Below, one piece after another: positions 1 through 64,000 of a stretch of 64,000 bases of DNA; positions within the stretch are counted from its first letter, which is position 1; each line of letters opens with the position of its first letter. Below the pieces are notes generated by a model that saw nothing but the letters and a program-made list of their open reading frames with translations, searched no databases and was not told the DNA's origin. The position numbers and the translations under genes were made by a program. Location of the stretch: the IMG/VR virus record IMGVR_UViG_3300031998_000004; one strand, 5' to 3'. The stretch is from a virus. Lineage: Duplodnaviria > Caudoviricetes.

Positions 1-128
1 TGGTCAAAGGTCTTGACATGTTCGTAAGTGTCTTTCTTAAATTTAATAGCGGATAACTGAATAACGTAATCTTCCGTTTGCGAGAGACCCGTGGTCTCAA
101 CATCAAATGCAACAATGTAATGATTCAT
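1..128 (-). CDS. DEDDh 3'-5' exonuclease (DNA pol III epsilon-like), N-terminal part; runs off the window edge
   Basis: Manual translation MNHYIVAFDVETTGLSQTEDYVIQLSAIKF...; ExoI motif FDVETTGL. Confidence 0.85.
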   Translation of the reverse strand, partial: MNHYIVAFDVETTGLSQTEDYVIQLSAIKFKKDTYEHVKTFD

Positions 129-164
129 GTATAAATATACTTATATTACTGTGATTATTTATCC

Positions 165-434
165 ATGAAGGATATTAAACAATATATACTTGAACGAGAC
201 GCTAATACCCTCCCCGCTCGTATCACAGTAGATGATGATAAGGAGAAGGGTATCTTGAAGGTTTCTTTTGGAAAGAATGGTTGGGGTTTGAGTAATGAGT
301 TCTCACAGATTGGAGAGATCGTCCAGGAGTACTCGAGACAGAATAACATCTATATCAGAAAATGTATCATTGACGAACTTGATGATGTATATGATATAGA
401 GTTTACGTATTCAAATAAACACTTTAACGACTGA
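165..434 (+). CDS. hypothetical protein, putative internal head protein
   Basis: N-terminus MKDIKQYILE resembles T4 capsid-targeting sequence (MKTYQEFIAE). Confidence 0.6.
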   Translation: MKDIKQYILERDANTLPARITVDDDKEKGILKVSFGKNGWGLSNEFSQIGEIVQEYSRQNNIYIRKCIIDELDDVYDIEFTYSNKHFND

Positions 435-922
435 TGAAAAGCTTACAGGAAAGTCTATTTGACAAAGACATAATCCAGAACTCTGATGTCAGACTTGGGG
501 AACTCTATGAGATATCTCCTGTCATTCACTACTGTGGTGTTACCAACAACATCCGTGAGGTGTTGGGGATGTTTGATGAGAAGGCTTGGGCTCGCGCAAA
601 GTGGCCTCTTCACGTTCGCGAAGATTGTAGTTTTATTGAATACTGGTCGGATATTGAACCAAGGAGACTTGTTCCTTTTATAAATATGTTCTTCAATCTC
701 CCGATGTCAGACATTAATAAACTCTTTGAAAAACCATCTACTGGAAGCGAGCATCTTGCAAAGTGTCTTGAGAAGTATTATTCATATCATGGTGCGAAAG
801 CAAAGCACATCTATATTGTTGGCCGAAAATTAGATAAAGATAGACTTATTGAAATAACAGTGTATAAGGATATTCTCGTTCCTAGTCCGAGTAGTATAAA
901 ATTAACATTTGAGAAACGATGA
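434..922 (+). CDS. MKxLxE-SLFD family protein, putative internal head protein
   Basis: MKSLQESLFDKDII; full-length paralog of next gene (both end PSSIKLTFEKR). Confidence 0.75.
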   Translation: MKSLQESLFDKDIIQNSDVRLGELYEISPVIHYCGVTNNIREVLGMFDEKAWARAKWPLHVREDCSFIEYWSDIEPRRLVPFINMFFNLPMSDINKLFEKPSTGSEHLAKCLEKYYSYHGAKAKHIYIVGRKLDKDRLIEITVYKDILVPSPSSIKLTFEKR

Positions 923-1413
923 AAACTCTAATGGAAAGTCTACAAGAAAGTCTATTTGACAAAGACATAGTAAAGGGCTCTGAGGTAAAACTTGGAGAAC
1001 TTTATGAGTTGTCTCCTGTTAGACACCATAATATGGTAATTAACAGTATACATAAAGTCCTCAATATGTTTGATGAGAAAAAATTGAAGAAAGAGAATTT
1101 TACTTTTAAGACAAACAGAGATCATGATTTCATAGACCTTTATGGATATCACACATGCATTGCTGAGTTTGTTGATATGATTCTTAATATACCTATGCAA
1201 GATATCAATAAGATATTCGAAGAACCATACAATGGAAACAAGCATATCGCTTCTACTATCGAGAAGTACTATTCAAACGGTGGATATTATGCAAAAAACA
1301 TTTATATAGTAGGTAGAAAACTTAGTGCGGGAAAATTGATTGAACTCACAGTATATGAGAATATCAATAATAGTTCTCCATCAAGCATAAAATTAACATT
1401 TGAAAAACGATGA
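919..1413 (+). CDS. MKxLxE-SLFD family protein
   Basis: MKTLMESLQESLFDKDIV; ATGA overlap; paralog of 434..922. Confidence 0.75.
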   Translation: MKTLMESLQESLFDKDIVKGSEVKLGELYELSPVRHHNMVINSIHKVLNMFDEKKLKKENFTFKTNRDHDFIDLYGYHTCIAEFVDMILNIPMQDINKIFEEPYNGNKHIASTIEKYYSNGGYYAKNIYIVGRKLSAGKLIELTVYENINNSSPSSIKLTFEKR

Positions 1414-1985
1414 AGACATTATCGGAAAGTCTATTTGATAATAATTTAGTAGAGAAAGATATACTTGAGAATCCCGAGTTTAAGAAATGGATTAATCAAC
1501 CGAATACTCTTTGGTATATTTATTATTACTGGGAGTGTGGGGAAGAAGATTGGTTAAATGATTTCATGAAAGAAGATTGGCGAGTATACAAACCACTTGT
1601 TGATGAATTGTTGGAAATAATAACTAATTCTATGGGTAAGGTGTATACTTGGTATATGATTAATTTAGATCAATTTTATTATTCCGATGAGGTAAAAGAC
1701 AAGTTTGCTGATGAGGCTGAGTTTTATGATATGATGAATGACGCGAACTCCATAATTATTCATAGTCGCTCGGAGACAAAAGATGGAATATCGAAATCTG
1801 GTTTTCGTGGTCCTCTTCCGAAAAACAGCAGTGTGACTGCTCTTCTTCAACAACTTGAAGAGAAATTTACAAAACCCGGGCTTGTTGACGGAGGATTTTT
1901 CCTCACTAATGAAGATACTATAATAGTACTAGCGTTTCCAAAAAGAACCCCAAAAAATATACTTAAATTATTTAATCTCGATTAA
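1410..1985 (+). CDS. MKxLxE-SLFD family protein
   Basis: MKTLSESLFDNNLV; ATGA overlap. Confidence 0.75.
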   Translation: MKTLSESLFDNNLVEKDILENPEFKKWINQPNTLWYIYYYWECGEEDWLNDFMKEDWRVYKPLVDELLEIITNSMGKVYTWYMINLDQFYYSDEVKDKFADEAEFYDMMNDANSIIIHSRSETKDGISKSGFRGPLPKNSSVTALLQQLEEKFTKPGLVDGGFFLTNEDTIIVLAFPKRTPKNILKLFNLD

Positions 1986-2194
1986 TGATACCGATCAAAT
2001 CATATATGGCTGATGCTCTTGTAGGGAAACGATTACACTTCAGGTGCGATTGTCTCCTAAACATAGACGTAGTCGGAACAGTCAAAGGGTGGAGCCTGTA
2101 TCATGATGAGATTATATGGGATGTGTATACCGATGAAGGTAAGTTTATTAGGATTGGTGAGAATCATCCAAATATGTTTATAAATGAATTGTAG
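1985..2194 (+). CDS. small hypothetical protein
   Basis: ORF packed between family genes with stop/start overlap. Confidence 0.6.
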   Translation: MIPIKSYMADALVGKRLHFRCDCLLNIDVVGTVKGWSLYHDEIIWDVYTDEGKFIRIGENHPNMFINEL

Positions 2195-2198
2195 CAGC

Positions 2199-2774
2199 AT
2201 GAAAACCTTACGAGAAAGCTTGTTTGATAAAGATATAATCGAGAAAGACCCAATTGATTTTACTGAGTTTAAGAATCTTTGTAAGAGACCCGAGACTCGT
2301 GCGGATATATTTAAGATTATCATGGCTATTATGATGACTCCGAATAATTACATACCCGATTGGTACATAACTACTTATAAAGAAAATGATAGAGTCCTGG
2401 ACTATATTATTAATGCTTTGCGTGATCAATTCAAAAAGAATGGTTGTACTTGGTTTGATGTTGAAGATGGAGACTTCGAAGAAGCTGGTGATGAGATGAC
2501 TGATGAGGAAATCGACAAGGCAAACGAATGGTTAAGAGAGTTCTTCAATAAAGCAATAGAAGATGATTGTGGATGTAGGTTTAAGATATGTAAAGGTAAG
2601 ATTCCAGACTTCCTCAAAAAACTCTTCAAAAATACAGGGTATTGGTTCGATAAACTGAATCAGATAGATACTTGGGCTGTTGGGTATTATAGAAATGGAG
2701 AACAAATCCTATCATTCTATGGCTGTCCAAAAGGTCTCGATCCTACCGTTAAAAAACTATTATATAATCAATGA
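2199..2774 (+). CDS. MKxLxE-SLFD family protein
   Basis: Start re-assigned to MKTLRESLFDKDII. Confidence 0.75.
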   Translation: MKTLRESLFDKDIIEKDPIDFTEFKNLCKRPETRADIFKIIMAIMMTPNNYIPDWYITTYKENDRVLDYIINALRDQFKKNGCTWFDVEDGDFEEAGDEMTDEEIDKANEWLREFFNKAIEDDCGCRFKICKGKIPDFLKKLFKNTGYWFDKLNQIDTWAVGYYRNGEQILSFYGCPKGLDPTVKKLLYNQ

Positions 2775-3322
2775 AGACTCTCAGAGAAAGCCTGTTTGAT
2801 GATAATCTTGTATCAAAAGATATAAGATTGGGAGATCTGTATGAGTTGGAGTTTGTTCATTTACAAAGTCCTTATTGTTTTAATAAACTATATACAAAAA
2901 GAATTATCTCACAGAATTCGAAATTGGCTGACGAAAAGGACCTTAAGAAATATTGGTATTATTATGGTTCGGATAAGAATTATAAAACCCCACCACCAGA
3001 GATGGAAGCCGTGAGTAATGTAATTATTGGAGAAATAGAAAAATTTCCAATGTATAAAGCACAAGGCGAACCACGAGGAAATGGGTTTTTGTATGTGTTT
3101 ATTCAAGGACCAGATGACCCGTTTTCTAATGCACTGAGACAATATTTACACGAATTTATAGACCCATATATTGTTGCGATGCAACCACATCGGATTTATG
3201 TGGATACTAATTATAAGTATCATAAACAAGAAGGATACATTCAAGTTAAAATTGGTAAAAACACAAATCGAGGAAGATCAAGTATTCCAGATAGTATAGA
3301 ATTTGTATTTAGAAAAAAATGA
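2771..3322 (+). CDS. MKxLxE-SLFD family protein
   Basis: MKTLRESLFDDNLVSKDIRLGDLYEL; shares the LGxLYEL block with 434, 919 and 3975. Confidence 0.75.
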   Translation: MKTLRESLFDDNLVSKDIRLGDLYELEFVHLQSPYCFNKLYTKRIISQNSKLADEKDLKKYWYYYGSDKNYKTPPPEMEAVSNVIIGEIEKFPMYKAQGEPRGNGFLYVFIQGPDDPFSNALRQYLHEFIDPYIVAMQPHRIYVDTNYKYHKQEGYIQVKIGKNTNRGRSSIPDSIEFVFRKK

Positions 3323-3978
3323 AACACTTAAAAACATATATAGAATGTGATGCTGGAATCACCGCGACTCCCACAAATACCATGGGTATGGGTAATCCAG
3401 GAGAGATCGCTCCAGACACTCTTTCCGAACCCATCGGTGGAACAGCGAAGTCTGAAGTGGAGAAGAAAAAGAAAAAGAAGAAAATGAAGTCTCTGGCGGA
3501 ATCTCTTTTCGATATTGACAATAATGTTACAAACGACTTAACTTTTGGTGGAACATTTAAGTTGGTTAATATAGAAACAAAAGACTCATTATCTAGGCCA
3601 GGACATGGACAAACTAGAGGCAGAATGGTGAAAATGAAAAGTAAACCTGAGGATATGTACAAGGTGAGTTTAATATCAAAACACTCTGGCTTGAAGGTCA
3701 ATAAAGATATGGAGTCAATAGCAGCTGCTCTAGCTGTTATAGTTGAGAAAATCCCATTTACTGCTGAGTCTATAAAAATGTCTTTATATGATTTTTCTCA
3801 AACAACTTTAAAACCACTCAAACAATACTATTCATCTAATGTAGGAGCTGGATATTTGAGTATGGGTGCTGATGTATATGCACACACACCAGACTGGAAG
3901 AGAGATGTCGATGTGTTAGATGCCCATGAAGTGGATATAGATTTCTTGAACATAAAATTACACTACGTTAAAAAATGA
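3319..3978 (+). CDS. double-leader protein (MKHLKTYIE...K7-MKSLAESLFD)
   Basis: CTS-like start plus an in-frame internal family start at 3484. Confidence 0.7.
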   Translation: MKHLKTYIECDAGITATPTNTMGMGNPGEIAPDTLSEPIGGTAKSEVEKKKKKKKMKSLAESLFDIDNNVTNDLTFGGTFKLVNIETKDSLSRPGHGQTRGRMVKMKSKPEDMYKVSLISKHSGLKVNKDMESIAAALAVIVEKIPFTAESIKMSLYDFSQTTLKPLKQYYSSNVGAGYLSMGADVYAHTPDWKRDVDVLDAHEVDIDFLNIKLHYVKK

Positions 3979-4502
3979 AGACATTAGTGGAGAGTTTATT
4001 TGACGACAATATTAAAAAAGACATCCATCTCGGAGACTTACTCGAACTCGAAAAATGGGATACACCAGAGGCATGGGATGACGATATAATATCTAAAATG
4101 TTGAGAGCAAACTACGATATGAAGAAAGCAAAATCCCTCATAAACAAACCCAAGTGGAAGAAGTTTTTAGAACCATATCGTGATGAATATAAAAAACCCC
4201 CAACTAATTATATTAATGCTAAATACAATTGGGAAACGATTTGTTGGTATTTGACTTGGGTGGCGCTGAGTTGTGGTTCTGGAAAAGAAGCAGAGACAAA
4301 ACTTGTAGAATATTTGAAAGATATATCTTACGAAGATGAATTGGCTGATGAATTCACAATCAATGAGGTGGAAGTAATATCTCTTAATCGATCATTTATG
4401 AACGGGCTACCAAGAATGATAGTATTCAAGTTCCATACGAGATACGACAATATAAAAGAAGGAGTTAAAATACTTTATATGACATTAAAAAAGAAGGACT
4501 AA
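3975..4502 (+). CDS. MKxLxE-SLFD family protein
   Basis: MKTLVESLFDDNIKKDIHLGDLLEL. Confidence 0.75.
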   Translation: MKTLVESLFDDNIKKDIHLGDLLELEKWDTPEAWDDDIISKMLRANYDMKKAKSLINKPKWKKFLEPYRDEYKKPPTNYINAKYNWETICWYLTWVALSCGSGKEAETKLVEYLKDISYEDELADEFTINEVEVISLNRSFMNGLPRMIVFKFHTRYDNIKEGVKILYMTLKKKD

Positions 4503-4520
4503 CGTCCTTCTTTCTTTTTA
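4487..4520. terminator. bidirectional intrinsic terminator
   Basis: aaagaaggac-taac-gtccttcttt hairpin with A/T tracts between convergent gene blocks. Confidence 0.75.
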
Positions 4521-4747
4521 TCCACCAACGCGGCTATGTATGTTCCTGCCGCAGCCACCATACATATTAATCCAAAACAAATCAGAAACATCATTTACTT
4601 GGTTGACTTATCGTTTTTTAATTCAGGGAACTGTGTAAGGAGGACTAACCGAGCCTCTTCACTGAGGTTCTGTGCGAGGAGCTTACGTGCCTGTTCTAAT
4701 TCTAACTCTCTACTTTTCATACTATTATAGGTTTATTTATAATAATA

Positions 4748-5158
4748 CTAACACCCATGCGCATATTTACCGAAACGTTTGTATAAAATAGTCGAAATCT
4801 TCTTTTTAACGTCTCGGTTCACCTGATAGTAACGTTTCTGGTTGTAAACCAAGCAAGGAAGTTCCAGACCCCTGATAGTCTCTTCAAAGACCGGGTAAAG
4901 ATGATATGTATCCATTCCGGGTACATCTCCATACATTGAACGAAAGATACTATGTTCTTCTTTGAAGGTCCCCGTAGGAATCTTGGTGGTCTTCTTTGCT
5001 CCCCAAAATAATTTTTTCTGTCTGGGAGTTAACGCAAATGAACCCTCACGCGGAATCAGGGTACTACCACTGTTGGATATCTTATAGTTCTTAAGGATCA
5101 TCTTATCGCTCTCTGCCTGGAGCTGTTTGGGATCAAGGTGGTTGTCAAATACACTCAT
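4748..5158 (-). CDS. MS[ILV]F-tag family hypothetical protein
   Basis: MSVFDNHL. Confidence 0.75.
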   Translation of the reverse strand: MSVFDNHLDPKQLQAESDKMILKNYKISNSGSTLIPREGSFALTPRQKKLFWGAKKTTKIPTGTFKEEHSIFRSMYGDVPGMDTYHLYPVFEETIRGLELPCLVYNQKRYYQVNRDVKKKISTILYKRFGKYAHGC

Positions 5159-5161
5159 ATT

Positions 5162-5587
5162 CTAAAATTTATAAATTTTCTTATGTTGAAAGGCTCTTCT
5201 TCTTATTACTTGAGAGATCCAATATTCATTAAATGCATTATATAAAGGCCAAAGTACCGCTTTATCAAAATAAATTTGATTCTTAAAAATCAGTTTTCTT
5301 ATGTCCGGGTGTCCAAACCCATGTGCGAATTTAGAAAAATCCCATTCCGAAGGAAGATCATAATTATCAAGCATCCTTGCTATATCAGCAACACCTTCAT
5401 TCATATAAAAATCCCAAACAACACTTATTGGAACAAACATCCTACCAGAGCGGCTCCTAAGCGCATCAGTAAATGTTCCAGACTTCTCTACTAAAACAAT
5501 TGCTCCATAATCGGTTGAAAAAAACCAATTGTAATGCTCAAGAATGAAGTCGTCTTGATTGGTGATATGATCACTAAATATACTCAT
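5162..5587 (-). CDS. MS[ILV]F-tag family hypothetical protein
   Basis: MSIFSDHI (start re-assigned). Confidence 0.75.
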   Translation of the reverse strand: MSIFSDHITNQDDFILEHYNWFFSTDYGAIVLVEKSGTFTDALRSRSGRMFVPISVVWDFYMNEGVADIARMLDNYDLPSEWDFSKFAHGFGHPDIRKLIFKNQIYFDKAVLWPLYNAFNEYWISQVIRRRAFQHKKIYKF

Positions 5588-5595
5588 ATATTTAA

Positions 5596-6033
5596 TTACC
5601 AAATAACTTCAGAATCTTTAAGTATATATAAAAACAATTGCTCCGCAAGATGACTCATCATTCCATGAGGAATAATATAGAAAGGAGTATCTTTGTATGT
5701 AATAAATTCACCAATATCACTAAATAACTTCATCGGATATATAACAACGCCCACATTATGTTCTTCTAGTTCCCGTTCGACTATAAATTTAAATTGCTCA
5801 TCAGTAATCTTCCCAATATATCCCGGACACATAGTATATATAATGTTCATCAATTCATCAAAACAAAGTAATCTCTGACCATTATATTCTTTTTCATATT
5901 CGCGACGTGGAAGAAGTTCAACAATAGTGCAGTGTCCTTTTCCGTCCGGCCCCACAGCTGGTATAAACCTTTGATTTATTAAACGGTATTCGGCTTCTTT
6001 GTCATACCCGTCTATTGAAGAAAATATACTCAT
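5596..6033 (-). CDS. MS[ILV]F-tag family hypothetical protein
   Basis: MSIFSSID. Confidence 0.75.
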   Translation of the reverse strand: MSIFSSIDGYDKEAEYRLINQRFIPAVGPDGKGHCTIVELLPRREYEKEYNGQRLLCFDELMNIIYTMCPGYIGKITDEQFKFIVERELEEHNVGVVIYPMKLFSDIGEFITYKDTPFYIIPHGMMSHLAEQLFLYILKDSEVIW

Positions 6034-6500
6034 TTCTTATGCGTGCGTTTGAAATACTTCGAGTTACACGTTTCTTTGGATATATAATTAAACATCGTCT
6101 CAATGATTCTATTTTTAAGACTAGATGGATTGGCATCATACAAATCGGTTTTAATATAGGTGTCTCCTTTATATTGCAAAACGCCACACTCCGTAATCAT
6201 TCTATTAAATCGAACCATAAGATTTCCCTCGTCCAGTTTACTTAATTCAATCTTGCCTCTGTCTTTTTTCGAGACAATATCTCGTATACTATCGAGTGTT
6301 CTACCTACATAGTAAAAGAAAACATACATCGGGTTATAATATACACTACCATGAGGATAACTAAACTTACCATCAAGATTTTTAGGAAAGAGTCCTTTCC
6401 GAATCCTTTTCCCCTTCACATAATCCCATTCGAGATTGTAAAGCTGCTCGATAGTATCATCGTTGGTTGCCTGGATGTTGTCGTTGCCAAATATACTCAT
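6030..6500 (-). CDS. MS[ILV]F-tag family hypothetical protein
   Basis: MSIFGNDNI. Confidence 0.75.
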   Translation of the reverse strand: MSIFGNDNIQATNDDTIEQLYNLEWDYVKGKRIRKGLFPKNLDGKFSYPHGSVYYNPMYVFFYYVGRTLDSIRDIVSKKDRGKIELSKLDEGNLMVRFNRMITECGVLQYKGDTYIKTDLYDANPSSLKNRIIETMFNYISKETCNSKYFKRTHKK

Positions 6501-6503
6501 GAC

Positions 6504-6962
6504 CTACTTATAATCGTAATTAAGTTTATACTTATATATCGGATATATACTACTTATATACTTTGCAAAGGACCTAATCAACCAATAATGATTTTGTTTT
6601 TCGTAATATTTGTGTTTTTTGTAAGTGATGTATTTTCCGTTTTCAATATCCTGAAAAAAGATCTTTTCAAGATCACGGATATGCCTCAACTCAACGTGTT
6701 TTCTAACCTTAATGTTTGCTGCTCCTTTTTTGTGAGATGTTCGAAGATCTATTTCAATCATCGTAACAGCCCCCTGATATATATCCCAAAAGTCAGTATT
6801 TCTCTTATCTACATACTCTACACCATCATATCTTATAGACCACACATCATTATATGCAGGGTCTTCACTCTTGAAAAAACTGTATCTTTTCATCTGGTCC
6901 GCGTGTTCTTCAAGAAAGGCGTCGTTAATTCCTTCTTCGGTTGTTCTATCAAATACACTCAT
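6504..6962 (-). CDS. MS[ILV]F-tag family hypothetical protein
   Basis: MSVFDRTT. Confidence 0.75.
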   Translation of the reverse strand: MSVFDRTTEEGINDAFLEEHADQMKRYSFFKSEDPAYNDVWSIRYDGVEYVDKRNTDFWDIYQGAVTMIEIDLRTSHKKGAANIKVRKHVELRHIRDLEKIFFQDIENGKYITYKKHKYYEKQNHYWLIRSFAKYISSIYPIYKYKLNYDYK

Positions 6963-6965
6963 ATC

Positions 6966-7424
6966 TTATTCAAGTGGTCCGTCCCAATGGAACTTGTGTT
7001 TCTCACAATACTTTAAAATCAAGTTAATTTCATACATGGTATGAAAACTACGAACATCCCGCCAACAAAAATAGAGGAGCCCTTTGTACATATGCGCTCT
7101 TATTTCTCCATTATCATATGCCTTTTGAATAGCTCGGAGGTAGTGTCTTTTATCTATACGAATATTAGAAAATTCCTCTACATGATACTGTTTTGCCATC
7201 TTATAGGTTCTCCAAGGCCTCCAATCATTATACGCAGCTATAGCAGTGCAGTAATCTCCGCGATCCCATATATCATGGGGTGCTTTGTTCATTCTTGGAT
7301 ATAACCATCCATCGCTCCTACCCCATGCACCATTCCACAAGGGAGCGTCCGAGTCCTCAGATCTTTCGTACCACTGGCTAAGGATTTCGTCAGATTCTAC
7401 TATATGATTGGTAAATATACTCAT
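6966..7424 (-). CDS. MS[ILV]F-tag family hypothetical protein
   Basis: MSIFTNHI. Confidence 0.75.
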   Translation of the reverse strand: MSIFTNHIVESDEILSQWYERSEDSDAPLWNGAWGRSDGWLYPRMNKAPHDIWDRGDYCTAIAAYNDWRPWRTYKMAKQYHVEEFSNIRIDKRHYLRAIQKAYDNGEIRAHMYKGLLYFCWRDVRSFHTMYEINLILKYCEKHKFHWDGPLE

Positions 7425-7819
7425 AGTCCGTGATGTCTTAAAATTATGTCTCTATCCATATCGTTTTCAAAACGACATAAATCTCCAACATTGTAATAAG
7501 TCTCTCCATTCAGAATCAGGATTCTAACATCACCGCTGGCTACCTTTCTGGAGAGTTTGTTGATATAAGTCTGTCTTCTAGGTTGATAGCTGATTCGGAA
7601 CCCAGCAAAGTAGTTTCGTTTTCCGGCGAGATAAGTCTCCCAAGCTTCTTCAAGTATAATATAAGAAGTGTGTTTGTATGTGGAGCCACGATCTCCCTTA
7701 TCGATAAGGTAAGTCCGGTCTTCTCTCTTACCACGATCAACATTGGTATAATATCCCAACTCGAACTTTTCGAGAATTATATCGTCTGCTTTGGCTATAT
7801 GATCTTCAAATACACTCAT
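7421..7819 (-). CDS. MS[ILV]F-tag family hypothetical protein
   Basis: MSVFEDHI. Confidence 0.75.
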   Translation of the reverse strand: MSVFEDHIAKADDIILEKFELGYYTNVDRGKREDRTYLIDKGDRGSTYKHTSYIILEEAWETYLAGKRNYFAGFRISYQPRRQTYINKLSRKVASGDVRILILNGETYYNVGDLCRFENDMDRDIILRHHGL

Positions 7820-7822
7820 GTA

Positions 7823-7853
7823 TATATTTACTAAAACTCTCTCAAATCTTTAG
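7823..7853 (-). promoter_or_regulatory. putative phage promoter YTAAA-N18-TAWW
   Basis: CTAAA-N18-TAAATATA directly upstream of MS[ILV]F array A; same spacing at >=10 other sites. Confidence 0.6.
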
Positions 7854-7886
7854 TTTTTGCTATCATACTTCGTGTATAACAAAAGA

Positions 7887-7924
7887 AAAAAGAAGAGATG
7901 ATAAAATGGTCATCTCTTCTTTTC
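7887..7924 (-). terminator. intrinsic terminator after SSB gene
   Basis: aaagaagagatga/tcatctcttcttt inverted repeat. Confidence 0.7.
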
Positions 7925-7944
7925 AAGCGCTTTAAATCGAATCT

Positions 7945-9036
7945 TTAGAAAGGAAGATCCTCACCAGGAGCAGCACCGAAAGCGGTCTCTATCTGTGCTT
8001 CGGGAGAAGCGGGAGCTTCTGCTACAGCAGCACCGGCTTCAATGAGAGGGTTGCCCTGCTTGAAATCCTCGTAAGAGATGTTCTCAGGATTCTTACCAGC
8101 AAGAACAATCTCAATCCACTGATTGACTTTCTTCTCGGTATTCTCATCCCATTCCTTCCAACCACACTCCTGACGGAGATCAAACGCATTCTCCTTTACA
8201 TAATTGTAAGCAATCTCGTAAAGAGGACGGAGCTGAGGACGAAGTGCTTCAAGCTGGTTAGCAGCTGCCTTACGCTTGGCTTCGGTCTTTGCACCAGTGC
8301 TATCCTTGATAGCAGTTACATAGTTGTCAATCACCTCGAGCTGCTCTTCGGTGAAGAGAGGAGTACCATCAGTCTTGATGATAGGTGCGTAATCACCAAA
8401 ATCACAGAGATTGTAGTTAATCTCACGCTGCTTACGCTGAGGATTTGCAGGGTCATCCGGACCAGGAACAACCTCCATGTTGAGTTCGAGACCAATAACA
8501 TAATCCATTACAGGATAAGGGGTCTTCTTGGAGTCCTTACTCGGAGCCATGCGTGCCTTGAGCTTATCATGAATTGCCTGGGGAAGCTTCATTGCCATGA
8601 ACTTACCAACGAGATCCGGCTTATTCTCATCTTCGAGAATCTGTACGATCACATAGTCGCTTTCATTTTTCTGGAAAAGACTCTTTGCACGTTCCTTCTC
8701 GGCATCGTCTCCTGAAAACCATAGCTTCTTCCACGCCCTAAAAATCGGACAGTTTTTAAACTCCGGGTCGCTCGGTCCATTACCAAGGCGACTTCTTACG
8801 AGCATGCTTCCGTCTGCACTCTTAAGAAAATAAGTTGCCTGATGAACGATTGAGTCCTTGGGTGCGGTAGGATTATACACCACTCGCGCCTTACTGAGAT
8901 AGTGACCAGACTCCGACTTGGTGTCCTTGGGATTAGTCTTGTAGATGTTAGCGTCATAGGAACGCTGCTCGGGTTCGTTGAATGCGGATACATCCTGAGG
9001 ATTGAAACCCATTACCTCATCAATAAAATCTGCCAT
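7945..9036 (-). CDS. single-stranded DNA-binding protein, T4 gp32-like
   Basis: CPI..AW..LW, vQILEDENKPDLVGK motifs of gp32-like SSBs; acidic/Ala-rich tail ending EDLPF. Confidence 0.75.
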   Translation of the reverse strand: MADFIDEVMGFNPQDVSAFNEPEQRSYDANIYKTNPKDTKSESGHYLSKARVVYNPTAPKDSIVHQATYFLKSADGSMLVRSRLGNGPSDPEFKNCPIFRAWKKLWFSGDDAEKERAKSLFQKNESDYVIVQILEDENKPDLVGKFMAMKLPQAIHDKLKARMAPSKDSKKTPYPVMDYVIGLELNMEVVPGPDDPANPQRKQREINYNLCDFGDYAPIIKTDGTPLFTEEQLEVIDNYVTAIKDSTGAKTEAKRKAAANQLEALRPQLRPLYEIAYNYVKENAFDLRQECGWKEWDENTEKKVNQWIEIVLAGKNPENISYEDFKQGNPLIEAGAAVAEAPASPEAQIETAFGAAPGEDLPF

Positions 9037-9123
9037 AATTTGTTTAATTTATTTGAACTAATTTATTTGGTTAATTGTTGAAAATTGGCATTTCCAACTC
9101 TTTAAATAATATAGTAAAAATTG

Positions 9124-10902
9124 TCAATTATTTAATTTTAAAATGTATTTTGTTTGTCCGCTATCATAGATTCTATAGTATCCTTTTGCTTTCATTATTT
9201 CAAACTCCGATTCACTTGGATTTTCGCCATTTTTTACCAATTCAGACTTTCTAAATTTAAATCTATGATATCGATTCATGTCTTTATCAATATACCAATA
9301 TGAGTGTTTTGTAATTGATAAATAAGAAAATCCAAGAGTTTTATATAATTCTCCATTACTTATATCATTAGAAGAAAATGATTCAATAGAATTTGGATGA
9401 TAATTATTAATAAAATACTTTAATAATTTACTTGCTCCTCCTGCTATACTTGTATTTAATTTATTACAAAATCTATATAATTCCCAATCATTTTGTTTAC
9501 CTTTATTACCTAGAGATCCTCTCTTTTTTCCAAAGGCCATTAATGATACCAATTCATCGCCATAATACAAACCAACACGGATGGAAGAATTTACGTACCC
9601 TTGTAGATGATTATCATTTAAAAATTTTAACGCATCAGAATTTGACACTATTTTAATATTGCATTTTCTAGCATATATCTTTCTTTGATATAATCCCAGG
9701 TTATGTAATAATATAGATTCTACTATATTGGGTTTATTTAATATTTGATCCTCCCAAAATGACAATAATTTAATACCAATTTCTCGACATTTTTTCCATT
9801 TATTATAATGATAATTACTATCTTTTAATGAATGCCAATAAATACCATTACATTCGATCGCAATATTGTGTTCCGGGATAAATATATCTAATTCTTTCCC
9901 ATTTAATATACTTTTATTATTTGTCTCATAAAATACATTATATTTGTCGAGAATATCTCTTATAAATAATTCTATAGTAGTTCCTTTATTAGTATTGCCG
10001 GGACATAACACAACACATAACTCTCTATTTTCATAATTTCTTACAAAGTATTTATCATAGGGAATAATAAATTCTTTTTCATTACATTTATTGCATTCTG
10101 GATGGGGACATTTACATTTAAAAAATTTACCGTCGAAATTTTCAATCCTATCAATTATTATATCAGAATTATTAATATGGTTTTGAATTCTTGTTTGTTT
10201 TGACTTATCATTCAATTCTTTATTTTGAAGAGGATATATTGAGCCATATTTTTTAAGACGGGTTTGTTTGCCTTTTTCCTGTATTTCTTGAGATTGAAAT
10301 GGATACTCTACTCCGAATTTTTTTAAATTATTCTGTTTAATTAATTCCAAATTAATATAATTTTCATCTCCGTATTTCTCTAATTTAGTATGTTTTGCTT
10401 TTTCAATAATTTTTTGTTTCTCCTCATCTGAACGAGTAGAAACTGTTTCATTTATTTTCTCTCGAATCTTCTTGTTAGACAAAGGAAACTCACACCCATA
10501 TTTTTCTAAACATGTTTTTTTGCGCTTTTCTAATATAATATCATTGTAGTTTTCTCCATATCTATCAATCATGGTTTGTTTACATCTATTAACAAACCCA
10601 TTATCCATTAGATATCTCTCTTTAAACGTTTCTTTTTGTTTCCGTAGTTTTTCTTTATCCGTATTTGCACAGTTAGAACAACAATATTTACCATACCCAT
10701 GAGAATATGATATGAAATTAAGTTTTTTACCACAATTTAAACAAACCGAATCTTTATCAATATGATATACATATTTGTATAATTTTTCGGCAAACACCCC
10801 ATCAAAATTGTCCATCAAGTATTGATAAAATTCCGGATAGTTCTTTTTTATAAAAGATTCGGTTCTTTGCCCTCGAGTATTAAATGTTTCGGGTATGATC
10901 AT
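9124..10902 (-). CDS. Hef-like free-standing homing endonuclease (PD-(D/E)xK-type)
   Basis: KxTxLxKYG repeats; ELDIFIPEHNIAIECNGIYWHS nuclease motif; C-terminal ELYRFC..GGASKLL domain; very AT-rich. Confidence 0.75.
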   Translation of the reverse strand: MIIPETFNTRGQRTESFIKKNYPEFYQYLMDNFDGVFAEKLYKYVYHIDKDSVCLNCGKKLNFISYSHGYGKYCCSNCANTDKEKLRKQKETFKERYLMDNGFVNRCKQTMIDRYGENYNDIILEKRKKTCLEKYGCEFPLSNKKIREKINETVSTRSDEEKQKIIEKAKHTKLEKYGDENYINLELIKQNNLKKFGVEYPFQSQEIQEKGKQTRLKKYGSIYPLQNKELNDKSKQTRIQNHINNSDIIIDRIENFDGKFFKCKCPHPECNKCNEKEFIIPYDKYFVRNYENRELCVVLCPGNTNKGTTIELFIRDILDKYNVFYETNNKSILNGKELDIFIPEHNIAIECNGIYWHSLKDSNYHYNKWKKCREIGIKLLSFWEDQILNKPNIVESILLHNLGLYQRKIYARKCNIKIVSNSDALKFLNDNHLQGYVNSSIRVGLYYGDELVSLMAFGKKRGSLGNKGKQNDWELYRFCNKLNTSIAGGASKLLKYFINNYHPNSIESFSSNDISNGELYKTLGFSYLSITKHSYWYIDKDMNRYHRFKFRKSELVKNGENPSESEFEIMKAKGYYRIYDSGQTKYILKLNN

Positions 10903-10906
10903 ATCT

Positions 10907-10937
10907 ATATAATAATATGGGGCACTTCTTTATTTAA
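10907..10937 (-). promoter_or_regulatory. putative phage promoter
   Basis: TTAAA-N18-TATTATAT. Confidence 0.55.
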
Positions 10938-10951
10938 ATAAATATCAAATC

Positions 10952-11347
10952 TCACCACTTCATAGGATCAAAATTATTAATTTTCTGTTCCTCTCTAACA
11001 ATCAATTTGCTTGGGATATTGACATTCAATATTTCAACATATCGAGAAATCCATAAAATGTTCTCCCTCCCATTAACATGATCAACAATCGCTACTGTAA
11101 TATTAACATTCCAGTGATCATTATAATCGTGTACAATCATCTTGGGATAACGATAATCACATTCCTCTAAATTACTATATGTATGATTAGCATAGAATAA
11201 ATTATTGAATACGTTTGCAATCCTCTCCGGATCAAACATACAATAATTAGCAGTCTCTGAGAAATGTCCCAAAATCAACCCTCTCATTTGTGACACTATC
11301 TTCTCAAGAGTTATTTCATTGGTTATATTATTATCAAATATACTCAT
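10952..11347 (-). CDS. MS[ILV]F-tag family hypothetical protein
   Basis: MSIFDNNI. Confidence 0.75.
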   Translation of the reverse strand: MSIFDNNITNEITLEKIVSQMRGLILGHFSETANYCMFDPERIANVFNNLFYANHTYSNLEECDYRYPKMIVHDYNDHWNVNITVAIVDHVNGRENILWISRYVEILNVNIPSKLIVREEQKINNFDPMKW

Positions 11348-11601
11348 ACAAAGGGGACTTTCGATTATAACAATAAAACATCTCCCATCTCTTCAATCCG
11401 TTCAATCCGCTCATAAAGCAACTCTTGTTCTATAAGATCTGGATTAAACTGGGATATATACGGTATTAATAAATTCATCTAATATGAACTCATAGTTACC
11501 AGTACCATCCCAAGGACAATAGGGATCATCAAATAGTTCAGCAATTAAACCAATACACTTTACCCTCATACGTCCAAAATTATATTTTTTCAATTGTCAT
11601 C

Positions 11602-11814
11602 CTATTCATCAAGGCTCAAGAAAAATGTCTTCGTTGTATCTAGAATCATGGGCGAATACATCATAGACGCATATACAGGAGCTCGCTTACCGCCTTTTGT
11701 AGACCAATGACCAATATCAGTGGTTGCCCATATCAGGTCTCTTAATTCCTCCATGGTCTTTACTCGTCTGATATCAGATTCATCTTGAATCAAGTCTGGA
11801 TTAAATATACTCAT
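11602..11814 (-). CDS. MS[ILV]F-tag family protein, possibly truncated
   Basis: MSIFNPDLI; short, followed by 250 bp of fragmented frames. Confidence 0.6.
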   Translation of the reverse strand: MSIFNPDLIQDESDIRRVKTMEELRDLIWATTDIGHWSTKGGKRAPVYASMMYSPMILDTTKTFFLSLDE

Positions 11815-12104
11815 CTAAATTCTACTGGTTCTTCTATATTAAATTTTTGATGATTAGGCCATGTTGGCTGGGTAACCTCGAGCTTCAAATGACCGAATCC
11901 CTCCCTATAACAAACTATATGCAAATGCGAATATGCCTGTTGAACTCGTCGAACTATTTTCTTTACAGCCAATCCCGGATTATAACCAATATCATACATA
12001 ATCCCTTCCGTGAGATTAAAGCCAAACTCCTCTTCACATAACATTTCAAAGTACGTTTGTGGGTCTGGTAGGGTCTGGATTATGTCTTTATCAAATATGC
12101 TCAT
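11811..12104 (-). CDS. MS[ILV]F-tag family hypothetical protein
   Basis: MSIFDKDII. Confidence 0.75.
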   Translation of the reverse strand: MSIFDKDIIQTLPDPQTYFEMLCEEEFGFNLTEGIMYDIGYNPGLAVKKIVRRVQQAYSHLHIVCYREGFGHLKLEVTQPTWPNHQKFNIEEPVEFR

Positions 12105-12556
12105 TGTATATACTTTTCTCGAAGCTCTTTATACTTTTCTCGAAACTCTTGAACTTGTTTTGCAACAAGATCTAAAGTCTCTTCTGGTATTTGAAGAACT
12201 ATGTGTTGTAATTGTAAGTTCCCTCGTAATCTGTAACTTACTATCAAGTATTCTTGTATAAGTGGTTTCGAATTATCCTGTTCTTTACATATGTCGTATT
12301 CAATCAGGTTGGCAAAAGGTCCTTTCCAATCGGTTGGTGGAGTGGGCTCTGTACATAAATTCGACATATATTGATCTAGGACATACGACAGAAACCCTGA
12401 AGGACTAACCGCAGGCGGTGAAGTTAGTTGAGGTTCATTCATATACACATCCACAAGTCTATTAAATTCTTGTTGGATTTGTATCCCTACGTTATCAACC
12501 ACATACGGGCTATATCCCAAGTCCTTTGAAACTATATCTTTATCGAATAGGCTCAT
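12101..12556 (-). CDS. MS[ILV]F-tag family hypothetical protein
   Basis: MSLFDKDIV. Confidence 0.75.
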   Translation of the reverse strand: MSLFDKDIVSKDLGYSPYVVDNVGIQIQQEFNRLVDVYMNEPQLTSPPAVSPSGFLSYVLDQYMSNLCTEPTPPTDWKGPFANLIEYDICKEQDNSKPLIQEYLIVSYRLRGNLQLQHIVLQIPEETLDLVAKQVQEFREKYKELREKYIQ

Positions 12557-12915
12557 ATCGTTTGTAGTGGAGTAAACTTAAAATTATAAAGTTCTGTATG
12601 TATTGGCCCTTCAAGATTCTGTTTATAATACCGGATATCAACAACAATATCTAATCCCGCATGTCCATATTTGTGTGGAAGGAGTGTAATGTGGAAGTCA
12701 TTAACGTCTAAATCATTTCTTTCAAAAACCTGCTCATAATTACTTCTAACCAAATTCCGCAATATTTCTTCCATAAAAACAATTCCCCAGAACTTACCTT
12801 TGACCACATAATCATTAATCCATATTGCCATCTGTGCATGGATATGTTTCTTTATTTCCTCAAACATCTCTTCTACGGAAGTTTTGTTGGATATGTTTTC
12901 GCTAAATATACTCAT
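12553..12915 (-). CDS. MS[ILV]F-tag family hypothetical protein
   Basis: MSIFSENI (start re-assigned). Confidence 0.75.
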   Translation of the reverse strand: MSIFSENISNKTSVEEMFEEIKKHIHAQMAIWINDYVVKGKFWGIVFMEEILRNLVRSNYEQVFERNDLDVNDFHITLLPHKYGHAGLDIVVDIRYYKQNLEGPIHTELYNFKFTPLQTI

Positions 12916-12917
12916 AT

Positions 12918-13412
12918 TCAATACAAATAGAAATAGGAATAATTCCAATCTGTGACTTTTTCTTTTAGACAATTCATATCCTTATCGAAACGAAGAATTA
13001 CTTCGCCTGTGGGTTCACATGAGCTCTCAATTTCATCTTTCATTCGTTGACGAGCTTCTGATATTTCAGCCCAACCAAGAGTATTCATTTTGTGTGAGTA
13101 ACGCGCCCTGATATGTTCTTCCTGACTATCAGAAACTTTAATTACAATGTAAAGTTCTCCGTCTATATATCGGTATTTTCCAAAAGAACCAATATAAGCG
13201 TCAGCGTCAGGCACATACAAATTATATTTTGGTAAGAGTTCATAACACCAATCATTAATTTTGTTGTAATTAAGATTTGCTCTGTTATTATCTCTGTTTC
13301 TGATAAAATATGATTTGTATGAGTCAATCTTTGCTCTCAAAGCAAGCATAAACTGAAACTTTCTTTTTACGTCTAACCGACGTTCAATTATGTTTTCACT
13401 AAATAACCCCAT
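12918..13412 (-). CDS. MS[ILV]F-tag family protein (Gly variant)
   Basis: MGLFSENII. Confidence 0.75.
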   Translation of the reverse strand: MGLFSENIIERRLDVKRKFQFMLALRAKIDSYKSYFIRNRDNNRANLNYNKINDWCYELLPKYNLYVPDADAYIGSFGKYRYIDGELYIVIKVSDSQEEHIRARYSHKMNTLGWAEISEARQRMKDEIESSCEPTGEVILRFDKDMNCLKEKVTDWNYSYFYLY

Positions 13413-13415
13413 ATC

Positions 13416-13862
13416 TTAAATCGTCCACCATTCGTGTTTAAGTTTTTCTATATTGTATTCCAACACCTTTCCATACTGATTAAGAACAATGTGGATGTTT
13501 CCATAGTTCTCCCAATAATTTTCATCACCGAAGCCGCTATAGTCATCCGTAGGGATAGTAATAAAGTAATACCCGTCTTTCCACTCAACCCAGGGATATT
13601 CTGTTTTATAGTCAAACCTCCTATCTTTGGGATCATACATCTGTCCTTCGACACATAATATATTATTATATTTTGTGCTATTCTTAATACTTACAATATA
13701 CATAAATATAAGATTACACACATTTGCTGGTCCATGAGTCTTTCTTGTTGCAAGAATATCTTTGCGATGTGCCTGTAACTTATCAATCACACTAAAGCAA
13801 AACTGATCGATGAGAGGAACGTGTACTTCTTTCTCGATTATGTCACTATCAAATAGACTCAT
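13416..13862 (-). CDS. MS[ILV]F-tag family hypothetical protein
   Basis: MSLFDSDII. Confidence 0.75.
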   Translation of the reverse strand: MSLFDSDIIEKEVHVPLIDQFCFSVIDKLQAHRKDILATRKTHGPANVCNLIFMYIVSIKNSTKYNNILCVEGQMYDPKDRRFDYKTEYPWVEWKDGYYFITIPTDDYSGFGDENYWENYGNIHIVLNQYGKVLEYNIEKLKHEWWTI

Positions 13863-13910
13863 GTATTAAATCAACTTTATTGATCGATTCAAACTCTGTT
13901 TGAATTTATA

Positions 13911-14264
13911 TTAACAAAACTTCACAAAATATATAGATTTTATTCTCCCGTTACTTCCCATTTGTATCTTCCACTTTACCCATACACCATACTTGCTATA
14001 GATGCGTTGTACTGTATTGTCAAGCGATTCTTGCCATGATTTGGGAAGATGCTTCATATTATGAAACATTTTTTTAATATCCTTTTTACTGTATGGTGGT
14101 GTATCAGAACTATCTACATCGATGAAATGACCACTCGTACGATCCCACGCGGTTTGAAATCCGCGTCTCTTGAGGTATTCGCGAGCAAGAATGTCATAAC
14201 AAACATTATTCCAATTGGTGTCTTTTGGAATAGAAGGGGTGATGTTATTAGTGAATATTCCCAT
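13911..14264 (-). CDS. MS[ILV]F-tag family protein (Gly variant)
   Basis: MGIFTNNI. Confidence 0.75.
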   Translation of the reverse strand: MGIFTNNITPSIPKDTNWNNVCYDILAREYLKRRGFQTAWDRTSGHFIDVDSSDTPPYSKKDIKKMFHNMKHLPKSWQESLDNTVQRIYSKYGVWVKWKIQMGSNGRIKSIYFVKFC

Positions 14265-14520
14265 TTGAGTATTTATCTATTAATTTATCAAGATTAGCAA
14301 ATTCGATTTTTTTCCAATATCCGTGTCGTCTAAATGGATCGACCCAATTAACATATACATCACTTTTTCTTAATTCTCCTATAATGTAATTCATTTTAGT
14401 GACACACATATTCTTATAAAGATCTCCATTCAGTTCATTGTATGTCTCCCCCCATCGTTTGAGATCAAGGAGTTTTTCAAGAACTGTTTCATTAGTTACG
14501 TTATCACCAAATATGCTCAT
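14248..14520 (-). CDS. MS[ILV]F-tag family hypothetical protein
   Basis: MSIFGDNV. Confidence 0.75.
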   Translation of the reverse strand: MSIFGDNVTNETVLEKLLDLKRWGETYNELNGDLYKNMCVTKMNYIIGELRKSDVYVNWVDPFRRHGYWKKIEFANLDKLIDKYSNGNIH

Positions 14521-14858
14521 AGACTAGGCACAGGAAGTTTAAGACAAAGAAACACATTATCTGGACTAGGAAGAAAGTCTTCTTGAGATTCTGAATAGAT
14601 TATAGATAAGGAAATCCTCGAAAAACAATTCTCATAAACTACATAATTCACAATTACCTCAGGATGATACATATTGAATTTATTAAAACGATATATCACC
14701 CCGCTCAGAGCGCGTTGGCAAGCTTTCTCGGTTTCTATTATATTCCCACCATTCTGTATAAAGAGAAGTTCAAAGTTATCAGTATACCACCTCTTGAGAA
14801 GATCATGAAACTTCTCCAACGGAGAAGGTGTAGTTATATTATCGTCAAATACACTCAT
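14517..14858 (-). CDS. MS[ILV]F-tag family hypothetical protein
   Basis: MSVFDDNITTPSPLEKF. Confidence 0.75.
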   Translation of the reverse strand: MSVFDDNITTPSPLEKFHDLLKRWYTDNFELLFIQNGGNIIETEKACQRALSGVIYRFNKFNMYHPEVIVNYVVYENCFSRISLSIIYSESQEDFLPSPDNVFLCLKLPVPSL

Positions 14859-15259
14859 AAGACCGGTTTTTGATGAATATCAAAATTCATATGAAGGAAT
14901 ATTTTTGCTTTGTCGTGTACATATATAGTAGGGTCATCGCCGTAGTAAAGAGTGACTTCTATATAGTATTTAGATTCTCCCGGATGTCGATCATAACGAG
15001 TGTGAAATGTTAAATGAACCCATGGCTGATAAATTTTATGCGCCTTGAACATGTCTTTGATCTTCTGCGATTCCCCTAACTCAGCGATACTATTTATATG
15101 TCCGTTAACCATAGCGTTAAATTCAGTTGCAGTCCATGATAGATTATAACTTGATTTTTCGTAGACGCAATAAAAATTTTCTTCGAGATAGGATTTTATA
15201 AAATCATAAAATTTCTCTAGCGGAGTTTTGTCTGTTATGTGTTCACTAAATACACTCAT
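14855..15259 (-). CDS. MS[ILV]F-tag family hypothetical protein
   Basis: MSVFSEHITDKTPLEKF; paralog of previous. Confidence 0.75.
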   Translation of the reverse strand: MSVFSEHITDKTPLEKFYDFIKSYLEENFYCVYEKSSYNLSWTATEFNAMVNGHINSIAELGESQKIKDMFKAHKIYQPWVHLTFHTRYDRHPGESKYYIEVTLYYGDDPTIYVHDKAKIFLHMNFDIHQKPVL

Positions 15260-15624
15260 TTTATTATTCCATTTATACCAACATTAAACTCACAAAGATA
15301 CTCTTGGTGTACATGCATGTCACCAGATGGTTTAGCATAATAAAAATATACAGTATATAGGGTTTTATGATTATGGCTGGTTTGAAATACTTCAAAACGA
15401 TATATTTTTTCATCGTTATTTTTTGGATCACTGCTATAATCGTAGCTATAATCATAAAACAACAATCTTTTACATACTAATTCCTGCCTGATATAGTAAT
15501 ACATCAATTGTTCATCAGCATTGTAGCGTATCATCTCTCTTGGAATGACTCTCCCTACAATCTCTTTACATTGATCGTAGAGTTCGTCAAGTGGGTGTTT
15601 GATATTATCACAAAACAGACTCAT
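15256..15624 (-). CDS. MS[ILV]F-tag family hypothetical protein
   Basis: MSLFCDNI; paralog of next (F.VGINGII). Confidence 0.75.
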   Translation of the reverse strand: MSLFCDNIKHPLDELYDQCKEIVGRVIPREMIRYNADEQLMYYYIRQELVCKRLLFYDYSYDYSSDPKNNDEKIYRFEVFQTSHNHKTLYTVYFYYAKPSGDMHVHQEYLCEFNVGINGIIK

Positions 15625-15988
15625 CGATTATTCCATTTATACCAACAGTAAATTGAGCAAGAGGTTTTCCTTGTTGCCCCCACAGATCATTAATAATTTC
15701 ATCCAAAAAATAGAATCTTACTACATATGTGGGTATTCCCCGAATATACGCTCCAGTCTTTACATCTACCTCACTGATTTTATTAATATCTGATGAATTT
15801 CTTTCGGGCCACCACCTATTTGCTAGCAACCCTATACAGTTTAATTCGAACATTATATCTCGTTGCATTGTCTCACATCTACCATTATAATGCATCATAT
15901 TACCGGGAATAATTGTTCGACATATATCTTTACACGCGTCGTAGAGGTGGTCAATAGGAAGCTGAATATCTTTATCAAATATGCTCAT
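15608..15988 (-). CDS. MS[ILV]F-tag family hypothetical protein
   Basis: MSIFDKDI (start re-assigned). Confidence 0.75.
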   Translation of the reverse strand: MSIFDKDIQLPIDHLYDACKDICRTIIPGNMMHYNGRCETMQRDIMFELNCIGLLANRWWPERNSSDINKISEVDVKTGAYIRGIPTYVVRFYFLDEIINDLWGQQGKPLAQFTVGINGIIDESVL

Positions 15989-15996
15989 GTATTTAA

Positions 15997-16209
15997 TTAA
16001 CAATTAATACCGAAATATTTAAAGTATTGTTTCACCACTTTCTCATCTATATGACTATATCGATCATATTGCTCCTTTTCCTTAAAATTACCAACCACTT
16101 TCTCCGGAGCACCAAGTAGGTATTTCATTATCCAATACTCTGGATAGTCGCGACATAGTTGTGCTTCTGAACAAGCACTCTCAACTGCTTTTTTATCGAA
16201 TATGCTCAT
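15997..16209 (-). CDS. MS[ILV]F-tag family hypothetical protein
   Basis: MSIFDKKAV (start re-assigned). Confidence 0.7.
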   Translation of the reverse strand: MSIFDKKAVESACSEAQLCRDYPEYWIMKYLLGAPEKVVGNFKEKEQYDRYSHIDEKVVKQYFKYFGINC

Positions 16210-16597
16210 AAATACCCTCTCCAAATATATCTATTTTTAGATCTTTGACTTCTACTTCCAGATCGTCATCATCCATTAATATTTTTTCATCAATAGCAAG
16301 CTTAATATTTACACGAAATTTATTGCCCCCTATCTTCTTCCTCACATCCGTCCTCGTACTGAGGACTCCCATCTCAACTAGTTCTCTATGATAAGTATTT
16401 ACCCATAGATTAGCTAGGTCTTTATAAATGAGATCTGTTATATGATAATCATCTGTAAATATTTTCCAATGATCGGATGTATCCCTGTACTGAAGACTGT
16501 ACTCTGCAAACTGCTCAAGAATTCGATCTCTGAACCAACAACGGATCTTCTCGGTCCGAGAAAGATCATTTGTTATATTATCGTTAAATATGCTCAT
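16193..16597 (-). CDS. MS[ILV]F-tag family hypothetical protein
   Basis: MSIFNDNI; paralog of 17006..17377 (GV.STRT...GNKF). Confidence 0.75.
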   Translation of the reverse strand: MSIFNDNITNDLSRTEKIRCWFRDRILEQFAEYSLQYRDTSDHWKIFTDDYHITDLIYKDLANLWVNTYHRELVEMGVLSTRTDVRKKIGGNKFRVNIKLAIDEKILMDDDDLEVEVKDLKIDIFGEGIYEHIR

Positions 16598-16613
16598 GTA
16601 TTTAATTATCCTA

Positions 16614-17009
16614 TTATTTTACACTAAATCCTTCAGCATAACTATTTGTACCATAAGCAAACGAATAAAATCCCTCGGTGTGATCAAAAGTATTTGATTC
16701 TTCGAAGATTACTTCTTTTATATTTCCTTTCATATAAGTATCCTCGGGCCATAAGATATATTTGGGTCGCATCTTTTTACCGACACGATCATAATATCGT
16801 TGTATTCCCAACTGCAGAAAACAGTTAATTACAGAGGTTCTGCTAGGCGGATACTTGTTAATGAGTCCTTTATATAATGTTCCCGCGGAATCCCATATGG
16901 AATTTTGAGTATTATAGTTCGGGTTCCACTCACGAAAGATATCACAAGCATATTGCAAAATGATTTCCGTGGTTGTTTTTGATGTTATATTATTACTAAA
17001 AATGCTCAT
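16614..17009 (-). CDS. MS[ILV]F-tag family hypothetical protein
   Basis: MSIFSNNI (start re-assigned). Confidence 0.75.
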   Translation of the reverse strand: MSIFSNNITSKTTTEIILQYACDIFREWNPNYNTQNSIWDSAGTLYKGLINKYPPSRTSVINCFLQLGIQRYYDRVGKKMRPKYILWPEDTYMKGNIKEVIFEESNTFDHTEGFYSFAYGTNSYAEGFSVK

Positions 17010-17377
17010 AATATCATCCAATTTGATTCAACAATATCTACTTCTTTATCACTCCAAAACCCATGTTCTCTACAAGATGGATCTAGCGAGAATCTTATTA
17101 TAACCTTAAACTTATTTCCGCGTTGTTTAATTTCAGTTCGCGTGCTATACACCCCTAAATGCTCCAACTGAGTCTTGTATTGTTTCACCCAAAGAAAAAC
17201 GAGATGGTGATATATATATAATTTTTTAGTGGAAATACTTTGACAAAATTCACGCTCCCCTTTTTCGTGATATACTTGTTGACATAAATCCCACTGTTCC
17301 TTTATCTTACACAAGAACCACTTTTTAATCCTTTCGTTAGGGAGTTCATTTGTTATATTATCGTCAAACACACTCAT
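17006..17377 (-). CDS. MS[ILV]F-tag family hypothetical protein
   Basis: MSVFDDNI. Confidence 0.75.
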   Translation of the reverse strand: MSVFDDNITNELPNERIKKWFLCKIKEQWDLCQQVYHEKGEREFCQSISTKKLYIYHHLVFLWVKQYKTQLEHLGVYSTRTEIKQRGNKFKVIIRFSLDPSCREHGFWSDKEVDIVESNWMIL

Positions 17378-17706
17378 ACTTCAGTTACTACTATAGCTTT
17401 AGTGAGACCTGATAAATGTCCATTACCTCGAGGCCATCGTTCAACATGGAAAGTATAATGTTTACCAGTAATTGTAGTCAACCTCATCATTCCTTTTGTG
17501 ATGTAGTAAGACCACCCGTACAAATCTCCATTACCATTAAAGTTATAACGGATCAGTAAATTATAAAGATCACGACCACAAGAGATTGTGTTGTTGAAGG
17601 TATCCGTAAAACTGAGAGGACGACCGCTGGTATATTCATCCCAAGCGAAGTCAAAAACCCGTTCGGTGATGATCTGAGACGTGATATTATCGCTAAATAT
17701 ACTCAT
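17374..17706 (-). CDS. MS[ILV]F-tag family hypothetical protein
   Basis: MSIFSDNI (start re-assigned). Confidence 0.75.
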   Translation of the reverse strand: MSIFSDNITSQIITERVFDFAWDEYTSGRPLSFTDTFNNTISCGRDLYNLLIRYNFNGNGDLYGWSYYITKGMMRLTTITGKHYTFHVERWPRGNGHLSGLTKAIVVTEV

Positions 17707-17764
17707 GTATATAAATGAATTAAAATTCATTAATTCAAACTCTGTATAAATTTAATTACCAAAT

Positions 17765-18142
17765 CTACAACCAATCTTTATTGAATATAAATGTCCTTGT
17801 CTTAATTCCAGTAATTTCATCTTGTTGAGGATGATATTCGAGAGTTATAAGAATATATTCACCATCATCTTTGAATGTAAGGGAATTCTTAAATATAATC
17901 TCATAAGGAGCAAAGCAATCTGGGAACCACCAGAGTGGACAGGCATTGTTTAGTGCTTCAAAGAATATATCCCATTGAACAGTGAAGAACTCTTGCAGAT
18001 CAAGATATGGATTGATATCAAGATTGGTCAAGTATAGATCACAGAAGAAATTAAAAGAATAGTCGAGGAGCATTCCGGTACGATCATTGTCATCTACCTC
18101 GACTTCTTTCTTGATTACTCCTTCTGTGTCAAATATACTCAT
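17765..18142 (-). CDS. MS[ILV]F-tag family hypothetical protein
   Basis: MSIFDTEGVI. Confidence 0.75.
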   Translation of the reverse strand: MSIFDTEGVIKKEVEVDDNDRTGMLLDYSFNFFCDLYLTNLDINPYLDLQEFFTVQWDIFFEALNNACPLWWFPDCFAPYEIIFKNSLTFKDDGEYILITLEYHPQQDEITGIKTRTFIFNKDWL

Positions 18143-19236
18143 TAAATCTCCTCAAATATACTTTCGATATCTGTGTCTTCCTGTGTCTTGGCAAGAAGTC
18201 TATAGTTGTTTCTCAACATCCCTACATCGACCTGTTTGTATTCGGTTTCATTCATAGACTGAATAACCGGTGCTGGAATAGTCTCTTCATTCAACCAAAC
18301 GAGCTTGATGTTGTAGTCAAGCATCTCAATGATGTCTTTCTTTTTGAACTTGTAAGGAGAGAACTTCTTGGAATGCATAATCCAATCAGCAATATCCTCG
18401 CGACATTCTTTTAAGTCCCCTACTGTTGTCATAGGGAGATCGTGTTCTTGATACTTCTTCAAATCACCTTCGGAGAACCGATAAGTCCTCCCTCCTTTCT
18501 CAAAGCGAACCACCGCCTTAATATTATCTCCACTATCCCCACAAAGCACTTTCTCTATGACCACGTCATCTGGATTGACATATATTACTTTTCCTGTTGA
18601 TCCCGCCTTTAGTGAATCAATCAATTGTGTATCATAGGCAAGCGGAGTCATAAAGAAATCCATTGGATCTTCTTCTTTATCTCCACTCTTATAACACTCT
18701 GGGAGACACAGTTGGCTCGTGCGATCACTATACCAAGCGGTGAAGGTTCCGTCCGCGGTCTTCTGAACAAGCTGTTGAAGGTCACGGTCAATACTCCATA
18801 TGAGAACGTTAGTGCCTTCTGCATTAAGCCTCCTTGACCAGTACCACACCCAGTCATCGCCCTCAGCAGAGAGGGTCTGAGAGACAGTCACACCAACCCC
18901 ACGAGCGTTGGTCATCAAATCATTAAGAGCATTAAAGACGTGTTCCCAATCAACCTCTACTTGCTGCTCGCGATTACCCTTATACTTTGTTCCTTTGAGT
19001 TGAGTAGGAATAGGAAGTTGTTTACGCCAGCTACCCCCGTCACCAACAAGAACAACATTATCCACAGCAGGGAACCTGTTGAGCATGATATTAATACTAC
19101 GAGCTAACATATCTGTAAGATTCTGTTGAGCCTTCTGTAGAGCCACTTCCGGGACTCCTTTCTCGAAACCACCGACAACACTAAATCTTGACATCAAGAC
19201 ATAGTTCATGTCGCAAACCAATGTAAGATTATTCAT
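18142..19236 (-). CDS. rnh: 5'-3' exonuclease / RNase H (T4 Rnh, FEN family)
   Basis: Motifs SWRK, YKGNR, EGDDW, SIDRDLQQL, GDSGDNI. Confidence 0.85.
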   Translation of the reverse strand: MNNLTLVCDMNYVLMSRFSVVGGFEKGVPEVALQKAQQNLTDMLARSINIMLNRFPAVDNVVLVGDGGSWRKQLPIPTQLKGTKYKGNREQQVEVDWEHVFNALNDLMTNARGVGVTVSQTLSAEGDDWVWYWSRRLNAEGTNVLIWSIDRDLQQLVQKTADGTFTAWYSDRTSQLCLPECYKSGDKEEDPMDFFMTPLAYDTQLIDSLKAGSTGKVIYVNPDDVVIEKVLCGDSGDNIKAVVRFEKGGRTYRFSEGDLKKYQEHDLPMTTVGDLKECREDIADWIMHSKKFSPYKFKKKDIIEMLDYNIKLVWLNEETIPAPVIQSMNETEYKQVDVGMLRNNYRLLAKTQEDTDIESIFEEI

Positions 19237-19270
19237 GAATTAATATATTAAAGGAGTTATTATTTGTTTA

Positions 19271-19483
19271 ATGAATATCCAACCTAAATCTAGATCGGAT
19301 TGTAATAAACACGTAGTTAAACGTGAACATTACAGTAGAAAGAACGGAATTTGGAAACCAAAGAAACCTTTTGAAACTGAACAAGATGCGGTAAGCTGGA
19401 TAAATAAATATAAAATGAGTGGCTATTCGGCATACATCTGTAAGGTGTGTGGCAAGTGGCATATTGGCAAAAAGAAAGTATGA
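19271..19483 (+). CDS. small Zn-ribbon protein
   Basis: YICKVCGKWHIG motif. Confidence 0.6.
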   Translation: MNIQPKSRSDCNKHVVKREHYSRKNGIWKPKKPFETEQDAVSWINKYKMSGYSAYICKVCGKWHIGKKKV

Positions 19484-19806
19484 AACAATTAACCGAAAGT
19501 CTATTTGATAAGGATCTTACAATAAAGAATCTCTCACCCGCAGAGATAGCTAATTTATACAAAGGGTATAAACTTAACAAAACCGATGGTACTAAGGATT
19601 GTTTTGGAACACTATTAAAGAAGGGTGATTTGGTTTTAGTATATCGCAATGCCTCCGGAATGAGTATAGGAGTGTATAATGGATTGTATAAAGAAAATAG
19701 GGGGAGACTTTGCGAAATTTTAATTCCTGATAGTGATTTAACGAGATCTCATGCTTGTTATTGTGATAGTGTATTTAAATTAACTAATATACCAGAAATT
19801 AAATAA
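19480..19806 (+). CDS. MKxLxE-SLFD family protein
   Basis: MKQLTESLFDKDL (start re-assigned, ATGA overlap). Confidence 0.75.
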   Translation: MKQLTESLFDKDLTIKNLSPAEIANLYKGYKLNKTDGTKDCFGTLLKKGDLVLVYRNASGMSIGVYNGLYKENRGRLCEILIPDSDLTRSHACYCDSVFKLTNIPEIK

Positions 19807-19816
19807 AGAGCAATAT

Positions 19817-20251
19817 ATGAAAACAATAGTAGAATACATCAACGAAGGCCTTCGTCTTGACGAAGCAAAGAATGTTAAGAAAGATGACCTTCTCAAAGAG
19901 CTTGAACAAATAGCTAAATGGAATAACGAGAATAATATTAAGAAGTTAATGATTTCTTATTCTCCCGAAGACTCCAAAGTTTTTGGTAAGTCCCACTGGA
20001 AGGCTTGCGAAGAAGCAGTTGCATGGGTAAGTGATATCCTTAGAACCTTTGTCGATAATGAAGATGATAAGGTTATTGACTTGAGTGGTCTCAGTGATTG
20101 GGTTGCCGACACTATCGATAATGAAAGTTATGATAATGAACTTAATGAAATGGATGATGACTCAGAATCATCTCCATGGGATACCGATGCAATAATCAAT
20201 CTCTTTAATACAGTCTCAACAAAAGTATGTAAAGAAGTATGGCTGATCTAA
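19817..20251 (+). CDS. acidic putative internal head protein
   Basis: MKTIVEYINE CTS-like leader. Confidence 0.65.
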   Translation: MKTIVEYINEGLRLDEAKNVKKDDLLKELEQIAKWNNENNIKKLMISYSPEDSKVFGKSHWKACEEAVAWVSDILRTFVDNEDDKVIDLSGLSDWVADTIDNESYDNELNEMDDDSESSPWDTDAIINLFNTVSTKVCKEVWLI

Positions 20252-20745
20252 AAAACAAAATAGACATCAAAGATATAGACCTTGAACAGTTTGATGCTGT
20301 ATTGGTGCTTGACGGTGAATCTATTAATGAAGCCGGGCTCGGTGATTTAATGGGTAATAGTGGTTCAGATACTCGTGCAAATTCAGCAATAATAACTCCA
20401 CAAATAGACCGAGGTGCTTATAGTCAGTATCTCAATTATCAAGACCCAAAAATATATGCGAGTTGGTCATTTGGCCGTCAGCTCCAAAATCAACTAAATG
20501 GCATGGGTGCTGGGTTTGCTGCAGAAGTCGCAGACTTTGGACGTTACGTGAGTGCAAAAGTAACGTATAGTAATCCACCAACTGGTAAGACCGCATCAAA
20601 AGTATTTCTTGTTGTGTTTGAACCCGATGGTAAAAAAGGAAATATCTTTCAGACATCTAATCGTTATCGCACCTTCTCTGGTGTGGGACAAGCCGCTTCT
20701 TATATTAAGAGTTGTGTGAGTTCGTTAAGAGATAAAACTAATTAA
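20239..20745 (+). CDS. hypothetical protein
   Basis: 168-aa ORF in + strand block. Confidence 0.7.
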   Translation: MADLKNKIDIKDIDLEQFDAVLVLDGESINEAGLGDLMGNSGSDTRANSAIITPQIDRGAYSQYLNYQDPKIYASWSFGRQLQNQLNGMGAGFAAEVADFGRYVSAKVTYSNPPTGKTASKVFLVVFEPDGKKGNIFQTSNRYRTFSGVGQAASYIKSCVSSLRDKTN

Positions 20746-20751
20746 TTGATT

Positions 20752-22179
20752 ATGAAACATTTACCGCAATTTATATTAGAATCACTTTTCCTCGAAGCTA
20801 ATATGGCAAAGGAAACCCTTATACAAGAAACTCTTACTTGTATGTTTTTTGATGCCTGGTTTAACATGGACGAACGATTTGATAACATTAACGAGATTGT
20901 AGAGTATTATAATGCTAATAAAGATCTTATAGAAAAAATTGCAAGTGGTGCTGGATTGACCATTAATGATTATGATGCGTTGTTTTTGGACTTAAATACC
21001 AAAGGTAAAAGTTCAGCGAAGGCGAAGCAATGGCAGAATTCATTTATATATCAGTGTGAGTCGTTTGAGAATTGGATAAATTCTCATAAGTCTTTTGATA
21101 CGGATCTTGTATTTGTTCATCACGACACATCTATCGCAGTACATAATGGAAAAATAGAAAATGGTTGGGGAATCGCTGATAGAGTTGATATTGGAACGAA
21201 GAAATTTGGATATAAGGACAAAGACATATATCAGAAAGCAGACATATATGCTATTGTAAATAAGATAGGAAACACTCCTGAAGATGATATCAGTGAAGAA
21301 GTATCATACTGGGTAAAGTCAATCAATGGAGAGACCTCAGATAAGTTTGTAGGAATATCTCTTAAGAAACTTGGACGTGCTCTCGGACATGTACATACAT
21401 ACGGAATTGATCAATCGGTTATTAACATTGATCCGAAGTCAATCAATTTCAAATTTGATATATTCAATAATGTAGAATTTGATCCGGCACAAGGAGTACT
21501 CAAACCGGGCATAGTAACTACTTCTGTATTCTTTGATTTCGATGATGGGCAAGAAAAGAAAGAATGTAAGATTGATATTAGAGCTAATAGTAAAGGTCCT
21601 AAACATGCTATGATAGACCCTCATGTTAGCTATGGGGCGGCTGTGACAGTTGAGATGGCTATGAAGGGAGCAAAAGCACTTGCTGGTAAAGCACAGTCAC
21701 TTATATCCGAGTGGATCGGTGAGAAGATGGAATCCGCCAAGACTAAAGGTTCTGCAGATTATAAATCCAAATTAAATTACATCAAGTCAATCTTCGCTTC
21801 TGAGGGTGTAGACTTTGATGTGACATTAGATGATGCAACAACAAAATTCCTTAATTTCCTTTCTGCTAATAACGAGAAGATCATGGATATGTATAAGTCA
21901 TTTGAGAAGAACGGAAAGAACCTTGAGTCAATACAACCTTATCTTGACGAACTAGGAATCAATATGGATGGTTCTATAAAGGATATAATGGATGTACTAT
22001 ATGCTTCTACAAAATGGCATAACGTCTCTTGGAAAATCCTTTGTGATGTTGAAGCAATTGCAACGTACACAAAACAACATGGAATTAACGAAGCAATAAC
22101 CCAAATATATAAGACCTGTAAAGGTATATCCGGGAAGGATTCAAAACCACATCTTCCATATGTTTTGATTGGAGAGTAA
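20752..22179 (+). CDS. putative virion-packaged PD-(D/E)xK-like protein
   Basis: MKHLPQFILESLF leader; KADIYAI...FVGISLKK nuclease-like motif. Confidence 0.55.
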   Translation: MKHLPQFILESLFLEANMAKETLIQETLTCMFFDAWFNMDERFDNINEIVEYYNANKDLIEKIASGAGLTINDYDALFLDLNTKGKSSAKAKQWQNSFIYQCESFENWINSHKSFDTDLVFVHHDTSIAVHNGKIENGWGIADRVDIGTKKFGYKDKDIYQKADIYAIVNKIGNTPEDDISEEVSYWVKSINGETSDKFVGISLKKLGRALGHVHTYGIDQSVINIDPKSINFKFDIFNNVEFDPAQGVLKPGIVTTSVFFDFDDGQEKKECKIDIRANSKGPKHAMIDPHVSYGAAVTVEMAMKGAKALAGKAQSLISEWIGEKMESAKTKGSADYKSKLNYIKSIFASEGVDFDVTLDDATTKFLNFLSANNEKIMDMYKSFEKNGKNLESIQPYLDELGINMDGSIKDIMDVLYASTKWHNVSWKILCDVEAIATYTKQHGINEAITQIYKTCKGISGKDSKPHLPYVLIGE

Positions 22180-22206
22180 AAAAAAGGAACCTTAGGGTTC
22201 CTTTTT
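22178..22206. terminator. bidirectional terminator
   Basis: aaaaaggaacc-ttag-ggttcctttt between convergent genes. Confidence 0.8.
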
Positions 22207-23461
22207 ATTTAATATCTACGTGTACTGCTTTATCTCTTCCGTTATTCTTGATAGTTCCAGAAGGAATGATGTATTCCTTTTTAAGGAGTTCCAGGATATG
22301 GCCTGGTGTGGTAAATTCGTCCTTATGGAAGATTTCGAAATGAACATTGAAGTCTTTTGAGTGTTTGATATCCAGGGGTTGTTTGGAATCAATCTTTAAG
22401 TGCGTCCAGCCTTCGAGTCTGGGATAGACAAACCCATCATGACAGGCGTTGATCCAGTCAACTGACTTTTCAGTAAACTTACCGTCAAAAAAGAAGTCCC
22501 TCCAATGTTCCTTCATATCCCTAATAAACAACTCTCGATCTTCGTTGGATATATATTTTGAATATGTATTCATTTTTACTCCTGCAAACCATCGAATACA
22601 ATCTTCATCACTGATTTTTCTCAATTTAAAATCATTGTATTTATCAATCATTCCATACCCCAACATGTCTTCCCCCACAGCGTTAACATCGGACTGAACC
22701 TGACAACTAAGACGACCACCAGCAGCTTTCATTTCAAGATTGACACCGGACTTTGTACAAAGATCCCCGTGTTTCTCTTTAGACATATCCTTAATCTTCA
22801 ATCTCATTAGGTACTCACCATTACCTATTGCAGTTGAGCCGGCCTGTCTAATATTATAGAGCTTATAAAGAAGTTCGGCTGGAATACCTGGAAACATTTT
22901 TTGATAACTATCGATGCCTTTGTTATACTGCTGAATAAACTCTATGCCAGTCCATCTTCTTTTACAAAATTCATCATAGTAATCCTTACCATAAAGAGAC
23001 TCCACCTTTACAAACGAATCAATAAATGTAAGGGCAATATCCTCTGTAAATCCTTCTATAGGGCGAATAATGCCTTTTGGAGACATTCGTGAAATAGGAA
23101 AGAAGAAACGATAGTATTTATAAACATTTGGAATAACAGTTACATAAAGCCATCGATCCTTAATAAATTCTTTCAAATTCTTTTCGTATAAAGAGACTCT
23201 CTCACGAATACGAGTAATTGTATCGTGTTTTAATTTACTTTGATTATAAGCAATTTTTGTATTGGTTTTGTGGCGATTTCGGACACGGATCTCTCCGAGG
23301 ACTGCGTAGAGAGTAGGAAGATCATATGCATATTTGGGTCTTGACTTACACCATTCGATACGTTTGAGAATGGAGGATTCGGTTTTGTAGCGATTACGAA
23401 TGATTTCCTTCTTATGGGGTTTCAGTTCGTTAGCTCTACGTTCTTTTTCTTCTTGCGCCAT
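22205..23461 (-). CDS. hypothetical protein, possible PD-(D/E)xK nuclease
   Basis: GNGE...HGDL...NLEMK motif. Confidence 0.5.
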   Translation of the reverse strand: MAQEEKERRANELKPHKKEIIRNRYKTESSILKRIEWCKSRPKYAYDLPTLYAVLGEIRVRNRHKTNTKIAYNQSKLKHDTITRIRERVSLYEKNLKEFIKDRWLYVTVIPNVYKYYRFFFPISRMSPKGIIRPIEGFTEDIALTFIDSFVKVESLYGKDYYDEFCKRRWTGIEFIQQYNKGIDSYQKMFPGIPAELLYKLYNIRQAGSTAIGNGEYLMRLKIKDMSKEKHGDLCTKSGVNLEMKAAGGRLSCQVQSDVNAVGEDMLGYGMIDKYNDFKLRKISDEDCIRWFAGVKMNTYSKYISNEDRELFIRDMKEHWRDFFFDGKFTEKSVDWINACHDGFVYPRLEGWTHLKIDSKQPLDIKHSKDFNVHFEIFHKDEFTTPGHILELLKKEYIIPSGTIKNNGRDKAVHVDIK

Positions 23462-23464
23462 AAC

Positions 23465-23869
23465 TTAAATCAAATTTTCAAGACAATACTTTATTGCTGC
23501 TTCACAAGCTTCTTCATAGGTTTCAAGTTCCACCGTATCATAAATAGGAACTATAGGTATATCTTTTTTTCCTATGTTAATAACATCAAAATCATACCAT
23601 ATTCTTCTTCCGTCATAGTCTCCAACCATTATTTCTATAAACAAGTTATGTACCTCCCTCAACCACTTCATTGCTATTTGGAGGGTCACTAAAGGACACT
23701 TCTCTTCACAATCAATAGAAGCCTCAATAGCCATATCTTTTGAAGGGAATGTTTCATACTTGTTATAATGTCTGCCACTCTTGCCAAGTAGCATACCATT
23801 ACTATTCTTAAACCCCTTTTCTTTTAGGAGTTTAGCAATTTCAAAACTAACGTAGTCTTCTGTAATCAT
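23465..23869 (-). CDS. hypothetical protein (MITEDYVS.E.AKLLKEKGF family)
   Basis: Paralog of 24051..24449 with shared N- and C-termini. Confidence 0.75.
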   Translation of the reverse strand: MITEDYVSFEIAKLLKEKGFKNSNGMLLGKSGRHYNKYETFPSKDMAIEASIDCEEKCPLVTLQIAMKWLREVHNLFIEIMVGDYDGRRIWYDFDVINIGKKDIPIVPIYDTVELETYEEACEAAIKYCLENLI

Positions 23870-24050
23870 ATTTATTTTTCCACATCAAGCAAAAAATGAA
23901 TTAAAACTGTCAACGGCCAGAAAGCAATCAATACGCCATCAGAAAGCGACTCCAAAAAATCATCAGTGTCATATAATACGCCAATCTTATCACATATCAG
24001 TGTTCCCAATAATGAATAAACTAAAAATATTAATATTATCTGAATCATAT

Positions 24051-24449
24051 CTAAATCAAATTTTCAAGACAATACTTTATCGCAGATTCACAAGCGTCTT
24101 CGTAAGAATCTTCTACGTATGTAGAAGCCTTGCATCCATAGTTCTTTTGATAAACAGACCACTCAAAAACCTTTCCTGTCATGTCTTCTGTAATTCGTAT
24201 AAACAAGCCATATACTTCCCTCAACCATTTCATTGCCATTTGAAGAGTTGGTATATAGAAAAGAAGCTTGTATCTTGGATTAGATTTATTTTTGTCATCA
24301 TATTGTACTGTTCTATATGTCCTGTCTCCAGAAGGGTCACCACCCCAGTAAGAAGTAGATTCTGCATACCATACGGTACATGGGCTATCAAACCCCTTTT
24401 CTTTTAGGAGTTTGGCTGTTTCAAGACTAACGTAATCTTCTGTAATCAT
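24051..24449 (-). CDS. hypothetical protein (MITEDYVS.E.AKLLKEKGF family)
   Basis: Shares TLQ.AMKWLREV and AIKYCLENLI with 23465..23869. Confidence 0.75.
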   Translation of the reverse strand: MITEDYVSLETAKLLKEKGFDSPCTVWYAESTSYWGGDPSGDRTYRTVQYDDKNKSNPRYKLLFYIPTLQMAMKWLREVYGLFIRITEDMTGKVFEWSVYQKNYGCKASTYVEDSYEDACESAIKYCLENLI

Positions 24450-24624
24450 AATTAATAAGAGGTGTCTTTACAAATTGATTCCCCGCAAAGTTTGATTTCC
24501 ACAGTAATATTGTGTTCATCAGGTTCCATCCAAGTATCATAATAACCAACATCGTGTTCTGGATGCCGAACTTCGACTGTTAAATTCTCTTTTAGAAATT
24601 GTATTAGTTCTTCCTTATTCATAT

Positions 24625-24891
24625 CTATTCCTCCTTTCTCGTATCAAGAACTTGGTCAATATAAGTTCGTGCGTAAAACCGGATATCATCTTTCCATACT
24701 TGGCGACGCATTTTTATAAGTTGTCCATCTTTGTAGAAAAAGAATGTCAATCCTTTCCCCAGACCAGATAACATAATAACATCGTATCCTTTATAGGACA
24801 TTGTTTGTAGATGTTGTGGATTATGTCGTTGTTTCAAATATTCAAATTTCTCGCTGTAAGAATATCTTGCATTCCTTTCGAATTCGGTCAT
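24625..24891 (-). CDS. hypothetical protein
   Basis: ORF in co-oriented block. Confidence 0.6.
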   Translation of the reverse strand: MTEFERNARYSYSEKFEYLKQRHNPQHLQTMSYKGYDVIMLSGLGKGLTFFFYKDGQLIKMRRQVWKDDIRFYARTYIDQVLDTRKEE

Positions 24892-24894
24892 ATT

Positions 24895-25164
24895 CTACCT
24901 CTCATTTCTTGCGTTAACCCCAAGTTCGTAGAAGTGGCGAAGCATTTTATTGCACTCACACCAAGTCCATTTCCCATTTTTACAGGAATCTTCATCACCT
25001 ATCCAATTAAGAATCTCTTTCTCCAAATCCACCTCCGGCTGCTCCTGCTGGAGAGAGGTGATGAAATTATACAAATCATCCATAGCCAACTTTAATTGCC
25101 AGCTTGGATATTTATCTTTCAGTCTTTCTATCTCGGCAATCAGCTTTTCTGTGTCAATGTACAT
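24895..25164 (-). CDS. hypothetical protein
   Basis: ORF downstream of promoter motif at 25188-25218. Confidence 0.6.
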   Translation of the reverse strand: MYIDTEKLIAEIERLKDKYPSWQLKLAMDDLYNFITSLQQEQPEVDLEKEILNWIGDEDSCKNGKWTWCECNKMLRHFYELGVNARNER

Positions 25165-25187
25165 AGACTATAATTTTTTCAATTGTT

Positions 25188-25218
25188 TATATATAACAAA
25201 TTATTAAAAAACATTTAA
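25188..25218 (-). promoter_or_regulatory. putative phage promoter
   Basis: TTAAA-N18-TATATATA. Confidence 0.55.
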
Positions 25219-25249
25219 CTATTTTATATGAAATCATAATTATATTAAC

Positions 25250-27103
25250 ATGAGTTCATTCAATCCAATAAAAGAAGATAAAGAAGGAGTAATCGCAAAA
25301 CGAACTATATGGTCTACCCAGTCGGTTAATATGGCACTTCGTGGCCTAGAACAAGGACGTAAGTTGGTCGCTAATCCGTTCTACGAGAACAACACAAAAA
25401 TTCTCAAAGGGGACTTGGTGTTTGAGAGAACTCCTGAGGAGATTGCCGAATGGAAGCATTGTGCAAACGACATCATATATTTTGTAGAGAAGTATTGTAA
25501 GTTGATGACTCCAGAGGGAATTCAAAATATCGTCTTACGAGATTATCAAGAAGCATACTTGCGTCACCTAGAGAAACATAGGTTATCTGTGATGCTCTCT
25601 GCACGACAGGCTGGTAAGACAACGACATCTGCACTGTTTATGTTGCATTATATATGTTTCAACTTTGATAAGAATGCACTCGTGTTGGGTAACAAAAGGA
25701 AGACCGCAATTGAAATACTTGACAAGGCGAAAAAGATATTTATCGAACTCCCGTACTTCTTGAGACCCGGTGTATATAAATGGAACGAAGCTGAGATCGT
25801 TCTAGATAACGGATGTAGACTGATGGCGGAAGCAACCACGATCAACTCGGGTATTTCATTCACGTTCCACTGCGTCCTCGCAGACGAGTTTGGGCACATT
25901 GCTCCAAACATCTTGGATAAGTTCTACGAAAACCTATTTCCTACTATCACTGCTGCAAAGGCACGATTTATGATTACCTCCACACAGAACGGATATAATC
26001 TCTTTTATCGTATATATAAAGCAGCTGAAGCTGGGGAGAATGAATATGCTGCGTTTAAGGTTGACTGGGATCAGATACCTGAATGGAACCCCGATAAGCG
26101 TTGCTGGGAACCGAGAACCGAAGAGTGGCACCGGATGCAGATAGCAAACTACGGCTCTGAAGAAGCCTTCAATCGTCAGTTCGGTACGGACTTTGATGTG
26201 GATGCTAACACATTGATTAATAAGAAGATACTAAAGACCTGTCAACACGATTGTCAAGAATTCATTAATAAAGACATTCCCGGAGTGTCACTAGCCAATC
26301 ATTATTATTGGAGTCCTGACTACGACCCAGTATCACAGCTCAGAAAAGATTATATTATCGCACTCGGAGACCTGGCGGAAGGAGTAGAGAAAGACTATAC
26401 GCATTTTAATATATGTAGGCTTATTGAACCTGACTCCGATAAACTTGAATGTGTGGGGTACTACAGGTCAAATAACGTAGATCGAAAGGATATTGCGAAG
26501 TCTCTTATGGAACTCTGTTCGATTCAATGTGACCAGAACCACACTCTTCTTTCATTCGAGAGAAACACCTACGGAGAACTCTTCCTTAAACACATAGAGG
26601 ACTTCGAAGAGAAAAACACCATTCCTGGATTTGATAAGAGTGTGTTGGTTAAGTTCTTTAATGATAGTGGAACGAGATTTGAATATGGTGTTAGGATTAC
26701 TCGCGGAAACAAATCCAATATGTGTATTCTCTTTAAGGAGGATTTTGAGAAGGGGCGAGTTATAAACAAATCAACAATCTTCTGTTCCGAGCTTTTGAAC
26801 TTCTCCGATCCCGAAGAGAAAGGTGTTTGGAAAGCTGCGTTTGGTCATGACGATGCTGTGATGTCTATGATTCAATATGAAGCGGTAAAGAAGACCCTTC
26901 AGTTTACACTCCTCAAACAGGAATTCGATTCAATGGCCGGGCAAACCGATACAAGTTATAATCCATATTCTAATATATATGATACATTGACTCCTACCTC
27001 AGATGATATTTATGGGAGATTTTTAGAATCGGGGTGTAAAACGTTTGCTGAGTTTGAATCAAAGGAATCAGAGAGACGATTAGGTGGATGTAGATTGATG
27101 TAA
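25250..27103 (+). CDS. terL: terminase large subunit (T4 gp17-like)
   Basis: LRDYQ, Walker A SARQAGKTT, Walker B VLADEF, ITSTQNG, nuclease DLAEG...GHDDAVMS. Confidence 0.93.
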   Translation: MSSFNPIKEDKEGVIAKRTIWSTQSVNMALRGLEQGRKLVANPFYENNTKILKGDLVFERTPEEIAEWKHCANDIIYFVEKYCKLMTPEGIQNIVLRDYQEAYLRHLEKHRLSVMLSARQAGKTTTSALFMLHYICFNFDKNALVLGNKRKTAIEILDKAKKIFIELPYFLRPGVYKWNEAEIVLDNGCRLMAEATTINSGISFTFHCVLADEFGHIAPNILDKFYENLFPTITAAKARFMITSTQNGYNLFYRIYKAAEAGENEYAAFKVDWDQIPEWNPDKRCWEPRTEEWHRMQIANYGSEEAFNRQFGTDFDVDANTLINKKILKTCQHDCQEFINKDIPGVSLANHYYWSPDYDPVSQLRKDYIIALGDLAEGVEKDYTHFNICRLIEPDSDKLECVGYYRSNNVDRKDIAKSLMELCSIQCDQNHTLLSFERNTYGELFLKHIEDFEEKNTIPGFDKSVLVKFFNDSGTRFEYGVRITRGNKSNMCILFKEDFEKGRVINKSTIFCSELLNFSDPEEKGVWKAAFGHDDAVMSMIQYEAVKKTLQFTLLKQEFDSMAGQTDTSYNPYSNIYDTLTPTSDDIYGRFLESGCKTFAEFESKESERRLGGCRLM

Positions 27104-27133
27104 AAAAAAAAGAACCCCGAAGGGTTCTTTTTT
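27103..27133. terminator. bidirectional terminator
   Basis: aaaagaaccc-cgaa-gggttctttt between convergent genes. Confidence 0.8.
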
Positions 27134-27878
27134 AGTCCTGATAAGGAACCGGATCTTTCAATCCGTTCTTCTCAAATGCTTCTAGTCGTTCTGTACAACT
27201 ACCACACTTCCCACAGCTCCTACCTTCAGGGTCCGGATCATAGCATGTGTGGGTATTGGAAAGGAACTCATCACGGTCCTCATCATTCCATCCAAGAGTC
27301 TTCATCGCCTTCAACCCCTCTGCAAGAACTTCCGCTTTATCAATATCAACAAACGGTGCTTCGTAAGCTACTTTGTCTGCGTTCCAATCAGAAATCCTAA
27401 ATGCCTTCTCACATGCCTCACGAGATTCAGGACGACAGTCGGGATAGATAGTATGGTCTCCGGCATGGATACCAAGACTGATGATGACATTCTCTCCACT
27501 CTCTACTGCCCAGTTGATCGCTTTACTAAATACAACTGCACTAAAGAGTACATTCCTAAGGGGAACTACTGTACTCTTCATATTCTCTGCAGCATAGTGT
27601 CCGTGAGGAATATCCTTTCCAGTACTCGCTACAAGTGAACTGGTATTTCCAGAGAATACATCAACCATATTAATAATCTGATGACTGACCGGAAGACCCT
27701 TTGCTCGTAAGAACGCGATGTTTTTGGTAATCTTCTCAAGTTCAATCCTATGTTTCTGACCGTAGTCAAAACTATAACATCTTACTTCCTTGCCTTCTGC
27801 AAGGAGCTTTAGTAAAAGCATGCTGCTATCCAATCCGCCGGAGCAGCTAAGAACGGCCTTCTTTGCAAAATTACTCAT
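27132..27878 (-). CDS. queC: 7-cyano-7-deazaguanine (preQ0) synthase
   Basis: SGGLDS, FDYGQKH, VPLRN, YPDCRPE, CGKCGSCTER. Confidence 0.95.
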   Translation of the reverse strand: MSNFAKKAVLSCSGGLDSSMLLLKLLAEGKEVRCYSFDYGQKHRIELEKITKNIAFLRAKGLPVSHQIINMVDVFSGNTSSLVASTGKDIPHGHYAAENMKSTVVPLRNVLFSAVVFSKAINWAVESGENVIISLGIHAGDHTIYPDCRPESREACEKAFRISDWNADKVAYEAPFVDIDKAEVLAEGLKAMKTLGWNDEDRDEFLSNTHTCYDPDPEGRSCGKCGSCTERLEAFEKNGLKDPVPYQD

Positions 27879-28425
27879 ATCTTAAATCTCCATAATTTTT
27901 CATTATATCCTCAACAATTGCCACTCTTTCCTCAACAGTTCCTCTCAACTCAATGTAATCAACGCCCATTCCATCAAGCAGGTCTTTAATGTTCTTATCG
28001 ATTGCTTTCCTGAAATCTTCATCCATTGAACGGAAACCATCATACTCCACATCAAACTCAATAGGAACATAGAAATAAACAGTATCGTTTCCATACTTCT
28101 CTTGGAACTCCACGAGTCTCTCTATCTGGTCATCCAAGAACTTCTCTCCTTCCTCTCCCTTGTCCTGCATGTTATAACAAGTATATGCAATAACATCTGT
28201 CAATCCACGATCAGAAATGAATGGAATTTCCTCTTTACTCAACACCTGTTCATAAGTGTCAAAGATCCTTGTCTGTCCCCTCATGTTTCCTTGTTCGTTG
28301 ACCGGGATCTGTTCGTCCTTTGCAAGATTCCTAACCACTTCAGTTACAATGTTTATCTTCCCTTCAAAATGTTTTAATATAGAAGTTTTTCCCACACCTT
28401 GTGCTCCTGTTAATATATACCTCAT
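27871..28425 (-). CDS. P-loop NTPase / nucleotide kinase-like (AAA_28/NadR-type)
   Basis: TGAQGVGKTS; ISDRGLTDVIAY. Confidence 0.75.
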   Translation of the reverse strand: MRYILTGAQGVGKTSILKHFEGKINIVTEVVRNLAKDEQIPVNEQGNMRGQTRIFDTYEQVLSKEEIPFISDRGLTDVIAYTCYNMQDKGEEGEKFLDDQIERLVEFQEKYGNDTVYFYVPIEFDVEYDGFRSMDEDFRKAIDKNIKDLLDGMGVDYIELRGTVEERVAIVEDIMKNYGDLRYE

Positions 28426-28450
28426 AATTAATTAGTTATAAAATTTAACA

Positions 28451-29491
28451 TTAATCTTTTACAGTATTAATATATTGTTTTATCTTATTAAATTTATCCC
28501 TTAACTCCTCCGGAATCATCCCTTCAGTCATCGTTTCGATATTGTATCCTTCAAACTTCTTAATGTCTACTGTTGTGTTCTCGTTCTCGTCCGGTTGAGG
28601 AATCCTCCATATATTCTTAAACTTCTTTGTCCACTGTGAGTAAGCATCCGCGTATTTCTTTTGAGCCACCTTAGACCTATCTATATATATCTCTATATAG
28701 TCATCCTTCTTAACAGACTTCGGAATCTCAAATATCTCGTCATTATAGAATCTCCAGAATCGGATACTCTTGGTGTTTGGAATAAACTTTAGTTCACCAC
28801 CATCCTCGTATTCGTAGAATCCCCTTTCGGAGTTGTTATCAGTAAATGTCAATGCAAATACACTGCCGAGATTCTTGATATTGTCTTTAAAGTATGGGGT
28901 ATGAATATGTCCTGAGATAATATTCTGACATTCTATATCCGTTTTTTCACGAACCAAGTCAGCATGTGTAAAGATGTGTGTGATGTCGGCGTCGGGGGAG
29001 CGATCCGGATCATTTCTAAAGTTTTCTAAATATTCCACCAGATCGTCATGTTTGATCCACTCATACCATGGAACATACAAGCATACTTCATTCCCCCAAG
29101 TATCTCCTTGTTTAGATCGGGATATTATGTTAAAAATAGAAGGATATTTTAATTGTAATTGTTGAAACATTAGTGTTACCGTATCCACGTCTTCTATCCG
29201 TTCCCCGTAGTAATCATGATTTCCAGAAACTATGATAAACTTATCTACTATCTCACATATCTGTAAAAATAGATCCACCACTGTTGTTGCTATATAAGTA
29301 TTAATTGTTGAACGACTGTCAAACACATCCCCACAATGAATGAGACGAACCATATATCCATCTTTCTTTCTCTTTTTAAGATGCGGAATGAGTTGTTTGT
29401 CAAAAAACTCCTTTTGAGACTTCAACCACGTCATACTACAATTATGTGTCCCAAAATGAGTATCTGTTATAAGAACTGTTATATACTTCAT
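28451..29491 (-). CDS. recombination nuclease, T4 gp47/SbcD/Mre11-like
   Basis: DTHFG, GDVFD, GNHD, SGHIH, LGS...TFTD. Confidence 0.85.
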   Translation of the reverse strand: MKYITVLITDTHFGTHNCSMTWLKSQKEFFDKQLIPHLKKRKKDGYMVRLIHCGDVFDSRSTINTYIATTVVDLFLQICEIVDKFIIVSGNHDYYGERIEDVDTVTLMFQQLQLKYPSIFNIISRSKQGDTWGNEVCLYVPWYEWIKHDDLVEYLENFRNDPDRSPDADITHIFTHADLVREKTDIECQNIISGHIHTPYFKDNIKNLGSVFALTFTDNNSERGFYEYEDGGELKFIPNTKSIRFWRFYNDEIFEIPKSVKKDDYIEIYIDRSKVAQKKYADAYSQWTKKFKNIWRIPQPDENENTTVDIKKFEGYNIETMTEGMIPEELRDKFNKIKQYINTVKD

Positions 29492-30405
29492 TAATAATTA
29501 CGGAATATATTTACGTTATATTCAATAAGTCTCTGTGTATGAAGGTCAAACTCCTCCAACATAAAGTCATCAATAATTGTTTTTGGTTTTGCTTTCTCAA
29601 GTCCTAGTACTTCGCCTTCAATAGCAAGTTTAACGGGATATCCAGTATCCATACTCACTGGACTGTTTTTAGAGAAAAGCGTCTTCAGGTACTTCTTCTC
29701 TGCAGGACAATGACTACCAAGGAAATGAAGTAATGTATATTGAGGCTTCCCATCAGGGGCAAGTATATCCAATCCCCAATGTTTCATCCACATACACCTA
29801 CCCATCGCATACCGTACATCTTCTGTACAGATATTATAACCAGCAGTTGCAAACTCATATGCAATATCTCCATCACATTCATCTATCTCTTCTTTAAGGA
29901 ATGTATTATGAAATGGGATAGCAATGTTGGTGTATCCCATATTAAAGAGCGTAGTTAGGCAACTATTGAATTCCTCAACTGTGTTTCCTTGAACAACAGC
30001 AATCGGCTGAGGAAAAAGCTCTCCAACAACACGGTCAGCATCTTCAATTTCTGAAAAATATTTTTCTATATTCCTCTGGTGGTTGGTTTTGAACTTCAGG
30101 ACATCAAGCACTGTCTTATCCTTATCCATCAGGGTATCTGGAAGGATATAATAGTCTGGATTGAGTTCAATGATGGCTTTCTCATATGCATCCAGGTCAA
30201 GTTCCTGTCCTTTAACAAAGAACTCATACGCGGAGTTATCAAAAATCATTCTCCGTTCGGGATGCTTCTCTCGCATCTCGTCAAAGTACTTCTTATACTC
30301 CGGTTCGGTTGTATATAAGTGAAATAATACGAAATCGAAATCGTTGAGCTTCTCATTACAATCATTGAGAAGTGTAATAGGTAATTCTGAGTTTGTTCTA
30401 ATCAT
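29491..30405 (-). CDS. TGT/DpdA-fold transglycosylase-like protein
   Basis: Ordered motifs FDNSAYE, LPD, AVVQG, HFLG, SMDT typical of the TGT barrel; near queC. Confidence 0.6.
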   Translation of the reverse strand: MIRTNSELPITLLNDCNEKLNDFDFVLFHLYTTEPEYKKYFDEMREKHPERRMIFDNSAYEFFVKGQELDLDAYEKAIIELNPDYYILPDTLMDKDKTVLDVLKFKTNHQRNIEKYFSEIEDADRVVGELFPQPIAVVQGNTVEEFNSCLTTLFNMGYTNIAIPFHNTFLKEEIDECDGDIAYEFATAGYNICTEDVRYAMGRCMWMKHWGLDILAPDGKPQYTLLHFLGSHCPAEKKYLKTLFSKNSPVSMDTGYPVKLAIEGEVLGLEKAKPKTIIDDFMLEEFDLHTQRLIEYNVNIFRNY

Positions 30406-30434
30406 GAAATAATATATAAAAAAGAAGGAATCAA

Positions 30435-31910
30435 TTAAGATTCCTCCTCCATGTCATGTTCGCCAGCATCGTGGCTCTTCTTCTCAAGATCATAGTGAGC
30501 CTTCGTCTTGAGCTTCCAGGCCCGAGGGAGCGGATCGTTGTTGATTCGGATAACTACTCCTTCGCGTGGTGCCTTCATCCGACAGAGTGGTTCCTGGAGC
30601 TCCATACCAAGCAAGGTCTTGTCGGTCTTCATCTTTTCGAGAAGCTCAAGTGACCACCCCTCGTCGTCGTGATTGAGATCGGGATAGAGCTCGCCAAGTA
30701 CTCCATCATAAAGGATCGGTACTGTCATGAGTCTCTCTACTCCTTCGTACTTATGTTCGATAGCAAAGTGTGCTCGGAGATTATCTGTCCATGTAGCCAC
30801 CTCACCAAGGTTCCACTCGCGTCTGTTTCCTTTTCTGTCTACTTCAACAATCCTATAAGGCATAAACTTCCACTCACCAGGACGGCAACCGTAGTCGTGT
30901 CCTTTCTGAATCATCTTTGTAGTTCCACCGACGTATCCTACTATCTCACCATAGACAATCATCCCCGTGGTGATGTGGTCTGCTAGTAGGTCGCGGACCG
31001 GTGCCCAGATGTCGCTTCCATAGAAGTAATTTGCCTCACGAGGAACGTCATAGACCTTCTCATTACGAATCTTCGTCCGGGAAGCATACAAAAGTCTATA
31101 TTCCTTTGGATGGAAGATACTATAAAGGATCTTCTTGAATTTATTATCCGTCTGCTTATAACAAAGGACATTTGCGAAGATACCACTACTACCGTGTACC
31201 TTAACAGAAATAGTTACATCATCCGTCGGACGGAATCCCTTGTAGCAGTCTTCGAAGTGAGGTGTGTCGTAGTGATACTTGAACTGTCCGGGAACAAGCA
31301 CACGAGCGCGTCTAAGGTTCTTTGAACGCTGCTGGTAGTGCTTCTGGTCATTGGCTTTCTGTTCTACAGGCCGCTTACCACCAACCAAGTACTTCTCGCA
31401 GAACACTTCATCCCCAACCACATCGAAACTCTCTCCAACAACATCTTCAAACTCATACTCAGACCACTGATTGAGGATAGGGTATGCTGCTTGGAGACTC
31501 TTGATGTCAGCAAGATACCCCTGAGAGTAAACACCACGAATCTTAATCTGTTTTACTCGTCCGTTGGTCTCAAAGTATCCACCCATCCCACTCAGTTCCT
31601 CAAGAGACTTACCAGAGCATAGTGCCTCGGTGACCTCTTCAAAGTTGTCGTTGAGTTGATAGGATTCACTAGAAATTCTATATAAGTTATTCTTACTCAA
31701 GAACTTATGTGAGAGACTAGTCTCTACAGGAACATATACATAGATGTTATCTCGGGGAAGATCCTTTGATATAACCACATCTCGTCCGCATACGATTGCT
31801 CGTACGAGTCGATCTGCTCCCGGAATGGGGAACACAGCATCAATCTTGGTAAAGGTAGCTCTGTAGTTTACAAAACCGCCTTCTGATTGCTTGAATAAAT
31901 CTTTAAGCAT
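30435..31910 (-). CDS. RNA ligase, DRB0094/Rnl5-like
   Basis: N-terminal PIPGADRL..IRGVYSQG; ligase motifs KVHGSS, YGEIVG, REGVV, KLK. Confidence 0.8.
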   Translation of the reverse strand: MLKDLFKQSEGGFVNYRATFTKIDAVFPIPGADRLVRAIVCGRDVVISKDLPRDNIYVYVPVETSLSHKFLSKNNLYRISSESYQLNDNFEEVTEALCSGKSLEELSGMGGYFETNGRVKQIKIRGVYSQGYLADIKSLQAAYPILNQWSEYEFEDVVGESFDVVGDEVFCEKYLVGGKRPVEQKANDQKHYQQRSKNLRRARVLVPGQFKYHYDTPHFEDCYKGFRPTDDVTISVKVHGSSGIFANVLCYKQTDNKFKKILYSIFHPKEYRLLYASRTKIRNEKVYDVPREANYFYGSDIWAPVRDLLADHITTGMIVYGEIVGYVGGTTKMIQKGHDYGCRPGEWKFMPYRIVEVDRKGNRREWNLGEVATWTDNLRAHFAIEHKYEGVERLMTVPILYDGVLGELYPDLNHDDEGWSLELLEKMKTDKTLLGMELQEPLCRMKAPREGVVIRINNDPLPRAWKLKTKAHYDLEKKSHDAGEHDMEEES

Positions 31911-31914
31911 AACT

Positions 31915-32274
31915 TTATCCTCTTAAATAATTCTTCCACCAGTCAACTGCATCAGATACCGTTGCGTTAATTGCATACGTATAAGGATCTGGTCTGTTTG
32001 GATCGGCGGTTGCGTTAGTTGCATTATCTCCGCACATTATAGTGTTCCTCTCCCACGGAGTTTCGTCTCTATAAGGTTCTGTAGTCCATGGCTTATACGG
32101 TTCGGTCACCCACGGGTTCTGATAAGGAATATATACATATTCCTTTTCGTTTTCATAAATTGATATTATAAGCGTGAGAGCATCAGCAAAATCGATTTTC
32201 TTGTCCTCTACTAATTTCTGTACTATATCGAGAGCCTTCCTTTGGGTCTCGGTGAGTTGTTTTGAAGTATTCAT
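31915..32274 (-). CDS. hypothetical protein
   Basis: PW.TEPY repeats; downstream of promoter motif. Confidence 0.65.
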   Translation of the reverse strand: MNTSKQLTETQRKALDIVQKLVEDKKIDFADALTLIISIYENEKEYVYIPYQNPWVTEPYKPWTTEPYRDETPWERNTIMCGDNATNATADPNRPDPYTYAINATVSDAVDWWKNYLRG

Positions 32275-32277
32275 GAT

Positions 32278-32308
32278 TAAATATATAAAAAAAGACCTCT
32301 TTGTTTAG
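32278..32308 (-). promoter_or_regulatory. putative phage promoter overlapping a terminator hairpin
   Basis: CTAAA-N18-TATATTTA. Confidence 0.55.
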
Positions 32309-32321
32309 AGGCTTTTGTCGT

Positions 32322-33443
32322 TTATTTAAATGATTCATATAAATAATCTGATAAATCCATACATTCCTTAACTTTCCCATGTTTGTCGATGTAAACTTTA
32401 TGTTCTGCATCTTTTGGAGATCCGTCCGGCCAATAGAATTTACCACCGCGTGGACCTGTATGGGTCGTTACTTTCTTTTTCTTTCCGTCCTTATCGGTGA
32501 TCTCTTCTTGTTTTATGATATTACCATCCTTATCTTTTTCGACTTCTTTTTCAGACCCTTTATTTTTTGGAGCAAAATCAGATAGATCTCCTTTTTTTGC
32601 AAATTTTCGTTCATTCTTTCTAGCATTTTTGGCTGCTTCCTCATAAGTGGCTAAATCTGTTGAGGATATATGTTTTGAAATTTTTTCTATTTTCTTTAAT
32701 CCTTTATCAACTTTTTTCCTTCCTCTATCTGTATCCCATTCTTCAATTTTAGTCACCAATCTATCATAATTTTTCCTACCAACAGTGGATTTTAAAGCAT
32801 CTTCAAATTCATCAGGGCTTCTTTCTTCACCATTTTCATCATATATACAATGATTTAATAGAAGGTATTGTTTTTTTAATGAATTTCGAACTTTTTCATC
32901 ATCTGCTGTTTGAGAAGCCGAATACATAATCATCATTCGTTTTTTAAGATCATCCATAGATTTTTTATTTTCCGCTTCTTTATCAGCTTGTGCATTTTGA
33001 TATTTGACATATTGTGATGCTCCCCAAGTCGCAACAGCAATAGCTTTTCCAACATATGGGATATCCTTTACATGTTTACTTACCACCGATTTTAAAATAT
33101 CTCCCCCAGCATCTACACCAAATTGTTTCAGCTTACGTAATTGTTGTTCTCTTTTGGCGTCTTCTTTTTCGGATTCGGTAATTTGAGTATCCACAAAAAG
33201 AGATTCAGATAAAAATCCTTCAATATCCTCATCAGAAATATCTGCCATTTTTAAGAATTCATCATCTTTCTTATTTTTCTCCTCATCCTCTTTTGAGTCC
33301 TTTTCTTCATCATCAACCACTTCTTCAAGATCATCCGCATCGAGTTTGCCTTTTTTCCAGGTTTTAAAATAATCTATGACTTTCTTACGAAGATCATCGT
33401 CTTCTATATCATTAATATTTATATTTAATCCTTCTTTTATCAT
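32322..33443 (-). CDS. highly charged hypothetical protein, possibly virion
   Basis: Internal LSESLF; C-terminal TGPRGGKFY motif. Confidence 0.65.
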   Translation of the reverse strand: MIKEGLNININDIEDDDLRKKVIDYFKTWKKGKLDADDLEEVVDDEEKDSKEDEEKNKKDDEFLKMADISDEDIEGFLSESLFVDTQITESEKEDAKREQQLRKLKQFGVDAGGDILKSVVSKHVKDIPYVGKAIAVATWGASQYVKYQNAQADKEAENKKSMDDLKKRMMIMYSASQTADDEKVRNSLKKQYLLLNHCIYDENGEERSPDEFEDALKSTVGRKNYDRLVTKIEEWDTDRGRKKVDKGLKKIEKISKHISSTDLATYEEAAKNARKNERKFAKKGDLSDFAPKNKGSEKEVEKDKDGNIIKQEEITDKDGKKKKVTTHTGPRGGKFYWPDGSPKDAEHKVYIDKHGKVKECMDLSDYLYESFK

Positions 33444-33453
33444 GATCTCAAAC

Positions 33454-33813
33454 TTAATTTAAAATGGCTTCTATTTTATCCTTATCAGAACTATTATCCA
33501 CATATGGTAAAATGACTTTTTTAATCACATTATCAATACCATCATCCACATCACATTGATCCTTAGCATCTTTTCCTATTTTATTTATATTACCTTTCAA
33601 TATCTTAAGTAATATATCGAATTCTTTTTTATGATTAGGATATTTTTGTACAAACTCATCCACCCATTCATCTAATTTCGAATTTGCTAAATCCAAACCG
33701 ACCGTTATTAAAACACGCTTCAATAATGGTAATAATTTTGTTCCGATTTGTTTTAATAAAGCTGGAGAGATAAACGCTTCATCAACCACCAAATATGTAT
33801 ATAAATCTTTCAT
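33454..33813 (-). CDS. hypothetical protein with CTS-like leader
   Basis: Start re-assigned to MKDLYTYLVVDE. Confidence 0.6.
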   Translation of the reverse strand: MKDLYTYLVVDEAFISPALLKQIGTKLLPLLKRVLITVGLDLANSKLDEWVDEFVQKYPNHKKEFDILLKILKGNINKIGKDAKDQCDVDDGIDNVIKKVILPYVDNSSDKDKIEAILN

Positions 33814-33899
33814 ACTATTATAATAATACTTGAAATTGGTGTTGTTTTGGTTTAAATATTTAAACACAATTTTTATTTTACCCATTATTATTTTCATAT

Positions 33900-36800
33900 A
33901 TGGCATTAAATAACGTAAATAAACCAAAACAAAACACTCCAGATTTTGCGAGTGTAACTAATCTTGTTAATAGCTTTGTAAATTCTATACAAAGCCTTGA
34001 TAAGATAAACAAGAAAAATATTAGAAAAAATGTATCCGTACTCAAATCTGTGGTACCGGATATAATTAAATTTGTGAATATTGGTGAACAGTTATCTAAT
34101 TTAAACGTCCATATTGATCAAACTTCTTTAAATAACAATAAAATAGTTTTAGAACATATGACTAAGACTATATCTGTTATGAAAGAAATGAGTGAGTTGA
34201 AGGTACCATCAATGATGATATTTTATTACAAATTAAGTAAGTTTAGAAATCAGCTTGGTAGTATCTTAAATATATTCTTTGGCAAGCACGGAATAATTGA
34301 TTATTTTAACGCACTAGATTTCACAAATGCATCTGATAAAAAAGAAGTTGTTGATGAAAAAACACATAAGATTTTTTCATTCAAAAGAAAAAAAACTATT
34401 GATTTAAAAAATACAAAGACATCTATAAGTCTATTTGAAGAATTAGTAGACTCTACTATCGGTATAGTCAAAAAAACATCTGAACTTGGTATGATGGTCT
34501 TTAAGGCTAGTATTGTACAAAGAGCTACTTTACCGCTATTGAAGAAAATCATACGAAATTATATAGATTTATTAGATAATAGACATCTTAAAAAACTCAC
34601 ACAAGACAGTGAGAAAAATTCTATAATATTTATCGAACAAAATATTAGAGCAATCTTCAATATTATAAAAACCGTTTCGAGTCTTGACGAAGAAGATGAA
34701 AAGAATGCTAAACAAGCCGAAAAGGTAATCCATAGTGTATTGCTCAATATGATGAAGATAATAAAAGCAATATCTAGATTCTCTGAAAGAATGAAAGCTA
34801 TAAATATCGAAGACATGAGCAATTCGGTTAAAGCTATTAAAGGAATTGTTGATAGTATGCTCTTCGTTATTGGTGAAATTCTTCTTCTCGCAATAAGTTC
34901 GGTACCTTTAGCCTATGCATTTATGCCTGCTCTCATTTCAATAATTATGATAGGAGGGTTTATTAGAACCGTCATGTGGACTGTAAAAAGGATTGGTAGA
35001 AGAAGAGATTATTCGCAAACACTTATAGCTGTTCGTAATATAGAAAAGATAGTAAGATTGATGGTTTTGATGGTGGGCGAAATATTAGTTGCATTTGCAA
35101 TTATTGCAATGGCTGCACCGTATATAATAATGTATTGGAAATCCACAGCTAAAATATTTGCCGTTATAGCATTAGCTATTCTTGCAATTGCTAGACTTGC
35201 TAGATTAGTCGAGTGGATAATTCGCTGGGGTGGAAATAGATTAGAAATGGGTCTTTTCTTGATCATGATACTTATAGGAGATATCCTAATAACATGCGGT
35301 GCATTGTTATTGCTTGGCTATATGGGGAAATTATTCTTCAAGAATAATATATGGCTGGCTGCAATGGGTATGTTTATCATAGTATCTGGTGTGATAACAG
35401 CTATATCCATTCTTGGGTATATGATAATGTTAATGATTCCTGGAATAGAAGCTTTCGCTTTAGGTATAAGTCTTATAGCGTTATCTATTTTGGCAATGCT
35501 TATAATAGGTAAGGAATTATTACTTCTTACCGAATTCGAATTCGATCAAGATGATCGAGAAGCTGTTCGAGAAACAACTAAAACTATTATAGGAGCTTCT
35601 ATGGATGTGATAGATGCTGTGTTTAATGGGTTTGATGAAGAAGGAAATATTATTAAAGAACCAACGGATGATCATGGACGTAAAATAGGATTATTTAGAA
35701 AAGTATTTAGATCAATCTTTAAAGGTTCTGCTCTTATTGTCGAGGCACTCGCAACATCAGTGGTTTTGGTCCTCACAGTAGTATCTGTCACCATGACGCT
35801 TATCTTAGGTGCAGAATTACAATTCGTTGCTCAATATAAAATTGATAGAAAAACCGTTGAAGAAAATGTTTCAAAAATAATGAATACCGCCGAATATTGT
35901 ATTTATTCGGTTTTTGAAGATATGTCTACAACAAGGACAAGAAACACCGATGGTTCATATACAGTAACTCGACATATTCCAAAACGCACTATTATGGCAT
36001 CTCTTCATCATTTCTTTTCTGGTCTCGCTAATATTCTTGAGTTGGTCGTTTCTGTTGGTAAGTTAGCTGTTATCATGATATCAATAGGGTTAATCAGATT
36101 AACAGGAGAAACTCTTAAATGGGTAACTAAATTTGATACAACAGAAGTAAGTAGTGCTGGTGAAAAAGCAGCATCTATCATGAAAGCCGCAAATGCTTGT
36201 GTTGAAGTGATATTTAACCCCAATGAAGATGAAGGAAACGGGAAGAAAAAGAAAACGAGAGTGAATAGAGGTAATCCGAAACGCAAATTATGGAGATTAG
36301 TAAAAGAAGTATTTAAGAATATCAGCAATGATATGTTCGTGGAGATGGGTAAAACTGGTGTTGTCTTAGCTGCTATTAGTTTGATAGTATTAGTAGCAAA
36401 AGAATTAGATTATTTAGCTAAATACACACTTCCCGAAGATAATACTATTGTTGCTAACGCTCAAAATATTATATCTACTGCAAAAGCATGTGCTGATATT
36501 GCTTTTGGTGAAGATATAATAAAAGATAGTAACGATGAACTGAATACAAAACTCGAGAAATTTGGTCAGTTTGCAAATTCAGTAGAATCTACAAACAAGG
36601 CAATAGTTAGGATATATAATTCGATTAATAATATCGATGCTGTTAAACTAGGAAAAGCCGCAAGAATATTGACAGAAGTTCGTGATGGTAAACGAAATTC
36701 CTTTATTCGCGATGCTGTTGAGTATATGAAAGATATATCACAAAACAGTTTCGATATTAAAAGATATAATGAAAACGTCCATGCGCTTGACACACTCGTA

Positions 36801-37280
36801 ACTGTATTAGATAAGTTTGTTAAGGTTGGGGAAAGAAAAGGATTCATTAAATATAAGGAAGGATTAAAAGACACAGAAAAATTCCTTAAAGTAATAAATG
36901 ACTCTAATCTAAATAAACTAGAAACTGCATATAAATTATTCAAAGAGATAGCAGATATCAGTAAGAGTATTAATGGTAACTTCCAGGGATTGGCTGATAC
37001 TATTAACTATAAGTTGGTACGGGCGTTGAATAATATAAAATCAACACTCGATCAGTTACAATCTGGTGAGATTACTGTTAAGTCGGAGATAGTGCATTCA
37101 ACTGATCTTGGTGAAGGCAATAAGAAGGCAAAATATTATAATGCAGAAAAACGAGAATGGACAGAATATGATCCTAGGTGGTCTTTATCCGAAGATCTTC
37201 AATATATCAGATTATTATTACAGGGTTCTATTACCGCAGAAGATTCAAAACGTGGTGCTGCGGTTCACGATGCAAAATAA
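33900..37280 (+). CDS. large helical multi-pass membrane protein, tape-measure/ejection-like
   Basis: 1126 aa; many hydrophobic segments centrally, helical flanks. Confidence 0.5.
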   Translation: MALNNVNKPKQNTPDFASVTNLVNSFVNSIQSLDKINKKNIRKNVSVLKSVVPDIIKFVNIGEQLSNLNVHIDQTSLNNNKIVLEHMTKTISVMKEMSELKVPSMMIFYYKLSKFRNQLGSILNIFFGKHGIIDYFNALDFTNASDKKEVVDEKTHKIFSFKRKKTIDLKNTKTSISLFEELVDSTIGIVKKTSELGMMVFKASIVQRATLPLLKKIIRNYIDLLDNRHLKKLTQDSEKNSIIFIEQNIRAIFNIIKTVSSLDEEDEKNAKQAEKVIHSVLLNMMKIIKAISRFSERMKAINIEDMSNSVKAIKGIVDSMLFVIGEILLLAISSVPLAYAFMPALISIIMIGGFIRTVMWTVKRIGRRRDYSQTLIAVRNIEKIVRLMVLMVGEILVAFAIIAMAAPYIIMYWKSTAKIFAVIALAILAIARLARLVEWIIRWGGNRLEMGLFLIMILIGDILITCGALLLLGYMGKLFFKNNIWLAAMGMFIIVSGVITAISILGYMIMLMIPGIEAFALGISLIALSILAMLIIGKELLLLTEFEFDQDDREAVRETTKTIIGASMDVIDAVFNGFDEEGNIIKEPTDDHGRKIGLFRKVFRSIFKGSALIVEALATSVVLVLTVVSVTMTLILGAELQFVAQYKIDRKTVEENVSKIMNTAEYCIYSVFEDMSTTRTRNTDGSYTVTRHIPKRTIMASLHHFFSGLANILELVVSVGKLAVIMISIGLIRLTGETLKWVTKFDTTEVSSAGEKAASIMKAANACVEVIFNPNEDEGNGKKKKTRVNRGNPKRKLWRLVKEVFKNISNDMFVEMGKTGVVLAAISLIVLVAKELDYLAKYTLPEDNTIVANAQNIISTAKACADIAFGEDIIKDSNDELNTKLEKFGQFANSVESTNKAIVRIYNSINNIDAVKLGKAARILTEVRDGKRNSFIRDAVEYMKDISQNSFDIKRYNENVHALDTLVTVLDKFVKVGERKGFIKYKEGLKDTEKFLKVINDSNLNKLETAYKLFKEIADISKSINGNFQGLADTINYKLVRALNNIKSTLDQLQSGEITVKSEIVHSTDLGEGNKKAKYYNAEKREWTEYDPRWSLSEDLQYIRLLLQGSITAEDSKRGAAVHDAK

Positions 37281-37346
37281 TTTATGAATATCTTGATAAA
37301 CCAAACAATTTCATCTATTCTTTAAGCAATAAACAAAAGAGAATAG

Positions 37347-37949
37347 ATGAAATTTTTTATAGTAGGGCTTCATGCGAGTGGTAAACAAGAGATACTTGAT
37401 ATTCTCGAGAAACAAGGAGCAAACGTAGGGAGACTCTTTTCAAATATTGAAGGAGCGAGTCCAGAAATTTATAATTCATATAATTACGAACTAATGTCCA
37501 CGACGGATATTAATGAAATGTTTGAAAATAAAGCATATATGTTCTTGCAAGAATTGGAGTCGTCTGCAACTACCAAGTCATACAAGTACTACGAGGGTCT
37601 TTCCATGTGGACTTATGACAATAACCAGGTCTTTGCACTCAGCCCCGATCAGTTCATATCTATTCCACAAAAAGCATATAGAAATGATGAAGTGGTCATT
37701 ATCTGGGTAGATAGTGATAAGCATAATCGGACCAACAGATACCATCTCGAAAAACGATCCTACAGCTTTAAGGAACGTGAAGAGATAGAGACACGAGACA
37801 TCGCGGTCTTTGGACGATCGGTCTACTCCTTACCTAACTCACATATCATCTACTTCGCAAACGAAGAACCGGGACGCGTCGCCTGCTCGGTACTGACTCT
37901 ATTACAACACCCCGAATACTTACCATTATACGAAAAATACTTTGATTAA
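37347..37949 (+). CDS. guanylate-kinase-like P-loop protein
   Basis: IVGLHASGK; YYEGL. Confidence 0.5.
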   Translation: MKFFIVGLHASGKQEILDILEKQGANVGRLFSNIEGASPEIYNSYNYELMSTTDINEMFENKAYMFLQELESSATTKSYKYYEGLSMWTYDNNQVFALSPDQFISIPQKAYRNDEVVIIWVDSDKHNRTNRYHLEKRSYSFKEREEIETRDIAVFGRSVYSLPNSHIIYFANEEPGRVACSVLTLLQHPEYLPLYEKYFD

Positions 37950-37955
37950 ACACAT

Positions 37956-38774
37956 ATGATGAACGGAATGAATTTTGGAATGGATGGCCCTACCGTAACT
38001 GGGTGGTGGTATAATCCTTCAACAGGAGATAGATTCAACGCAGTTGATACTTACTTCGAAGACAATAACCTTTTGATCAAGACATCTGAAGGTAGATTAT
38101 TGAATTACAATCAGATACAGAATTATGTTCATGTCGAGAAACCCGATATGATCCCAGATAAACCCATTTCTAAACTCCCCACAACAACCGAAGACGATAT
38201 CCCCGCAGAAGTACTCGCAGAGATTGATAACGGTGAAGATAACGGTGGGATTTTAATTCCTGATGATAATATCTATGGAGTAGGTGGTCCGAAGCTGGGA
38301 CCAGCTGATGCTCTTGGAAATATCTATCGTGGAACTGAACCCGCGGCCAAACCAGCTATTCAGGATTTCGCAATCATCGATCGTGCACTTGCTGGTAAGG
38401 ACATCCCCAGTCTCAATGCAGACATTACCTGGGATCAGTTCCCAAAACGTGAAGTGGAAATGCTTGTAGACGTAATGAATATTTCTGAGGATGAAATAGT
38501 ACAGTATTATATTAATAAAGTGACTATAGATACTGTAAAGGACATGGTTGCTGAAGGGATACGATCGTATATATATCATTCTCTTCATGACGATGGATCT
38601 AATGGACAGTTCGTGGGTTCTCACGTAAAGGTAACCTCAGGTCCTGAACTCGATAGAATGCTTGAAGAAGAAAGGAAGAAACGTGAAGCGGAGGAACAAT
38701 ACAAGCAGGGACTCGTAGTAGACCCCAACAATGTTCCTAAGGAAAAGAAAACAAAGAAAAAAGTAAATGGCTAA
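37956..38774 (+). CDS. hypothetical protein
   Basis: 272-aa ORF in + strand block. Confidence 0.7.
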   Translation: MMNGMNFGMDGPTVTGWWYNPSTGDRFNAVDTYFEDNNLLIKTSEGRLLNYNQIQNYVHVEKPDMIPDKPISKLPTTTEDDIPAEVLAEIDNGEDNGGILIPDDNIYGVGGPKLGPADALGNIYRGTEPAAKPAIQDFAIIDRALAGKDIPSLNADITWDQFPKREVEMLVDVMNISEDEIVQYYINKVTIDTVKDMVAEGIRSYIYHSLHDDGSNGQFVGSHVKVTSGPELDRMLEEERKKREAEEQYKQGLVVDPNNVPKEKKTKKKVNG

Positions 38775-39318
38775 ACCAGGAGACCCAGATTTTGATCCTT
38801 CAGACTTAATTGATAACGAAGAAGACGTTGTTAATATCGATACAGACCGTATTGACTCGGAGTCACTTAAAGAAGCCTCGGACCTAGTAGAGAACCTCAA
38901 GGATATCTATTCCGATCCTGAGTTCATGAAAGCTAATCCAAAATTTGCAACGCGTCTCAAAGCTGAAGTCGAAAACTTGAGGATATTGATAAAGATTCGT
39001 AAGAGTGACGAAGTCGCACACGATGTCCTCTTGGGTGCTATTGGTCGTAATAGTGCCAATGCCTCTTTGTACAGATCACTTTCTGATATCCAAAGAACCA
39101 TTCTCTCAACCACATCTGAACTCACAGATAAGGTCAAAGACATTAATACTATGTTAAAGAATATCCAACTTGAACTTAACTTCCAACCGGGGCCTAATCC
39201 AGAGTCTGGAAAGAGTGGTGGAGAATCACAAGACACCCAACCAGAACAATCAACGTTTCGTGGGTCGAAGGATTTCATCAAACAGATGAGACAAGAGCTT
39301 GAAGAAGAAAATGAATAA
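38767..39318 (+). CDS. coiled-coil protein, candidate terminase small subunit
   Basis: Size and C-terminal FRGSKDFIK recall T4-like gp16 (F.GS...L); weak. Confidence 0.4.
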   Translation: MAKPGDPDFDPSDLIDNEEDVVNIDTDRIDSESLKEASDLVENLKDIYSDPEFMKANPKFATRLKAEVENLRILIKIRKSDEVAHDVLLGAIGRNSANASLYRSLSDIQRTILSTTSELTDKVKDINTMLKNIQLELNFQPGPNPESGKSGGESQDTQPEQSTFRGSKDFIKQMRQELEEENE

Positions 39319-39326
39319 AGGAACCT

Positions 39327-39608
39327 TTACTGGTTCCTTTCTTTGTCATTCATCATCTTGAATGCTTTTTTTGACCATGGTATAACCGCATACACTATAG
39401 CCCAGCAACAGAATGCTATTATAGCACCGTCAAAGATAAGAGCCCAGAGCGGTACCATACCGGCGAGAATCATTAAGATAAACCAAGCCAGACAACAGCC
39501 TATTCCAAAAGCTCCGAGCAGGAGAACACAACCCAGGAATGTACTACCGGTTTTCGGATTAGTATTGATTTTATCAACAATCTGTTTAATTTTATTCCAA
39601 ATTTCCAT
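39327..39608 (-). CDS. small membrane protein
   Basis: Two hydrophobic helices. Confidence 0.65.
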   Translation of the reverse strand: MEIWNKIKQIVDKINTNPKTGSTFLGCVLLLGAFGIGCCLAWFILMILAGMVPLWALIFDGAIIAFCCWAIVYAVIPWSKKAFKMMNDKERNQ

Positions 39609-39776
39609 ATTACTTTCTATCTTGATCGCTGCAATAACTATCTTTGTCTTTTACATAATGTCCGGCTTTGCAATAATCATATCCTCCGCGGTAATTTTTG
39701 CAGTGGCTACAAACCTCCGGTGTTCTGAGGGATTTTGCGAGATAATACAATCCCTGTAAAATAAGTGGATTAAACA

Positions 39777-40406
39777 TTACTCAATAGATTTATAATATAG
39801 AAGTGTAGGATTGTTCTTATGAACGTCAATACCGGGGTACTTCTTTAAGAACTCACCAACATCAAACGCATTGGTAATCAAATGATAACCGTGTTTGGTT
39901 GGAACTGCTTTCTGAGCGATCCTACCGCGATCATCTCGTCTACCACGCAAAGTATTAACAAACTCCGCAACCTTCAAGACATCTTCGTATTCAAAATCAT
40001 CCAAATCTACAACAAACTGTTTATCGCCAGAGACGTATGACTGTCCTGCAGCAGTGGAGTAAACCCCACGGAGTCCAATCCAGTTCTGAGAGACAAAGGT
40101 AAGCGAGGTGTCAATCAATGCCTTGTTGGCAACCTCTTTCAGAGAACGTCTTGTTGGATGAATGTATGCGCGTCCGTTCACCACACCACAGATACCAACG
40201 ATCTCATCTTTCAACTGTAAGAACTGTTCCTTTGACCGGATGACATAGTACTTAACAAGTCTGTTTTTGTTGTTTCCACTTACGTGGTTTCCATCTTTAC
40301 CCCTCACGAGAATCTGCAAGAAATAGAACTCATCCTCAGTCAAAGGACGACGTTCATCGAAGAGGTACTCACCTAGGAGTTCAAAGTTGTCTACTAATCC
40401 ATTCAT
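39777..40406 (-). CDS. hypothetical protein with AEP-like motifs
   Basis: VVDLDD...TKHGYHLI. Confidence 0.5.
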   Translation of the reverse strand: MNGLVDNFELLGEYLFDERRPLTEDEFYFLQILVRGKDGNHVSGNNKNRLVKYYVIRSKEQFLQLKDEIVGICGVVNGRAYIHPTRRSLKEVANKALIDTSLTFVSQNWIGLRGVYSTAAGQSYVSGDKQFVVDLDDFEYEDVLKVAEFVNTLRGRRDDRGRIAQKAVPTKHGYHLITNAFDVGEFLKKYPGIDVHKNNPTLLYYKSIE

Positions 40407-40604
40407 AATGACGTCAAATTTTTGTTTTAATAGCGATTCTCACAAATCCTGATAAATTATATATCCGAAAAATTTCTCGCTTTATTTGAAGTTTTTTCTA
40501 AACCATGCATCAAATGTCTTTCTGGTGGAGCGTTCGTCGATCGGGTACTGTGAAATGGGTTTTTTATTGTGTTTCTTGCTCATAGTTGTATCTGTTTGAA
40601 TATA

Positions 40605-40635
40605 TATATATAACAAAAGACTCCACATCATTTAG
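40605..40635 (-). promoter_or_regulatory. putative phage promoter
   Basis: CTAAA-N18-TATATATA. Confidence 0.6.
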
Positions 40636-40677
40636 TGAAGTCTTATTTGGATTTACAATTTACAAATTGTGAATCTC

Positions 40678-40848
40678 TTACTCTTCAACAACAGTAAGAG
40701 TACTGTCAGCGACCTCGAGAACCTCAACAGCTGCGCTGTCTACGGACTCAACAACGGTCCCATCAACTGCCTTCTGATTGCTACATGTGCAAGCACCTGC
40801 AAACATTAACATTGCTGACATAGCAAGAATTGCAAAAACTTTCTTCAT
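40678..40848 (-). CDS. small lipoprotein (56 aa, not in ORF track)
   Basis: MKKVFAILAMSAMLMFAGAC-TCSNQK...; signal peptide II-like with acidic tail. Confidence 0.65.
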   Translation of the reverse strand: MKKVFAILAMSAMLMFAGACTCSNQKAVDGTVVESVDSAAVEVLEVADSTLTVVEE

Positions 40849-40863
40849 AATTAAAAAATTTAT

Positions 40864-41382
40864 TTATCTATTTAATATATTGATTGCCTCACGCATCTTT
40901 AATTCCGTCAATCCAGTCTCTCCCGGATGACACTCTTGTGCCGCCTGTAGAAAGTCACAACAACAATGTACAAAGTGTCCCTGTAGTTGGTCTTCTGTGA
41001 AATCCTTATCATCATCAAGGATGACATAATTGTCGCAAGGATGAACCCTCAGGAACAGTTCCACTTCTTCACCACGATCAGGCCACGTCAACACACCATT
41101 CTCGTCTTCGTGTGTAAGCGAAGGGGTGATGTCAAAGTCTGTCGGGATACCAACGGTTTCAAAATATTTCTTCAACTCCATGTCGAGCCTCCAGCTGGAA
41201 CTCACTACAAGTCTGGCACCGGTCTCCGTAAGTATCTGATTCAGTCTCTTAACACATTCAGGATCGAAGCATTCTTCCCACCAGCAGGTAAAAGGCCGCT
41301 TGGCTTCGACCTCTCTGATTTTATTAATATACCAATCCTCGTGGTTGAGGACTCCGTCTATATCTAGAAATAAATACTTCAT
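40864..41382 (-). CDS. HAD phosphatase (Swiss-Army-Knife RNA-repair type)
   Basis: FLDIDGVLN, VVSSSWR, YVILDD. Confidence 0.85.
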   Translation of the reverse strand: MKYLFLDIDGVLNHEDWYINKIREVEAKRPFTCWWEECFDPECVKRLNQILTETGARLVVSSSWRLDMELKKYFETVGIPTDFDITPSLTHEDENGVLTWPDRGEEVELFLRVHPCDNYVILDDDKDFTEDQLQGHFVHCCCDFLQAAQECHPGETGLTELKMREAINILNR

Positions 41383-41630
41383 CTGTACTTCTTATTAAAT
41401 ATTTTTCTCAACCCTTTTCGATGAAAGAGTTTTAGCCCGTATAATTCTCTTCTGCGTTTACATACAGGACATACAAAGTATTCTATAATATCAGGTTCAT
41501 AATAATGAGGTTCTAGTTGAATATCACTTTTCTCCACTTCTAATATACTTCCGCAATGATAACATTTATAGATGTATTTCGGATTTTTCGGGGGAATCTG
41601 ATCGTTTCTATGTTCTTCTATTACCTTCAT
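41379..41630 (-). CDS. Zn-ribbon protein
   Basis: CYHC...CPVC. Confidence 0.65.
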   Translation of the reverse strand: MKVIEEHRNDQIPPKNPKYIYKCYHCGSILEVEKSDIQLEPHYYEPDIIEYFVCPVCKRRRELYGLKLFHRKGLRKIFNKKYR

Positions 41631-41634
41631 ATCT

Positions 41635-42003
41635 TTACTTAATTATGTGAAAATCAATGTATTGTCCGAAGTACCACTTCAAAAACTCCTTTTCTCGCTC
41701 ACCCCAGTAAACCGAACCCTCATCGGTATCCACCCACGGGAACGCAGACGAGATAGTGAGTGTATTGAGTCGACCCGTGACAATCTCTTCTATATCATAT
41801 TCCATATCAGGATTACTGAGCATCGCTTTCTGAATATTTGAATAGAACTCCGGATACCACTTCCGAGTCTTTAACCAACACTCAATCTCAACGGGTTCTC
41901 GACCAACGAGTTTATAATACTTTAAGTTATTCTGCTGAATAATGTAGATTACTATTGGAGCAACCAATAGGAGTATAAATAATATCCAAAGAAATGTCAT
42001 CAT
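41635..42003 (-). CDS. membrane-anchored hypothetical protein
   Basis: N-terminal TM; AFPW..T.EG..YW motif. Confidence 0.65.
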   Translation of the reverse strand: MMTFLWILFILLLVAPIVIYIIQQNNLKYYKLVGREPVEIECWLKTRKWYPEFYSNIQKAMLSNPDMEYDIEEIVTGRLNTLTISSAFPWVDTDEGSVYWGEREKEFLKWYFGQYIDFHIIK

Positions 42004-42006
42004 AGC

Positions 42007-43086
42007 TTAACAGTTTTGAATTCCTTTTTTATATGCGGCAGCCGCTGCTGGTGTGATTCGCGAAAGCACAGAATTGATTCTGAACTCCTCGAGATTGTAT
42101 GCATTACAGTAAGACATAGAACTCTTAATTGCAGATTCAATCTGTTCTGTCCTTTCCGCGAGCGTACAATCTACCTGGACGACATCAATAATACCTTCAC
42201 TGTTCTTGAGAGTGGTGTTACCCATGTCTATCTGTGCTCGTTTAGTAGACATACCCCAGTACTCTTTGAATCGAACTGGATTAGATGTGCCTACCTGAGT
42301 GGCGTCACAGAGCACAGGACTAGCACTTTCTTCAACCGAACAAAGGAACCGCCCACACATCACCGCATCCGCGCCCAGCGCAAGTGCCTTGCAGATATCT
42401 TCACTATCACCTATTCCACCATCAGCAATGAGCTTCAGGTAGCGTCTACCATTGAACTCAAAGGTGCTCCTGTAGAAGTGGCTTTCTGCAATGAGAGATG
42501 CCATTGGATAGTGTACACCCGTCTGTGCAGAAGTTGTACATACACTACCACCACCGATCCCAAGACGGACCCAATCAGCAAAGTCGTTATATGCGATGGT
42601 TGTGATAGTTCGTGGGTTAGCTATATTACCAACCATTATCTCGGACCCCGGAGCAATAATATCGAGTCTCTCACGGAGAATCTTGCCTACCGTGATGACA
42701 TCTTCCATATGACCATTGGCCTGGTCAATACAGATTTTAACCGGGCCGAAATTCTTAAAGAATTTAGAAAACTCCGCCAATTCATCAATAAGACGTTTCG
42801 TTTCATGAAGACCGAAAGCAACCCAGGTACCTGTCCTCAAGAGCTCGAGTCTCATACTATAATCAATAGTCCTAGGGTAGATGGCATGAAAGTCTTTATT
42901 AAAAAGATCGAAGTTCTGCTCGTCTACCACACAGTTCATAGGAGAGACAAACACAGGGAGTTTTCCATCGGACATCCTCGCGTTACACTCTTTTGTACGA
43001 GAATGAACCTTTGTCTGTTTTGAAGGAATGATAGCGACCTCACACAGTTCAAGGAGAGGTTCTTGTATGTTTTTGATTATATTCAT
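42007..43086 (-). CDS. IMP dehydrogenase / GMP reductase family
   Basis: DQANGH, GIGGGSVCTT, IADGGI, KALALGADAVMCG, YWGMS. Confidence 0.9.
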   Translation of the reverse strand: MNIIKNIQEPLLELCEVAIIPSKQTKVHSRTKECNARMSDGKLPVFVSPMNCVVDEQNFDLFNKDFHAIYPRTIDYSMRLELLRTGTWVAFGLHETKRLIDELAEFSKFFKNFGPVKICIDQANGHMEDVITVGKILRERLDIIAPGSEIMVGNIANPRTITTIAYNDFADWVRLGIGGGSVCTTSAQTGVHYPMASLIAESHFYRSTFEFNGRRYLKLIADGGIGDSEDICKALALGADAVMCGRFLCSVEESASPVLCDATQVGTSNPVRFKEYWGMSTKRAQIDMGNTTLKNSEGIIDVVQVDCTLAERTEQIESAIKSSMSYCNAYNLEEFRINSVLSRITPAAAAAYKKGIQNC

Positions 43087-43089
43087 ATA

Positions 43090-43533
43090 TTATTCGTTTA
43101 TAATTCCGTATTCCTTAGCACAATTCCAGTTAATCTTAAATACATTATCATGATCAAGTAACCACACGTCAAAACCGAGGATTTTGAACTTATAAGTTAT
43201 CTTTTTAATCATCTTTTCACCAGTCGCCGTACCTTGATTGTATGGAGTTATTCCAAATATCTCAGCCGGAAAATCTGTAGTGAATCTACTTACACTTACA
43301 GTGTGATTGTCTAGTCCCAGCTTCACATAATAATATATATAAGATACTACATCATTTATAACGGAATCTATTGTTTCTTCAGGAATAAAATCAAGACATT
43401 GAAAGTCATCCCGGCTGTACATATAATCTACAGCGGAATGACCTATATTCTTACTCACACTATCATGCAGATTGAAAATTGTCTGTGCGGTGATAGTAGG
43501 AGATTCTATTATATCTTTATCAAAGAGACTCAT
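43090..43533 (-). CDS. MS[ILV]F-tag family hypothetical protein
   Basis: MSLFDKDII. Confidence 0.75.
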   Translation of the reverse strand: MSLFDKDIIESPTITAQTIFNLHDSVSKNIGHSAVDYMYSRDDFQCLDFIPEETIDSVINDVVSYIYYYVKLGLDNHTVSVSRFTTDFPAEIFGITPYNQGTATGEKMIKKITYKFKILGFDVWLLDHDNVFKINWNCAKEYGIINE

Positions 43534-43925
43534 GCGTCAGTAGAAATTCCACCACCGAGATCTGTCAGTGGACTTGCTACACCGTTCAACGGATTTTCAC
43601 TATCTCCGTCTTCCGGAAGTCTATATCCACAGAGACCAGCGAGCTCGTAACAACGATTATCCAACAGGGTCTTACACGACTCGCGAATAATCAAAAGCAC
43701 GTCGTTAGGGAGATCAATCTCAAGAGGGAAGTGCCAGAAGTTAGGGAGCCACCTGAGTTGGTACCCCACAGTCTTGACGAGCGTCGGACTCTCCCGCTTA
43801 AATTCAAATCCACTCTGATCCAGGAAGATCTGAATCTTCTCTATCTCTGCCGAGAGAGGAATCTCTGTCTTAAAAACATCAAATGCGTGTTTCCTGAGTT
43901 TCTTGATTTCGTTTTCTGTCCACAT
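43530..43925 (-). CDS. hypothetical protein
   Basis: ORF in co-oriented block (GTG start). Confidence 0.55.
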   Translation of the reverse strand: MWTENEIKKLRKHAFDVFKTEIPLSAEIEKIQIFLDQSGFEFKRESPTLVKTVGYQLRWLPNFWHFPLEIDLPNDVLLIIRESCKTLLDNRCYELAGLCGYRLPEDGDSENPLNGVASPLTDLGGGISTDA

Positions 43926-43944
43926 ATTATAAATTGTTTAATGG

Positions 43945-44364
43945 TTAATTTTCTTCTTCCCAATTGATTTCTATATACTTACCAAGCATCGTTGGGTCGT
44001 CATCGTATACGTCCCATTTTATTTTCATCTTGAATCCGCGTTCCTGAAAATATTTACAAAACTCAACGAACTTCGGTTCTAGGTCTTTCCCGTGAATACC
44101 CTTGTTATCATACATTAGTTTTTTCACGTTTGTCCCTTTCTTAAAAGCACTAGTTAATCCCAACGCTTTCGGACAAATCCTATGATAATAAACCACACGC
44201 GGAACGGAATACTTTACTTCATCGTAAATAACTCCCAATAGTTTATCACAAGTGGTCTCGAGAGGTTCTCCTTCTGGTGGAACCATCCGTTTACTTATGA
44301 GATCCCTCAGAAAACTTGCGGTGATGGGGTTATCCGCGTTTATATTATCGTTAAATATGCTCAT
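43945..44364 (-). CDS. MS[ILV]F-tag family hypothetical protein
   Basis: MSIFNDNI (start re-assigned); paralog of 43090..43533. Confidence 0.75.
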   Translation of the reverse strand: MSIFNDNINADNPITASFLRDLISKRMVPPEGEPLETTCDKLLGVIYDEVKYSVPRVVYYHRICPKALGLTSAFKKGTNVKKLMYDNKGIHGKDLEPKFVEFCKYFQERGFKMKIKWDVYDDDPTMLGKYIEINWEEEN

Positions 44365-44387
44365 GAATTTATTTAACAAATTCTTCG

Positions 44388-45119
44388 TTATTCTTTAGCG
44401 ATCTCAACCGAGAATGGTGGATAGTTCTTCTTGTAGTCTTCATCTAACATACTTACGTTAACCACTTTCGTTCCATTTCCCCCATCGGTCTCGTGGTGAT
44501 CCCCGCTGTGAACGTGTCCACAAAACACATAACCGATCTGCTTAAAGTAAATAGCATCTGTGAGTTCCTGGCATCCGAAGTTTCGACCCCAGTTCCATCC
44601 CCTCTGAAGAACGGTTCCTGCATCACCAATCCGTGGAGGGCAGTGAGTGAGGAGCACGTCAACCCGATCTGGAATTTTAGCATACTCTTGCTCTAGTTTG
44701 AAGTGATCTCCGTAGAACGCCCATGACTGTAAGTCGGGACACCAAGAAGTACCATAGAAGGTAAACCCTTCATATTTCCATCCGTTGTCACAAAGGATAA
44801 CGAGTTTATGTTGCCCTTTGAGAGAGCCAGGCATAAGGAGTCTGGACATCATCTCACCATTATTCATATGGTCCGGCCCGATGTGTTGTGCAAAGAAGTC
44901 ATGATTTCCAAAGACCATCACTACTTTCTTAAAAGGAAGGGAGTCGGTCCATGGGATGAACACCTGGCAGAACCACGCGATGGACTGTACGTCGTTGCGT
45001 TGAAGATCAAGCGGAACTACATCTCCACATATACAGAGGACATCTCCCTCCTCGAAGAAATCGGGCTTCGGGAGATTTCCGTGAAGGTCACTAATTGCTG
45101 ATAATTTAAGTTTTCTCAT
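44388..45119 (-). CDS. metallophosphoesterase
   Basis: SDLHG, CGD, GNHD, THCPP, CGHVH. Confidence 0.9.
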   Translation of the reverse strand: MRKLKLSAISDLHGNLPKPDFFEEGDVLCICGDVVPLDLQRNDVQSIAWFCQVFIPWTDSLPFKKVVMVFGNHDFFAQHIGPDHMNNGEMMSRLLMPGSLKGQHKLVILCDNGWKYEGFTFYGTSWCPDLQSWAFYGDHFKLEQEYAKIPDRVDVLLTHCPPRIGDAGTVLQRGWNWGRNFGCQELTDAIYFKQIGYVFCGHVHSGDHHETDGGNGTKVVNVSMLDEDYKKNYPPFSVEIAKE

Positions 45120-45158
45120 ATTGTAATTACGAAGTCTTTTGGTTGAGACTCCTCAACT

Positions 45159-45189
45159 AAAATATATAAAAAAAGACCCCCTTGTTTAG
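45159..45189 (-). promoter_or_regulatory. putative phage promoter overlapping a terminator hairpin
   Basis: CTAAA-N18-TATATTTT. Confidence 0.55.
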
Positions 45190-45220
45190 GAGGTCTTTTG
45201 GAGTGAAATTTTGGTAATTA

Positions 45221-46564
45221 TTAAATCACGCCGTCATCGCCGTTATTAACGCCACGCAAATCATAATCAATAAACGCAATATAATATCCGAAATCTTCGG
45301 CGTATGTTTTCCAATCGTCTCCGGTATACCCATGAATTACATTAACAAATACTATTGCTGCAAGATATACATGAGATTCTGATGGATCTGGGGGGAATGA
45401 TGAGTAAAAAATACAAGGATATTCCCATATTTCGCTCAAATACATATGAGTTTTCGTTCTCCAAGCAATGTCATTTGTATCCAAGACTTTATATCCAGTT
45501 ATTGAAGTATCGTCTTTTACTGTTATATCATATAGTTGCTGATTCATAGGTTCATTCCACATACCATTTTGACTCGTATACATATATCCTCCATAAACCG
45601 GCCCACTAATAGTTCCTTCGGAATCAAATACAAATTCATATGTTGAATTATATATATATCCGGGTTGTAATGCTGGTTGCCATGTATTATCACCAACATA
45701 TCCGGGGAAAGAATAATTCAAATCATTAGTAATATTTTTTAGTAATAATATTTTTGGTTGAACTGGGGCGTCGGGAATAAATGGTAAACTTACTGTGCTG
45801 ATTGATCCAGGACAGTTATAATTTGATAAAAGTGTACAAAGACTTGAAAAATAATTATCGGAATCTCGTTCAGGAAGATTTTCATAATCAGATATAAAAT
45901 CTAAAATACTATATTCACACATTGTATCAATAGATTCCTTGGTTAAAATAAAAGCATTATTTTTATCCTTTGGATAATATTTTTGACCATATGTAACCAA
46001 ATTATCTTCTTCAAGGCTCTGAAACCAACTATAATATCCTTCTTCGCCAAGCTCATTTATCATTTTATTTATAAATGTTTGAGCATCATCATTGATATTA
46101 AAATCATTATCAAGAGTGCTTTTTACAAATGATATTTGATTCGATGATAAATTAACATGATATATTTGTTCTACCCAAAATGCCCCCATATCATATCTAT
46201 GAGCCGACGGTGTATTTGTAAGTATTCCGTCATAATAATCAGTTGGTATTGAATCCAATAATCCATTTTTAGCGACATAGTCGCCAGATGGAGATCCACC
46301 AGACACATCAACGTCAGCATACTCGTAAGCAGCAACGTTAACAGTGCCGTTTTCTGTAATTTCAATAGTACCAGTAGGAGTACTTCCACCAGATACATTC
46401 ACTTCTGCTGTGGCGTAATCGGTGACATCTACCTCACCGTTCTCTGTAATCTGGATGGTTCCGGTAGGAGAATCATGTATATCAAGAGACTCAGCAAGCT
46501 CGTCTGAAGGAACTACTTGAGTTATATAACCCGCGTTTTTAAGTTTATCAACTATTTCACTCAT
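45221..46564 (-). CDS. putative structural/fibre-like protein
   Basis: Two tandem PTGTIxITENGxVxV..Y..AxVxVSGGS repeats then an AT-rich C-terminal region. Confidence 0.5.
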   Translation of the reverse strand: MSEIVDKLKNAGYITQVVPSDELAESLDIHDSPTGTIQITENGEVDVTDYATAEVNVSGGSTPTGTIEITENGTVNVAAYEYADVDVSGGSPSGDYVAKNGLLDSIPTDYYDGILTNTPSAHRYDMGAFWVEQIYHVNLSSNQISFVKSTLDNDFNINDDAQTFINKMINELGEEGYYSWFQSLEEDNLVTYGQKYYPKDKNNAFILTKESIDTMCEYSILDFISDYENLPERDSDNYFSSLCTLLSNYNCPGSISTVSLPFIPDAPVQPKILLLKNITNDLNYSFPGYVGDNTWQPALQPGYIYNSTYEFVFDSEGTISGPVYGGYMYTSQNGMWNEPMNQQLYDITVKDDTSITGYKVLDTNDIAWRTKTHMYLSEIWEYPCIFYSSFPPDPSESHVYLAAIVFVNVIHGYTGDDWKTYAEDFGYYIAFIDYDLRGVNNGDDGVI

Positions 46565-46635
46565 TTCAAATTCTTTTATTTATACTATAATAATCATAAA
46601 AAAAGACCCTCCTCGAAAGGAAGGTCTTGGGTATG

Positions 46636-46707
46636 AGCCGGAAGTCGGAGTCGAACCAACAACCTACGGTTTACAAAACCGTTGCTCTGCCATTGAGCTA
46701 TTCCGGC
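46636..46707 (-). tRNA. tRNA-Thr(UGU)
   Basis: Cloverleaf; ACGGT-TTTGTAA-ACCGT. Confidence 0.9.
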
Positions 46708-46715
46708 GGGTATTT

Positions 46716-46789
46716 GAGTGAAGTGGAGGAATCAAACCTCCGTCTCCTGCCTTCTCGGCTAGGTGTTCTCTCACTAAACTAATTCCACT
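46716..46789 (-). tRNA. atypical tRNA / pseudo-tRNA, identity unclear
   Basis: Acceptor and T arms present; irregular anticodon arm CCTAGCC-GAGAA-GGCAGG. Confidence 0.45.
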
Positions 46790-47089
46790 GTTACGGTCCT
46801 CTATCGCGGTCCCGTATAAACACATCGTCGGATTTCTACCGAAGGCATTAGCGCGTTTGCCAATTTTCACTTCTTGCAAGTCTCTGCATCAGTATAAGCC
46901 GAATATTCTCATCAGAGATCCGTTATTACAAACTACAATCGCTTCAGTGATTTCGTTCCGGTTTGCCGTCATAGTCGCTGACGGTTTCCTCATTGGCTGT
47001 AGATAGGATAGGATTATGTATTATCCCTATCTCTCACTCCTCAAGACACTGACGTACGGTTCAGCACTCTCTTTAAGTCTCTGTTGTCG

Positions 47090-47123
47090 TGGTAGTCTCC
47101 TGGACTCGAACAGGAGTAGGACC
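47090..47123 (-). ncRNA. tRNA minihelix-like remnant ending in CCA
   Basis: GGTCCTACTCCTG-TTCGAGTC-CAGGAGACTACCA. Confidence 0.4.
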
Positions 47124-47158
47124 ATTCTGCATCTATCTTATACCTTCAAAGAACTAAT

Positions 47159-47189
47159 ATAAAATAACTAAAATCTGAAAGAAATTTAA
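47159..47189 (-). promoter_or_regulatory. putative phage promoter
   Basis: TTAAA-N18-TATTTTAT. Confidence 0.55.
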
Positions 47190-47193
47190 TATG

Positions 47194-47271
47194 TGGTAGT
47201 CCCGGAGAGATTCGAACTCTCACTGAATAGATCCTAAGTCTATTGCCATCTTCCAGTTGGGCTACGGGACC
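47194..47271 (-). tRNA. tRNA-Leu(UAG) with short variable loop
   Basis: ATAGA-CTTAGGA-TCTAT; encoded CCA. Confidence 0.85.
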
Positions 47272-47285
47272 AAGTAAAAAAAAAA

Positions 47286-47404
47286 TCATCACCTGTACCT
47301 ACTCGCTGCACGGCACATCTCCCGGTAACGTCAGTCTCGAGGACCAACGCGTCTTCGATAAAATCCAGGGCTCTTTTGGAACGATCTCTTGAGCTAAAGT
47401 GATG
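47286..47404 (-). ncRNA. enlarged tRNA-like cloverleaf
   Basis: Stems CATCACTT/AGGTGATG, GCTC/GAGC, CCTGG/CCGGG, GTGCC/GGTAC with all loops expanded. Confidence 0.5.
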
Positions 47405-47655
47405 TAAATATCAAGTTTAGTATATACCCTAAACTAAGGTGGAGTCCCTATTAACGGAACCGAGCCGATACCTTGCTCGAAAAATTACAAATGAAGATTT
47501 ATACTCTCAGCCAAATGACTTACGTCATCACCTTATGAAGTTAAAATTCGGGTATTTAGTCAACATTAACTTTACAACATTAACTTTACAACATTATTCA
47601 AATAAATACTTTATGACTATCCCTTAATTGGTCCACTACATAAGATGTAAAAGAA

Positions 47656-47781
47656 AAAGAGCGAAAAGTAATGACGTTGGTCAGGCGGGGATTCGAACCC
47701 CGGTCTCTTCATCATTAGTGAAGTGTCTTGTCCTCTAGACTACCCGATCGGACTAGCGAATAGGAACTTTATATGCTCTTT
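47656..47781 (-). ncRNA. scaffold RNA copy 1 enclosing a tRNA-like (AAU anticodon) cloverleaf at 47678-47749
   Basis: GCATATAAAGTTCCTATT...TTACTTTTCGC closing stem; CTTCA-CTAATGA-TGAAG arm. Confidence 0.7.
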
Positions 47782-47790
47782 AAAAAAAAA

Positions 47791-47935
47791 ACACTCGCGG
47801 AAAGTAAGCAATATTTCGTCGGCTATGCCATTTGCCTATCTCCCGAGAGTATGAATGATTTTTTGCCGGGAGAGCTGGACTCGAACCAGCATACAACGAA
47901 TCCAGATTAGCAATAGGAACTTTCTATGCAAGTGT
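47791..47935 (-). ncRNA. scaffold RNA copy 2 with circularly permuted tRNA (YrlA-like)
   Basis: Order T arm, acceptor 3' strand, linker, acceptor 5' strand, D arm inside the conserved closing stem. Confidence 0.75.
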
Positions 47936-47940
47936 AAGGT

Positions 47941-48031
47941 ACAAGCGAGAAGTAATACAACTCCGGCTATGTCGGAATTGAAGGAATCGAACCTTCGTTG
48001 ACCATTTTAAATAGGAACTTCTTTTGCTTGT
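47941..48031 (-). ncRNA. scaffold RNA copy 3 with T arm + loop-closed acceptor stem
   Basis: GAAGG-TTCGATT-CCTTC then AATTCCG/CGGAGTT. Confidence 0.7.
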
Positions 48032-48108
48032 TGGTGGGCACGGGTGGATTCGAACCACCGGCTTTCACTTTGTAAGAGTGACGGTCTAAACCACTGGCGT
48101 ACGCGCCC
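48032..48108 (-). tRNA. tRNA-Val(UAC)
   Basis: TCACT-CTTACAA-AGTGA; encoded CCA. Confidence 0.9.
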
Positions 48109-48407
48109 ATAGATGCCGCATTTACGGTAGTGCGGCCAACCCAAGAATCGCTCTTCGAGCGAACCCGTAACCCCTCTCGACAACTTGGTCGACGGGAAAT
48201 ACCCAAACTAACACATGATGTCTCAGTCTCTCGGAAAGGATTTCTTCCGGTACTCTTCCAGTAATACCTCTTTATGATACCATATACGTTCTATATTTGG
48301 ATTAATAACGTTGCTCTACATATACCCATATTACCTCTTGCGGTCCACACCTTGGCATTGTTCCAATCTACCAAGTTCATTCCGTGAATTGTTAGTTGTA
48401 CAAGACG

Positions 48408-48479
48408 TGGACACATGTGGGATTTGCACCCCTCTGTCACATTGCAAATGTGACGTGCTACTATTACACTACATGGCCC
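48408..48479 (-). tRNA. tRNA-Ala(UGC), atypical
   Basis: TCACA-TTTGCAA-TGTGA; G3:U70; variant T loop TGCAAAT. Confidence 0.7.
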
Positions 48480-48766
48480 ATATGAAACACATCTACCACA
48501 GATTGACAGTCACTAGCCTTTATTACTCCAATCTCCTTATTTGTAATGAGACCATTGTTTAACTATTACAGGCATACCTCCCTACCTCGATGTGTTATAA
48601 AAAAAGAACTAATGATACTCACCTCAGCACCAATCTTGGCGTACTTCCCATCGAGTATCTGACCACCTCTCTTTATTAGTTCTTAATTAAGAGCATAATT
48701 GATACTAGTCTCAATTAATTGTTATATTAGAGCGGTATATCACCTCACTCTCTAATATATCTCTTG

Positions 48767-48837
48767 CGGTCCATAGGAGTGCTGCCCTCCTGACCTTGGC
48801 GTGACAAGCCAATAGTTTACTGTTAGCCTAATGGACC
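48767..48837 (-). tRNA. tRNA-Asp(GUC)
   Basis: TTGGC-TTGTCAC-GCCAA; G73; variant T loop. Confidence 0.8.
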
Positions 48838-48844
48838 AATATTG

Positions 48845-48917
48845 CGGCTCGGACAGGGTACGATCCTGTAACCTATTGATTAACAGTCAATTGCGCTACC
48901 AATTGCGCTACCGAGCC
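48845..48917 (-). tRNA. tRNA-Asn(GUU)
   Basis: ATTGA-CTGTTAA-TCAAT; G73. Confidence 0.9.
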
Positions 48918-48929
48918 ATGCTCATATGT

Positions 48930-49658
48930 TTATTTGTAATTTTCTTTTATATATTTTTTCAATTCTTCCGATTTATGTGGTAATCCAAATCTTTTACAAT
49001 AATTTTGTATAGTCATAAAAGAAACACCGTATTTCTTTCTTAAACTATCCATAATATAATTACATTCGGTTAAATCTTCAATCAACTTTTCTTTCGTTAT
49101 TTGAACCTTTAAGTTATTTATTGATTTTTGCACACAACTTTTTGAACAAAATCTTTGTTGTTTATATTTTACTTCAAATTCTTTACCACAGTATTCACAA
49201 TTTTTAATAACATGTTTTCCCCATTTAACACTACTGTGACAAAAATTATCAGTTTGTGAATGACAATTAGGACAAAGCAATTGTAAATTTTCTAATCTAT
49301 TATCACAACGATTTCCATTTATATGATGAAGTTGGAGAGTTATTGGACTATTGTTCCATTCAGTAATACCACAACATTCGCATTTATTTTCTTTATATTT
49401 TAATATTCTCTTTTTTAATTGGCCTGTTCCTATAAAATGATCATGAATGGAAAATAACTCTTCATCCGTGAACATTTTTTTATTAGGATTATATTTTATA
49501 TTTTTATCAAAATGCGAAATATCTATATTATATATAGTTATAAGTTTTTTAATTCTATCATAATTATTATTAGTTGGTCTTAATCCAACTATATTACAAA
49601 CGTTAAATATATTATTACTATTTTTAACGGCTTCTTCTAAAATTTCTTTGTTAATCAT
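48930..49658 (-). CDS. HNH homing endonuclease
   Basis: CECC...LQLHHINGNRCDNRLENLQLLCPNCHSQT. Confidence 0.9.
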   Translation of the reverse strand: MINKEILEEAVKNSNNIFNVCNIVGLRPTNNNYDRIKKLITIYNIDISHFDKNIKYNPNKKMFTDEELFSIHDHFIGTGQLKKRILKYKENKCECCGITEWNNSPITLQLHHINGNRCDNRLENLQLLCPNCHSQTDNFCHSSVKWGKHVIKNCEYCGKEFEVKYKQQRFCSKSCVQKSINNLKVQITKEKLIEDLTECNYIMDSLRKKYGVSFMTIQNYCKRFGLPHKSEELKKYIKENYK

Positions 49659-49721
49659 ATTCTAACCCTCAACTTTATATAAAAATAATAAAGTGTGGGT
49701 TAGAATTTATTTAATAATTTG

Positions 49722-49792
49722 TTGCGGTACCTGGACTCGAACCCGGAAGCTCTCCTTCAAAGGGAGGCATGTTACCATTACATCATACCGCA
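49722..49792 (-). tRNA. tRNA-Gln(UUG)
   Basis: CTCC-CTTTGAA-GGAG; U1-A72. Confidence 0.85.
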
Positions 49793-49798
49793 ATTCTG

Positions 49799-50409
49799 TG
49801 ACCCCAGGGGGACTCGAACCCACCGACCCCAACATTCTTACCACTATAGCTTTCGCTACCAATTATCCTCTGTTTCTGCTTTTACTTTTGCCTATTCAGT
49901 TGCCTTTGTTTCCCTTTTCAGCATATCTCAAGAAACATGTTTCCGAGTAATTGTTTGTGGTCTGGACTCTATCTTAACCATATTGAAATCTTGCAAGTAA
50001 TTATCTCTTCTTATAGCTACAATGATTAGTGTGGTTTCAGCTCCACCGATTTGATAACATTTCAACTTAGGTTCCTCCTGTATAGTCTCTACACACTGTC
50101 TAAGATTTAACTACCCTTCATATAGTCGTTATCTTGGGTAAGTGGTCTTACGATTCCACTACATCTTTAACATTGGCTCGGTATTGGCATATATGGACTG
50201 TCTTCTTCCGTCTGGACTCTAAAGCGATGCTTCTGTGTTACCACCAGCATTAACCAGGAGTGGTTTGTTATTTAGACGATTGTCCGCAACAATGCTCCGT
50301 ACATCCATACTTAGCTTTTGCCGAATTAGGGAGGATTTTCAATGTATCTTTCAACACAAAGTTCCAATTTTTCAAAAGTGTTGTGCTCTACCAACTGAGC
50401 TATGAGGTC
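49799..50409 (-). tRNA. tRNA-Lys(UUU) split by a group I intron (exons 50374-50409 and 49799-49836)
   Basis: Joined exons give CAACA-CTTTTAA-TGTTG and a full cloverleaf. Confidence 0.88.
49837..50373 (-). mobile_element. group I self-splicing intron (537 nt, no ORF seen)
   Basis: Core-like AATTCGGCAAAA, AATACCGAG, GTAGAGACTATA, AAGATAGAGTCC; follows exon U, ends in G. Confidence 0.88.
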
Positions 50410-50434
50410 CTTCCATTTTTCTATGAGTTATTTG

Positions 50435-50593
50435 TAGCATATCTTGGAGTCGAACCAAGTATTTCCAGGGTAATCTTCCTGGCGAGCTTTGTGTCCGGTA
50501 GACCTTTATCCTAACAGAAAGAATTTATTTGCACTTCAACTCAATCCTGGATGTGGTTTCCACTTCTGTGTGTCTCCGACACTCTCATATGCC
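50435..50593 (-). ncRNA. tRNA-like RNA with ~90-nt D-arm insertion
   Basis: Acceptor GGCATAT/ATATGCT, canonical T arm, CCAGG-AAGATTAC-CCTGG arm. Confidence 0.6.
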
Positions 50594-50668
50594 GACAAGT
50601 CAGTGTGTATGCATCACCTCCTGAACTTGTGAAACAGGTTTATATGTATGACAACTTCGCCTGTTTTG

Positions 50669-50745
50669 TCGGGGTGGAGGGATTTGAACCCCCGTGCAAC
50701 CAGCTACGGTTTCGACAAGGTATAAGCTTGAGCCGATACACCCCG
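50669..50745 (-). ncRNA. D-arm-less tRNA-like RNA (UAU loop, long variable region)
   Basis: CGGGGTG/CACCCCG; CAAG-CTTATAC-CTTG; T arm present. Confidence 0.6.
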
Positions 50746-50751
50746 AATGTG

Positions 50752-50827
50752 CTGGGATGAGAGGACTCGAACCTCCAACCGTCGACTTAACGGGCCGCTG
50801 CTCTCAACCAATTAAAGCTACATCCCA
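50752..50827 (-). tRNA. tRNA-Asn(GUU), C33 variant
   Basis: CGGC-CCGTTAA-GTCG; G73. Confidence 0.8.
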
Positions 50828-50833
50828 ATATAG

Positions 50834-50960
50834 TGAATATGGTCGGATTCGAACCAACATAGCCTGTTACTTCTCATCACCTCCCTTTAACATCGTCATG
50901 AAAGGTTCAAACGGAATATAGATTTTCTCCAGTAGCACATCCAATCTGCTTCACATATTC
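50834..50960 (-). ncRNA. tRNA-like RNA with ~60-nt anticodon-arm insertion
   Basis: GAATATG/CATATTC, D arm, canonical T arm GTTGG-TTCGAAT-CCGAC. Confidence 0.6.
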
Positions 50961-50961
50961 G

Positions 50962-51039
50962 CGGCCCATAAGGGAGTCGAACCCTTCTTCTTACATACGC
51001 TGACGACGTAGTTCCACCTCACGGGTGGCCTAATGAGCC
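50962..51039 (-). tRNA. atypical tRNA-Asp(GUC), C33 variant
   Basis: GGCTCAT/ATGGGCC-G73; TACG-TCGTCAG-CGTA; unusual D hairpin. Confidence 0.55.
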
Positions 51040-51133
51040 ATTATTATAGACCGGGACTTACATTGTGCTACTCATGACTAACACCAACTATCTATTGATA
51101 GTGTCGGATTCAAACCGTACTCCTAACGCCAAG

Positions 51134-51206
51134 TAGACCCGGGGAGACTCGAACTCCCATCACCCTGTTTAAGAGACAGGTGCATCAACCATTCTGCCAC
51201 GAGTCC
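51134..51206 (-). tRNA. tRNA-Lys(CUU)
   Basis: CCTGT-CTCTTAA-ACAGG. Confidence 0.9.
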
Positions 51207-51292
51207 ATAGAATGCTCATCTAACCTTTAATTCAACTTTTACAACCAATTACCGGATGAGCCTGCAAGTTTTAGTCAACTATTCCTAGAAAG

Positions 51293-51370
51293 TGGTACTC
51301 CCAGAAGGACTCAAACCTTCAACCTTGTCCTTAGGACGGACCTGCTCTCGTTCAATTGAGCTATGGGAGC
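51293..51370 (-). tRNA. tRNA-Arg(CCU)
   Basis: GTCC-GTCCTAA-GGAC; encoded CCA. Confidence 0.85.
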
Positions 51371-51377
51371 AAATGTT

Positions 51378-51444
51378 AAATCGCGAGAAGTAATAGTCAA
51401 AATAACTAGTTGTGTTTTCTTAATAGGAACTTCTTATGCAATTT
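51378..51444 (-). ncRNA. scaffold RNA copy 4 (no tRNA cargo)
   Basis: GCATAAGAAGTTCCTATT...TTACTTCTCGC around a short hairpin. Confidence 0.65.
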
Positions 51445-51450
51445 CAATGT

Positions 51451-51690
51451 TTATTCAGCTTTCTCGTCTTTCTTGGTCTTCTTGGGGAAGAGTTTCTTAT
51501 AGAGAGTGTAGAATCCGAATCCCTCTACAGCAAGGTTAGCACCAGCAACCCAACCATAGAAACTACCAATAGCACCAAGTGCAACTGCGTTCCATACTCC
51601 TGCTGCAGCGATCAATGCCGCGAAGCAAGCAAGTCCGAAACCAGCAACTTTTGCAAACTGAATCAATGTTTCTTTATTACTATCTGTCAT
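51451..51690 (-). CDS. small membrane protein inside tRNA region
   Basis: Two hydrophobic helices, basic tail. Confidence 0.7.
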   Translation of the reverse strand: MTDSNKETLIQFAKVAGFGLACFAALIAAAGVWNAVALGAIGSFYGWVAGANLAVEGFGFYTLYKKLFPKKTKKDEKAE

Positions 51691-51726
51691 AATCGATTAT
51701 GTTTATTTATGAGATTGAGAATCTCG

Positions 51727-51809
51727 TGGGCAGGGAGGGATTCGAACCCCCGAAGGCGTCAGCCAACAGATTTACAGTCTGCCCGTTTTGACCACTTACC
51801 TACCTACCC
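51727..51809 (-). tRNA. tRNA-Tyr(GUA)
   Basis: GCAGA-CTGTAAA-TCTGT; long variable arm. Confidence 0.92.
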
Positions 51810-51958
51810 AAAATCGAATATCAAACTAACTTTCCTTATTTTGATGTATAGTCACCTCAAAGGGTCCTCCTCAGAGACCGATCCAATGTCGGATTTCACT
51901 ATATACTTTCCGTGTTGCGTCTGCCACCTTATTTGATATTCTTAATCTAAATTAATTA

Positions 51959-53062
51959 TTACTTTTTACTCTTTTGAAATCTCCCTAATTTCCATCCCTT
52001 GGATAAATATTCTTCTACTAATTCGATTTTAATGAATGTATTAATTTCATCTTTATTTACCCATCTCATATTTTTTCGTAAATTAGACATTTTTTTATTT
52101 TTCCAATGTCTTCCTTTATTTACCCCAACCAATTCGCCAGATAAATATTTTGGGTCATTTTTATCAATCATATATGTATTTCCATTAATATCTTTCACAG
52201 ATATTTTTCCATTTATGGTTTTTCGTTTTGGTCTAAATAATTCACCCGATAAATATCTTGGATCATTGGTTGATACAAAATATTTGTTTCCCTCTTTATC
52301 AACCGCAGATATTTTCCCTTTATTATAAGGGACTAATTCACCCGATAAATATTTTGGATCATTGGTTGATACAAAAAATGAATTGTTATTATTATCTACA
52401 ACTTTCACTTTACCCTTAAAATAATTTGGTTGGGGGCTTTGTAACTTTTTTGTTCCATATATATATTTATCTGTTTTTCCTCTTTTGAACCCCAAATTTA
52501 AATAATGATTAAGATCGTCTTTATAAATAAATCTTATATCATTATTTTTATGAATCCAACATCTATCACGATTTGATTCCAATATTTTTTCTTTATTAAA
52601 ATGAACCTTTCTGCCTTTAATCCATCCATTAACCAGATATTTTTCTAATTCTCCTTTTTTGATAGATTTCGAAGTATCGTCTTTATATACCCAACACTTT
52701 CCGAATTGAGAATTTTTCTCTCCCTTTTGACTATCCTTATTTGATTTACTAAGTTTTTGTAAATCATTTTCTGTTAAGAAATACCCACCAATGGATAAAT
52801 TATAGCAATTTGGATTGTTAATCAATTCTTCATTAACTATTTCTTTTTCGAGATTTGATAATTCTTCAAGCGAATTACAAAATTGAACAATTTCTTTTGT
52901 AAAATTTTCTATACCATATTTTACATATGCATCTTGAAGCCTTTTTCCAGACCCCATATATCCATCATTCAAATTATTTGTAGAATGAATCCCATAATAA
53001 AAATGTCCATTAATATTATTTGTTATTTTATATAAATAGTAATATTTTTTGTTAAAATCCAT
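51959..53062 (-). CDS. GIY-YIG (Seg-like) homing endonuclease
   Basis: YLYKITN...YYGIHST...YMGSG; three NDPxYLSGEL repeats. Confidence 0.9.
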   Translation of the reverse strand: MDFNKKYYYLYKITNNINGHFYYGIHSTNNLNDGYMGSGKRLQDAYVKYGIENFTKEIVQFCNSLEELSNLEKEIVNEELINNPNCYNLSIGGYFLTENDLQKLSKSNKDSQKGEKNSQFGKCWVYKDDTSKSIKKGELEKYLVNGWIKGRKVHFNKEKILESNRDRCWIHKNNDIRFIYKDDLNHYLNLGFKRGKTDKYIYGTKKLQSPQPNYFKGKVKVVDNNNNSFFVSTNDPKYLSGELVPYNKGKISAVDKEGNKYFVSTNDPRYLSGELFRPKRKTINGKISVKDINGNTYMIDKNDPKYLSGELVGVNKGRHWKNKKMSNLRKNMRWVNKDEINTFIKIELVEEYLSKGWKLGRFQKSKK

Positions 53063-53141
53063 AATCCTAAAATTGTTTTGTGGGTATTTAACTAAATAAT
53101 AATAAAATAATTACAATTAATTTAACAAATAATTAAATGTG

Positions 53142-53224
53142 TGGTCCTGGGGGGAGTTGCACCCCCACACCCATATGAGTAAGGGTTTTTAAGACCCTTG
53201 TGTCTACTATTCCACCACAAGACC
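53142..53224 (-). tRNA. tRNA-Leu(UAA)
   Basis: AGGGT-CTTAAAA-ACCCT; long variable arm. Confidence 0.88.
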
Positions 53225-53271
53225 ATTAAATTGTTATCTCAAATAATATGAGTTAACTCATTGATTATTAG

Positions 53272-53345
53272 TCTGGTAGGAGAGATTCGAACTCCCGAAA
53301 TCTTGGTCCCAAACCAAGCCCCTTAGACCGCTCGGACACTACCAG
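53272..53345 (-). tRNA. tRNA-Pro(UGG)
   Basis: CTTGG-TTTGGGA-CCAAG. Confidence 0.88.
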
Positions 53346-53502
53346 ATAGAGTAAAAAGAAGAATAATTCTTTCCAAGTCAACGCGTGTACATCGAATGAT
53401 CATCAGATCCCTCTTTATCTGAATTGCAGCCGCAGTATAAATGCGGTTCGGAAGGAGAATCATTCCGATTCTTTATCCAACCTATATTGCGAGGATTCTT
53501 CT

Positions 53503-54426
53503 TTATTTTTCATATAATGAAATAAAATCCTTTCCATATTTGTTTTTAACATAATCTATATATGGTTTAATTTCATTTTCATCAATTATCTTAATATTGT
53601 TTTCTTTACAACATTTTTCTTTTTCGACCCAACTCCTATCCTTGAATCCTTTAATTTCAACCAATTGATTTTCATTGATAATAAAATCTGGGGTGTATGT
53701 ATGTGTTGTTCCATTATATTTATAATTAAAACGAACTTTACATCGTTTAATTGGGATATCATGTTCAATACAATATACTAAATAAGCCAATTCCCACGAA
53801 CTGTCACAATGAATACCATTATAATATCCCATAATTCCTTTGCACGGAATTTTTCCTTCTTCTCTTAATTTAGACATCGAAATGCTTAATTTTAATCTGG
53901 ATTGTTTTGTGTCGTTTTTTTTATCATCCCAAAAAGAAATTAATTCACCCGATTCAAATTTTTCTCTAATTGTATTAGTTGATTTATCATAAATTTTCTT
54001 TATATATTCTTGAGAAAAATTATCCCAGCCAGCCATTGTATGATTTAATTCATGCGGTCTCTTTTTTATTTCAGTTCCAAGACAATTATGATGATATTTA
54101 CAATGAGATAAATGAGCATTAAGAGATTGAGGATTATCAAATTCTCTTCCACATTCACATTTGTATAAATTTTCTGATATTTTATATTTTGATTGTTTGT
54201 GTTCAAAATGATAATCTTTGCAATGACCATGATGACTCCTTAAAGAATTATAAGTCTTAAATTTTCTATGACAACATTCGCATTCAAATTCAAAATCACC
54301 ATATTCTTTTATCTCTTGTAGTTTTTTATTTTTTCGTTCTTCCAAAATCCCCGGACATTTATGCGCGTTATACGCATTAATGCTCTTAAATTCTCGCCCA
54401 CAATATTTACATATTATCTTATTCAT
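53503..54426 (-). CDS. Zn-finger + PD-(D/E)xK (TnsA-like) putative homing endonuclease
   Basis: Three C2H2-like fingers; DSSWE...YTPDFII...VEIKG; AT-rich. Confidence 0.75.
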   Translation of the reverse strand: MNKIICKYCGREFKSINAYNAHKCPGILEERKNKKLQEIKEYGDFEFECECCHRKFKTYNSLRSHHGHCKDYHFEHKQSKYKISENLYKCECGREFDNPQSLNAHLSHCKYHHNCLGTEIKKRPHELNHTMAGWDNFSQEYIKKIYDKSTNTIREKFESGELISFWDDKKNDTKQSRLKLSISMSKLREEGKIPCKGIMGYYNGIHCDSSWELAYLVYCIEHDIPIKRCKVRFNYKYNGTTHTYTPDFIINENQLVEIKGFKDRSWVEKEKCCKENNIKIIDENEIKPYIDYVKNKYGKDFISLYEK

Positions 54427-54472
54427 AATTAAATAATAAAGCAAATTTGGAGAATTTGGTAGACTATAGCTG

Positions 54473-54557
54473 TAGGGAAGGTGGGACTCGAACCCACATG
54501 GGACCTGCCCACTGGTTCCTTAGACCAGCCTGTATACCAAAATTCCAGCACTTCCCC
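54473..54557 (-). tRNA. tRNA-Leu(AAG)
   Basis: CTGGT-CTAAGGA-ACCAG; long variable arm; A73. Confidence 0.85.
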
Positions 54558-54566
54558 GACTTTTTG

Positions 54567-54641
54567 TAGCGCTAGCGGAGCTCGAATCCGCAATCTTTAC
54601 CTTGAGAGGGTAATGTCCTCAACCAATTAGACGATAGCGCC
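54567..54641 (-). tRNA. tRNA-Glu(CUC)
   Basis: TTACC-CTCTCAA-GGTAA. Confidence 0.88.
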
Positions 54642-54905
54642 ATACTAAAAAATAACAATCGTCAGACCTCGACCATATATTTAGAATTAAGTCGACATCA
54701 TCTCCATATATCTCCAAGTATCGAACATCAGTTCCTTGTAATCCCGGAAATACTATTACATCTAAAAAATCCCGGGTGGATTTCATTTTTACATAATATT
54801 TATTTTACTCTTACTTTACTCCTGTACATCTTGTTGGTAAAATAAATATTTAATTTGATTTATTAATATTTATTAATACATAATCATTACAAGGACGATT
54901 GTTAA

Positions 54906-54981
54906 TGGTAGCCCGTGGGGGACTTGAACCCACCGCCTCTGCCTTGAAAGGGCAGCGTGTTTGCCACTTCACTAACGGGCC
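54906..54981 (-). tRNA. tRNA-Glu(UUC)
   Basis: CTGCC-CTTTCAA-GGCAG; encoded CCA. Confidence 0.9.
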
Positions 54982-55358
54982 GTATGCGCCGGGTGTTTTT
55001 GACCGAGCCCAGCATCTCGGGACTGAACTGTTAACGCTACAGTCATCCAACGACCTTTCCATAGTCCACTTGCTTTCCCTCCGTTCTCAAACCGAACATC
55101 TCTGGTACTCACCTTCAATAGCTATAACGTGCAGGTCCTGTAACCGTCGTCGAAACGAACCTGATTATAACCAGTAGGTCTTTAGCCGGTTACTATAACC
55201 ACCAGGAGTGCGTTTAAGACCTACAAACACTTACACATCTCTCTGATGAATATACTGTCCAAATATTATAAGATAAGACAATCACAGAACGTATATCAGA
55301 TTCCTTTTGAGTCATGTGCTTTTATTGCGACTCGGTAAGGTTGAATGCATAAACTGCG

Positions 55359-55431
55359 TGGACCTGGGCGGGATCGAACCACCGACGCAAGGATCTTCAG
55401 TCCTTCGCTCTACCAACTGAGCTACAGGTCC
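55359..55431 (-). tRNA. tRNA-Phe(GAA)
   Basis: AAGGA-CTGAAGA-TCCTT. Confidence 0.92.
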
Positions 55432-55676
55432 ATAGAGCCAAGACATTACTGCCCTGGCGAGTACCTCCCCACTGGAGGCACACCCTATAAGGCCTATCCC
55501 TACAAGGATTTCTTTTCAGCTCCTCTCCAAGCAGTCTTCACAGATACCACCCAAAGAGGTTTTTTACTCATATTATATTTCTTTCAGACTTGTCAATGAA
55601 CTAGATATCTACTTGTGCTGAGCGCCAGCCTCGGACGTTTCCTGTTCCTCCTCCACTTTCAATATCTCTTACAGAT

Positions 55677-55707
55677 TATATATACTAAACTCACATCGAA
55701 CATTTAG
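55677..55707 (-). promoter_or_regulatory. putative phage promoter inside tRNA region
   Basis: CTAAA-N18-TATATATA. Confidence 0.6.
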
Positions 55708-55732
55708 TGATTTTCTTATATATTTTCTCTTG

Positions 55733-55805
55733 TGACCCCAGTGAGACTCGAACTCACGATCCACTCTTTAAAGGAGAGTTGCTTTACCAGCTCAGCTATG
55801 AGGTC
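55733..55805 (-). tRNA. tRNA-Lys(UUU), C33 variant
   Basis: ACTCT-CCTTTAA-AGAGT; same acceptor stem as intron-containing Lys. Confidence 0.8.
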
Positions 55806-55892
55806 ATAGTATTTCACTGACCTCATGGTGAGATCAGCACTTAATTATGTTTTCGTTTAATCTGTATCATATCTTCTTTTAATCTTATCTTG

Positions 55893-55969
55893 TATGGTAG
55901 ACGAGACTCGAACTCGCATAAATGTCTGCATCCCAAATGCAGCCGGTGAACCAATTACCGTACTACCAT
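55893..55969 (-). tRNA. tRNA-Pro(UGG), second copy
   Basis: CTGCA-TTTGGGA-TGCAG. Confidence 0.82.
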
Positions 55970-55975
55970 ATGTAA

Positions 55976-56140
55976 ATAAAAAAATCTCAAGTGCTACTTT
56001 TCTTTTGCACCTGAGATTCTCTTTCTCCTAACGTCTTTCTATCACTTCATCATCTCGTACGGTGCATATACTACCTTTCCTCGTCTTTGAGTTGATCAAA
56101 GAGGGCAACGGGTAAATATGCATTATACTTTCTCATGATA
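55976..56140 (-). promoter_or_regulatory. putative leader-peptide transcription attenuator upstream of tRNA region
   Basis: Mutually exclusive 1:2, 2:3 and 3:4 pairings; terminator AATCTCAGGTGC/GCACTTGAGATT + T tract. Confidence 0.7.
56071..56136 (-). CDS. 21-aa leader peptide MRKYNAYLPVALFDQLKDEER
   Basis: ATG 56136 to TAG 56071, overlapping attenuator segments 1 and 2, ~20 bp downstream of a promoter motif. Confidence 0.6.
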   Translation of the reverse strand: MRKYNAYLPVALFDQLKDEER

Positions 56141-56156
56141 GATTTATGTTCTGTAA

Positions 56157-56187
56157 TTAAAATAATAAGGAGTTTCTAAAAATTTAA
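56157..56187 (-). promoter_or_regulatory. putative phage promoter for leader/tRNA transcript
   Basis: TTAAA-N18-TATTTTAA. Confidence 0.6.
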
Positions 56188-56204
56188 CAACGCTACAAAT
56201 TTTT

Positions 56205-57017
56205 TTACATCCCTGTATCAAACTGCTCGGGAACGAACCTTACAACGAACCTCACTCTATTGTCAAAGTCATCTGGACTAGCAGACTCACATACCCGCAT
56301 CTCGTATTCGAATCCACCCGTCCCACTATAGTAGTGGTCCTGGTCTCCGTGTTCGAGAACCCAATCTTCCATACGCTTGATCATATCATAGACGTGTCTT
56401 TTGATAGCATAAATAGTAGGTACTTTATTCTCATATTCATTTCCCAATGAGTCCTCCCACTTAAACCACTTCCAATCAAGACACCTCATTACCTTATGAA
56501 TCTTCGTCCAGTCCATATACAACATACACTCATCCACCTGATCGCGGAACTGCTTATATGAGCGTGGATCGGTAAGGAACTCCTTGAGTGTGGTCTTCTG
56601 TGGTACTCCGTCAAGCACTTCTTTGACAAACTCCTTCTTATTCTCCACTTCAGTGGAGACTGGCTCAAGCGTATCTGGGTCCATCTCTACTGTCTTCAAT
56701 GTCTTTAGGTCAACGGTGGACACCAACCCACCAAGAAGTTTATCATTAAGGAAGTTCTGAAGGCAATACAAGAACAAGGACTTTTCCTTTTCATATACAT
56801 CTTCTAATGTCTCATATCCTTTACAGTCAAAGAATGGATGCTTGAGCACCTCTTCTGTAAACTCTTCTATATTGTCTTTAAGAGCCTTGTAGTAGTCATC
56901 CGCAGTCCATCTGTCTAGGAGACCCGGGGTTCCGTCTGGTCCCACCGGCGCAACCATCATCTTGTATTCTTTACAGATGTGCTTGAGAAAGTCTTCGAAT
57001 TCTTTCGTTATAATCAT
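56205..57017 (-). CDS. hypothetical protein
   Basis: 270-aa ORF; C-terminal DW.KIHKVM..LDWKW..GTGGF domain. Confidence 0.7.
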   Translation of the reverse strand: MIITKEFEDFLKHICKEYKMMVAPVGPDGTPGLLDRWTADDYYKALKDNIEEFTEEVLKHPFFDCKGYETLEDVYEKEKSLFLYCLQNFLNDKLLGGLVSTVDLKTLKTVEMDPDTLEPVSTEVENKKEFVKEVLDGVPQKTTLKEFLTDPRSYKQFRDQVDECMLYMDWTKIHKVMRCLDWKWFKWEDSLGNEYENKVPTIYAIKRHVYDMIKRMEDWVLEHGDQDHYYSGTGGFEYEMRVCESASPDDFDNRVRFVVRFVPEQFDTGM

Positions 57018-57108
57018 ATCATTTATATTTTAATTAATTAAGTATTCCAATAAAGAATATCATCATAATCGGGCAAATTATCCATTTTATAATTGGTTAG
57101 GGGTTTAA

Positions 57109-57738
57109 TTAATATATTACTTGCTTGTTTAGTTTGTTTAAGATGTCGCGTATCTCAACCGGATAATAGTCATTGTTATCTACTCCGACATCATATGTAA
57201 GACCCGGTTTAAGTATCAAGTCAAATCCTGGCTGGTCTACCTCACTCCTTACTCTCGGTCCACTATGGATATGACCGTGAAGGTTAAGTGTCCCTCTCCG
57301 AAAGTGTGGCCAGGTCGCAAGCGGGAAGTGACTGAGCATCAGTTCGTGTTCACGAGATGGTTTATCTTCATCAATCCCACTCACAAAGATCATTGCTGTA
57401 TCGGATATCAGGTCTACCCTATCCATCTTCTTCACTAACTTAAACTGATCGTCCGTGTCGTGATTGCCTGGAAGGATAAATATGTGTCCTCCGCGCAATT
57501 CATCTATCTTCTTTTTCACAGCCACCGGGTCTTTCCTCCAACAGAAGTCTCCAAGCACAAACACAACGTCGTCATCCCCCACCACTTCGTTCCACCTATC
57601 AGTCAAGGCCTTATTCATATCTTTGATATCACCCCAAGGCCTGTTACAGAACCTCACTACGTTGACATGGTCGAAGTGCTGATCGCTAGTGAACCAACAC
57701 CTTGCTCCAGGCTGTAGTCTTATATGAATTCTGTCCAT
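57109..57738 (-). CDS. calcineurin-like phosphoesterase
   Basis: TSDQHFDH, LGD, GNHD, SHFP, HGHIH, DVGVD. Confidence 0.9.
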   Translation of the reverse strand: MDRIHIRLQPGARCWFTSDQHFDHVNVVRFCNRPWGDIKDMNKALTDRWNEVVGDDDVVFVLGDFCWRKDPVAVKKKIDELRGGHIFILPGNHDTDDQFKLVKKMDRVDLISDTAMIFVSGIDEDKPSREHELMLSHFPLATWPHFRRGTLNLHGHIHSGPRVRSEVDQPGFDLILKPGLTYDVGVDNNDYYPVEIRDILNKLNKQVIY

Positions 57739-57894
57739 AGGTCTACTTAATTAACTTCTTTACTTTCTCTCTATCAAACTCCACTACGGCGCCTGTCCTT
57801 TTATTCTTACAGACAAACATACCTTCTTTCACATCGACTATCATCCAATGTTCTTTGTTGTATGTGAATGCTTCACCAATTCCTATTTGCATAC

Positions 57895-58485
57895 TCATAA
57901 TATTTCTAATTTAATTTTACTCAATTTCTCTCCCCACTTGATAATCATCTTTTTAAACCAACTGCATTTAATCCTAGTCTTGAATATACTAACGATCATC
58001 TTATCATGTCCAAACGCTGTCCCGTTAGCATATAATTCGGGTCTTGCAATGATGTCTTTCACTGTCCACAATCCAATGTCATCTACCTCATCTTTCTCAC
58101 CATTACAATTCCTCTTATCAAGTTTCCTTACTATCTCCATCGCGGAGTTTACCTTTATCACACCATAGAACGAACACACAACATTCTGAGCCTTGGAATG
58201 GGGATTTGTTGATATGGATGCGAGTGTCAATGGTCCATCAAACCTCACTCCTGTCTCTTCGTAGCACTCTCTCCTTGCGGCTTCTTCAAGTGTCTCGTCA
58301 AAGTCCAGGTACCCACCAGGAACATTCCATTTTCCTACAGCGGACGGACATCCGGGCCCTCGTTTAGAAACCAGGATGAACCATTCCTTAAGGTTCTTAT
58401 CATATATATACAGATACATCGAACAGGCAACTGATCGACTGTACCAATAGGTCTTGCCCTCGTGTTCGAAAGGAAAGTTCTTCAT
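57895..58485 (-). CDS. Nudix hydrolase
   Basis: GGYLDFDETLEEAARRECYEETG Nudix box. Confidence 0.9.
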   Translation of the reverse strand: MKNFPFEHEGKTYWYSRSVACSMYLYIYDKNLKEWFILVSKRGPGCPSAVGKWNVPGGYLDFDETLEEAARRECYEETGVRFDGPLTLASISTNPHSKAQNVVCSFYGVIKVNSAMEIVRKLDKRNCNGEKDEVDDIGLWTVKDIIARPELYANGTAFGHDKMIVSIFKTRIKCSWFKKMIIKWGEKLSKIKLEIL

Positions 58486-58626
58486 CGACTTGCTCCTTTT
58501 ACTTGTAAACAATCCGGATAGTTATAATATACTTTTACCTCAGCATCATCAGCATCTCTTGCTTCAACTGTTACTGCCTTGGTCTGACCATCAATGGTCT
58601 CATAAACTACTCTAAATTTTTCCATA

Positions 58627-58959
58627 TTAATTATTTAATGTTTTTGGCCATTCAATACCTTTATCCACATAACGTTGATAATCTTTATCAGCAATGGATT
58701 TCTGCCTATTATAATATTTCAAAGCATCCTTGTATGTTTTAATATGAGATAATTCTTCTTTATACCTTTCTGGATCATAGCAAGGATTTAATTCCCCAAC
58801 ACATTCATGCAAGAATTGTCTCCATGGATTCTTAAACGTCCTATCCCACCAAGTCATTTCTTCCGGTCGGATCCTCCAATAGATGTATCTATACTCAGAA
58901 CCACACGTTTCATAACAAAACTGAACTTTACACTTGCTATAATCTCGTTTATATTTCAT
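58627..58959 (-). CDS. hypothetical protein
   Basis: ORF in co-oriented block. Confidence 0.6.
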   Translation of the reverse strand: MKYKRDYSKCKVQFCYETCGSEYRYIYWRIRPEEMTWWDRTFKNPWRQFLHECVGELNPCYDPERYKEELSHIKTYKDALKYYNRQKSIADKDYQRYVDKGIEWPKTLNN

Positions 58960-58960
58960 A

Positions 58961-59575
58961 TTACTTAAGGTGTTTTTTGATGTCTTTAATTTTTGTACGG
59001 AAATCTTCCATCATCCCTTCAATCTCACTCACATCCTTTCCCTTCTTCTTCCAATCGCTCTTTTTGACGGAAAGGTTACTAAGTCTCCTTTTGAGATCTT
59101 CGAGATTCTTTTCGCTATACCACTCCTTCTCAAATTCTTTGTTTTTACGCGCGATCTCGGCCTGAATAATAGTATTACTCATCTTTTCGGTTTCTTTTGA
59201 AATTTGCGCGGTTTTTGTCTCATTAATCACAGCTTTCCTGACCGTTTGCTTCTTTGCGTCTTTTCTCCGCGCGCGCGGCTTCTTAATCAACCCTTCATCA
59301 AAGATATAATCTAGACTCTGTCCAAAGACCTCGTGCCAGTTCCAATCCCGCTCTTTCTCATTCCATCCATCATGGATAGTAAGTACTTTGACCTTCTGCC
59401 CGCCAATCCATATATCCATCAGGGTGGTGCCATCGGCCTTCGTCTCAACTCCACCTTCAAACCCGCCCCACTGACTGAGCTTCGCCCAGGCATCACTCCA
59501 TGTGATGTTCTTACTTACACCAGGTTCAACCGCATTGACCAAGGACCAAATTTTTGCACTTACTTTTCTATCCAT
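58961..59575 (-). CDS. hypothetical protein
   Basis: Basic coiled-coil C-terminus. Confidence 0.65.
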   Translation of the reverse strand: MDRKVSAKIWSLVNAVEPGVSKNITWSDAWAKLSQWGGFEGGVETKADGTTLMDIWIGGQKVKVLTIHDGWNEKERDWNWHEVFGQSLDYIFDEGLIKKPRARRKDAKKQTVRKAVINETKTAQISKETEKMSNTIIQAEIARKNKEFEKEWYSEKNLEDLKRRLSNLSVKKSDWKKKGKDVSEIEGMMEDFRTKIKDIKKHLK

Positions 59576-59592
59576 ATCTTTATCTGTTTGTA

Positions 59593-59623
59593 TTTAATTA
59601 ACAAAAAAGGTTCAGATCTTTAG
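59593..59623 (-). promoter_or_regulatory. putative phage promoter
   Basis: CTAAA-N18-TAATTAAA. Confidence 0.5.
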
Positions 59624-60336
59624 AAGAATCTGAACCCAACACCAACACCAACCTGCGGACCCACGTCAATTTGTTTGGTAATCAGACCGTACTGGAAACC
59701 AAATCCACCATATGCACCAAGTGTCCAACGAGATATCTTTTTCTCAAACCGGCTACCGTCAATCACAGCCCCTTCAATACTAGTGACATTGAAGTAAGGG
59801 TTGGGACTTGTTACAAATATCTTATAATCGCCCCCTAACCCCACCTTCAACGGGACATTCATGTCAATATTATATACCTTCAGGACGGGGTTGTTCGGGT
59901 CTAATAGGGAGAAGTTTTCATCAAACTTCAACCAGTCATCACAATAACTCATTCTATATGAATTAGTTAGAGTATCATGAACGACTTCTGTAACATATAC
60001 TGTATCCTTTATCTTCAGCTGTGCTTCGAGTTTAGAGATGTATGCGAGCTTACTTCCAAGTGCCTTCTCGTAGTCACGAACCTGTTGTTTTGATATATCA
60101 AGCGCTTCCTGCAGGTCTCGTTTTTCAATTATCAACGACCCGTTCTCAAACAAAACTTCGTCGTGTTTTGTTTTGATGACGCTAACAGAATCCTGTAGGA
60201 CTTCATAGTTGTGTTTCCAGTTGTTGTTCGATCTCTGGATATTGACATTACTAGTCCAGGCCCAAGCCAATAGACCAATCAATACAACCATCACCCCAGC
60301 AATAATCCAATTAACTTTCTTCTTGTTTATTTCCAT
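59620..60336 (-). CDS. envelope protein, possible spanin-like lysis protein
   Basis: N-terminal TM, coiled coil, C-terminal beta strands ending GVGVGFRFF. Confidence 0.5.
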   Translation of the reverse strand: MEINKKKVNWIIAGVMVVLIGLLAWAWTSNVNIQRSNNNWKHNYEVLQDSVSVIKTKHDEVLFENGSLIIEKRDLQEALDISKQQVRDYEKALGSKLAYISKLEAQLKIKDTVYVTEVVHDTLTNSYRMSYCDDWLKFDENFSLLDPNNPVLKVYNIDMNVPLKVGLGGDYKIFVTSPNPYFNVTSIEGAVIDGSRFEKKISRWTLGAYGGFGFQYGLITKQIDVGPQVGVGVGFRFF

Positions 60337-60781
60337 CTTTACCTATTATATATATTTTACCATTTCCTCTATAAGGTCCCTCTTTCCATCTTCTATCACG
60401 GACATAGTGCTTCTTTACTGACTCACATAGACACTCACTACAAATAGTTGTATACCATCCGTCAACTGTAATCCCGACACCTTCTCGAGTCCCACACATC
60501 TCACACACGCGGTAGGATTCGTCTTCGGCTTCCTTGACCATCGCGCTGAGCCGATCACATGTCTCCTTATCCACATTCTCGCCAGACCAATAGAATCTCA
60601 GTCCTCCCCACTTCTCTTTAATCTGTGTTATTTCAAGATATGAGTCCGTTCCGGCATGCTCTTCGTTGTATCTTATTACGAAATCAACGAGGGGTTGATA
60701 GAGTTCTTTCCATCCATCACCACACTCAATACCGAACCATTCATATGATGTCGGCGGGTGTATGTTATTCATCACATTCAT
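60311..60781 (-). CDS. conserved-type phage hypothetical protein
   Basis: ECGDGW...QIKEKWGGLRFY...CEMCG...CSEC. Confidence 0.7.
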   Translation of the reverse strand: MNVMNNIHPPTSYEWFGIECGDGWKELYQPLVDFVIRYNEEHAGTDSYLEITQIKEKWGGLRFYWSGENVDKETCDRLSAMVKEAEDESYRVCEMCGTREGVGITVDGWYTTICSECLCESVKKHYVRDRRWKEGPYRGNGKIYIIGKDGNKQEES

Positions 60782-61136
60782 GTGCTATCTCTGCTAATCC
60801 CTTAATTCTCTTTGGAGTGAAGGTCGCTTCATATTCCTCTGGAGTGAATCCCTGAAGTCTCTCCTGGTACTGTCCTTTAAGGTCTTCGAACATCCCCACA
60901 CATACCTCACCGAGAGCGTTTGAGTCCTTTCTTCTGTTTTTATTTGTCTTGTCTCTGTATACTGCAGTGCAGTACTTGTCTGCTAGAGACACCCAACTCT
61001 CAACCATATTAGTAATACACGTAAGTTGTTCCTGCGTCTCGGTTGATTCAATACAAGCAGATATCTTGTTATATCCGTTTAATATTTTTGCATAACTTTC
61101 ACTGTACATACTCATATACATATAATACTTTATCAT
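60765..61136 (-). CDS. hypothetical protein
   Basis: ORF downstream of promoter motif. Confidence 0.6.
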   Translation of the reverse strand: MIKYYMYMSMYSESYAKILNGYNKISACIESTETQEQLTCITNMVESWVSLADKYCTAVYRDKTNKNRRKDSNALGEVCVGMFEDLKGQYQERLQGFTPEEYEATFTPKRIKGLAEIAHECDE

Positions 61137-61137
61137 A

Positions 61138-61168
61138 TATAAATAACAAAGAGAGACTGTATATTTAA
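61138..61168 (-). promoter_or_regulatory. putative phage promoter
   Basis: TTAAA-N18-TATTTATA. Confidence 0.55.
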
Positions 61169-61209
61169 TACCGTCTCTCTTCCTTTGAGTGATATAGTTA
61201 GTGTTAAAC

Positions 61210-61797
61210 TTAAATAGCCAAGAGGTAAGTCTTCATTATCTTGAACAACTCGTCATAATATGTCTTTGTGTAATTGATAATAGGACGAGCATTCTTGAGT
61301 AACTTGAGTTCCTTAGTCTTACTTGCAAGAGCAGCTTCGATATCCTTAATCATCTTCTCATTGGTGTCCTTATCATTATCTACGCGGGCACGAACTTCCT
61401 TCACAAGATTAACTAGGTCGAACGCCTGTTCAACTGTGATATTACGATCAGCAATCTCATCGCGTAATTTCTTAAGTACATCAACAAATGTATGCTCTGC
61501 AATTTCCAAGTTCTTGTTATTCAATTCATCATCTTCTGATGCAAGCAAGTCGATATAGTAATCGTTTCCCTCACCAACAAAGTATGGAAGATAATCTTCA
61601 ATAACAAAAGGTTTCTTTTTATCCTCTTCCGGGGGTTCTGCAACTGTCTCGGGTTCGTCAACGATTGATGTTGATGACGAAGCAGAAATGTTTGTTGCTC
61701 CACTTTGTAAGAGTTTGTTCATTTCTTCATTATAATCCTGTACATTATCAAATTCTTTACCATTGATAACCCCATTAAAAACAACTTTTCTCATCAT
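61210..61797 (-). CDS. hypothetical protein
   Basis: 195-aa ORF, coiled-coil C-terminus. Confidence 0.65.
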   Translation of the reverse strand: MMRKVVFNGVINGKEFDNVQDYNEEMNKLLQSGATNISASSSTSIVDEPETVAEPPEEDKKKPFVIEDYLPYFVGEGNDYYIDLLASEDDELNNKNLEIAEHTFVDVLKKLRDEIADRNITVEQAFDLVNLVKEVRARVDNDKDTNEKMIKDIEAALASKTKELKLLKNARPIINYTKTYYDELFKIMKTYLLAI

Positions 61798-61804
61798 ATA
61801 TTAG

Positions 61805-62107
61805 TTAATTTAATAAGTTTTCTAATTGTGGTTGAGTAAGAAGCCCTGTTGACCTATAAGTCACTTCACCGTTTTCTATCAAAAGAACAACAGGAACACT
61901 TCTAACTCCGAACTCATCTACTATCTCATCAGCTGAGTCCGCGTCTACTTCAATAAAATACACATCTGTGTGGAATTTTTCAATATCTTCTATGTTTTTT
62001 TGCACCATCTTACATGGACCACACCATGGTGTTCCTATCTTAACGAGACAGAGATCGTGTTCGGATATCGCCTTGTTGAAAATATCTAAATCATTAATTA
62101 CTACCAT
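61805..62107 (-). CDS. trxA: thioredoxin
   Basis: WCGPC, VRSVP. Confidence 0.92.
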   Translation of the reverse strand: MVVINDLDIFNKAISEHDLCLVKIGTPWCGPCKMVQKNIEDIEKFHTDVYFIEVDADSADEIVDEFGVRSVPVVLLIENGEVTYRSTGLLTQPQLENLLN

Positions 62108-62582
62108 CTTTCCAAAATTTATTTGTTATATCATATTCAATAACTTCATGAAAATTATACAGTCTGCCAATCTTATATAGTCGTTGATTGGTTGTTCTGG
62201 AGTTGATTGGGCCAAGCTCTTTCTTATATGATCCTACTTTAATATAGTCAAAGGTCCATCCAAATTCAAATAGATTTATATTGTCATCCCCGCTATACCA
62301 GGCAGTCTTGTATCCTTTACCGGAGACATGACTTGCCAGGGCTAGGAGTCTCTTTTTGTCCCCGTCTCCACCCATAAACAAGATACATGTAATTCCCGGG
62401 TTATTCTCAATAAGCCTGTCCAACGTATCTTCGTCGAGCTCCTCTCCACAATCTGTTTGGAGATATGGGCTATGACACCCGGGACACCTGTGGGGGCAAC
62501 AACTCAGATTGATGGCGAGAGACACCTCGTCTGGTATCTCTGCAAATACAACTTGGGTATCTTGTGGTACAAACTTTATCAT
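62094..62582 (-). CDS. nrdG: anaerobic RNR activating radical-SAM protein
   Basis: CPHRCPGCHS; FMGGD; TTNQRLY. Confidence 0.9.
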   Translation of the reverse strand: MIKFVPQDTQVVFAEIPDEVSLAINLSCCPHRCPGCHSPYLQTDCGEELDEDTLDRLIENNPGITCILFMGGDGDKKRLLALASHVSGKGYKTAWYSGDDNINLFEFGWTFDYIKVGSYKKELGPINSRTTNQRLYKIGRLYNFHEVIEYDITNKFWKDGSN

Positions 62583-62785
62583 GCTATATATAATCCGCAG
62601 CAGCAATGACAGTGTTCTCTGTATTCACGACAGGGACACACGGTGTCATCGTCATGAAATTTTGGAGGGACACAAGGACAGTACTCTTTACCGTACTTCT
62701 CTTTCTTTGCCGCCTTTGCTTTATTTATTGCTTTGACCCGTTCTTTATCGGGATTTATTGTGTATTTAGGTTCGATTCCTAACAT
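62579..62785 (-). CDS. ferredoxin-thioredoxin reductase catalytic-subunit-like protein
   Basis: KYG..YCPC...CPC...CCCGLY. Confidence 0.7.
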   Translation of the reverse strand: MLGIEPKYTINPDKERVKAINKAKAAKKEKYGKEYCPCVPPKFHDDDTVCPCREYREHCHCCCGLYIA

Positions 62786-62787
62786 AT

Positions 62788-63858
62788 TTAACAAGATTTT
62801 TTATAACCATGAACTTTAAATAGATGACATTCTTTGCAATAAGTTATAAGATTCTCAAGATCATTCAATCTTGAATCATTTCTCATTATATCATATAATT
62901 CTTGTTCATTTTTAATAATATTTAATTCTGGATGTTCATTAAGTATCTCTTCAAATAATTCTTTAAATGATATTATATGATGAACTTGGAGTTTCTTTTT
63001 ACTCCCACATAATTGACATTTATAATTATCTCTCTTTAATATCTCGGGAATTTGATTTACCCGAAAATATTCACGAAGCCTCATATATAATCCTGTTCTA
63101 CCACCTTTCCAATTGGGATGATTCTCTCCTATAAATCGCCCTTTTCTCGCTTCTGAATTACCTCTCACCTTAATGCCGAATTTCTTTAATCTATTATCAA
63201 CAACACTAGGAGCTACATCATATTGAACTCCTATATCCTTTTTAGACATTTTATTAGTTACATACATGTCATATAACTTTTCGAAATCGTCTAAATCGGA
63301 AGGATATTCTTTTTTATTATGGGAAAATTGTGATTCTGATAAAGATCTGGTTTTTATAACACCACTACATTTTATGTGTTTTAATACAGTTGCTGAAGTA
63401 AAACCAACCATTTTAGATATTTCTGGACCAGACAATCCCTGATTATATAATGATATTATCAAATCGTCTTTTGATTTATCAGACTCATATGTAGACATCA
63501 TGTTATGATATACTGTCGGATCTCTTTTTAACCCTAATTCTTTTGCTCTTCTACGAATCGGACCAGAATCACAATGAAATGTTTCCCTCATAATTCGCAT
63601 GGGAACCCCATTCAAATACATTTCCGTTAATAATTTATCATCAAAAACCAATTTATTATAAGCTTCAAAGTGATATTCTTTATTCGGAATGTTTCCTGTT
63701 GGTCTAGTTGGTATTTTATATTTTTTTATCCAATATAAAACCTTTTCTTTTTTAAGATTTAATAATTTGCCAATTTCTGAACAAGTCATTTGTTTATTGA
63801 CATATAAATCAAACAGTTCTTCTTTTGTAATCGGAAAATTTTTAGTGGTGTCTTTCAT
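62788..63858 (-). CDS. HNH homing endonuclease with HTH repeats
   Basis: NHPNWKGG, RDNYKCQLCG...LQVHH...NLITYCKECH. Confidence 0.85.
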   Translation of the reverse strand: MKDTTKNFPITKEELFDLYVNKQMTCSEIGKLLNLKKEKVLYWIKKYKIPTRPTGNIPNKEYHFEAYNKLVFDDKLLTEMYLNGVPMRIMRETFHCDSGPIRRRAKELGLKRDPTVYHNMMSTYESDKSKDDLIISLYNQGLSGPEISKMVGFTSATVLKHIKCSGVIKTRSLSESQFSHNKKEYPSDLDDFEKLYDMYVTNKMSKKDIGVQYDVAPSVVDNRLKKFGIKVRGNSEARKGRFIGENHPNWKGGRTGLYMRLREYFRVNQIPEILKRDNYKCQLCGSKKKLQVHHIISFKELFEEILNEHPELNIIKNEQELYDIMRNDSRLNDLENLITYCKECHLFKVHGYKKSC

Positions 63859-63945
63859 GTATAAATAATAATAAAACAACCAATAAAAATAAATCAACCC
63901 ACAGCCACCCGAGAATTTCAATCCAATAAAAAAAAAAGAGATTGA

Positions 63946-64000
63946 TTACTCAACCTCTTTACTATAGATTCGTTTTGATTCTTCTATCTTTCGAGCATTT
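63946..64000 (-). CDS. 3' end of a gene, probably anaerobic RNR NrdD
   Basis: ...NARKIEESKRIYSKEVE* resembles NrdD C-terminus; near nrdG. Confidence 0.5.
   Translation of the reverse strand, partial: NARKIEESKRIYSKEVE

Follow-up and report, generated by a model that had tools for sequence, protein, structure and literature searches.

The internal proteins of bacteriophage T4 are a diverse set with only a capsid-targeting sequence (CTS) in common (PMC3012670). The CTS is 10 residues long, and the T4 gp21 cleavage motif is L/I-x-E (PMC9026906). T4 Alt has a 6-residue leader that is removed, MELITE-LFDED (PMC5694885). Short terminal peptides also serve T4 replication and transcription: the hydrophobic-acidic termini of gp43, gp33, and gp55 sit on flexible linkers and are interchangeable gp45-binding epitopes (PMC2988020).

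Samples of cattle-gut and rumen type contain a group of giant T4-like phages in which dozens of otherwise unrelated small proteins have in common a short, floppy N-terminal peptide, Ser-Ile/Leu/Val-Phe-Asp. The consensus of this tag is S/G-[ILV]-F-[D/S/N]-x-[D/N/H]-[I/L], and it stands either straight after the start Met or straight after a putatively removable capsid-targeting leader. At least 36 tagged copies lie in the window, the whole 64 kb stretch of DNA that was analyzed. The initial annotation reported about nine plus-strand genes in which the tag follows a leader. The plus strand holds 8 to 9 genes beginning MK[ST]LxE-S-L-F-D; eight were recovered with leader and tag, and the gene at 20752 is a looser case whose agreement with the tag ends after three residues. 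The leader-related genes are as follows.

165..434, plus strand: leader MKDIKQYILE without a tag; this gene opens the plus-strand operon, and TATAAATA lies 35 nt upstream of it.
434..922, plus strand: MKSLQE-SLFDKDII, leader and tag; founder of a 150-170 aa family (AF2 pLDDT 90, residues 1-17 of low confidence).
919..1413, plus strand: doubled leader MKTLME-SLQE-SLFD; paralogue of 434-922 at 51% identity.
1410..1985, plus strand: MKTLSE-SLFDNNLV, leader and tag.
2199..2774, plus strand: MKTLRE-SLFDKDII, leader and tag.
2771..3322, plus strand: MKTLRE-SLFDDNLV, leader and tag.
3319..3978, plus strand: long-propeptide form with CTS-like MKHLKTYIE, conserved TPxNTMGMGNPG, a poly-Lys run, and LAE-SLFD at residue 62.
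3975..4502, plus strand: MKTLVE-SLFDDNI, leader and tag.
19480..19806, plus strand: MKQLTE-SLFDKDL, leader and tag, divergent from the RNase H/FEN gene (rnh); orthologue in L019.
19817..20251, plus strand: leader-only gene MKTIVEYINE, no tag.
20752..22179, plus strand: the loose case, MKHLPQFILE-SLFLEAN, 475 aa.

The internal tag context of 3319-3978 reads KKKKKKKMKSLAE-SLFD. Doubled leader-tag units are found in 919-1413 and also in P0028 and P0066. The candidate late-promoter motif TATAAATA shows no clear enrichment (18 vs 9.6) and fails to separate the leaderless and leader-bearing classes.

The minus strand holds three arrays, which are as first described: 7, 19, and 2 genes that all begin M-[SG]-[ILV]-F (26 S, 2 G). 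All 28 lack a leader.

4748..7819, minus strand: array 1, seven leaderless tagged genes (4748-5158, 5162-5587, 5596-6033, 6030-6500, 6504-6962, 6966-7424, and 7421-7819), downstream of a gp32-like SSB; orthologues in L015, L017, and L019.
10952..18142, minus strand: array 2, with the RNase H/FEN gene on one side, a homing endonuclease on the other, and 19 tagged genes without leaders in between; their start-codon ends are at 11347, 11814, 12104, 12556, 12915, 13412, 13862, 14264, 14520, 14858, 15259, 15624, 15988, 16209, 16597, 17009, 17377, 17706, and 18142.
43090..44364, minus strand: array 3, two tagged genes (43090-43533 and 43945-44364) that flank the untagged 43530-43925.

Array 2 has ATGA overlaps at 9 junctions, and its layout recurs in other samples; a homologue search with its gene 17006-17377 returned only that gene. 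The array 3 genes have in common an extended module, tag-x5-P-I-T-A, and the claimed exact match between ESLFDKDII at 434 and 2199 and MSLFDKDII at 43533 is correct. Orthologues of array 3 at 53% identity keep the tag, and the relative L013 has four tagged genes at this position. The arrays are lineage-specific, with rnh abutting gp32 in L024 and L028. The two classes are segregated by strand: 81 of 81 leaderless genes are on the rnh strand and 21 of 21 leader-bearing genes are on the TerL strand.

A motif scan, proposed in the initial annotation, was run on the window and on relatives. In a set of 98 genes, the full motif [SG][ILV]F[DSNGTEC]x[DNH][ILV] was found 30 times in the N-terminal 25 residues and never in the interior of a protein; shuffling gives an internal expectation of 0.3. 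The bare 4-mer is present internally at chance level (8 vs 7.5 expected). Chance is excluded as the source of the N-terminal motif. Across the window and relatives the tag is N-terminal in 117 of 117 tagged proteins, its Phe is invariant (116/116), and its first position is only S or G in both classes (102 S, 14 G). The tag is a short linear motif, portable and intrinsically disordered, and is held strictly at the extreme N terminus.

Such strict placement raises the idea of a neo-N-terminal motif, N-degron-like or IAP-binding-motif-like, in which a receptor from host or phage, but not the clamp, would read the free Ser/Gly exposed by methionine aminopeptidase or the prohead protease. Injected as well as early proteins would then be degraded at a set time, stabilized, or recruited. 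There is eukaryotic precedent in the IAP-binding motifs, which are exposed by Met removal in Reaper, Hid, and Grim and by presequence cleavage in Smac. The Ser/Gly restriction in both classes, the lack of internal copies, and the disorder of the tag in structural models agree with this idea, as does the strict abutment to Met or [LI]-x-E, which extends to long-propeptide members that have no Met. Descent via duplication of a 5' cassette could explain the N-terminal position as well, however, and known bacterial N-recognins read bulky hydrophobic first residues, not Ser. Our searches found no candidate receptor, and we regard this explanation as unlikely.

The leaders follow a tight grammar. 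In the leader-bearing class (n = 28), P1 is Glu in 28/28, P3 is Leu or Ile in 27/28, and P1' is Ser in 24 and Gly in 4; leader lengths are 6, 10, or 14 residues. Without exception the tag abuts Met or a leader with [LI]-x-E at its end. These data uphold the earlier proposal of two exposure routes, as well as the reading of the leader as a T4-type prohead protease site: [LI]-x-E is the grammar of the gp21 site, Alt loses a 6-residue leader of this kind, and Alt homologues read M..L.E-[VL][FL][DE]. Judged by sequence grammar, the leader is a T4-type propeptide, with P1, P3, and lengths that fit. In the 3319-3978 family the tag lies behind a propeptide of ~60 residues, and three of five orthologues have Ile or Val instead of Met at that point, so only proteolysis could expose their tag. 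The relative G001 encodes a Peptidase_S77 prohead protease above the Pfam cut-off, adjoined by a tagged gene; the corresponding head module of the window's genome is located beyond the window. We infer that a prohead protease would cleave the leader and that the leader-bearing proteins are probably packaged and injected. By analogy, strand segregation and gene neighbors suggest that the two classes may differ in timing, early versus late. The sister lineage L025/L026 uses another tag, [SG]LL[DN]K, which is found after the leader MKQLxxYFE as well as immediately after Met; by its sequences this lineage repeats the two-route design.

The tag could itself be a capsid-core or ejection signal, the retained half of a bipartite Alt-type signal, and both classes would then be prohead-loaded and injected. 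The tag abuts a CTS-like leader in all 28 leader-bearing proteins, and T4 Alt, which is packaged and injected, matures to LFDED..PIT, a start that resembles SLFDKDIIESPTIT of 43090-43533. The tagged gene of G001 directly upstream of the protease-scaffold gene also occupies the position of T4 gp67/68. However, the 10-residue T4 CTS alone suffices, with targeting carried by residues 4 and 7 (PMC9026906), and the leaderless proteins are without these residues. The 28 leaderless genes belong to replication-gene operons on the strand opposite TerL and the leader-bearing genes, and retention of the tag after the cut suggests a role after cleavage. Taken together, a capsid signal appears improbable.

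The bodies behind the tag are diverse. BLAST places the 117 tagged proteins of the window and relatives in 57 body clusters, and an all-versus-all blastp of window bodies with the tag removed gives 5 to 6 paralogue pairs among 36 proteins. Alignments between families by hhalign are restricted to leader plus tag, and a body HMM of the G001 family did not match the window bodies. The two confident AlphaFold models, of the 434-922 family and the G001 family, have different folds; the bodies reach pLDDT 90, and leader and tag fall below 50-60. Leader and tag are thus predicted to be disordered and outside the fold in both models. The clusters, the hhalign results, the failed body HMM, and the different folds rule out one diverged family as the sole explanation. 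The description of the tagged proteins as dissimilar therefore stands at the family level, but many are tandem paralogues, and in G001 the tag is on one true family of 230-250 aa whose leaderless members align to leader-bearing ones.

Searches for relatives of the bodies were negative. Pfam and PHROGs gave only noise-level matches to all 37 window tagged proteins and to the G001 family, with no toxin or immunity signatures among them. The G001-family model had no Foldseek match and only LRR-like VIA matches (Z 5-6), and the 434-922 family model matched nothing in the PDB (best Z 3.8) or BFVD. Megablast of window 18142-26000 (8 kb) and tblastn of the G001 family found nothing among GenBank phages, and the tag DNA pattern had no match in IMG/VR. 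By sequence, the tag appears to head a fast-evolving accessory repertoire whose arrays turn over between lineages.

Synonymous codon variation had been offered as a sign of selection on the protein. In the window AGT/AGC, GAT/GAC, and NAT/NAC do vary freely within the tag, but other sites are biased: Ser is AGY in 33/33 (AGY is 33% genome-wide), codon 3 ends in A in 29/35 (~40% expected), Ile-8 is ATA in 18/24 (41% expected), and Phe is TTT in 32/35. The decisive evidence comes from the relatives. G001 encodes the tag Ser as TCA, TCT, TCG, or AGT and the tag Leu as TTA, CTT, or CTC, and in 67 orthologue pairs the tag is 63% identical versus ~40% for the bodies (rnh is 77-90% identical). Conservation at the DNA level only, which would have spoken against the initial annotation, is not what the clade displays; codons differ and the peptide is kept. 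A pure DNA-level signal as the sole explanation is ruled out by this free variation, including TCN/AGY across the clade. The tag is kept by selection acting on the peptide, and the over-conservation of three synonymous sites within the window indicates that recent descent or a further constraint on the RNA contributes as well.

These codon data bear on the idea that the tag has no common partner and is the slowest-evolving remnant of an ancient family or an inherited 5' gene-birth cassette (translational coupling or recombination). The window biases in Ser, codon 3, and Ile-8 lend themselves to it, as do the nine starts in ATGA overlaps, where the second codon has to begin with A. So do array growth by tandem duplication, with its paralogue pairs, the doubled leader-tag units, and the single G001 family with alignable members of both classes. 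The same idea has to accommodate free codon change across the clade with the peptide kept, and a Phe that is invariant in 57 body clusters with just ~40% identity between orthologues. Structural constraint is no explanation for a tag that both models place outside the fold, and a start-site signal is disfavored by the leader-bearing class, in which the same codons lie 18-30 nt away from the ATG. We consider the absence of any partner very unlikely.

A lead to the partner comes from the replication genes. The PolB C termini of relatives read QMSLF* (G001), QMNLFDF* (G004), and EANLFDM* (G003), and T4 gp43 ends ASLDFLFG*. Two window genes also have tag-like termini.

18145..18165 (gene 18142-19236), minus strand: RNase H/FEN tail ESIFEEI*, tag-like and hydrophobic-acidic, conserved in all close relatives.
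25250..25273, plus strand: TerL N terminus MSSFNPIK, tag-like; MS[VI]FNPIK in close relatives, and G001 reads MKKKKEVFNPVK.

The TerL resemblance is weak given the G001 reading. L024 lacks arrays and its RNase H/FEN tail is ESLFGGISL*. The tag-like PolB and RNase H/FEN tails suggest sliding-clamp docking, giving specific support to one of several partners listed in the initial annotation, and the closest match of the tag looks like the tail by which the phage PolB should hold the clamp. The tag resembles a clamp peptide in being short, hydrophobic-acidic, and terminal on a disordered stretch. It departs from the C-terminal location of such peptides in every tagged protein, and nothing in the PolB tail corresponds to its conserved positions 6-7 ([DN]-[IL]). 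A clamp epitope has no need to abut Met or a cleavage site, which points to recognition of a free N terminus. We did not detect a clamp in G001, G003, G004, or the window (PF09116, PF02916, PF00712, and phmmer with T4 gp45), and in the 97%-complete G001 a clamp-loader search gave nothing with PF13177 or phmmer of T4 gp44 and only weak AAA matches. Covariation of the tag with rnh or PolB tails was not seen across lineages: L025 pairs the tag [SG]LL[DN]K with the rnh tail DLPF*, and G003 pairs the PolB tail NLFDM with the N termini MSIL. A predicted complex of the G001 protease-scaffold protein with a tagged family member scored 0.00, a "no answer" that counts neither for nor against binding.

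We propose the following model. Lineage-specific tandem arrays on the replication-gene strand would encode the tag directly after Met, and genes on the TerL strand would encode it behind a T4-type propeptide that ends in [LI]-x-E and has 6 residues, like the Alt leader, or 10, like the IP CTS. This leader would be cut off by the prohead protease, and the leader-bearing proteins would be packaged and then injected. Both classes would offer the same handle to one receptor. The handle would dock on the sliding clamp, as a hydrophobic-acidic epitope borne on a flexible linker in the manner of the gp43, gp33, and gp55 tails, and the arrays would be a library, a "tool-belt" of proteins that either are brought to DNA with a loaded clamp or compete for the clamp. 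That the tag is a general docking handle is likely. The sliding clamp is a tentative choice of receptor, and the full statement of docking handle, two display routes, and clamp is equally tentative. A broader version is an N-terminal address code: a handle of 7-8 residues, copied from the polymerase clamp tail onto >40 unrelated accessory proteins per genome, would be shown by capsid-injected (protease-trimmed) or early-made (Met-removed) proteins. One hub, either the clamp on phage DNA or a free-N-terminus reader, would be loaded with swappable effectors, and sister lineages would have co-evolved other handles. This version is rather doubtful.

Should the tag prove to be a docking handle, one functional system would comprise about one-third of the region's genes, and ~40 proteins per genome without family assignment would become a readable effector library. 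The T4 capsid-targeting idea would be extended to a two-part code, leader for packaging and tag for destination, and packaged and early-made proteins could have a common destination. With the sliding clamp as hub, this would be the largest known viral clamp-client set and the first with N-terminal epitopes. In practical terms, cargo could be loaded into such phages, or onto their replication machinery, with leader plus tag as a minimal cassette.

The nearest described system is that of T4 IPI-III (CTS MKTYQEFIAE) and Alt (MELITE), which likewise place a short L/I-x-E leader, of 10 and 6 residues, on unrelated fast-evolving accessory proteins, and mature Alt starts with a tag-like sequence. Unlike in T4, a second conserved module stays after the predicted cut, the copy number is far higher, and the tag also heads dozens of leaderless replication-strand array proteins that have no T4 counterpart. 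The clamp motifs of T4/RB69 gp43, gp33, and gp55, the PIP-box, and QL[SD]LF are, like the tag, short terminal hydrophobic-acidic peptides on flexible linkers that are interchangeable between proteins, whereas the tag is N-terminal, has the extra conserved [DN]-[IL], and is coupled to a protease site. IAP-binding motifs and N-degrons are similar in that one N-terminal motif is freed by Met removal or presequence endoproteolysis, but they have no sequence relation to the tag. Polymorphic-toxin architectures, such as MuF-fused phage head toxins, also combine a constant N-terminal address with swappable C-terminal domains in high-turnover arrays; their address is a folded domain, whereas here it is an 8-residue disordered motif.

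Many small proteins of the window carry the tag, a short N-terminal peptide of the form S/G-[ILV]-F-[D/S/N]-x-[D/N/H]-[I/L], and this tag system is a real, strong feature. The initial annotation counted 28 minus-strand genes beginning M-[SG]-[ILV]-F in three arrays (4748–7819, 10952–18142, and 43090–44364), and a recount gave the same number. It also listed about nine plus-strand genes in which the tag follows a leader, a predicted propeptide ending in [LI]-x-E. Eight have MK[ST]LxE-SLF, one of them with a doubled leader, but the ninth is only a loose match. In another of the eight, the gene at 3319–3978, the tag lies behind an internal leader unit, KKKKKKK-MKSLAE/SLFD (the slash marks the leader-tag boundary here and below). 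A motif scan of 98 genes placed the full motif at the N terminus 30 times and internally zero times against 0.3 expected. The protein bodies are dissimilar, as had been claimed; five or six pairs were joined by tag-free all-versus-all blastp, and Pfam and PHROG gave no credible match for any of the 37 tagged window proteins. An AT-rich word, TAATTAAATA[CT], recurs directly before the minus-strand starts at 5587, 13862, 15988, 16597, and 17706; it may serve as an initiation context or be what is left of a promoter.

The window is part of a large phage that is distant kin of T4. An RNA ligase, a GMP-reductase-like gene, and 19 tRNA genes were recognized in it, together with the following landmarks.

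7945–9036, minus strand: gp32-like SSB
9124–10902, minus strand: homing endonuclease, 592 aa (DUF7487, PHROG 3339), between the second array and gp32
18142–19236, minus strand: RNase H/FEN homologue (rnh)
25250–27103, plus strand: T4-type large terminase (TerL)

The top GenBank phage matches to the terminase are Tenacibaculum jumbo phages at just 32% identity, and exact-protein matches place the same phage in several metagenomes on contigs up to 240 kb. The homing endonuclease is missing from this position in three relative loci (L015, L017, and L019), and L021 has a similar gene. The minus-strand tRNA gene at 55732–55805, amid ordinary tRNAs, was called tRNA-Stop with anticodon TTA (ochre suppressor type). 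Two small minus-strand paralogues (23465–23869 and 24051–24449) both begin MITEDYVS[FL]E.AKLLKEKGF, and a third copy is found at L020 217–585.

Tagged arrays follow rnh in all close relatives (rnh 77–90% identical) and gp32 in most, and their rnh–gp32 interval holds 3 to 13 tagged genes compared to 19 in the window. Two more distant relatives have rnh immediately adjoining gp32, which shows that the arrays are lineage-specific expansions in the replication cluster. Tag-only genes lie on the strand of rnh/gp32 (81/81) and leader-bearing genes on that of TerL (21/21). The two classes could not be told apart by a T4-type late promoter word, so their expression timing is something we infer. The sole untagged gene in the third array, 43530–43925 (minus strand), has two tagged genes in its place at L013 9056–10004, showing gene turnover inside a conserved neighborhood.

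Codon usage bears on whether the tag is conserved as a peptide or as a DNA signal. The proposal that tag codons vary synonymously was correct for AGT/AGC, GAT/GAC, and NAT/NAC, which are free in the window, but Ser, codon 3, and Ile-8 are biased. The tag Ser is AGY in 33/33 cases (33% AGY in the genome), A is the last base of codon 3 in 29/35 (~42% expected, even allowing for the following TTT), and Ile-8 is ATA in 18/24. A change between AGY and TCN is impossible without passing through a non-Ser codon, and the ATGA overlaps at nine starts demand an A-initial second codon; the window biases therefore fit recent common descent. The relatives decide the question. G001, a 158.6 kb IMG/VR phage whose TerL is 61% identical to that of the window, spells the same tag peptide with TCA, TCT, TCG, or AGT for Ser and TTA, CTT, or CTC for Leu. 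Orthologues of 43090–43533 retain the tag at 53% identity, and over 67 orthologue pairs residues 2–9 are 63% identical compared to ~40% for the bodies and 77–90% for the neighboring rnh. The free codon use in G001 and a tag identity above body identity show that the tag is under selection as a peptide. The bodies behind it evolve very fast.

The tag could merely mark one diverged family. In G001 it is carried by a true paralogue family of 230–250 aa, seven members with a full T4-like leader (MKNIKEYINE/SLFD.EDDLLDK.P) and two leaderless, whose residue 2 aligns to residue 11 of the leader-bearing members. A database search with this family found 40 relatives, all metagenomic; one subfamily among them lacks the leader in many phages. 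An HMM built from the G001-family bodies matched no window body, profile–profile comparison with the 434–922 family aligned only leader plus tag, and comparison with a third family aligned nothing. Across the window and its relatives, 117 tagged proteins fall into 57 body clusters. The clusters, the HMM result, and the restricted alignment speak against a single family, which was rejected as the sole explanation. AlphaFold models of the G001 and 434–922 families are both confident (pLDDT 90); in structure searches the G001-family body is LRR-like (Z 5–6), and the 434–922 body had no match (best Z 3.8). Leader and tag have low confidence in both models, which indicates that they are disordered. 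Body clusters, profile comparisons, and low model confidence together identify the tag as a portable disordered motif, although many copies arose by local duplication.

The leader has the features of a propeptide. E precedes the tag in 28/28 leader-bearing proteins, P3 is L or I in 27/28, and the leader length is 6, 10, or 14 residues. The site of the T4 prohead protease gp21 is L/I-x-E and the T4 capsid-targeting sequence (CTS) has 10 residues (PMC9026906); T4 Alt has a 6-residue propeptide cut at ITE-6 (PMC5694885). The leader shares this ending and the 10- and 6-residue lengths. Alt begins MELITE/LFDEDTTLPITNLY in the T4 record, its homologues read M..L.E/[VL][FL][DE], and nothing known resembles leader plus tag more closely than the T4 Alt N terminus. 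The Alt P-I-T element is also present in the tagged 43090–43533 and 43945–44364. In G001 an S77 prohead protease is joined to a scaffold-like region rich in repeats (fusion gene G001 22789–24222, the same as L012 481–1914, minus strand), with a tagged gene directly upstream. The long C-terminal region of this fusion has about five repeats of [FY]-S-P-x-[VI]-[QE]-x-W and may be a scaffold offering a series of docking sites.

Some proteins have only the leader, others only the tag, and others both, which makes the two separable modules. In orthologues of 3319–3978 a conserved propeptide of ~60 residues precedes the tag, and in 3/5 I or V replaces Met before L-[AS]-E/S. Because these three lack Met there, proteolysis is the sole possible tag exposure in them. 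The propeptide motif T-P-x-N-T-M-G-x-G-[ND]-P-G is followed by a poly-Lys run and then the tag at four loci, and it is conserved even in a distant array-less relative.

Window 3319–3978, plus strand: propeptide motif and poly-Lys
L019 18795–19490: same
L020 13308–13967: same
L024 12346–13017: same

Two loci of a more distant lineage (L025 and L026; rnh 44–46% identical) repeat the design but use another tag, [SG]LL[DN]K, which stands behind MKQLxxYFE in four genes and straight after Met in six. The body of one leaderless protein is homologous to those of the leader-bearing ones. The fuller tag is [SG]-L-L-[DN]-K-x-x-K-x-S, then a Ser-rich linker.

L025 534–3110 and 16959–20330: [SG]LL[DN]K tag loci
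L026 354–1173: [SG]LL[DN]K tag locus

The leader grammar, the Met-less orthologues, and this recurrence support the suggested two routes of tag exposure as design logic, with cleavage being predicted.

Replication proteins point to a candidate receptor. RNase H/FEN ends in DIESIFEEI in the window and all close relatives and in ESLFGGISL in an array-less relative. Family B polymerase (PolB) ends in YIQMSLF in G001 and in SIQMNLFDF and HIEANLFDM in two other relatives; T4 gp43 ends in KASLDFLFG. In L037 and L039 (relative genomes G003 and G004), an endonuclease ORF is inserted between the N-terminal and motif C/thumb parts of PolB. The gp43, gp33, and gp55 epitopes for the gp45 clamp are interchangeable hydrophobic-acidic termini on flexible linkers, and the RB69 clamp crystal structure includes the last 11 residues of the polymerase (PMC2988020). 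The tag has the chemistry of these tails and the same core, M/E-S-L-F-D, which makes a sliding-clamp handle the single most likely reading. Unlike the three epitopes, the tag is N-terminal, has extra conserved positions, and is tied to a cleavage site. No tag/tail covariation was seen across lineages where tails could be compared, and no clamp gene was recognizable in G001. For these reasons the handle is proposed only tentatively. The TerL start MS[SVI]FNPIKED (window 25250–25273, plus strand; also L014, L019, and L001) resembles the tag, and G001 reads MKKKKEVFNPVKED; this may be coincidence or another client of the tag's receptor.

The tag system, which apparently has no earlier description, is best read from these sequences as an N-terminal code in two parts on a large accessory repertoire that turns over fast: a T4-type propeptide, which is optional, and a docking tag that stays on the protein. 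The part corresponding to the CTS is of an already known kind; the retained tag, the leaderless arrays, and the likeness to clamp-binding tails are new.

What the first reader, a model, noticed from the sequence alone, without database searches (positions are those of the whole stretch)
47656..51444. Four copies of a covarying RNA scaffold with interchangeable tRNA-derived cargo (Y RNA-like)
Seen (minus strand): each copy reads outer stem-GC-AWA-purine stem-UUCCUAUU...cargo...UUA-pyrimidine stem-CGC-outer stem. Outer stems differ but all pair (AAAGAGC/GCTCTTT, ACACTTGC/GCGAGTGT, ACAAGC/GCTTGT, AAATTGC/GCGATTT). The inner stem covaries (GAAAG/CTTTC vs AGAAG/CTTCT) and UUCCUAUU is invariant. The cargo is a whole AAU cloverleaf (47656), a permuted tRNA (47791), a T arm plus closed acceptor (47941), or nearly nothing (51378). 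Established: bacterial YrlA Y RNAs join a Ro60/Rsr-binding bulged stem to a permuted tRNA-like module. Inference: a phage Y-RNA-like family with a constant protein handle and variable tRNA-mimic effectors. No Ro60/TROVE gene is in this window.
Basis: partly seen in the sequence, partly recalled or inferred. Interest (0 to 1): 0.8.

Follow-up and report, generated by a model that had tools for sequence, protein, structure and literature searches.

The report
Handle RNAs carrying tRNA-piece cargo
Four small folded RNAs in this phage's tRNA gene cluster share one conserved "handle" hairpin and carry different tRNA pieces. The handle belongs to a widespread RNA family, absent from Rfam, that elsewhere always travels with one uncharacterised protein, so it is probably half of an undescribed RNA-protein particle laid out like Ro60 with its Y RNAs.

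Summary
Four minus-strand copies (47656-47781, 47791-47935, 47941-48031, 51378-51444) share this layout: outer stem, GC, AWA bulge, 6-bp inner stem, UCCUAUU, cargo, U, inner stem, C bulge, GC, outer stem. The cargo is a full cloverleaf, a circularly permuted tRNA body, a T-arm/acceptor minihelix, or almost nothing.

The handle is a large family. I found 179 unique copies in phage contigs, a cultured cyanophage (S-CRM01) and Bacteroidota chromosomes, with strong covariation and no Rfam match.

It is not a Y RNA in the family sense. The Ro60-binding signature is absent, and TROVE is absent from the window and from 5/5 handle-bearing phages tested.

Instead, the handle lies in tandem directly upstream of a ~580-690 aa protein with no Pfam match. 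That protein has a new N-terminal domain and a C-terminal TerD fold. It is present in 9/10 handle-bearing phage records and in 0/5 controls. In 61 genomes of one bacterial family, RNA and protein occur in exactly the same two genomes. In Flavobacteriia, RtcB sits next to them.

This window has no partner gene within its 64 kb, so its copies cannot be cis leaders.

Best reading: an RNA-protein particle that works like Ro60/YrlA but is built from unrelated parts. Binding and function are inferred. This scan has met the same family before on other DNA.

The parts
47656..47781 (-). Copy 1. Handle halves flank a complete cloverleaf. Outer stem 47775-47781 / 47656-47662; AUA bulge 47772-47774; inner stem 47766-47771 / 47664-47669 (one U.U); UCCUAUU 47759-47765; C bulge 47663.
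   Evidence: same cargo class in other phages
47678..47749 (-). Cargo of copy 1: tRNA-like cloverleaf with anticodon AAU, G37, an A2.C71 mismatch and no encoded CCA.
   Evidence: ARAGORN; Rfam tRNA 58.7 bits
47791..47935 (-). Copy 2. Handle (outer 47928-47935 / 47791-47798; inner 47919-47924 / 47800-47805) carrying a circularly permuted tRNA body. The acceptor is closed by a loop and the handle sits where the anticodon loop would be. This is the YrlA-like topology.
   Evidence: ARAGORN on the rotated sequence finds a tRNA with a 52-nt intron equal to the handle; 6 further permuted cases in other loci
47941..48031 (-). Copy 3. Handle (outer 48026-48031 / 47941-47946; inner 48017-48022 / 47948-47953) carrying a T arm plus a loop-closed 7-bp acceptor minihelix. 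It starts 0 nt after tRNA-Val (48032-48108).
   Evidence: CM R1 31.7 bits, E 7e-6
51378..51444 (-). Copy 4. Minimal handle with a 30-nt apical loop (outer 51438-51444 / 51378-51384; inner 51429-51434 / 51386-51391). It lies 7 nt before tRNA-Arg (51293-51370).
   Evidence: CM R1 58 bits, E 7e-13

Best explanation
The four elements are small non-coding RNAs of one widespread family. The conserved part is a rod-shaped handle: outer stem, 3-nt AWA bulge opposite a single C, a 6-bp inner stem ending in G-U/A-C, then single-stranded UCCU(A/U)(U/A) opposite a U. This handle is most likely the docking site for a dedicated protein of ~580-690 aa, with a new N-terminal domain and a C-terminal TerD fold. 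The apical end tolerates any insert and in part of the copies displays tRNA modules: an anticodon-less tRNA body, an acceptor/T minihelix, anticodon-arm look-alikes, or a whole cloverleaf.

In this phage the RNAs are transcribed with the tRNA array. They would be cut out as discrete 65-145-nt species by the enzymes that trim the neighbouring tRNAs. They would then act in trans as RNA-protein particles that present tRNA-like surfaces to tRNA-directed enzymes. The likely role is tRNA damage control or repair, or as decoys, in the manner of Ro60 with YrlA.

Shown: the RNA structure (covariation), the family, the gene linkage and the protein fold. Inferred: protein binding, processing and the tRNA-surveillance role. 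The partner gene is not in this window. It may lie elsewhere in the phage genome or be supplied by the host.
For: Structure.
- With only the 5' half specified, about 40 of 75 IMG/VR hits carry the matching 3' half and a complementary outer stem.
- 203 of 460 5' anchors have a complementary 3' strand, against 66.6 +/- 5.8 when the 4 variable bases are swapped among anchors.
- In alignment A3, 15 of 18 pairs show double changes, and 0 of 500 shuffles reach the observed values.
- G.U pairs fit only the tRNA strand.

Linkage.
- In Bacteroidota the handle lies 6-140 nt upstream of the protein gene, on the same strand.
- The protein is in 9/10 handle-bearing phage records, 6/6 of those at least 90% complete. 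It is in 0/5 control records.
- In G003-G006 every CM hit flanks the gene.
- In three whole bacterial genomes, all CM hits are at that one locus.
- In 61 genomes of one family, RNA and protein occur in the same 2 genomes and in no other.
- The cultured phage S-CRM01 has g174 inside its tRNA array, with 4 handles upstream and 1 downstream.

Trans action.
- The window has no homologue in 64 kb.
- 26% of viral copies abut a tRNA within 12 nt.

Repair theme.
- RtcB is adjacent in Chryseobacterium and Flavobacterium.
- The window encodes an RNA ligase, HAD_SAK_2 and phosphoesterases.

tRNA cargo recurs: 23 of 179 copies have a T arm, and there are 7 permuted and 7 full cloverleaves including the window's own copies.
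Against: - No binding, transcript or processing data exist.
- The partner gene was not found in this window, and the rest of the genome could not be reached. A relative with 61% terminase identity has neither RNA nor protein.
- Most copies (107 of 179) have short unstructured loops, so tRNA mimicry is not universal.
- Strict anticodon-arm look-alikes are only weakly enriched: 8 against 3.2 expected.
- Placement directly before the start codon in Bacteroidales fits a cis-regulatory operator equally well.
- TerD domains are not known RNA binders.
- The copies used for the covariation counts were picked by a script that required pairing.
Confidence: 0.6

Rival explanations
1. Cis-regulatory leader. 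The handle is an operator in the 5' UTR of the TerD-fold protein gene, through which the protein (or a ligand) controls its own translation or transcription. Copies in tRNA arrays are by-products or titrating decoys.
For: In Bacteroidales a single copy ends 6-12 nt before the start codon. Tandem copies sit directly upstream of the gene in phages and Flavobacteriia. 38% of chromosomal copies end in a U-rich tail.
Against: The four window copies have no such gene within at least 12.5 kb on one side and 47 kb on the other. G001 has copies more than 20 kb from the gene. Copies occupy tRNA slots. Three to six tandem copies with different, structured tRNA-like cargo are not what a simple operator needs. 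The two readings can coexist, as with autoregulation by mimicry of the trans ligand.
Confidence: 0.2
2. tRNA maturation device. The handle is an intron-like or caging element that holds unusual tRNAs (permuted, or with blocked ends) until an endonuclease and a ligase (RtcB or Rnl) release or re-join them. The RNAs are then precursors of working tRNAs, not ncRNAs.
For: In Chryseobacterium the handle sits, in circularly permuted order, in the anticodon loop of an otherwise perfect cloverleaf next to RtcB. Copy 1 and six other loci flank whole cloverleaves, often with an encoded CCA abutting the 3' handle strand. Permuted bodies recur. RNA ligases are present.
Against: 60% of copies carry no tRNA part at all. 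In permuted copies the acceptor is closed by a loop and no anticodon is encoded. Several embedded cloverleaves have abnormal anticodon loops. No splicing endonuclease was found.
Confidence: 0.1
3. Transcript punctuation. The handle is a terminator, an RNase III/E processing site, or a self-cleaving ribozyme that separates units of the tRNA operon.
For: It is a rod-like interrupted hairpin between tRNAs. Copy 2 is followed by U9 and copy 1 by a U-rich run. Conserved internal loops are typical of ribozymes and RNase III sites.
Against: Only 23% of viral copies have a U-rich tail. There is no match to any Rfam ribozyme at E<=10. This reading does not explain the strict linkage to one protein family, or the single locus per bacterial genome.
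Confidence: 0.05
4. DNA-level element. It is a small mobile inverted-repeat element, or a recombinase or homing-endonuclease site, that spreads in tRNA arrays and picks up tRNA fragments by accident.
For: There are multiple copies per genome. HNH and GIY-YIG genes lie in the array. Short direct repeats (UAUU, CUAUUA, UAUUGCU) lie at both cargo borders in the window copies. From memory, the 12-nt core equals part of the FLP target.
Against: Stems differ between copies by compensatory changes rather than sharing terminal repeats. G.U pairs make the structure strand-specific. The orientation always matches the tRNAs and the partner gene.
Confidence: 0.05

Closest known systems
Ro60 (Rsr, TROVE + vWA) with bacterial and phage Y RNAs YrlA/YrlB (Rfam RF02553; Chen et al. 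2014, PMC4201824), e.g. the Salmonella rsr-yrlBA-rtcBA operon
   Same: Small RNAs are encoded beside their protein gene and, in some lineages, beside RtcB. The ends pair into a long stem that serves as a protein handle. The distal module is a tRNA mimic with a T arm, a D arm and a loop-closed acceptor (window copy 2). One such cargo (L148) even scores 29.4 bits against the tRNA-like part of the YrlA model. Both occur in phages.
   Different: The handle sequence and structure are unrelated, with no GNCGAAN0-1G or GGUCCGA. There is no Rfam match. The partner protein shows no TROVE match and no recognisable Ro60-like fold; it has a TerD fold plus a new domain. Cargo is far more variable: nothing, hairpins, minihelix, whole cloverleaf. 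Copies come in arrays of 3-6 and inside tRNA gene clusters.
Permuted and intron-containing tRNA genes (Cyanidioschyzon permuted tRNAs; archaeal BHB introns). From general knowledge.
   Same: Copy 2 and its relatives encode the 3' half of a tRNA before the 5' half. The Chryseobacterium gene carries the handle in the anticodon loop like an intron. An RtcB ligase is adjacent.
   Different: There is no bulge-helix-bulge geometry: the central helix is 6 bp and the bulges are 3 nt and 1 nt on opposite strands at the same end. No splicing endonuclease is present and no anticodon is encoded. Most family members contain no tRNA part.
Operator mimicry in autoregulated RNA-binding proteins (e.g. the thrS operator mimicking the tRNA-Thr anticodon arm; ribosomal-protein leaders). 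From general knowledge.
   Same: A structured element lies directly before the start codon of the gene for the protein that presumably binds it. tRNA-like features are present.
   Different: Here the same element also occurs far from the gene, in many copies and with exchangeable cargo.

Membership tests
Y RNA / YrlA (Rfam RF00019, RF02553) | Encoded with, and bound by, a Ro60/TROVE protein | tested here: not met
   No TROVE in the window ORFs scanned. PF05731 is absent from 5/5 handle-bearing phage records, although the same search rings in Deinococcus and Bacteroides controls. The linked protein is a different family. Binding itself is not testable here.
Y RNA / YrlA (Rfam RF00019, RF02553) | Conserved Ro60-binding helix (GNCGAAN0-1G in bacteria, GGUCCGA in vertebrates) | tested here: not met
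   The signature is taken from PMC4201824. The handle consensus is aaagGCAUAgGAAGUUCCUAUU...UUACUUCcCGCcuuu and contains no such motif.
Y RNA / YrlA (Rfam RF00019, RF02553) | Match to the Rfam covariance model at the gathering score | tested here: not met
   No hit in the window at E<=5 or E<=10. The best hit anywhere is 29.4 bits against a gathering score of 69, and only over the tRNA-like cargo of L148.
Y RNA / YrlA (Rfam RF00019, RF02553) | tRNA-like module with T arm, D arm and loop-closed acceptor attached through the anticodon-stem position | tested here: met
   Met for copy 2 and for 6 other loci. Not met for copies 1, 3 and 4 or for most family members.
Canonical tRNA gene | Cloverleaf with 7-nt anticodon loop and free acceptor ends | tested here: inconclusive
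   The cargo of copy 1 scores 58.7 bits as a tRNA with a normal 7-nt loop. However, it is enclosed by the handle, has A34 and G37 with an Ile-type anticodon, has an A2.C71 mismatch and has no CCA. Copies 2-4 are not tRNAs.
Rho-independent terminator | GC-rich hairpin directly followed by a U run | tested here: not met
   A U-rich tail follows only 31/136 viral and 15/40 chromosomal copies. The hairpin is 45-145 nt with conserved internal loops.
TerD family (PF02342), for the partner protein | TerD beta-sandwich fold | tested here: met
   AF2 model with pLDDT 93.5. VIA Z 10.3 (rmsd 3.0, 141 aa) to 2qz7_B and Z 9.3 to 2kxt. Foldseek probability 1.0. The Pfam HMM itself does not match. The N-terminal 370 aa have no clear relative: best Z 5.3, Foldseek E>0.05.

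The most novel reading that the evidence does not exclude
A modular RNA-protein system of phages and bacteria, convergent with Ro60/Y RNA but built from an unrelated protein and an unrelated RNA. One protein reads a universal handle. The exchangeable cargo (anticodon-less tRNA bodies, minihelices, caged cloverleaves) programmes which tRNA-directed host or phage enzymes are captured, decoyed or recruited. In effect it would be a phage-encoded library of tRNA baits used in the conflict over tRNA cleavage and repair. Phages such as this one may carry only the RNAs and exploit a protein supplied elsewhere.
Probability: 0.3. Interest if true: 0.9.

Novelty: new variant of a known kind. Interest (0 to 1): 0.8.

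Why it matters
- If the pairing holds, this is a second, independently evolved solution to the Ro60/Y-RNA design. It is much more common in phages: 1678 protein clusters at 50% identity, and the nearest Atlas clusters are 70-91% viral.
- It would assign a function to a large orphan protein family and to unannotated gaps in phage tRNA arrays.
- It would explain some odd or permuted 'tRNA' predictions, and small ORF calls that are probably spurious (for example S-CRM01 g173c).
- It gives a testable entry into how phages manage tRNA damage.
- The handle with a free apical insertion site is also a natural RNA scaffold.
- A cultured system (Synechococcus phage S-CRM01) and culturable Chryseobacterium and Flavobacterium strains make it directly testable.

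Tried and rejected
- Rfam at the gathering score and at E<=5 or E<=10 gave only tRNAs and noise. There was no Y_RNA, YrlA, ribozyme or Pedo-repair hit.
- Megablast of the region against phage genomes gave no match.
- No whole genome is held for the window.
An exact 49-mer from the window's end was not found in JGI metagenomes. So the rest of this phage could not be examined.
- I looked for a partner-protein homologue in the window by tblastn, by hmmsearch --max on six frames, and by hhalign against the 447-aa ORF. Nothing was found.
- Pfam, NCBIfam, PHROGs and PDB sequence searches of the partner protein gave nothing.
- Fold searches listed no Ro60 or TROVE structure for either the whole model or the N-terminal domain. 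A missing fold match is not proof of a new fold.
- CM R1 does not detect copies 1 and 2, because their inserts are long. They were found by pattern and pairing scripts instead.
- About 35 of the 75 IMG/VR pattern hits, and most of the genome contigs pattern hits, are chance or unrelated.
- Neighbouring genes of the partner in phages showed no second conserved partner. A microbial PARG appears in the two of the five phage loci sampled (G001/G002) whose neighbours correspond.
- Literature searches found no description of the motif or protein. Large unnamed catalogues of candidate phage RNAs (PMC10690425) may contain it. One preprint could not be opened.


Full report
**What is in the window.**
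The window is a phage-like contig. It carries a large terminase, an RNA ligase, QueC, HAD_SAK_2, phosphoesterases and HNH/GIY-YIG endonucleases. A minus-strand tRNA array spans about 46.6-56 kb, with 19 ARAGORN tRNAs and 20 Rfam tRNA matches. No whole genome is held for it, and megablast finds no relative among deposited phages. By terminase, the nearest cultured phages are Tenacibaculum phages at 32% identity.

**The four copies.**
The 5' motif RAAGTTCCTATT and the 3' motif TTACTTYYCGC each occur four times, without mismatch, on the minus strand and in matching pairs.

Each copy folds with the same layout:
- an outer stem of 6-8 bp;
- a 3-nt bulge (AUA or AAA) opposite a single C;
- a 6-bp inner stem;
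- single-stranded UCCUAUU.

The cargo differs between copies:
- Copy 1 holds a full cloverleaf with anticodon AAU (47678-47749; Rfam tRNA 58.7 bits).
- Copy 2 holds a circularly permuted tRNA body. Rotating the sequence lets ARAGORN find a tRNA whose 52-nt "intron" is the handle.
- Copy 3 holds a T arm plus a loop-closed acceptor.
- Copy 4 holds a 30-nt loop.

Copy 3 starts 0 nt after tRNA-Val, and copy 4 ends 7 nt before tRNA-Arg.

**The handle is a large family.**
A scan of IMG/VR with only the 5' half returned 75 loci. About 40 of them also have the complementary 3' half and an outer stem of different sequence.

Relaxing the loop sequence showed that only GU-UCCU is fixed. Scripts then collected 179 unique copies with 33 different inner-stem sequences.

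Two tests address covariation:
- An anchor test that does not presuppose pairing gives 203 of 460 matches, against 66.6 +/- 5.8 in swapped controls.
- On a 63-sequence alignment, 15 of 18 pairs show double changes and no shuffle reaches the observed values. The caveat is that those rows were picked by a script that required pairing.

G.U pairs fit only the strand of the tRNAs. A covariance model (R1) recovers copies 4 and 3 in the window but not the long-insert copies 1 and 2.

No Rfam family matches, even at E<=10.

**Where the copies sit.**
In phages, 26% of copies abut a tRNA within 12 nt on the same strand, and 47% lie within 500 nt of one.

A scan of bacterial genomes found true short copies in Chryseobacterium, Flavobacterium and Bacteroidales. 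These always lie directly upstream, on the same strand, of a conserved ~583-609 aa hypothetical protein.

In Chryseobacterium the gene order is as follows:
1. RtcB.
2. A perfect cloverleaf whose anticodon loop is replaced by the handle in circularly permuted order.
3. Three tandem short handles with covarying inner stems.
4. The protein gene.

The Chryseobacterium tRNA and the window's copy 2 are therefore the same fold written in two circular permutations.

**The partner protein.**
It has no Pfam, NCBIfam, PHROG or PDB sequence match. The family has 1678 clusters at E<=0.001, and its nearest Atlas clusters are mostly viral.

The AlphaFold model is confident (pLDDT 93.5, pTM 0.91).
- The C-terminal 160 residues have a TerD fold (Z 10.3 and 9.3; Foldseek probability 1.0).
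- The N-terminal 370 residues have no clear relative (best Z 5.3; Foldseek E>0.05).
- No Ro60 structure appeared in any list.

**Co-occurrence of RNA and protein.**
- The protein is encoded in 9 of 10 handle-bearing phage records. The exception is only 30% complete. It is in 6/6 of the records that are at least 90% complete.
- It is in 0 of 5 control records that had only chance pattern hits.
- In G003-G006 every covariance-model hit flanks the gene, mostly as 3-5 tandem copies immediately upstream. In G001 one copy is 47 nt upstream and others lie in the tRNA region.
- In three whole bacterial genomes, all hits are at that single locus.
- In a sample of 61 genomes of the family of the Chryseobacterium genome, the protein and the RNA are each found in exactly the same two genomes, adjacent to each other.
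- TROVE is absent from 5/5 handle-bearing phages, and RtcB is present in 3/5.
- In the cultured cyanophage S-CRM01 the protein is g174. It lies in the middle of the tRNA array, with four handles upstream and one downstream.

**This window in particular.**
It has no homologue of the protein, so its four copies are at least 12.5 kb from any partner gene on one side and 47 kb on the other. They cannot be cis leaders of that gene.

I could not reach the rest of the genome. A distant relative with 61% terminase identity has neither the RNA nor the protein.

**Cargo across the family.**
The classes among the 179 copies are:

| Cargo class | Copies |
|---|---|
| Short or unstructured loop | 107 |
| Other stable hairpin | 41 |
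| Contains a T arm | 23 |
| Strict anticodon-arm look-alike | 8 (3.2 expected by chance) |

Both special cargo types of this window recur elsewhere:
- Permuted tRNA bodies occur in L004, L024, L050 and L148.
- Enclosed whole cloverleaves occur in L011, L013, L053, L081, L091 and L093. These often have odd anticodon loops or a CUA anticodon, and an encoded CCA just before the 3' handle strand.

**Interpretation.**
The best-supported reading is an RNA-protein particle. The handle docks the TerD-fold protein, and the apical cargo, where present, displays tRNA-like modules. This parallels Ro60 with YrlA, down to the RtcB neighbourhood, but neither the RNA nor the protein shows any detectable relationship to that system.

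Membership in the Y RNA family fails on three tested features: the TROVE partner, the Ro-binding motif and the Rfam model. The resemblance in how it works remains.

Binding, processing and the role in tRNA damage control are inferences. The main rival is a cis-regulatory operator of the protein gene. That may well be true for the gene-proximal copies, but it cannot account for the copies in this window. Maturation-device, punctuation and mobile-element readings are less likely, for the reasons given under rival explanations.

**Earlier notes of this scan.**
After reaching this reading I looked up earlier notes. Several follow-up reports on other DNA describe the same handle RNA with a TerD-fold partner and reach the same conclusion. 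They are AI notes and not independent evidence. I tested the main claims here myself.

I found no published description, though unnamed entries in large catalogues of candidate phage RNAs (PMC10690425) cannot be excluded.

Noticed in passing
window 55732-55805 (-): A tRNA with anticodon UUA (ochre-suppressor type) sits in the array (ARAGORN; Rfam tRNA 63.9 bits). It hints at stop-codon recoding or suppression in this phage.
   Followed up: no
window 50666-50745 (-): An 80-nt tRNA-like RNA with an acceptor stem and a T arm but no normal anticodon arm. It gives a weak Rfam tmRNA hit (26.7 bits, below the gathering score of 47).
   Followed up: no
window 48100-50700 (-): This stretch of the tRNA array contains tRNA-like fragments and long unassigned gaps. 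An HNH endonuclease ORF (48930-49658) lies inside it. It may hold interrupted or degenerate tRNA genes. No group I intron model matched.
   Followed up: partly
L238 (Synechococcus phage S-CRM01, NC_015569) 5516-5965 and 7825-7878; gene g174 at 5977-7818: This cultured cyanophage carries the partner protein (g174, annotated hypothetical) inside its tRNA array, with 4 handle RNAs upstream and 1 downstream. The annotated small ORF g173c, on the opposite strand, overlaps the handles and is probably not a gene.
   Followed up: yes
L109 4761-4868 (-), Chryseobacterium balustinum: A perfect cloverleaf next to RtcB. Its anticodon loop is replaced by the handle in circularly permuted order (3' half, closing loop, 5' half). 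It is the mirror permutation of window copy 2.
   Followed up: yes
window 47759-47770 and the three other handle cores: From memory, the core GAAGTTCCTATT is identical to 12 nt of the FLP recombinase target (FRT) half-site. This is most likely coincidence, but pattern searches for the handle may pick up FRT scars in engineered genomes.
   Followed up: no
G008 (record of L058) 48994-49734 and 50636-51709; G005 33171-34724 and 34809-35057: In two phages the partner-protein gene matches in two pieces, separated by about 900 nt and 85 nt. This could be an intron, an intein, a homing-endonuclease insertion or a frameshift.
   Followed up: no
L226 68-793 (+), next to the partner gene in G001 (L225 has a similar ORF, not scanned): A microbial-type PARG (ADP-ribose glycohydrolase) domain protein lies two genes upstream of the partner protein in these megaphages.
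   Followed up: no

What the first reader, a model, noticed from the sequence alone, without database searches (positions are those of the whole stretch)
55976..56187. Leader-peptide attenuator that may switch on phage tRNAs when translation stalls
Seen (minus strand): promoter motif, then a 21-codon ORF MRKYNAYLPVALFDQLKDEER, then a terminator, then the first tRNA. Segment 1 (TGCATATTTACC, codons 5-9) pairs with segment 2 (GGTAGTATATGCA, spanning the stop codon). Segment 2 (TGCACC-gtac-GAGAT) can instead pair with segment 3 (ATCTC-a-GGTGCA). Segments 3:4 form AATCTCAGGTGC/GCACTTGAGATT followed by a T tract. All 12 non-Met amino acids in the leader have a tRNA downstream, including both Lys codons, both Glu codons, AGG, TTA and CAA. 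Gly, Ser, Cys, His and Trp are absent from both the leader and this cluster. Established: this is the trp/his attenuator logic. Inference: rather than sensing one amino acid, the leader samples many codons, so tRNA depletion or anticodon-nuclease attack would stall the ribosome and permit read-through. Caveat: internal promoters (55677, 47159) mean only the first tRNAs (Pro, C33-Lys) may be strictly dependent.
Basis: partly seen in the sequence, partly recalled or inferred. Interest (0 to 1): 0.9.

Follow-up and report, generated by a model that had tools for sequence, protein, structure and literature searches.

The report
Leader-peptide attenuator gating phage tRNA array
A group of uncultured rumen phages keeps, in front of its block of tRNA genes, a tiny translated 'test' gene wired to a switchable transcription stop, so the phage probably makes more tRNA when ribosomes struggle to read those codons; this control is textbook for amino-acid genes, but I found no published account of it for tRNA genes.

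Summary
Confirmed; function inferred, not shown. The cassette (promoter-like motif, 21-codon ORF, competing helices 1:2/2:3/3:4, U-tract) lies where stated. It recurs at the head of the tRNA array in 15 other phage leaders and stays with the array when genes are inserted upstream. The ORF behaves as translated: indels stay in frame, the stop always lies at segment 2, and the variable half has 0 stops in 184 codons (8-21% in other frames). Helices 1:2 and 3:4 covary; 2:3 is kept in all but shows no formal covariation. In masked folding the antiterminator forms only with a ribosome on codons 2-19. The peptide drifts but avoids Gly/Ser/Cys/His/Trp (0/184; 17% off-frame), and no array has canonical tRNAs for these. 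That favours sampling of many codons over an arrest peptide. Weak points: the match holds for amino acids, not codon by codon; a second promoter-like motif follows the terminator within 30 nt in 6 of 16 phages; there are no RNA data; a nuclease trigger is untested. New part: a helix hiding the start region. The scan has noted this design, with other sequences, in other phages; I found no paper on it.

The parts
56158..56190 (-). Promoter-like motif A (TAAA, about 14 nt, then a TTATTAT-type box), directly behind the stop of the upstream 270-aa gene
   Evidence: Kept in all 15 close leaders; the motif class occurs 7 times in the window, all on the minus strand ahead of genes or arrays, against 0.66 expected. 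Function as a promoter is inferred.
56135..56142 (-). Start region: 5' arm of the extra helix P0, with A at -3
   Evidence: A at -3 in 14 of 15 leaders against 39% of the phage's ORFs; pairs with 56045-56038
56071..56136 (-). Leader ORF, 21 codons plus TAG
   Evidence: Conserved, 19-27 aa, in 16 leaders; indels in frame; 0 stops and 0 G/S/C/H/W in 184 variable codons
56111..56128 (-). Segment 1 (codons 3-9), pairs with segment 2 (anti-antiterminator)
   Evidence: P(1:2) 0.82-0.98 in all 15; rewritten with compensating changes in L040
56084..56102 (-). Inner 7-bp hairpin in the ORF (codons 12-18)
   Evidence: 100% of cells paired, one pair with changes on both sides
56052..56075 (-). Segment 2: overlaps the stop codon; pairs with segment 1 or with segment 3
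   Evidence: Core kept in all 16 while the neighbouring linker diverges; 2:3 helix of 10-12 bp, -9.6 to -12.9 kcal/mol
56038..56045 (-). 3' arm of helix P0, closing the 5' rod over the start region
   Evidence: Duplex better than 95% or more of shuffles in 12 of 15 leaders (weaker in L036, absent in L013 and L033), with different sequences in different phages
56018..56051 (-). Purine-rich, unconserved linker (32-48 nt in relatives), probably a timing spacer
   Evidence: Lengths fall evenly in all three frames, purines 61-88%; timer role is inference
56006..56017 (-). Segment 3: 5' arm of the terminator and 3' arm of the antiterminator
   Evidence: Nearly invariant, more so than segment 4, as expected of a doubly paired arm
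55978..55994 (-). Segment 4 and 7-nt U-tract: intrinsic terminator (11-bp core, 12-nt loop)
   Evidence: 99.4% of cells paired, 2 pairs with compensating changes; P(3:4) 0.90-1.00
55732..55969 (-). tRNA-Pro(UGG) and tRNA-Lys(UUU, C33): the only tRNAs between the terminator and the next promoter-like motif
55675..55709 (-). Promoter-like motif B inside the array (probably unattenuated, basal)
   Evidence: found 13-815 nt behind the terminator in relatives
46596..55969 (-). tRNA array (Pro, Lys, Phe, Glu, Leu, Tyr, Arg, Asp, Asn, Gln, Ala, Val, Thr, an Ile-like and several tRNA-like genes, three endonuclease ORFs), closed by a terminator at 46628-46603

Best explanation
A ribosome-coupled transcription attenuator that boosts the phage tRNA array when decoding of the array's own amino acids is slow. 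Shown in sequence and by computation: (1) a conserved translated leader; (2) three mutually exclusive pairings; (3) with no ribosome the 5' part folds into a rod (P0, 1:2, inner hairpin; about -24 to -35 kcal/mol, -50 in L013), segment 2 is locked and the terminator forms; (4) a ribosome on codons 2-19 frees segment 2, which pairs with segment 3 before segment 4 emerges; (5) a ribosome at the stop weakens 2:3, and after release 1:2 refolds. Inferred: normal translation finishes within the time the linker provides, so transcription mostly stops at about 55978. A shortage of any sampled tRNA (cleavage, lack of charging, exhaustion in late infection) holds the ribosome mid-leader, and RNA polymerase reads on into the array. 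P0 then limits re-initiation on finished leaders. Because further promoter-like motifs lie inside the array, the switch most likely adds an inducible boost, including read-through from the long upstream operon, to a basal supply. In this phage only tRNA-Pro and C33 tRNA-Lys depend on it strictly.
For: Conservation at the array head in 16 leaders (median pairwise identity 63% among the 15 close ones), also after insertion of 2.3 and 3.5 kb of genes upstream in L013 and L040. A covariance model built without L040 finds it (50.8 bits, E 5e-7). Translation: ATG invariant; ATG-to-Phe distance always a multiple of 3; linker lengths 5/5/5 over the three frames; 0 of 184 stops in frame against 8% and 21% off-frame; codons 3-9 show 5 synonymous and 0 other changes. 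L010 and L035 lost the first stop, and both end at a stop just behind segment 2, where the ribosome hides it. Structure: 1:2 plus 3:4 is 96% paired, with 9 pairs changed on both sides and 0 of 500 shuffles as high (model-fitted alignment; 3 pairs on plain MAFFT). Masks: P(2:3) is 0.75-0.97 with the ribosome mid-leader (one relative dips) and 0.00-0.13 without it in 11 of 15. Codon set: about 41 parsimony amino-acid changes, none to G/S/C/H/W (28% expected if neutral); no canonical Gly, Ser, Cys, His or Trp tRNA in six arrays; core rearranged in L040 but the same kind of set.
Against: The 2:3 helix is invariant rather than covarying. At equilibrium the terminator wins in nearly all masks, so the switch must be kinetic. 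In L040, L013 and L033 the stop lies 11 or more nt before the core of segment 2, so termination there relies on ribosome release. A promoter-like motif follows the terminator within 13-28 nt in L011, L013, L025, L033, L037 and L040. The match is imperfect: AGA has no cognate tRNA, Thr is never sampled, and L040 has Phe and Arg codons with no such tRNA found in a 69%-complete record. The parsimony changes are not independent, and RNA pairing and an acidic, purine-rich tail also shape codon choice. The whole genome is not held, so further tRNA arrays cannot be excluded.
Confidence: 0.62

Rival explanations
1. The same attenuator, but a general gauge of elongation speed (like the whiB7 uORF under many stresses). 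Any slowing of ribosomes opens it, and the amino-acid set reflects RNA-structure and composition limits rather than matching to the array.
For: No tandem run of one codon; wide stall window of codons 2-19; codons 3-9 and 12-18 are tied up in helices; no codon-by-codon tracking between phages.
Against: The same DNA read off-frame, or shuffled, gives 17-20% G/S/C/H/W against 0% in frame. A-to-G changes giving Gly from Asp/Glu codons would keep pairing with U, yet none is seen. The two readings are not exclusive: a codon sampler also responds to general stalls.
Confidence: 0.17
2. An arrest-peptide attenuator (TnaC/SpeFL/ErmCL type): the conserved N-terminal motif stalls the ribosome in response to a small molecule, or to a lack of EF-P at Leu-Pro.
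For: Residues 3-9 are invariant in 15 leaders, with only synonymous changes and unpaired AA dinucleotides kept; Ala-Tyr and Leu-Pro persist in L040.
Against: L040 changes the order and spacing of the motif while keeping the RNA helix. Most invariant bases are paired, so RNA explains them. Over the whole ORF the synonymous share (27%) is what drift gives.
Confidence: 0.08
3. Mainly the terminator of the long upstream operon, with a weak or constitutive leak set by ribosome loading. The array is really driven by the internal promoters, and the leader is a minor or decaying device.
For: No other terminator lies between the upstream gene and the leader in the window; promoter-like motif B sits right behind the terminator in 6 of 16 phages; the terminator wins at equilibrium.
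Against: A plain terminator needs no conserved ORF, no segment 2 and no invariant 5' arm. The cassette moved with the array, not with the upstream gene, in L013 and L040, and it is intact in all 16, including those with motif B adjacent.
Confidence: 0.08
4. The product is a stand-alone RNA of about 175 nt or a 21-residue peptide with its own job (decoy RNA, type I toxin-like transcript), and the alternative pairing is incidental.
For: A very stable rod plus terminator (z -6.3); the 5' end pairs over the start region as in type I toxin mRNAs; the array holds other structured non-coding RNAs.
Against: The peptide is acidic, not hydrophobic, and drifts; no Rfam match; the 10-12 bp complement of the terminator arm is kept in all 16 across a divergent linker; the position is always at the array head.
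Confidence: 0.05

Closest known systems
Leader-peptide transcription attenuators of enterobacterial amino-acid operons (trpL, hisL, pheL; multivalent ilvGMEDA and thr leaders) (own knowledge; pheL in PMC3082878)
   Same: Short leader ORF overlapping segment 1, stop at segment 2, helices 1:2, 2:3 and 3:4 plus U-tract; a stall opens, finished or absent translation closes; internal basal promoters also occur in trp and his operons (own knowledge).
   Different: Controls tRNA genes, in a phage; no tandem control codons but 12 amino acids in 20 codons; long purine-rich linker and 12-nt terminator loop; no Shine-Dalgarno; no sequence kinship (no Rfam match).
pheM attenuator of E. coli pheST (own knowledge)
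   Same: A leader senses charged tRNA and controls part of the translation machinery.
   Different: One amino acid, a synthetase as output, a cellular operon.
whiB7 uORF attenuator of mycobacteria (bioRxiv 10.1101/2023.06.02.543512)
   Same: Stalling in a uORF gives antitermination; many tRNA, synthetase and amino-acid defects trigger it; uORF composition, not sequence, sets the response.
   Different: Output is a transcription factor; the uORF is enriched for one amino acid (Ala); unrelated sequence.
Anabaena PCC 7120 trn operon (PMC8421152, PMC10272220)
   Same: A long, mobile tRNA array induced when translation is impaired.
   Different: Control is by the repressor TrcR on promoter repeats; attenuation is not mentioned in PMC8421152 (0 hits).
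Phage tRNAs that counter anticodon nucleases: T5 tRNA-Lys against PARIS (PMC11464382), T5-like tRNA-Tyr against retron Eco7 (PMC11555353)
   Same: Lys and Tyr codons lie in the conserved part of the leader, and a Lys(UUU) tRNA with an altered anticodon loop follows it.
   Different: There the tRNA-Tyr is supplied from a strong promoter and no attenuator is described (0 hits); no nuclease link was tested here.

Membership tests
Leader-peptide (ribosome-mediated) transcription attenuator | Short translated ORF upstream of the regulated genes | tested here: met
   Frame, start and stop conserved in 16 leaders; 0 of 184 stops in frame against 8-21% off-frame; translation itself not observed
Leader-peptide (ribosome-mediated) transcription attenuator | Intrinsic terminator (3:4 plus U-tract) before the first regulated gene | tested here: met
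   11-bp core, 99.4% paired, compensating changes, run of 6 or more T
Leader-peptide (ribosome-mediated) transcription attenuator | Antiterminator 2:3 excluding 3:4, and anti-antiterminator 1:2 overlapping the ORF | tested here: met
   2:3 of 10-12 bp in all 15 and present in L040; 96% paired, but no change on both sides; 1:2 covaries
Leader-peptide (ribosome-mediated) transcription attenuator | Ribosome position selects the structure (mid-leader opens; absent or at the stop closes) | tested here: met
   Masked folding on truncated transcripts; a model only, kinetic, with a weaker effect of the stop in L013, L033 and L040
Leader-peptide (ribosome-mediated) transcription attenuator | Tandem control codons for the product of the regulated operon | tested here: not met
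   No run of one codon; instead many amino acids once or twice, all served by the array. This is the variant feature.
Leader-peptide (ribosome-mediated) transcription attenuator | Regulated premature termination in vivo | not testable with these tools
T-box riboswitch | Stem I specifier loop and UGGN antiterminator bulge; Rfam T-box match | tested here: not met
   No Rfam match at E up to 1; the 2:3 bulge is GUAC-like and variable
Arrest-peptide leaders (TnaC, SpeFL, ErmCL type) | Sequence-specific nascent-peptide motif conserved at protein level | tested here: inconclusive
   Residues 3-9 invariant in 15 leaders but mostly base-paired; rearranged in L040
TrcR-repressed tRNA L-array (Anabaena type) | Direct repeats over the -10 box bound by a repressor | tested here: not met
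   No repeat family listed over 56158-56190 (20 largest shown) and none visible in the aligned promoters

The most novel reading that the evidence does not exclude
The leader is a phage sensor of host tRNA-cleaving defence. When an anticodon nuclease removes tRNA-Lys, -Tyr or -Asn, ribosomes stall in codons 3-9 and the phage switches on replacement tRNAs, first the C33 tRNA-Lys that may resist cleavage. This would be an inducible counter-defence loop built from RNA alone.
Probability: 0.3. Interest if true: 0.9.

Novelty: new variant of a known kind. Interest (0 to 1): 0.72.

Why it matters
Why phages carry tRNA genes is a long-open question (codon supply against replacement of tRNAs destroyed by host defence), and how those genes are regulated is hardly described. 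An attenuator whose leader samples the amino acids its tRNAs serve would show that the phage measures decoding capacity and answers it. It also makes the question testable with a 200-nt reporter: whichever condition opens the switch (nuclease attack, starvation, late-infection exhaustion) is the condition the tRNAs are kept for. It extends attenuation from biosynthetic genes to the tRNAs themselves, a direct negative feedback loop, and offers a ready multi-codon sensor for a probable Bacteroidota host.

Tried and rejected
Whole genome not held, and metagenome records behind loci not held, so further tRNA arrays could not be sought; in the one searchable relative (G001, 69% complete) there is one array and two lone tRNAs without a leader. 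Recoded genetic code: rejected, as ORFs tile the window under table 11; the element is not a broken gene read through TAG. Chance pattern hits discarded: L015-L024, L028, L034. No leader in GTDB genomes; the four terminator look-alikes L043-L046 have no leader, segment 2 or tRNA. No cultured phage carries it. One search used mistyped columns and is void (redone). Covariation of 2:3: none on the MAFFT alignment. Tracking of ATA codons with tRNA-Ile(UAU): all arrays have a candidate, so no signal. Overall excess of synonymous change: none. Ten literature searches found no leader-peptide attenuator for tRNA genes; the library lacks most subscription papers. No structure or complex prediction was run: not informative for a 21-residue drifting peptide.

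Full report
Context. The window is part of a large T4-like phage: terminase at 25250-27103, best cultured match Tenacibaculum phage PTm1 at 32%, standard code. Relatives come mostly from ENA and JGI metagenome contigs whose names point to rumen studies (the habitat is my inference from study names). Only 8% of ORFs have a Shine-Dalgarno-like word, which fits a Bacteroidota host, where A at -3 replaces it (PMC7366714); the host is inferred. A 9.4-kb tRNA array runs on the minus strand from 55969 to a terminator at 46628-46603.

The observation. The leader folds far better than shuffles (z -6.3). I corrected two ARAGORN calls from the stem register: 49721 is Gln(UUG) and 55732 is Lys(UUU) with C33. 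All 12 non-Met amino acids of the leader are served by the array, and only 2.8% of 20-residue windows of the phage's proteins lack G, S, C, H and W; 0.6% also hold 12 or more different residues. The codon-level match is looser: AGA has no cognate tRNA, AGG is the last codon, and three codons need wide wobble.

Conservation. Contigs fetched through homologues of the upstream 270-aa protein and a degenerate DNA pattern gave 15 distinct leaders including the window's, median identity 63%. A sixteenth, diverged one lies in an IMG/VR contig whose upstream protein is 41% identical (L040:14337-14480); a covariance model built without it finds it at 50.8 bits. Each one precedes tRNA genes or the array's first conserved elements. 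In L013 and L040, 2.3 and 3.5 kb of other genes separate it from the upstream gene, and it stays with the array. It is absent from GTDB genomes and cultured phages.

Is the ORF read? The ATG is invariant, with A at -3 in 14 of 15. Indels inside the ORF keep the frame, while lengths of the untranslated linker fall 5/5/5 over the three frames. In the variable half, 0 of 184 codons are stops, against 8% and 21% in the other frames. The stop lies 5-11 nt before the core of segment 2; L010 and L035 lost it and both end at a stop just behind segment 2. Codons 3-9 show 5 synonymous and no other changes, though most of these bases also pair. This is good indirect evidence of translation; it was not observed.

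The switch. Without a ribosome all 15 leaders fold into a 5' rod plus terminator (P(1:2) 0.82-0.98, P(3:4) 0.90-1.00). Helices 1:2, the inner hairpin and 3:4 are 96% paired, with 3 pairs changed on both sides on a plain alignment and 9 when L040 is added on a model-fitted one. The 2:3 helix is 10-12 bp and -9.6 to -12.9 kcal/mol in all 15, against -12.5 to -15.0 for the terminator core. It is 96% paired but invariant, so it gives no covariation signal; its support is that a complement of the terminator arm is kept across a linker that has diverged. On transcripts cut before segment 4 has fully emerged, P(2:3) is about 0.75-0.97 with the ribosome's P site on codons 2-19 (one relative dips at single codons), near 0 without a ribosome in most leaders, and falls at the last codons (to 0 in L010 and L035). 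With all of segment 4 out the terminator wins in nearly all cases, so the switch is kinetic. New here: the start region pairs with a stretch just behind segment 2 (helix P0), with different but complementary sequences in 12 of 15 leaders; I infer that it blocks re-initiation on finished leaders.

What is sensed? There is no tandem control codon. About 41 parsimony amino-acid changes stay within D, E, K, N, A, I, V, L, F, Q and R; none gives G, S, C, H or W, where 28% would be expected under drift (changes are not independent). The same DNA off-frame or shuffled gives 17-20%. Six arrays hold no canonical tRNA for these five amino acids. L040 rearranges the conserved core yet keeps the same kind of set and a compensated 1:2 helix, which argues against a fixed arrest peptide. 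Against a tight match: Thr tRNAs are never sampled, L040 has Phe and Arg codons with no such tRNA found, and Ile shows no tracking. So the leader is kept inside the array's repertoire, but it does not mirror each array.

Main weakness. A second promoter-like motif lies 274 nt behind the terminator here, 203-815 nt in five other relatives, and only 13-28 nt in six. The two motifs share a core that occurs 7 times in the window against 0.66 expected. If both are promoters of one class, the attenuator can only add a boost to a basal supply, as with internal promoters of trp and his operons (own knowledge); if they act at different times it could gate the whole array early. I cannot tell which. No RNA data could be had.

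Comparison and novelty. It works like trpL/hisL and meets their structural criteria except for tandem control codons. In logic it is nearest to the whiB7 uORF; in output to the Anabaena trn operon, which uses a repressor. Phage tRNAs that counter anticodon nucleases are described with a strong promoter, not an attenuator. Ten literature searches found no leader-peptide attenuator for tRNA genes. Earlier notes of this scan report the same design with other sequences in other phages; no look-alike of this sequence is on record from another genome. Those notes are unchecked and were not counted as evidence.

Verdict. A real, conserved attenuator-type cassette (about 0.85 that it is a translation-coupled switch; 0.62 that it samples the supply of the array's tRNAs; 0.3 that host nucleases are the trigger). 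New variant of a known kind; interest 0.72.

Noticed in passing
window 50409-49797 (-); L011 about 11862-12452; L040 about 16330-17020: tRNA-Lys(UUU) is split just after the anticodon by a 537-nt insert ending in G, with words typical of group IC3 introns (from memory); Rfam missed it. Relatives carry a similar insert in tRNA-Leu(UAA).
   Followed up: partly
L009:16253-16404, 17100-17251, 17331-17483; L040:15265-15420, 19340-19499; L011:14277-14429; L013:18687-18836: Short inserts of about 77-85 nt inside the anticodon loops of Lys, Asn, Asp, Pro and Val tRNAs, several starting with a shared ACAG word and holding a T-loop-like hairpin; too short for group I introns.
   Followed up: partly
window about 51430, 48015, 47915, 47765 (-): A repeated 11-nt hairpin-loop word (family D11), twice inside frames with a tRNA-like acceptor stem and T-arm but no normal D or anticodon arm.
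   Followed up: no
window 47678-47749 and 46717-46788 (-); L031:9150-9222; L011:14521-14591 and 16206-16277; L009:17576-17647 and 18563-18635: tRNA-like genes with good acceptor and T arms but anticodon arms that differ freely between phages; probably decoys or non-decoding RNAs, miscalled Ile, Ser or Leu by ARAGORN.
   Followed up: partly
window about 55664-55432 (-); L011, L025, L040:15100-15260: Conserved structured non-coding stretch behind promoter-like motif B and ahead of tRNA-Phe, ending in a GNRA-capped hairpin; no Rfam match.
   Followed up: no
window 54472-54557 (-): tRNA-Leu with anticodon AAG (A34, probably inosine), kept in most relatives and replaced by Leu(GAG) in L040; it would read the leader's CTC codons, which are rare in phage genes (18% of Leu).
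   Followed up: partly
window 53503-54444, 51959-53062, 48930-49658 (-): Three endonuclease ORFs inside the tRNA array; the HNH gene's start sits in a 33-nt inverted repeat that holds a promoter-like motif (49648-49717), recalling T4 homing-endonuclease control.
   Followed up: no
L031:4612-4700; L030:2514-2602; L006:11529-11618: An 89-nt tRNA-Phe(GAA) with a long insertion in the D arm, beside a normal tRNA-Phe; absent from the window.
   Followed up: no
window 4748-17730 (-) and 434-4502 (+): Two large families of small paralogous ORFs sharing only an N-terminal motif (M-S-I/L-F-D/S-x-x-I and M-K-T-L-x-E-S-L-F-D).
   Followed up: no
window 27132-27878 and 42007-43086 (-): A QueC-like gene (by its N-terminal motif, from memory) and an IMPDH/GMP-reductase-family gene, hinting at 7-deazaguanine chemistry for DNA or tRNA.
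   Followed up: no
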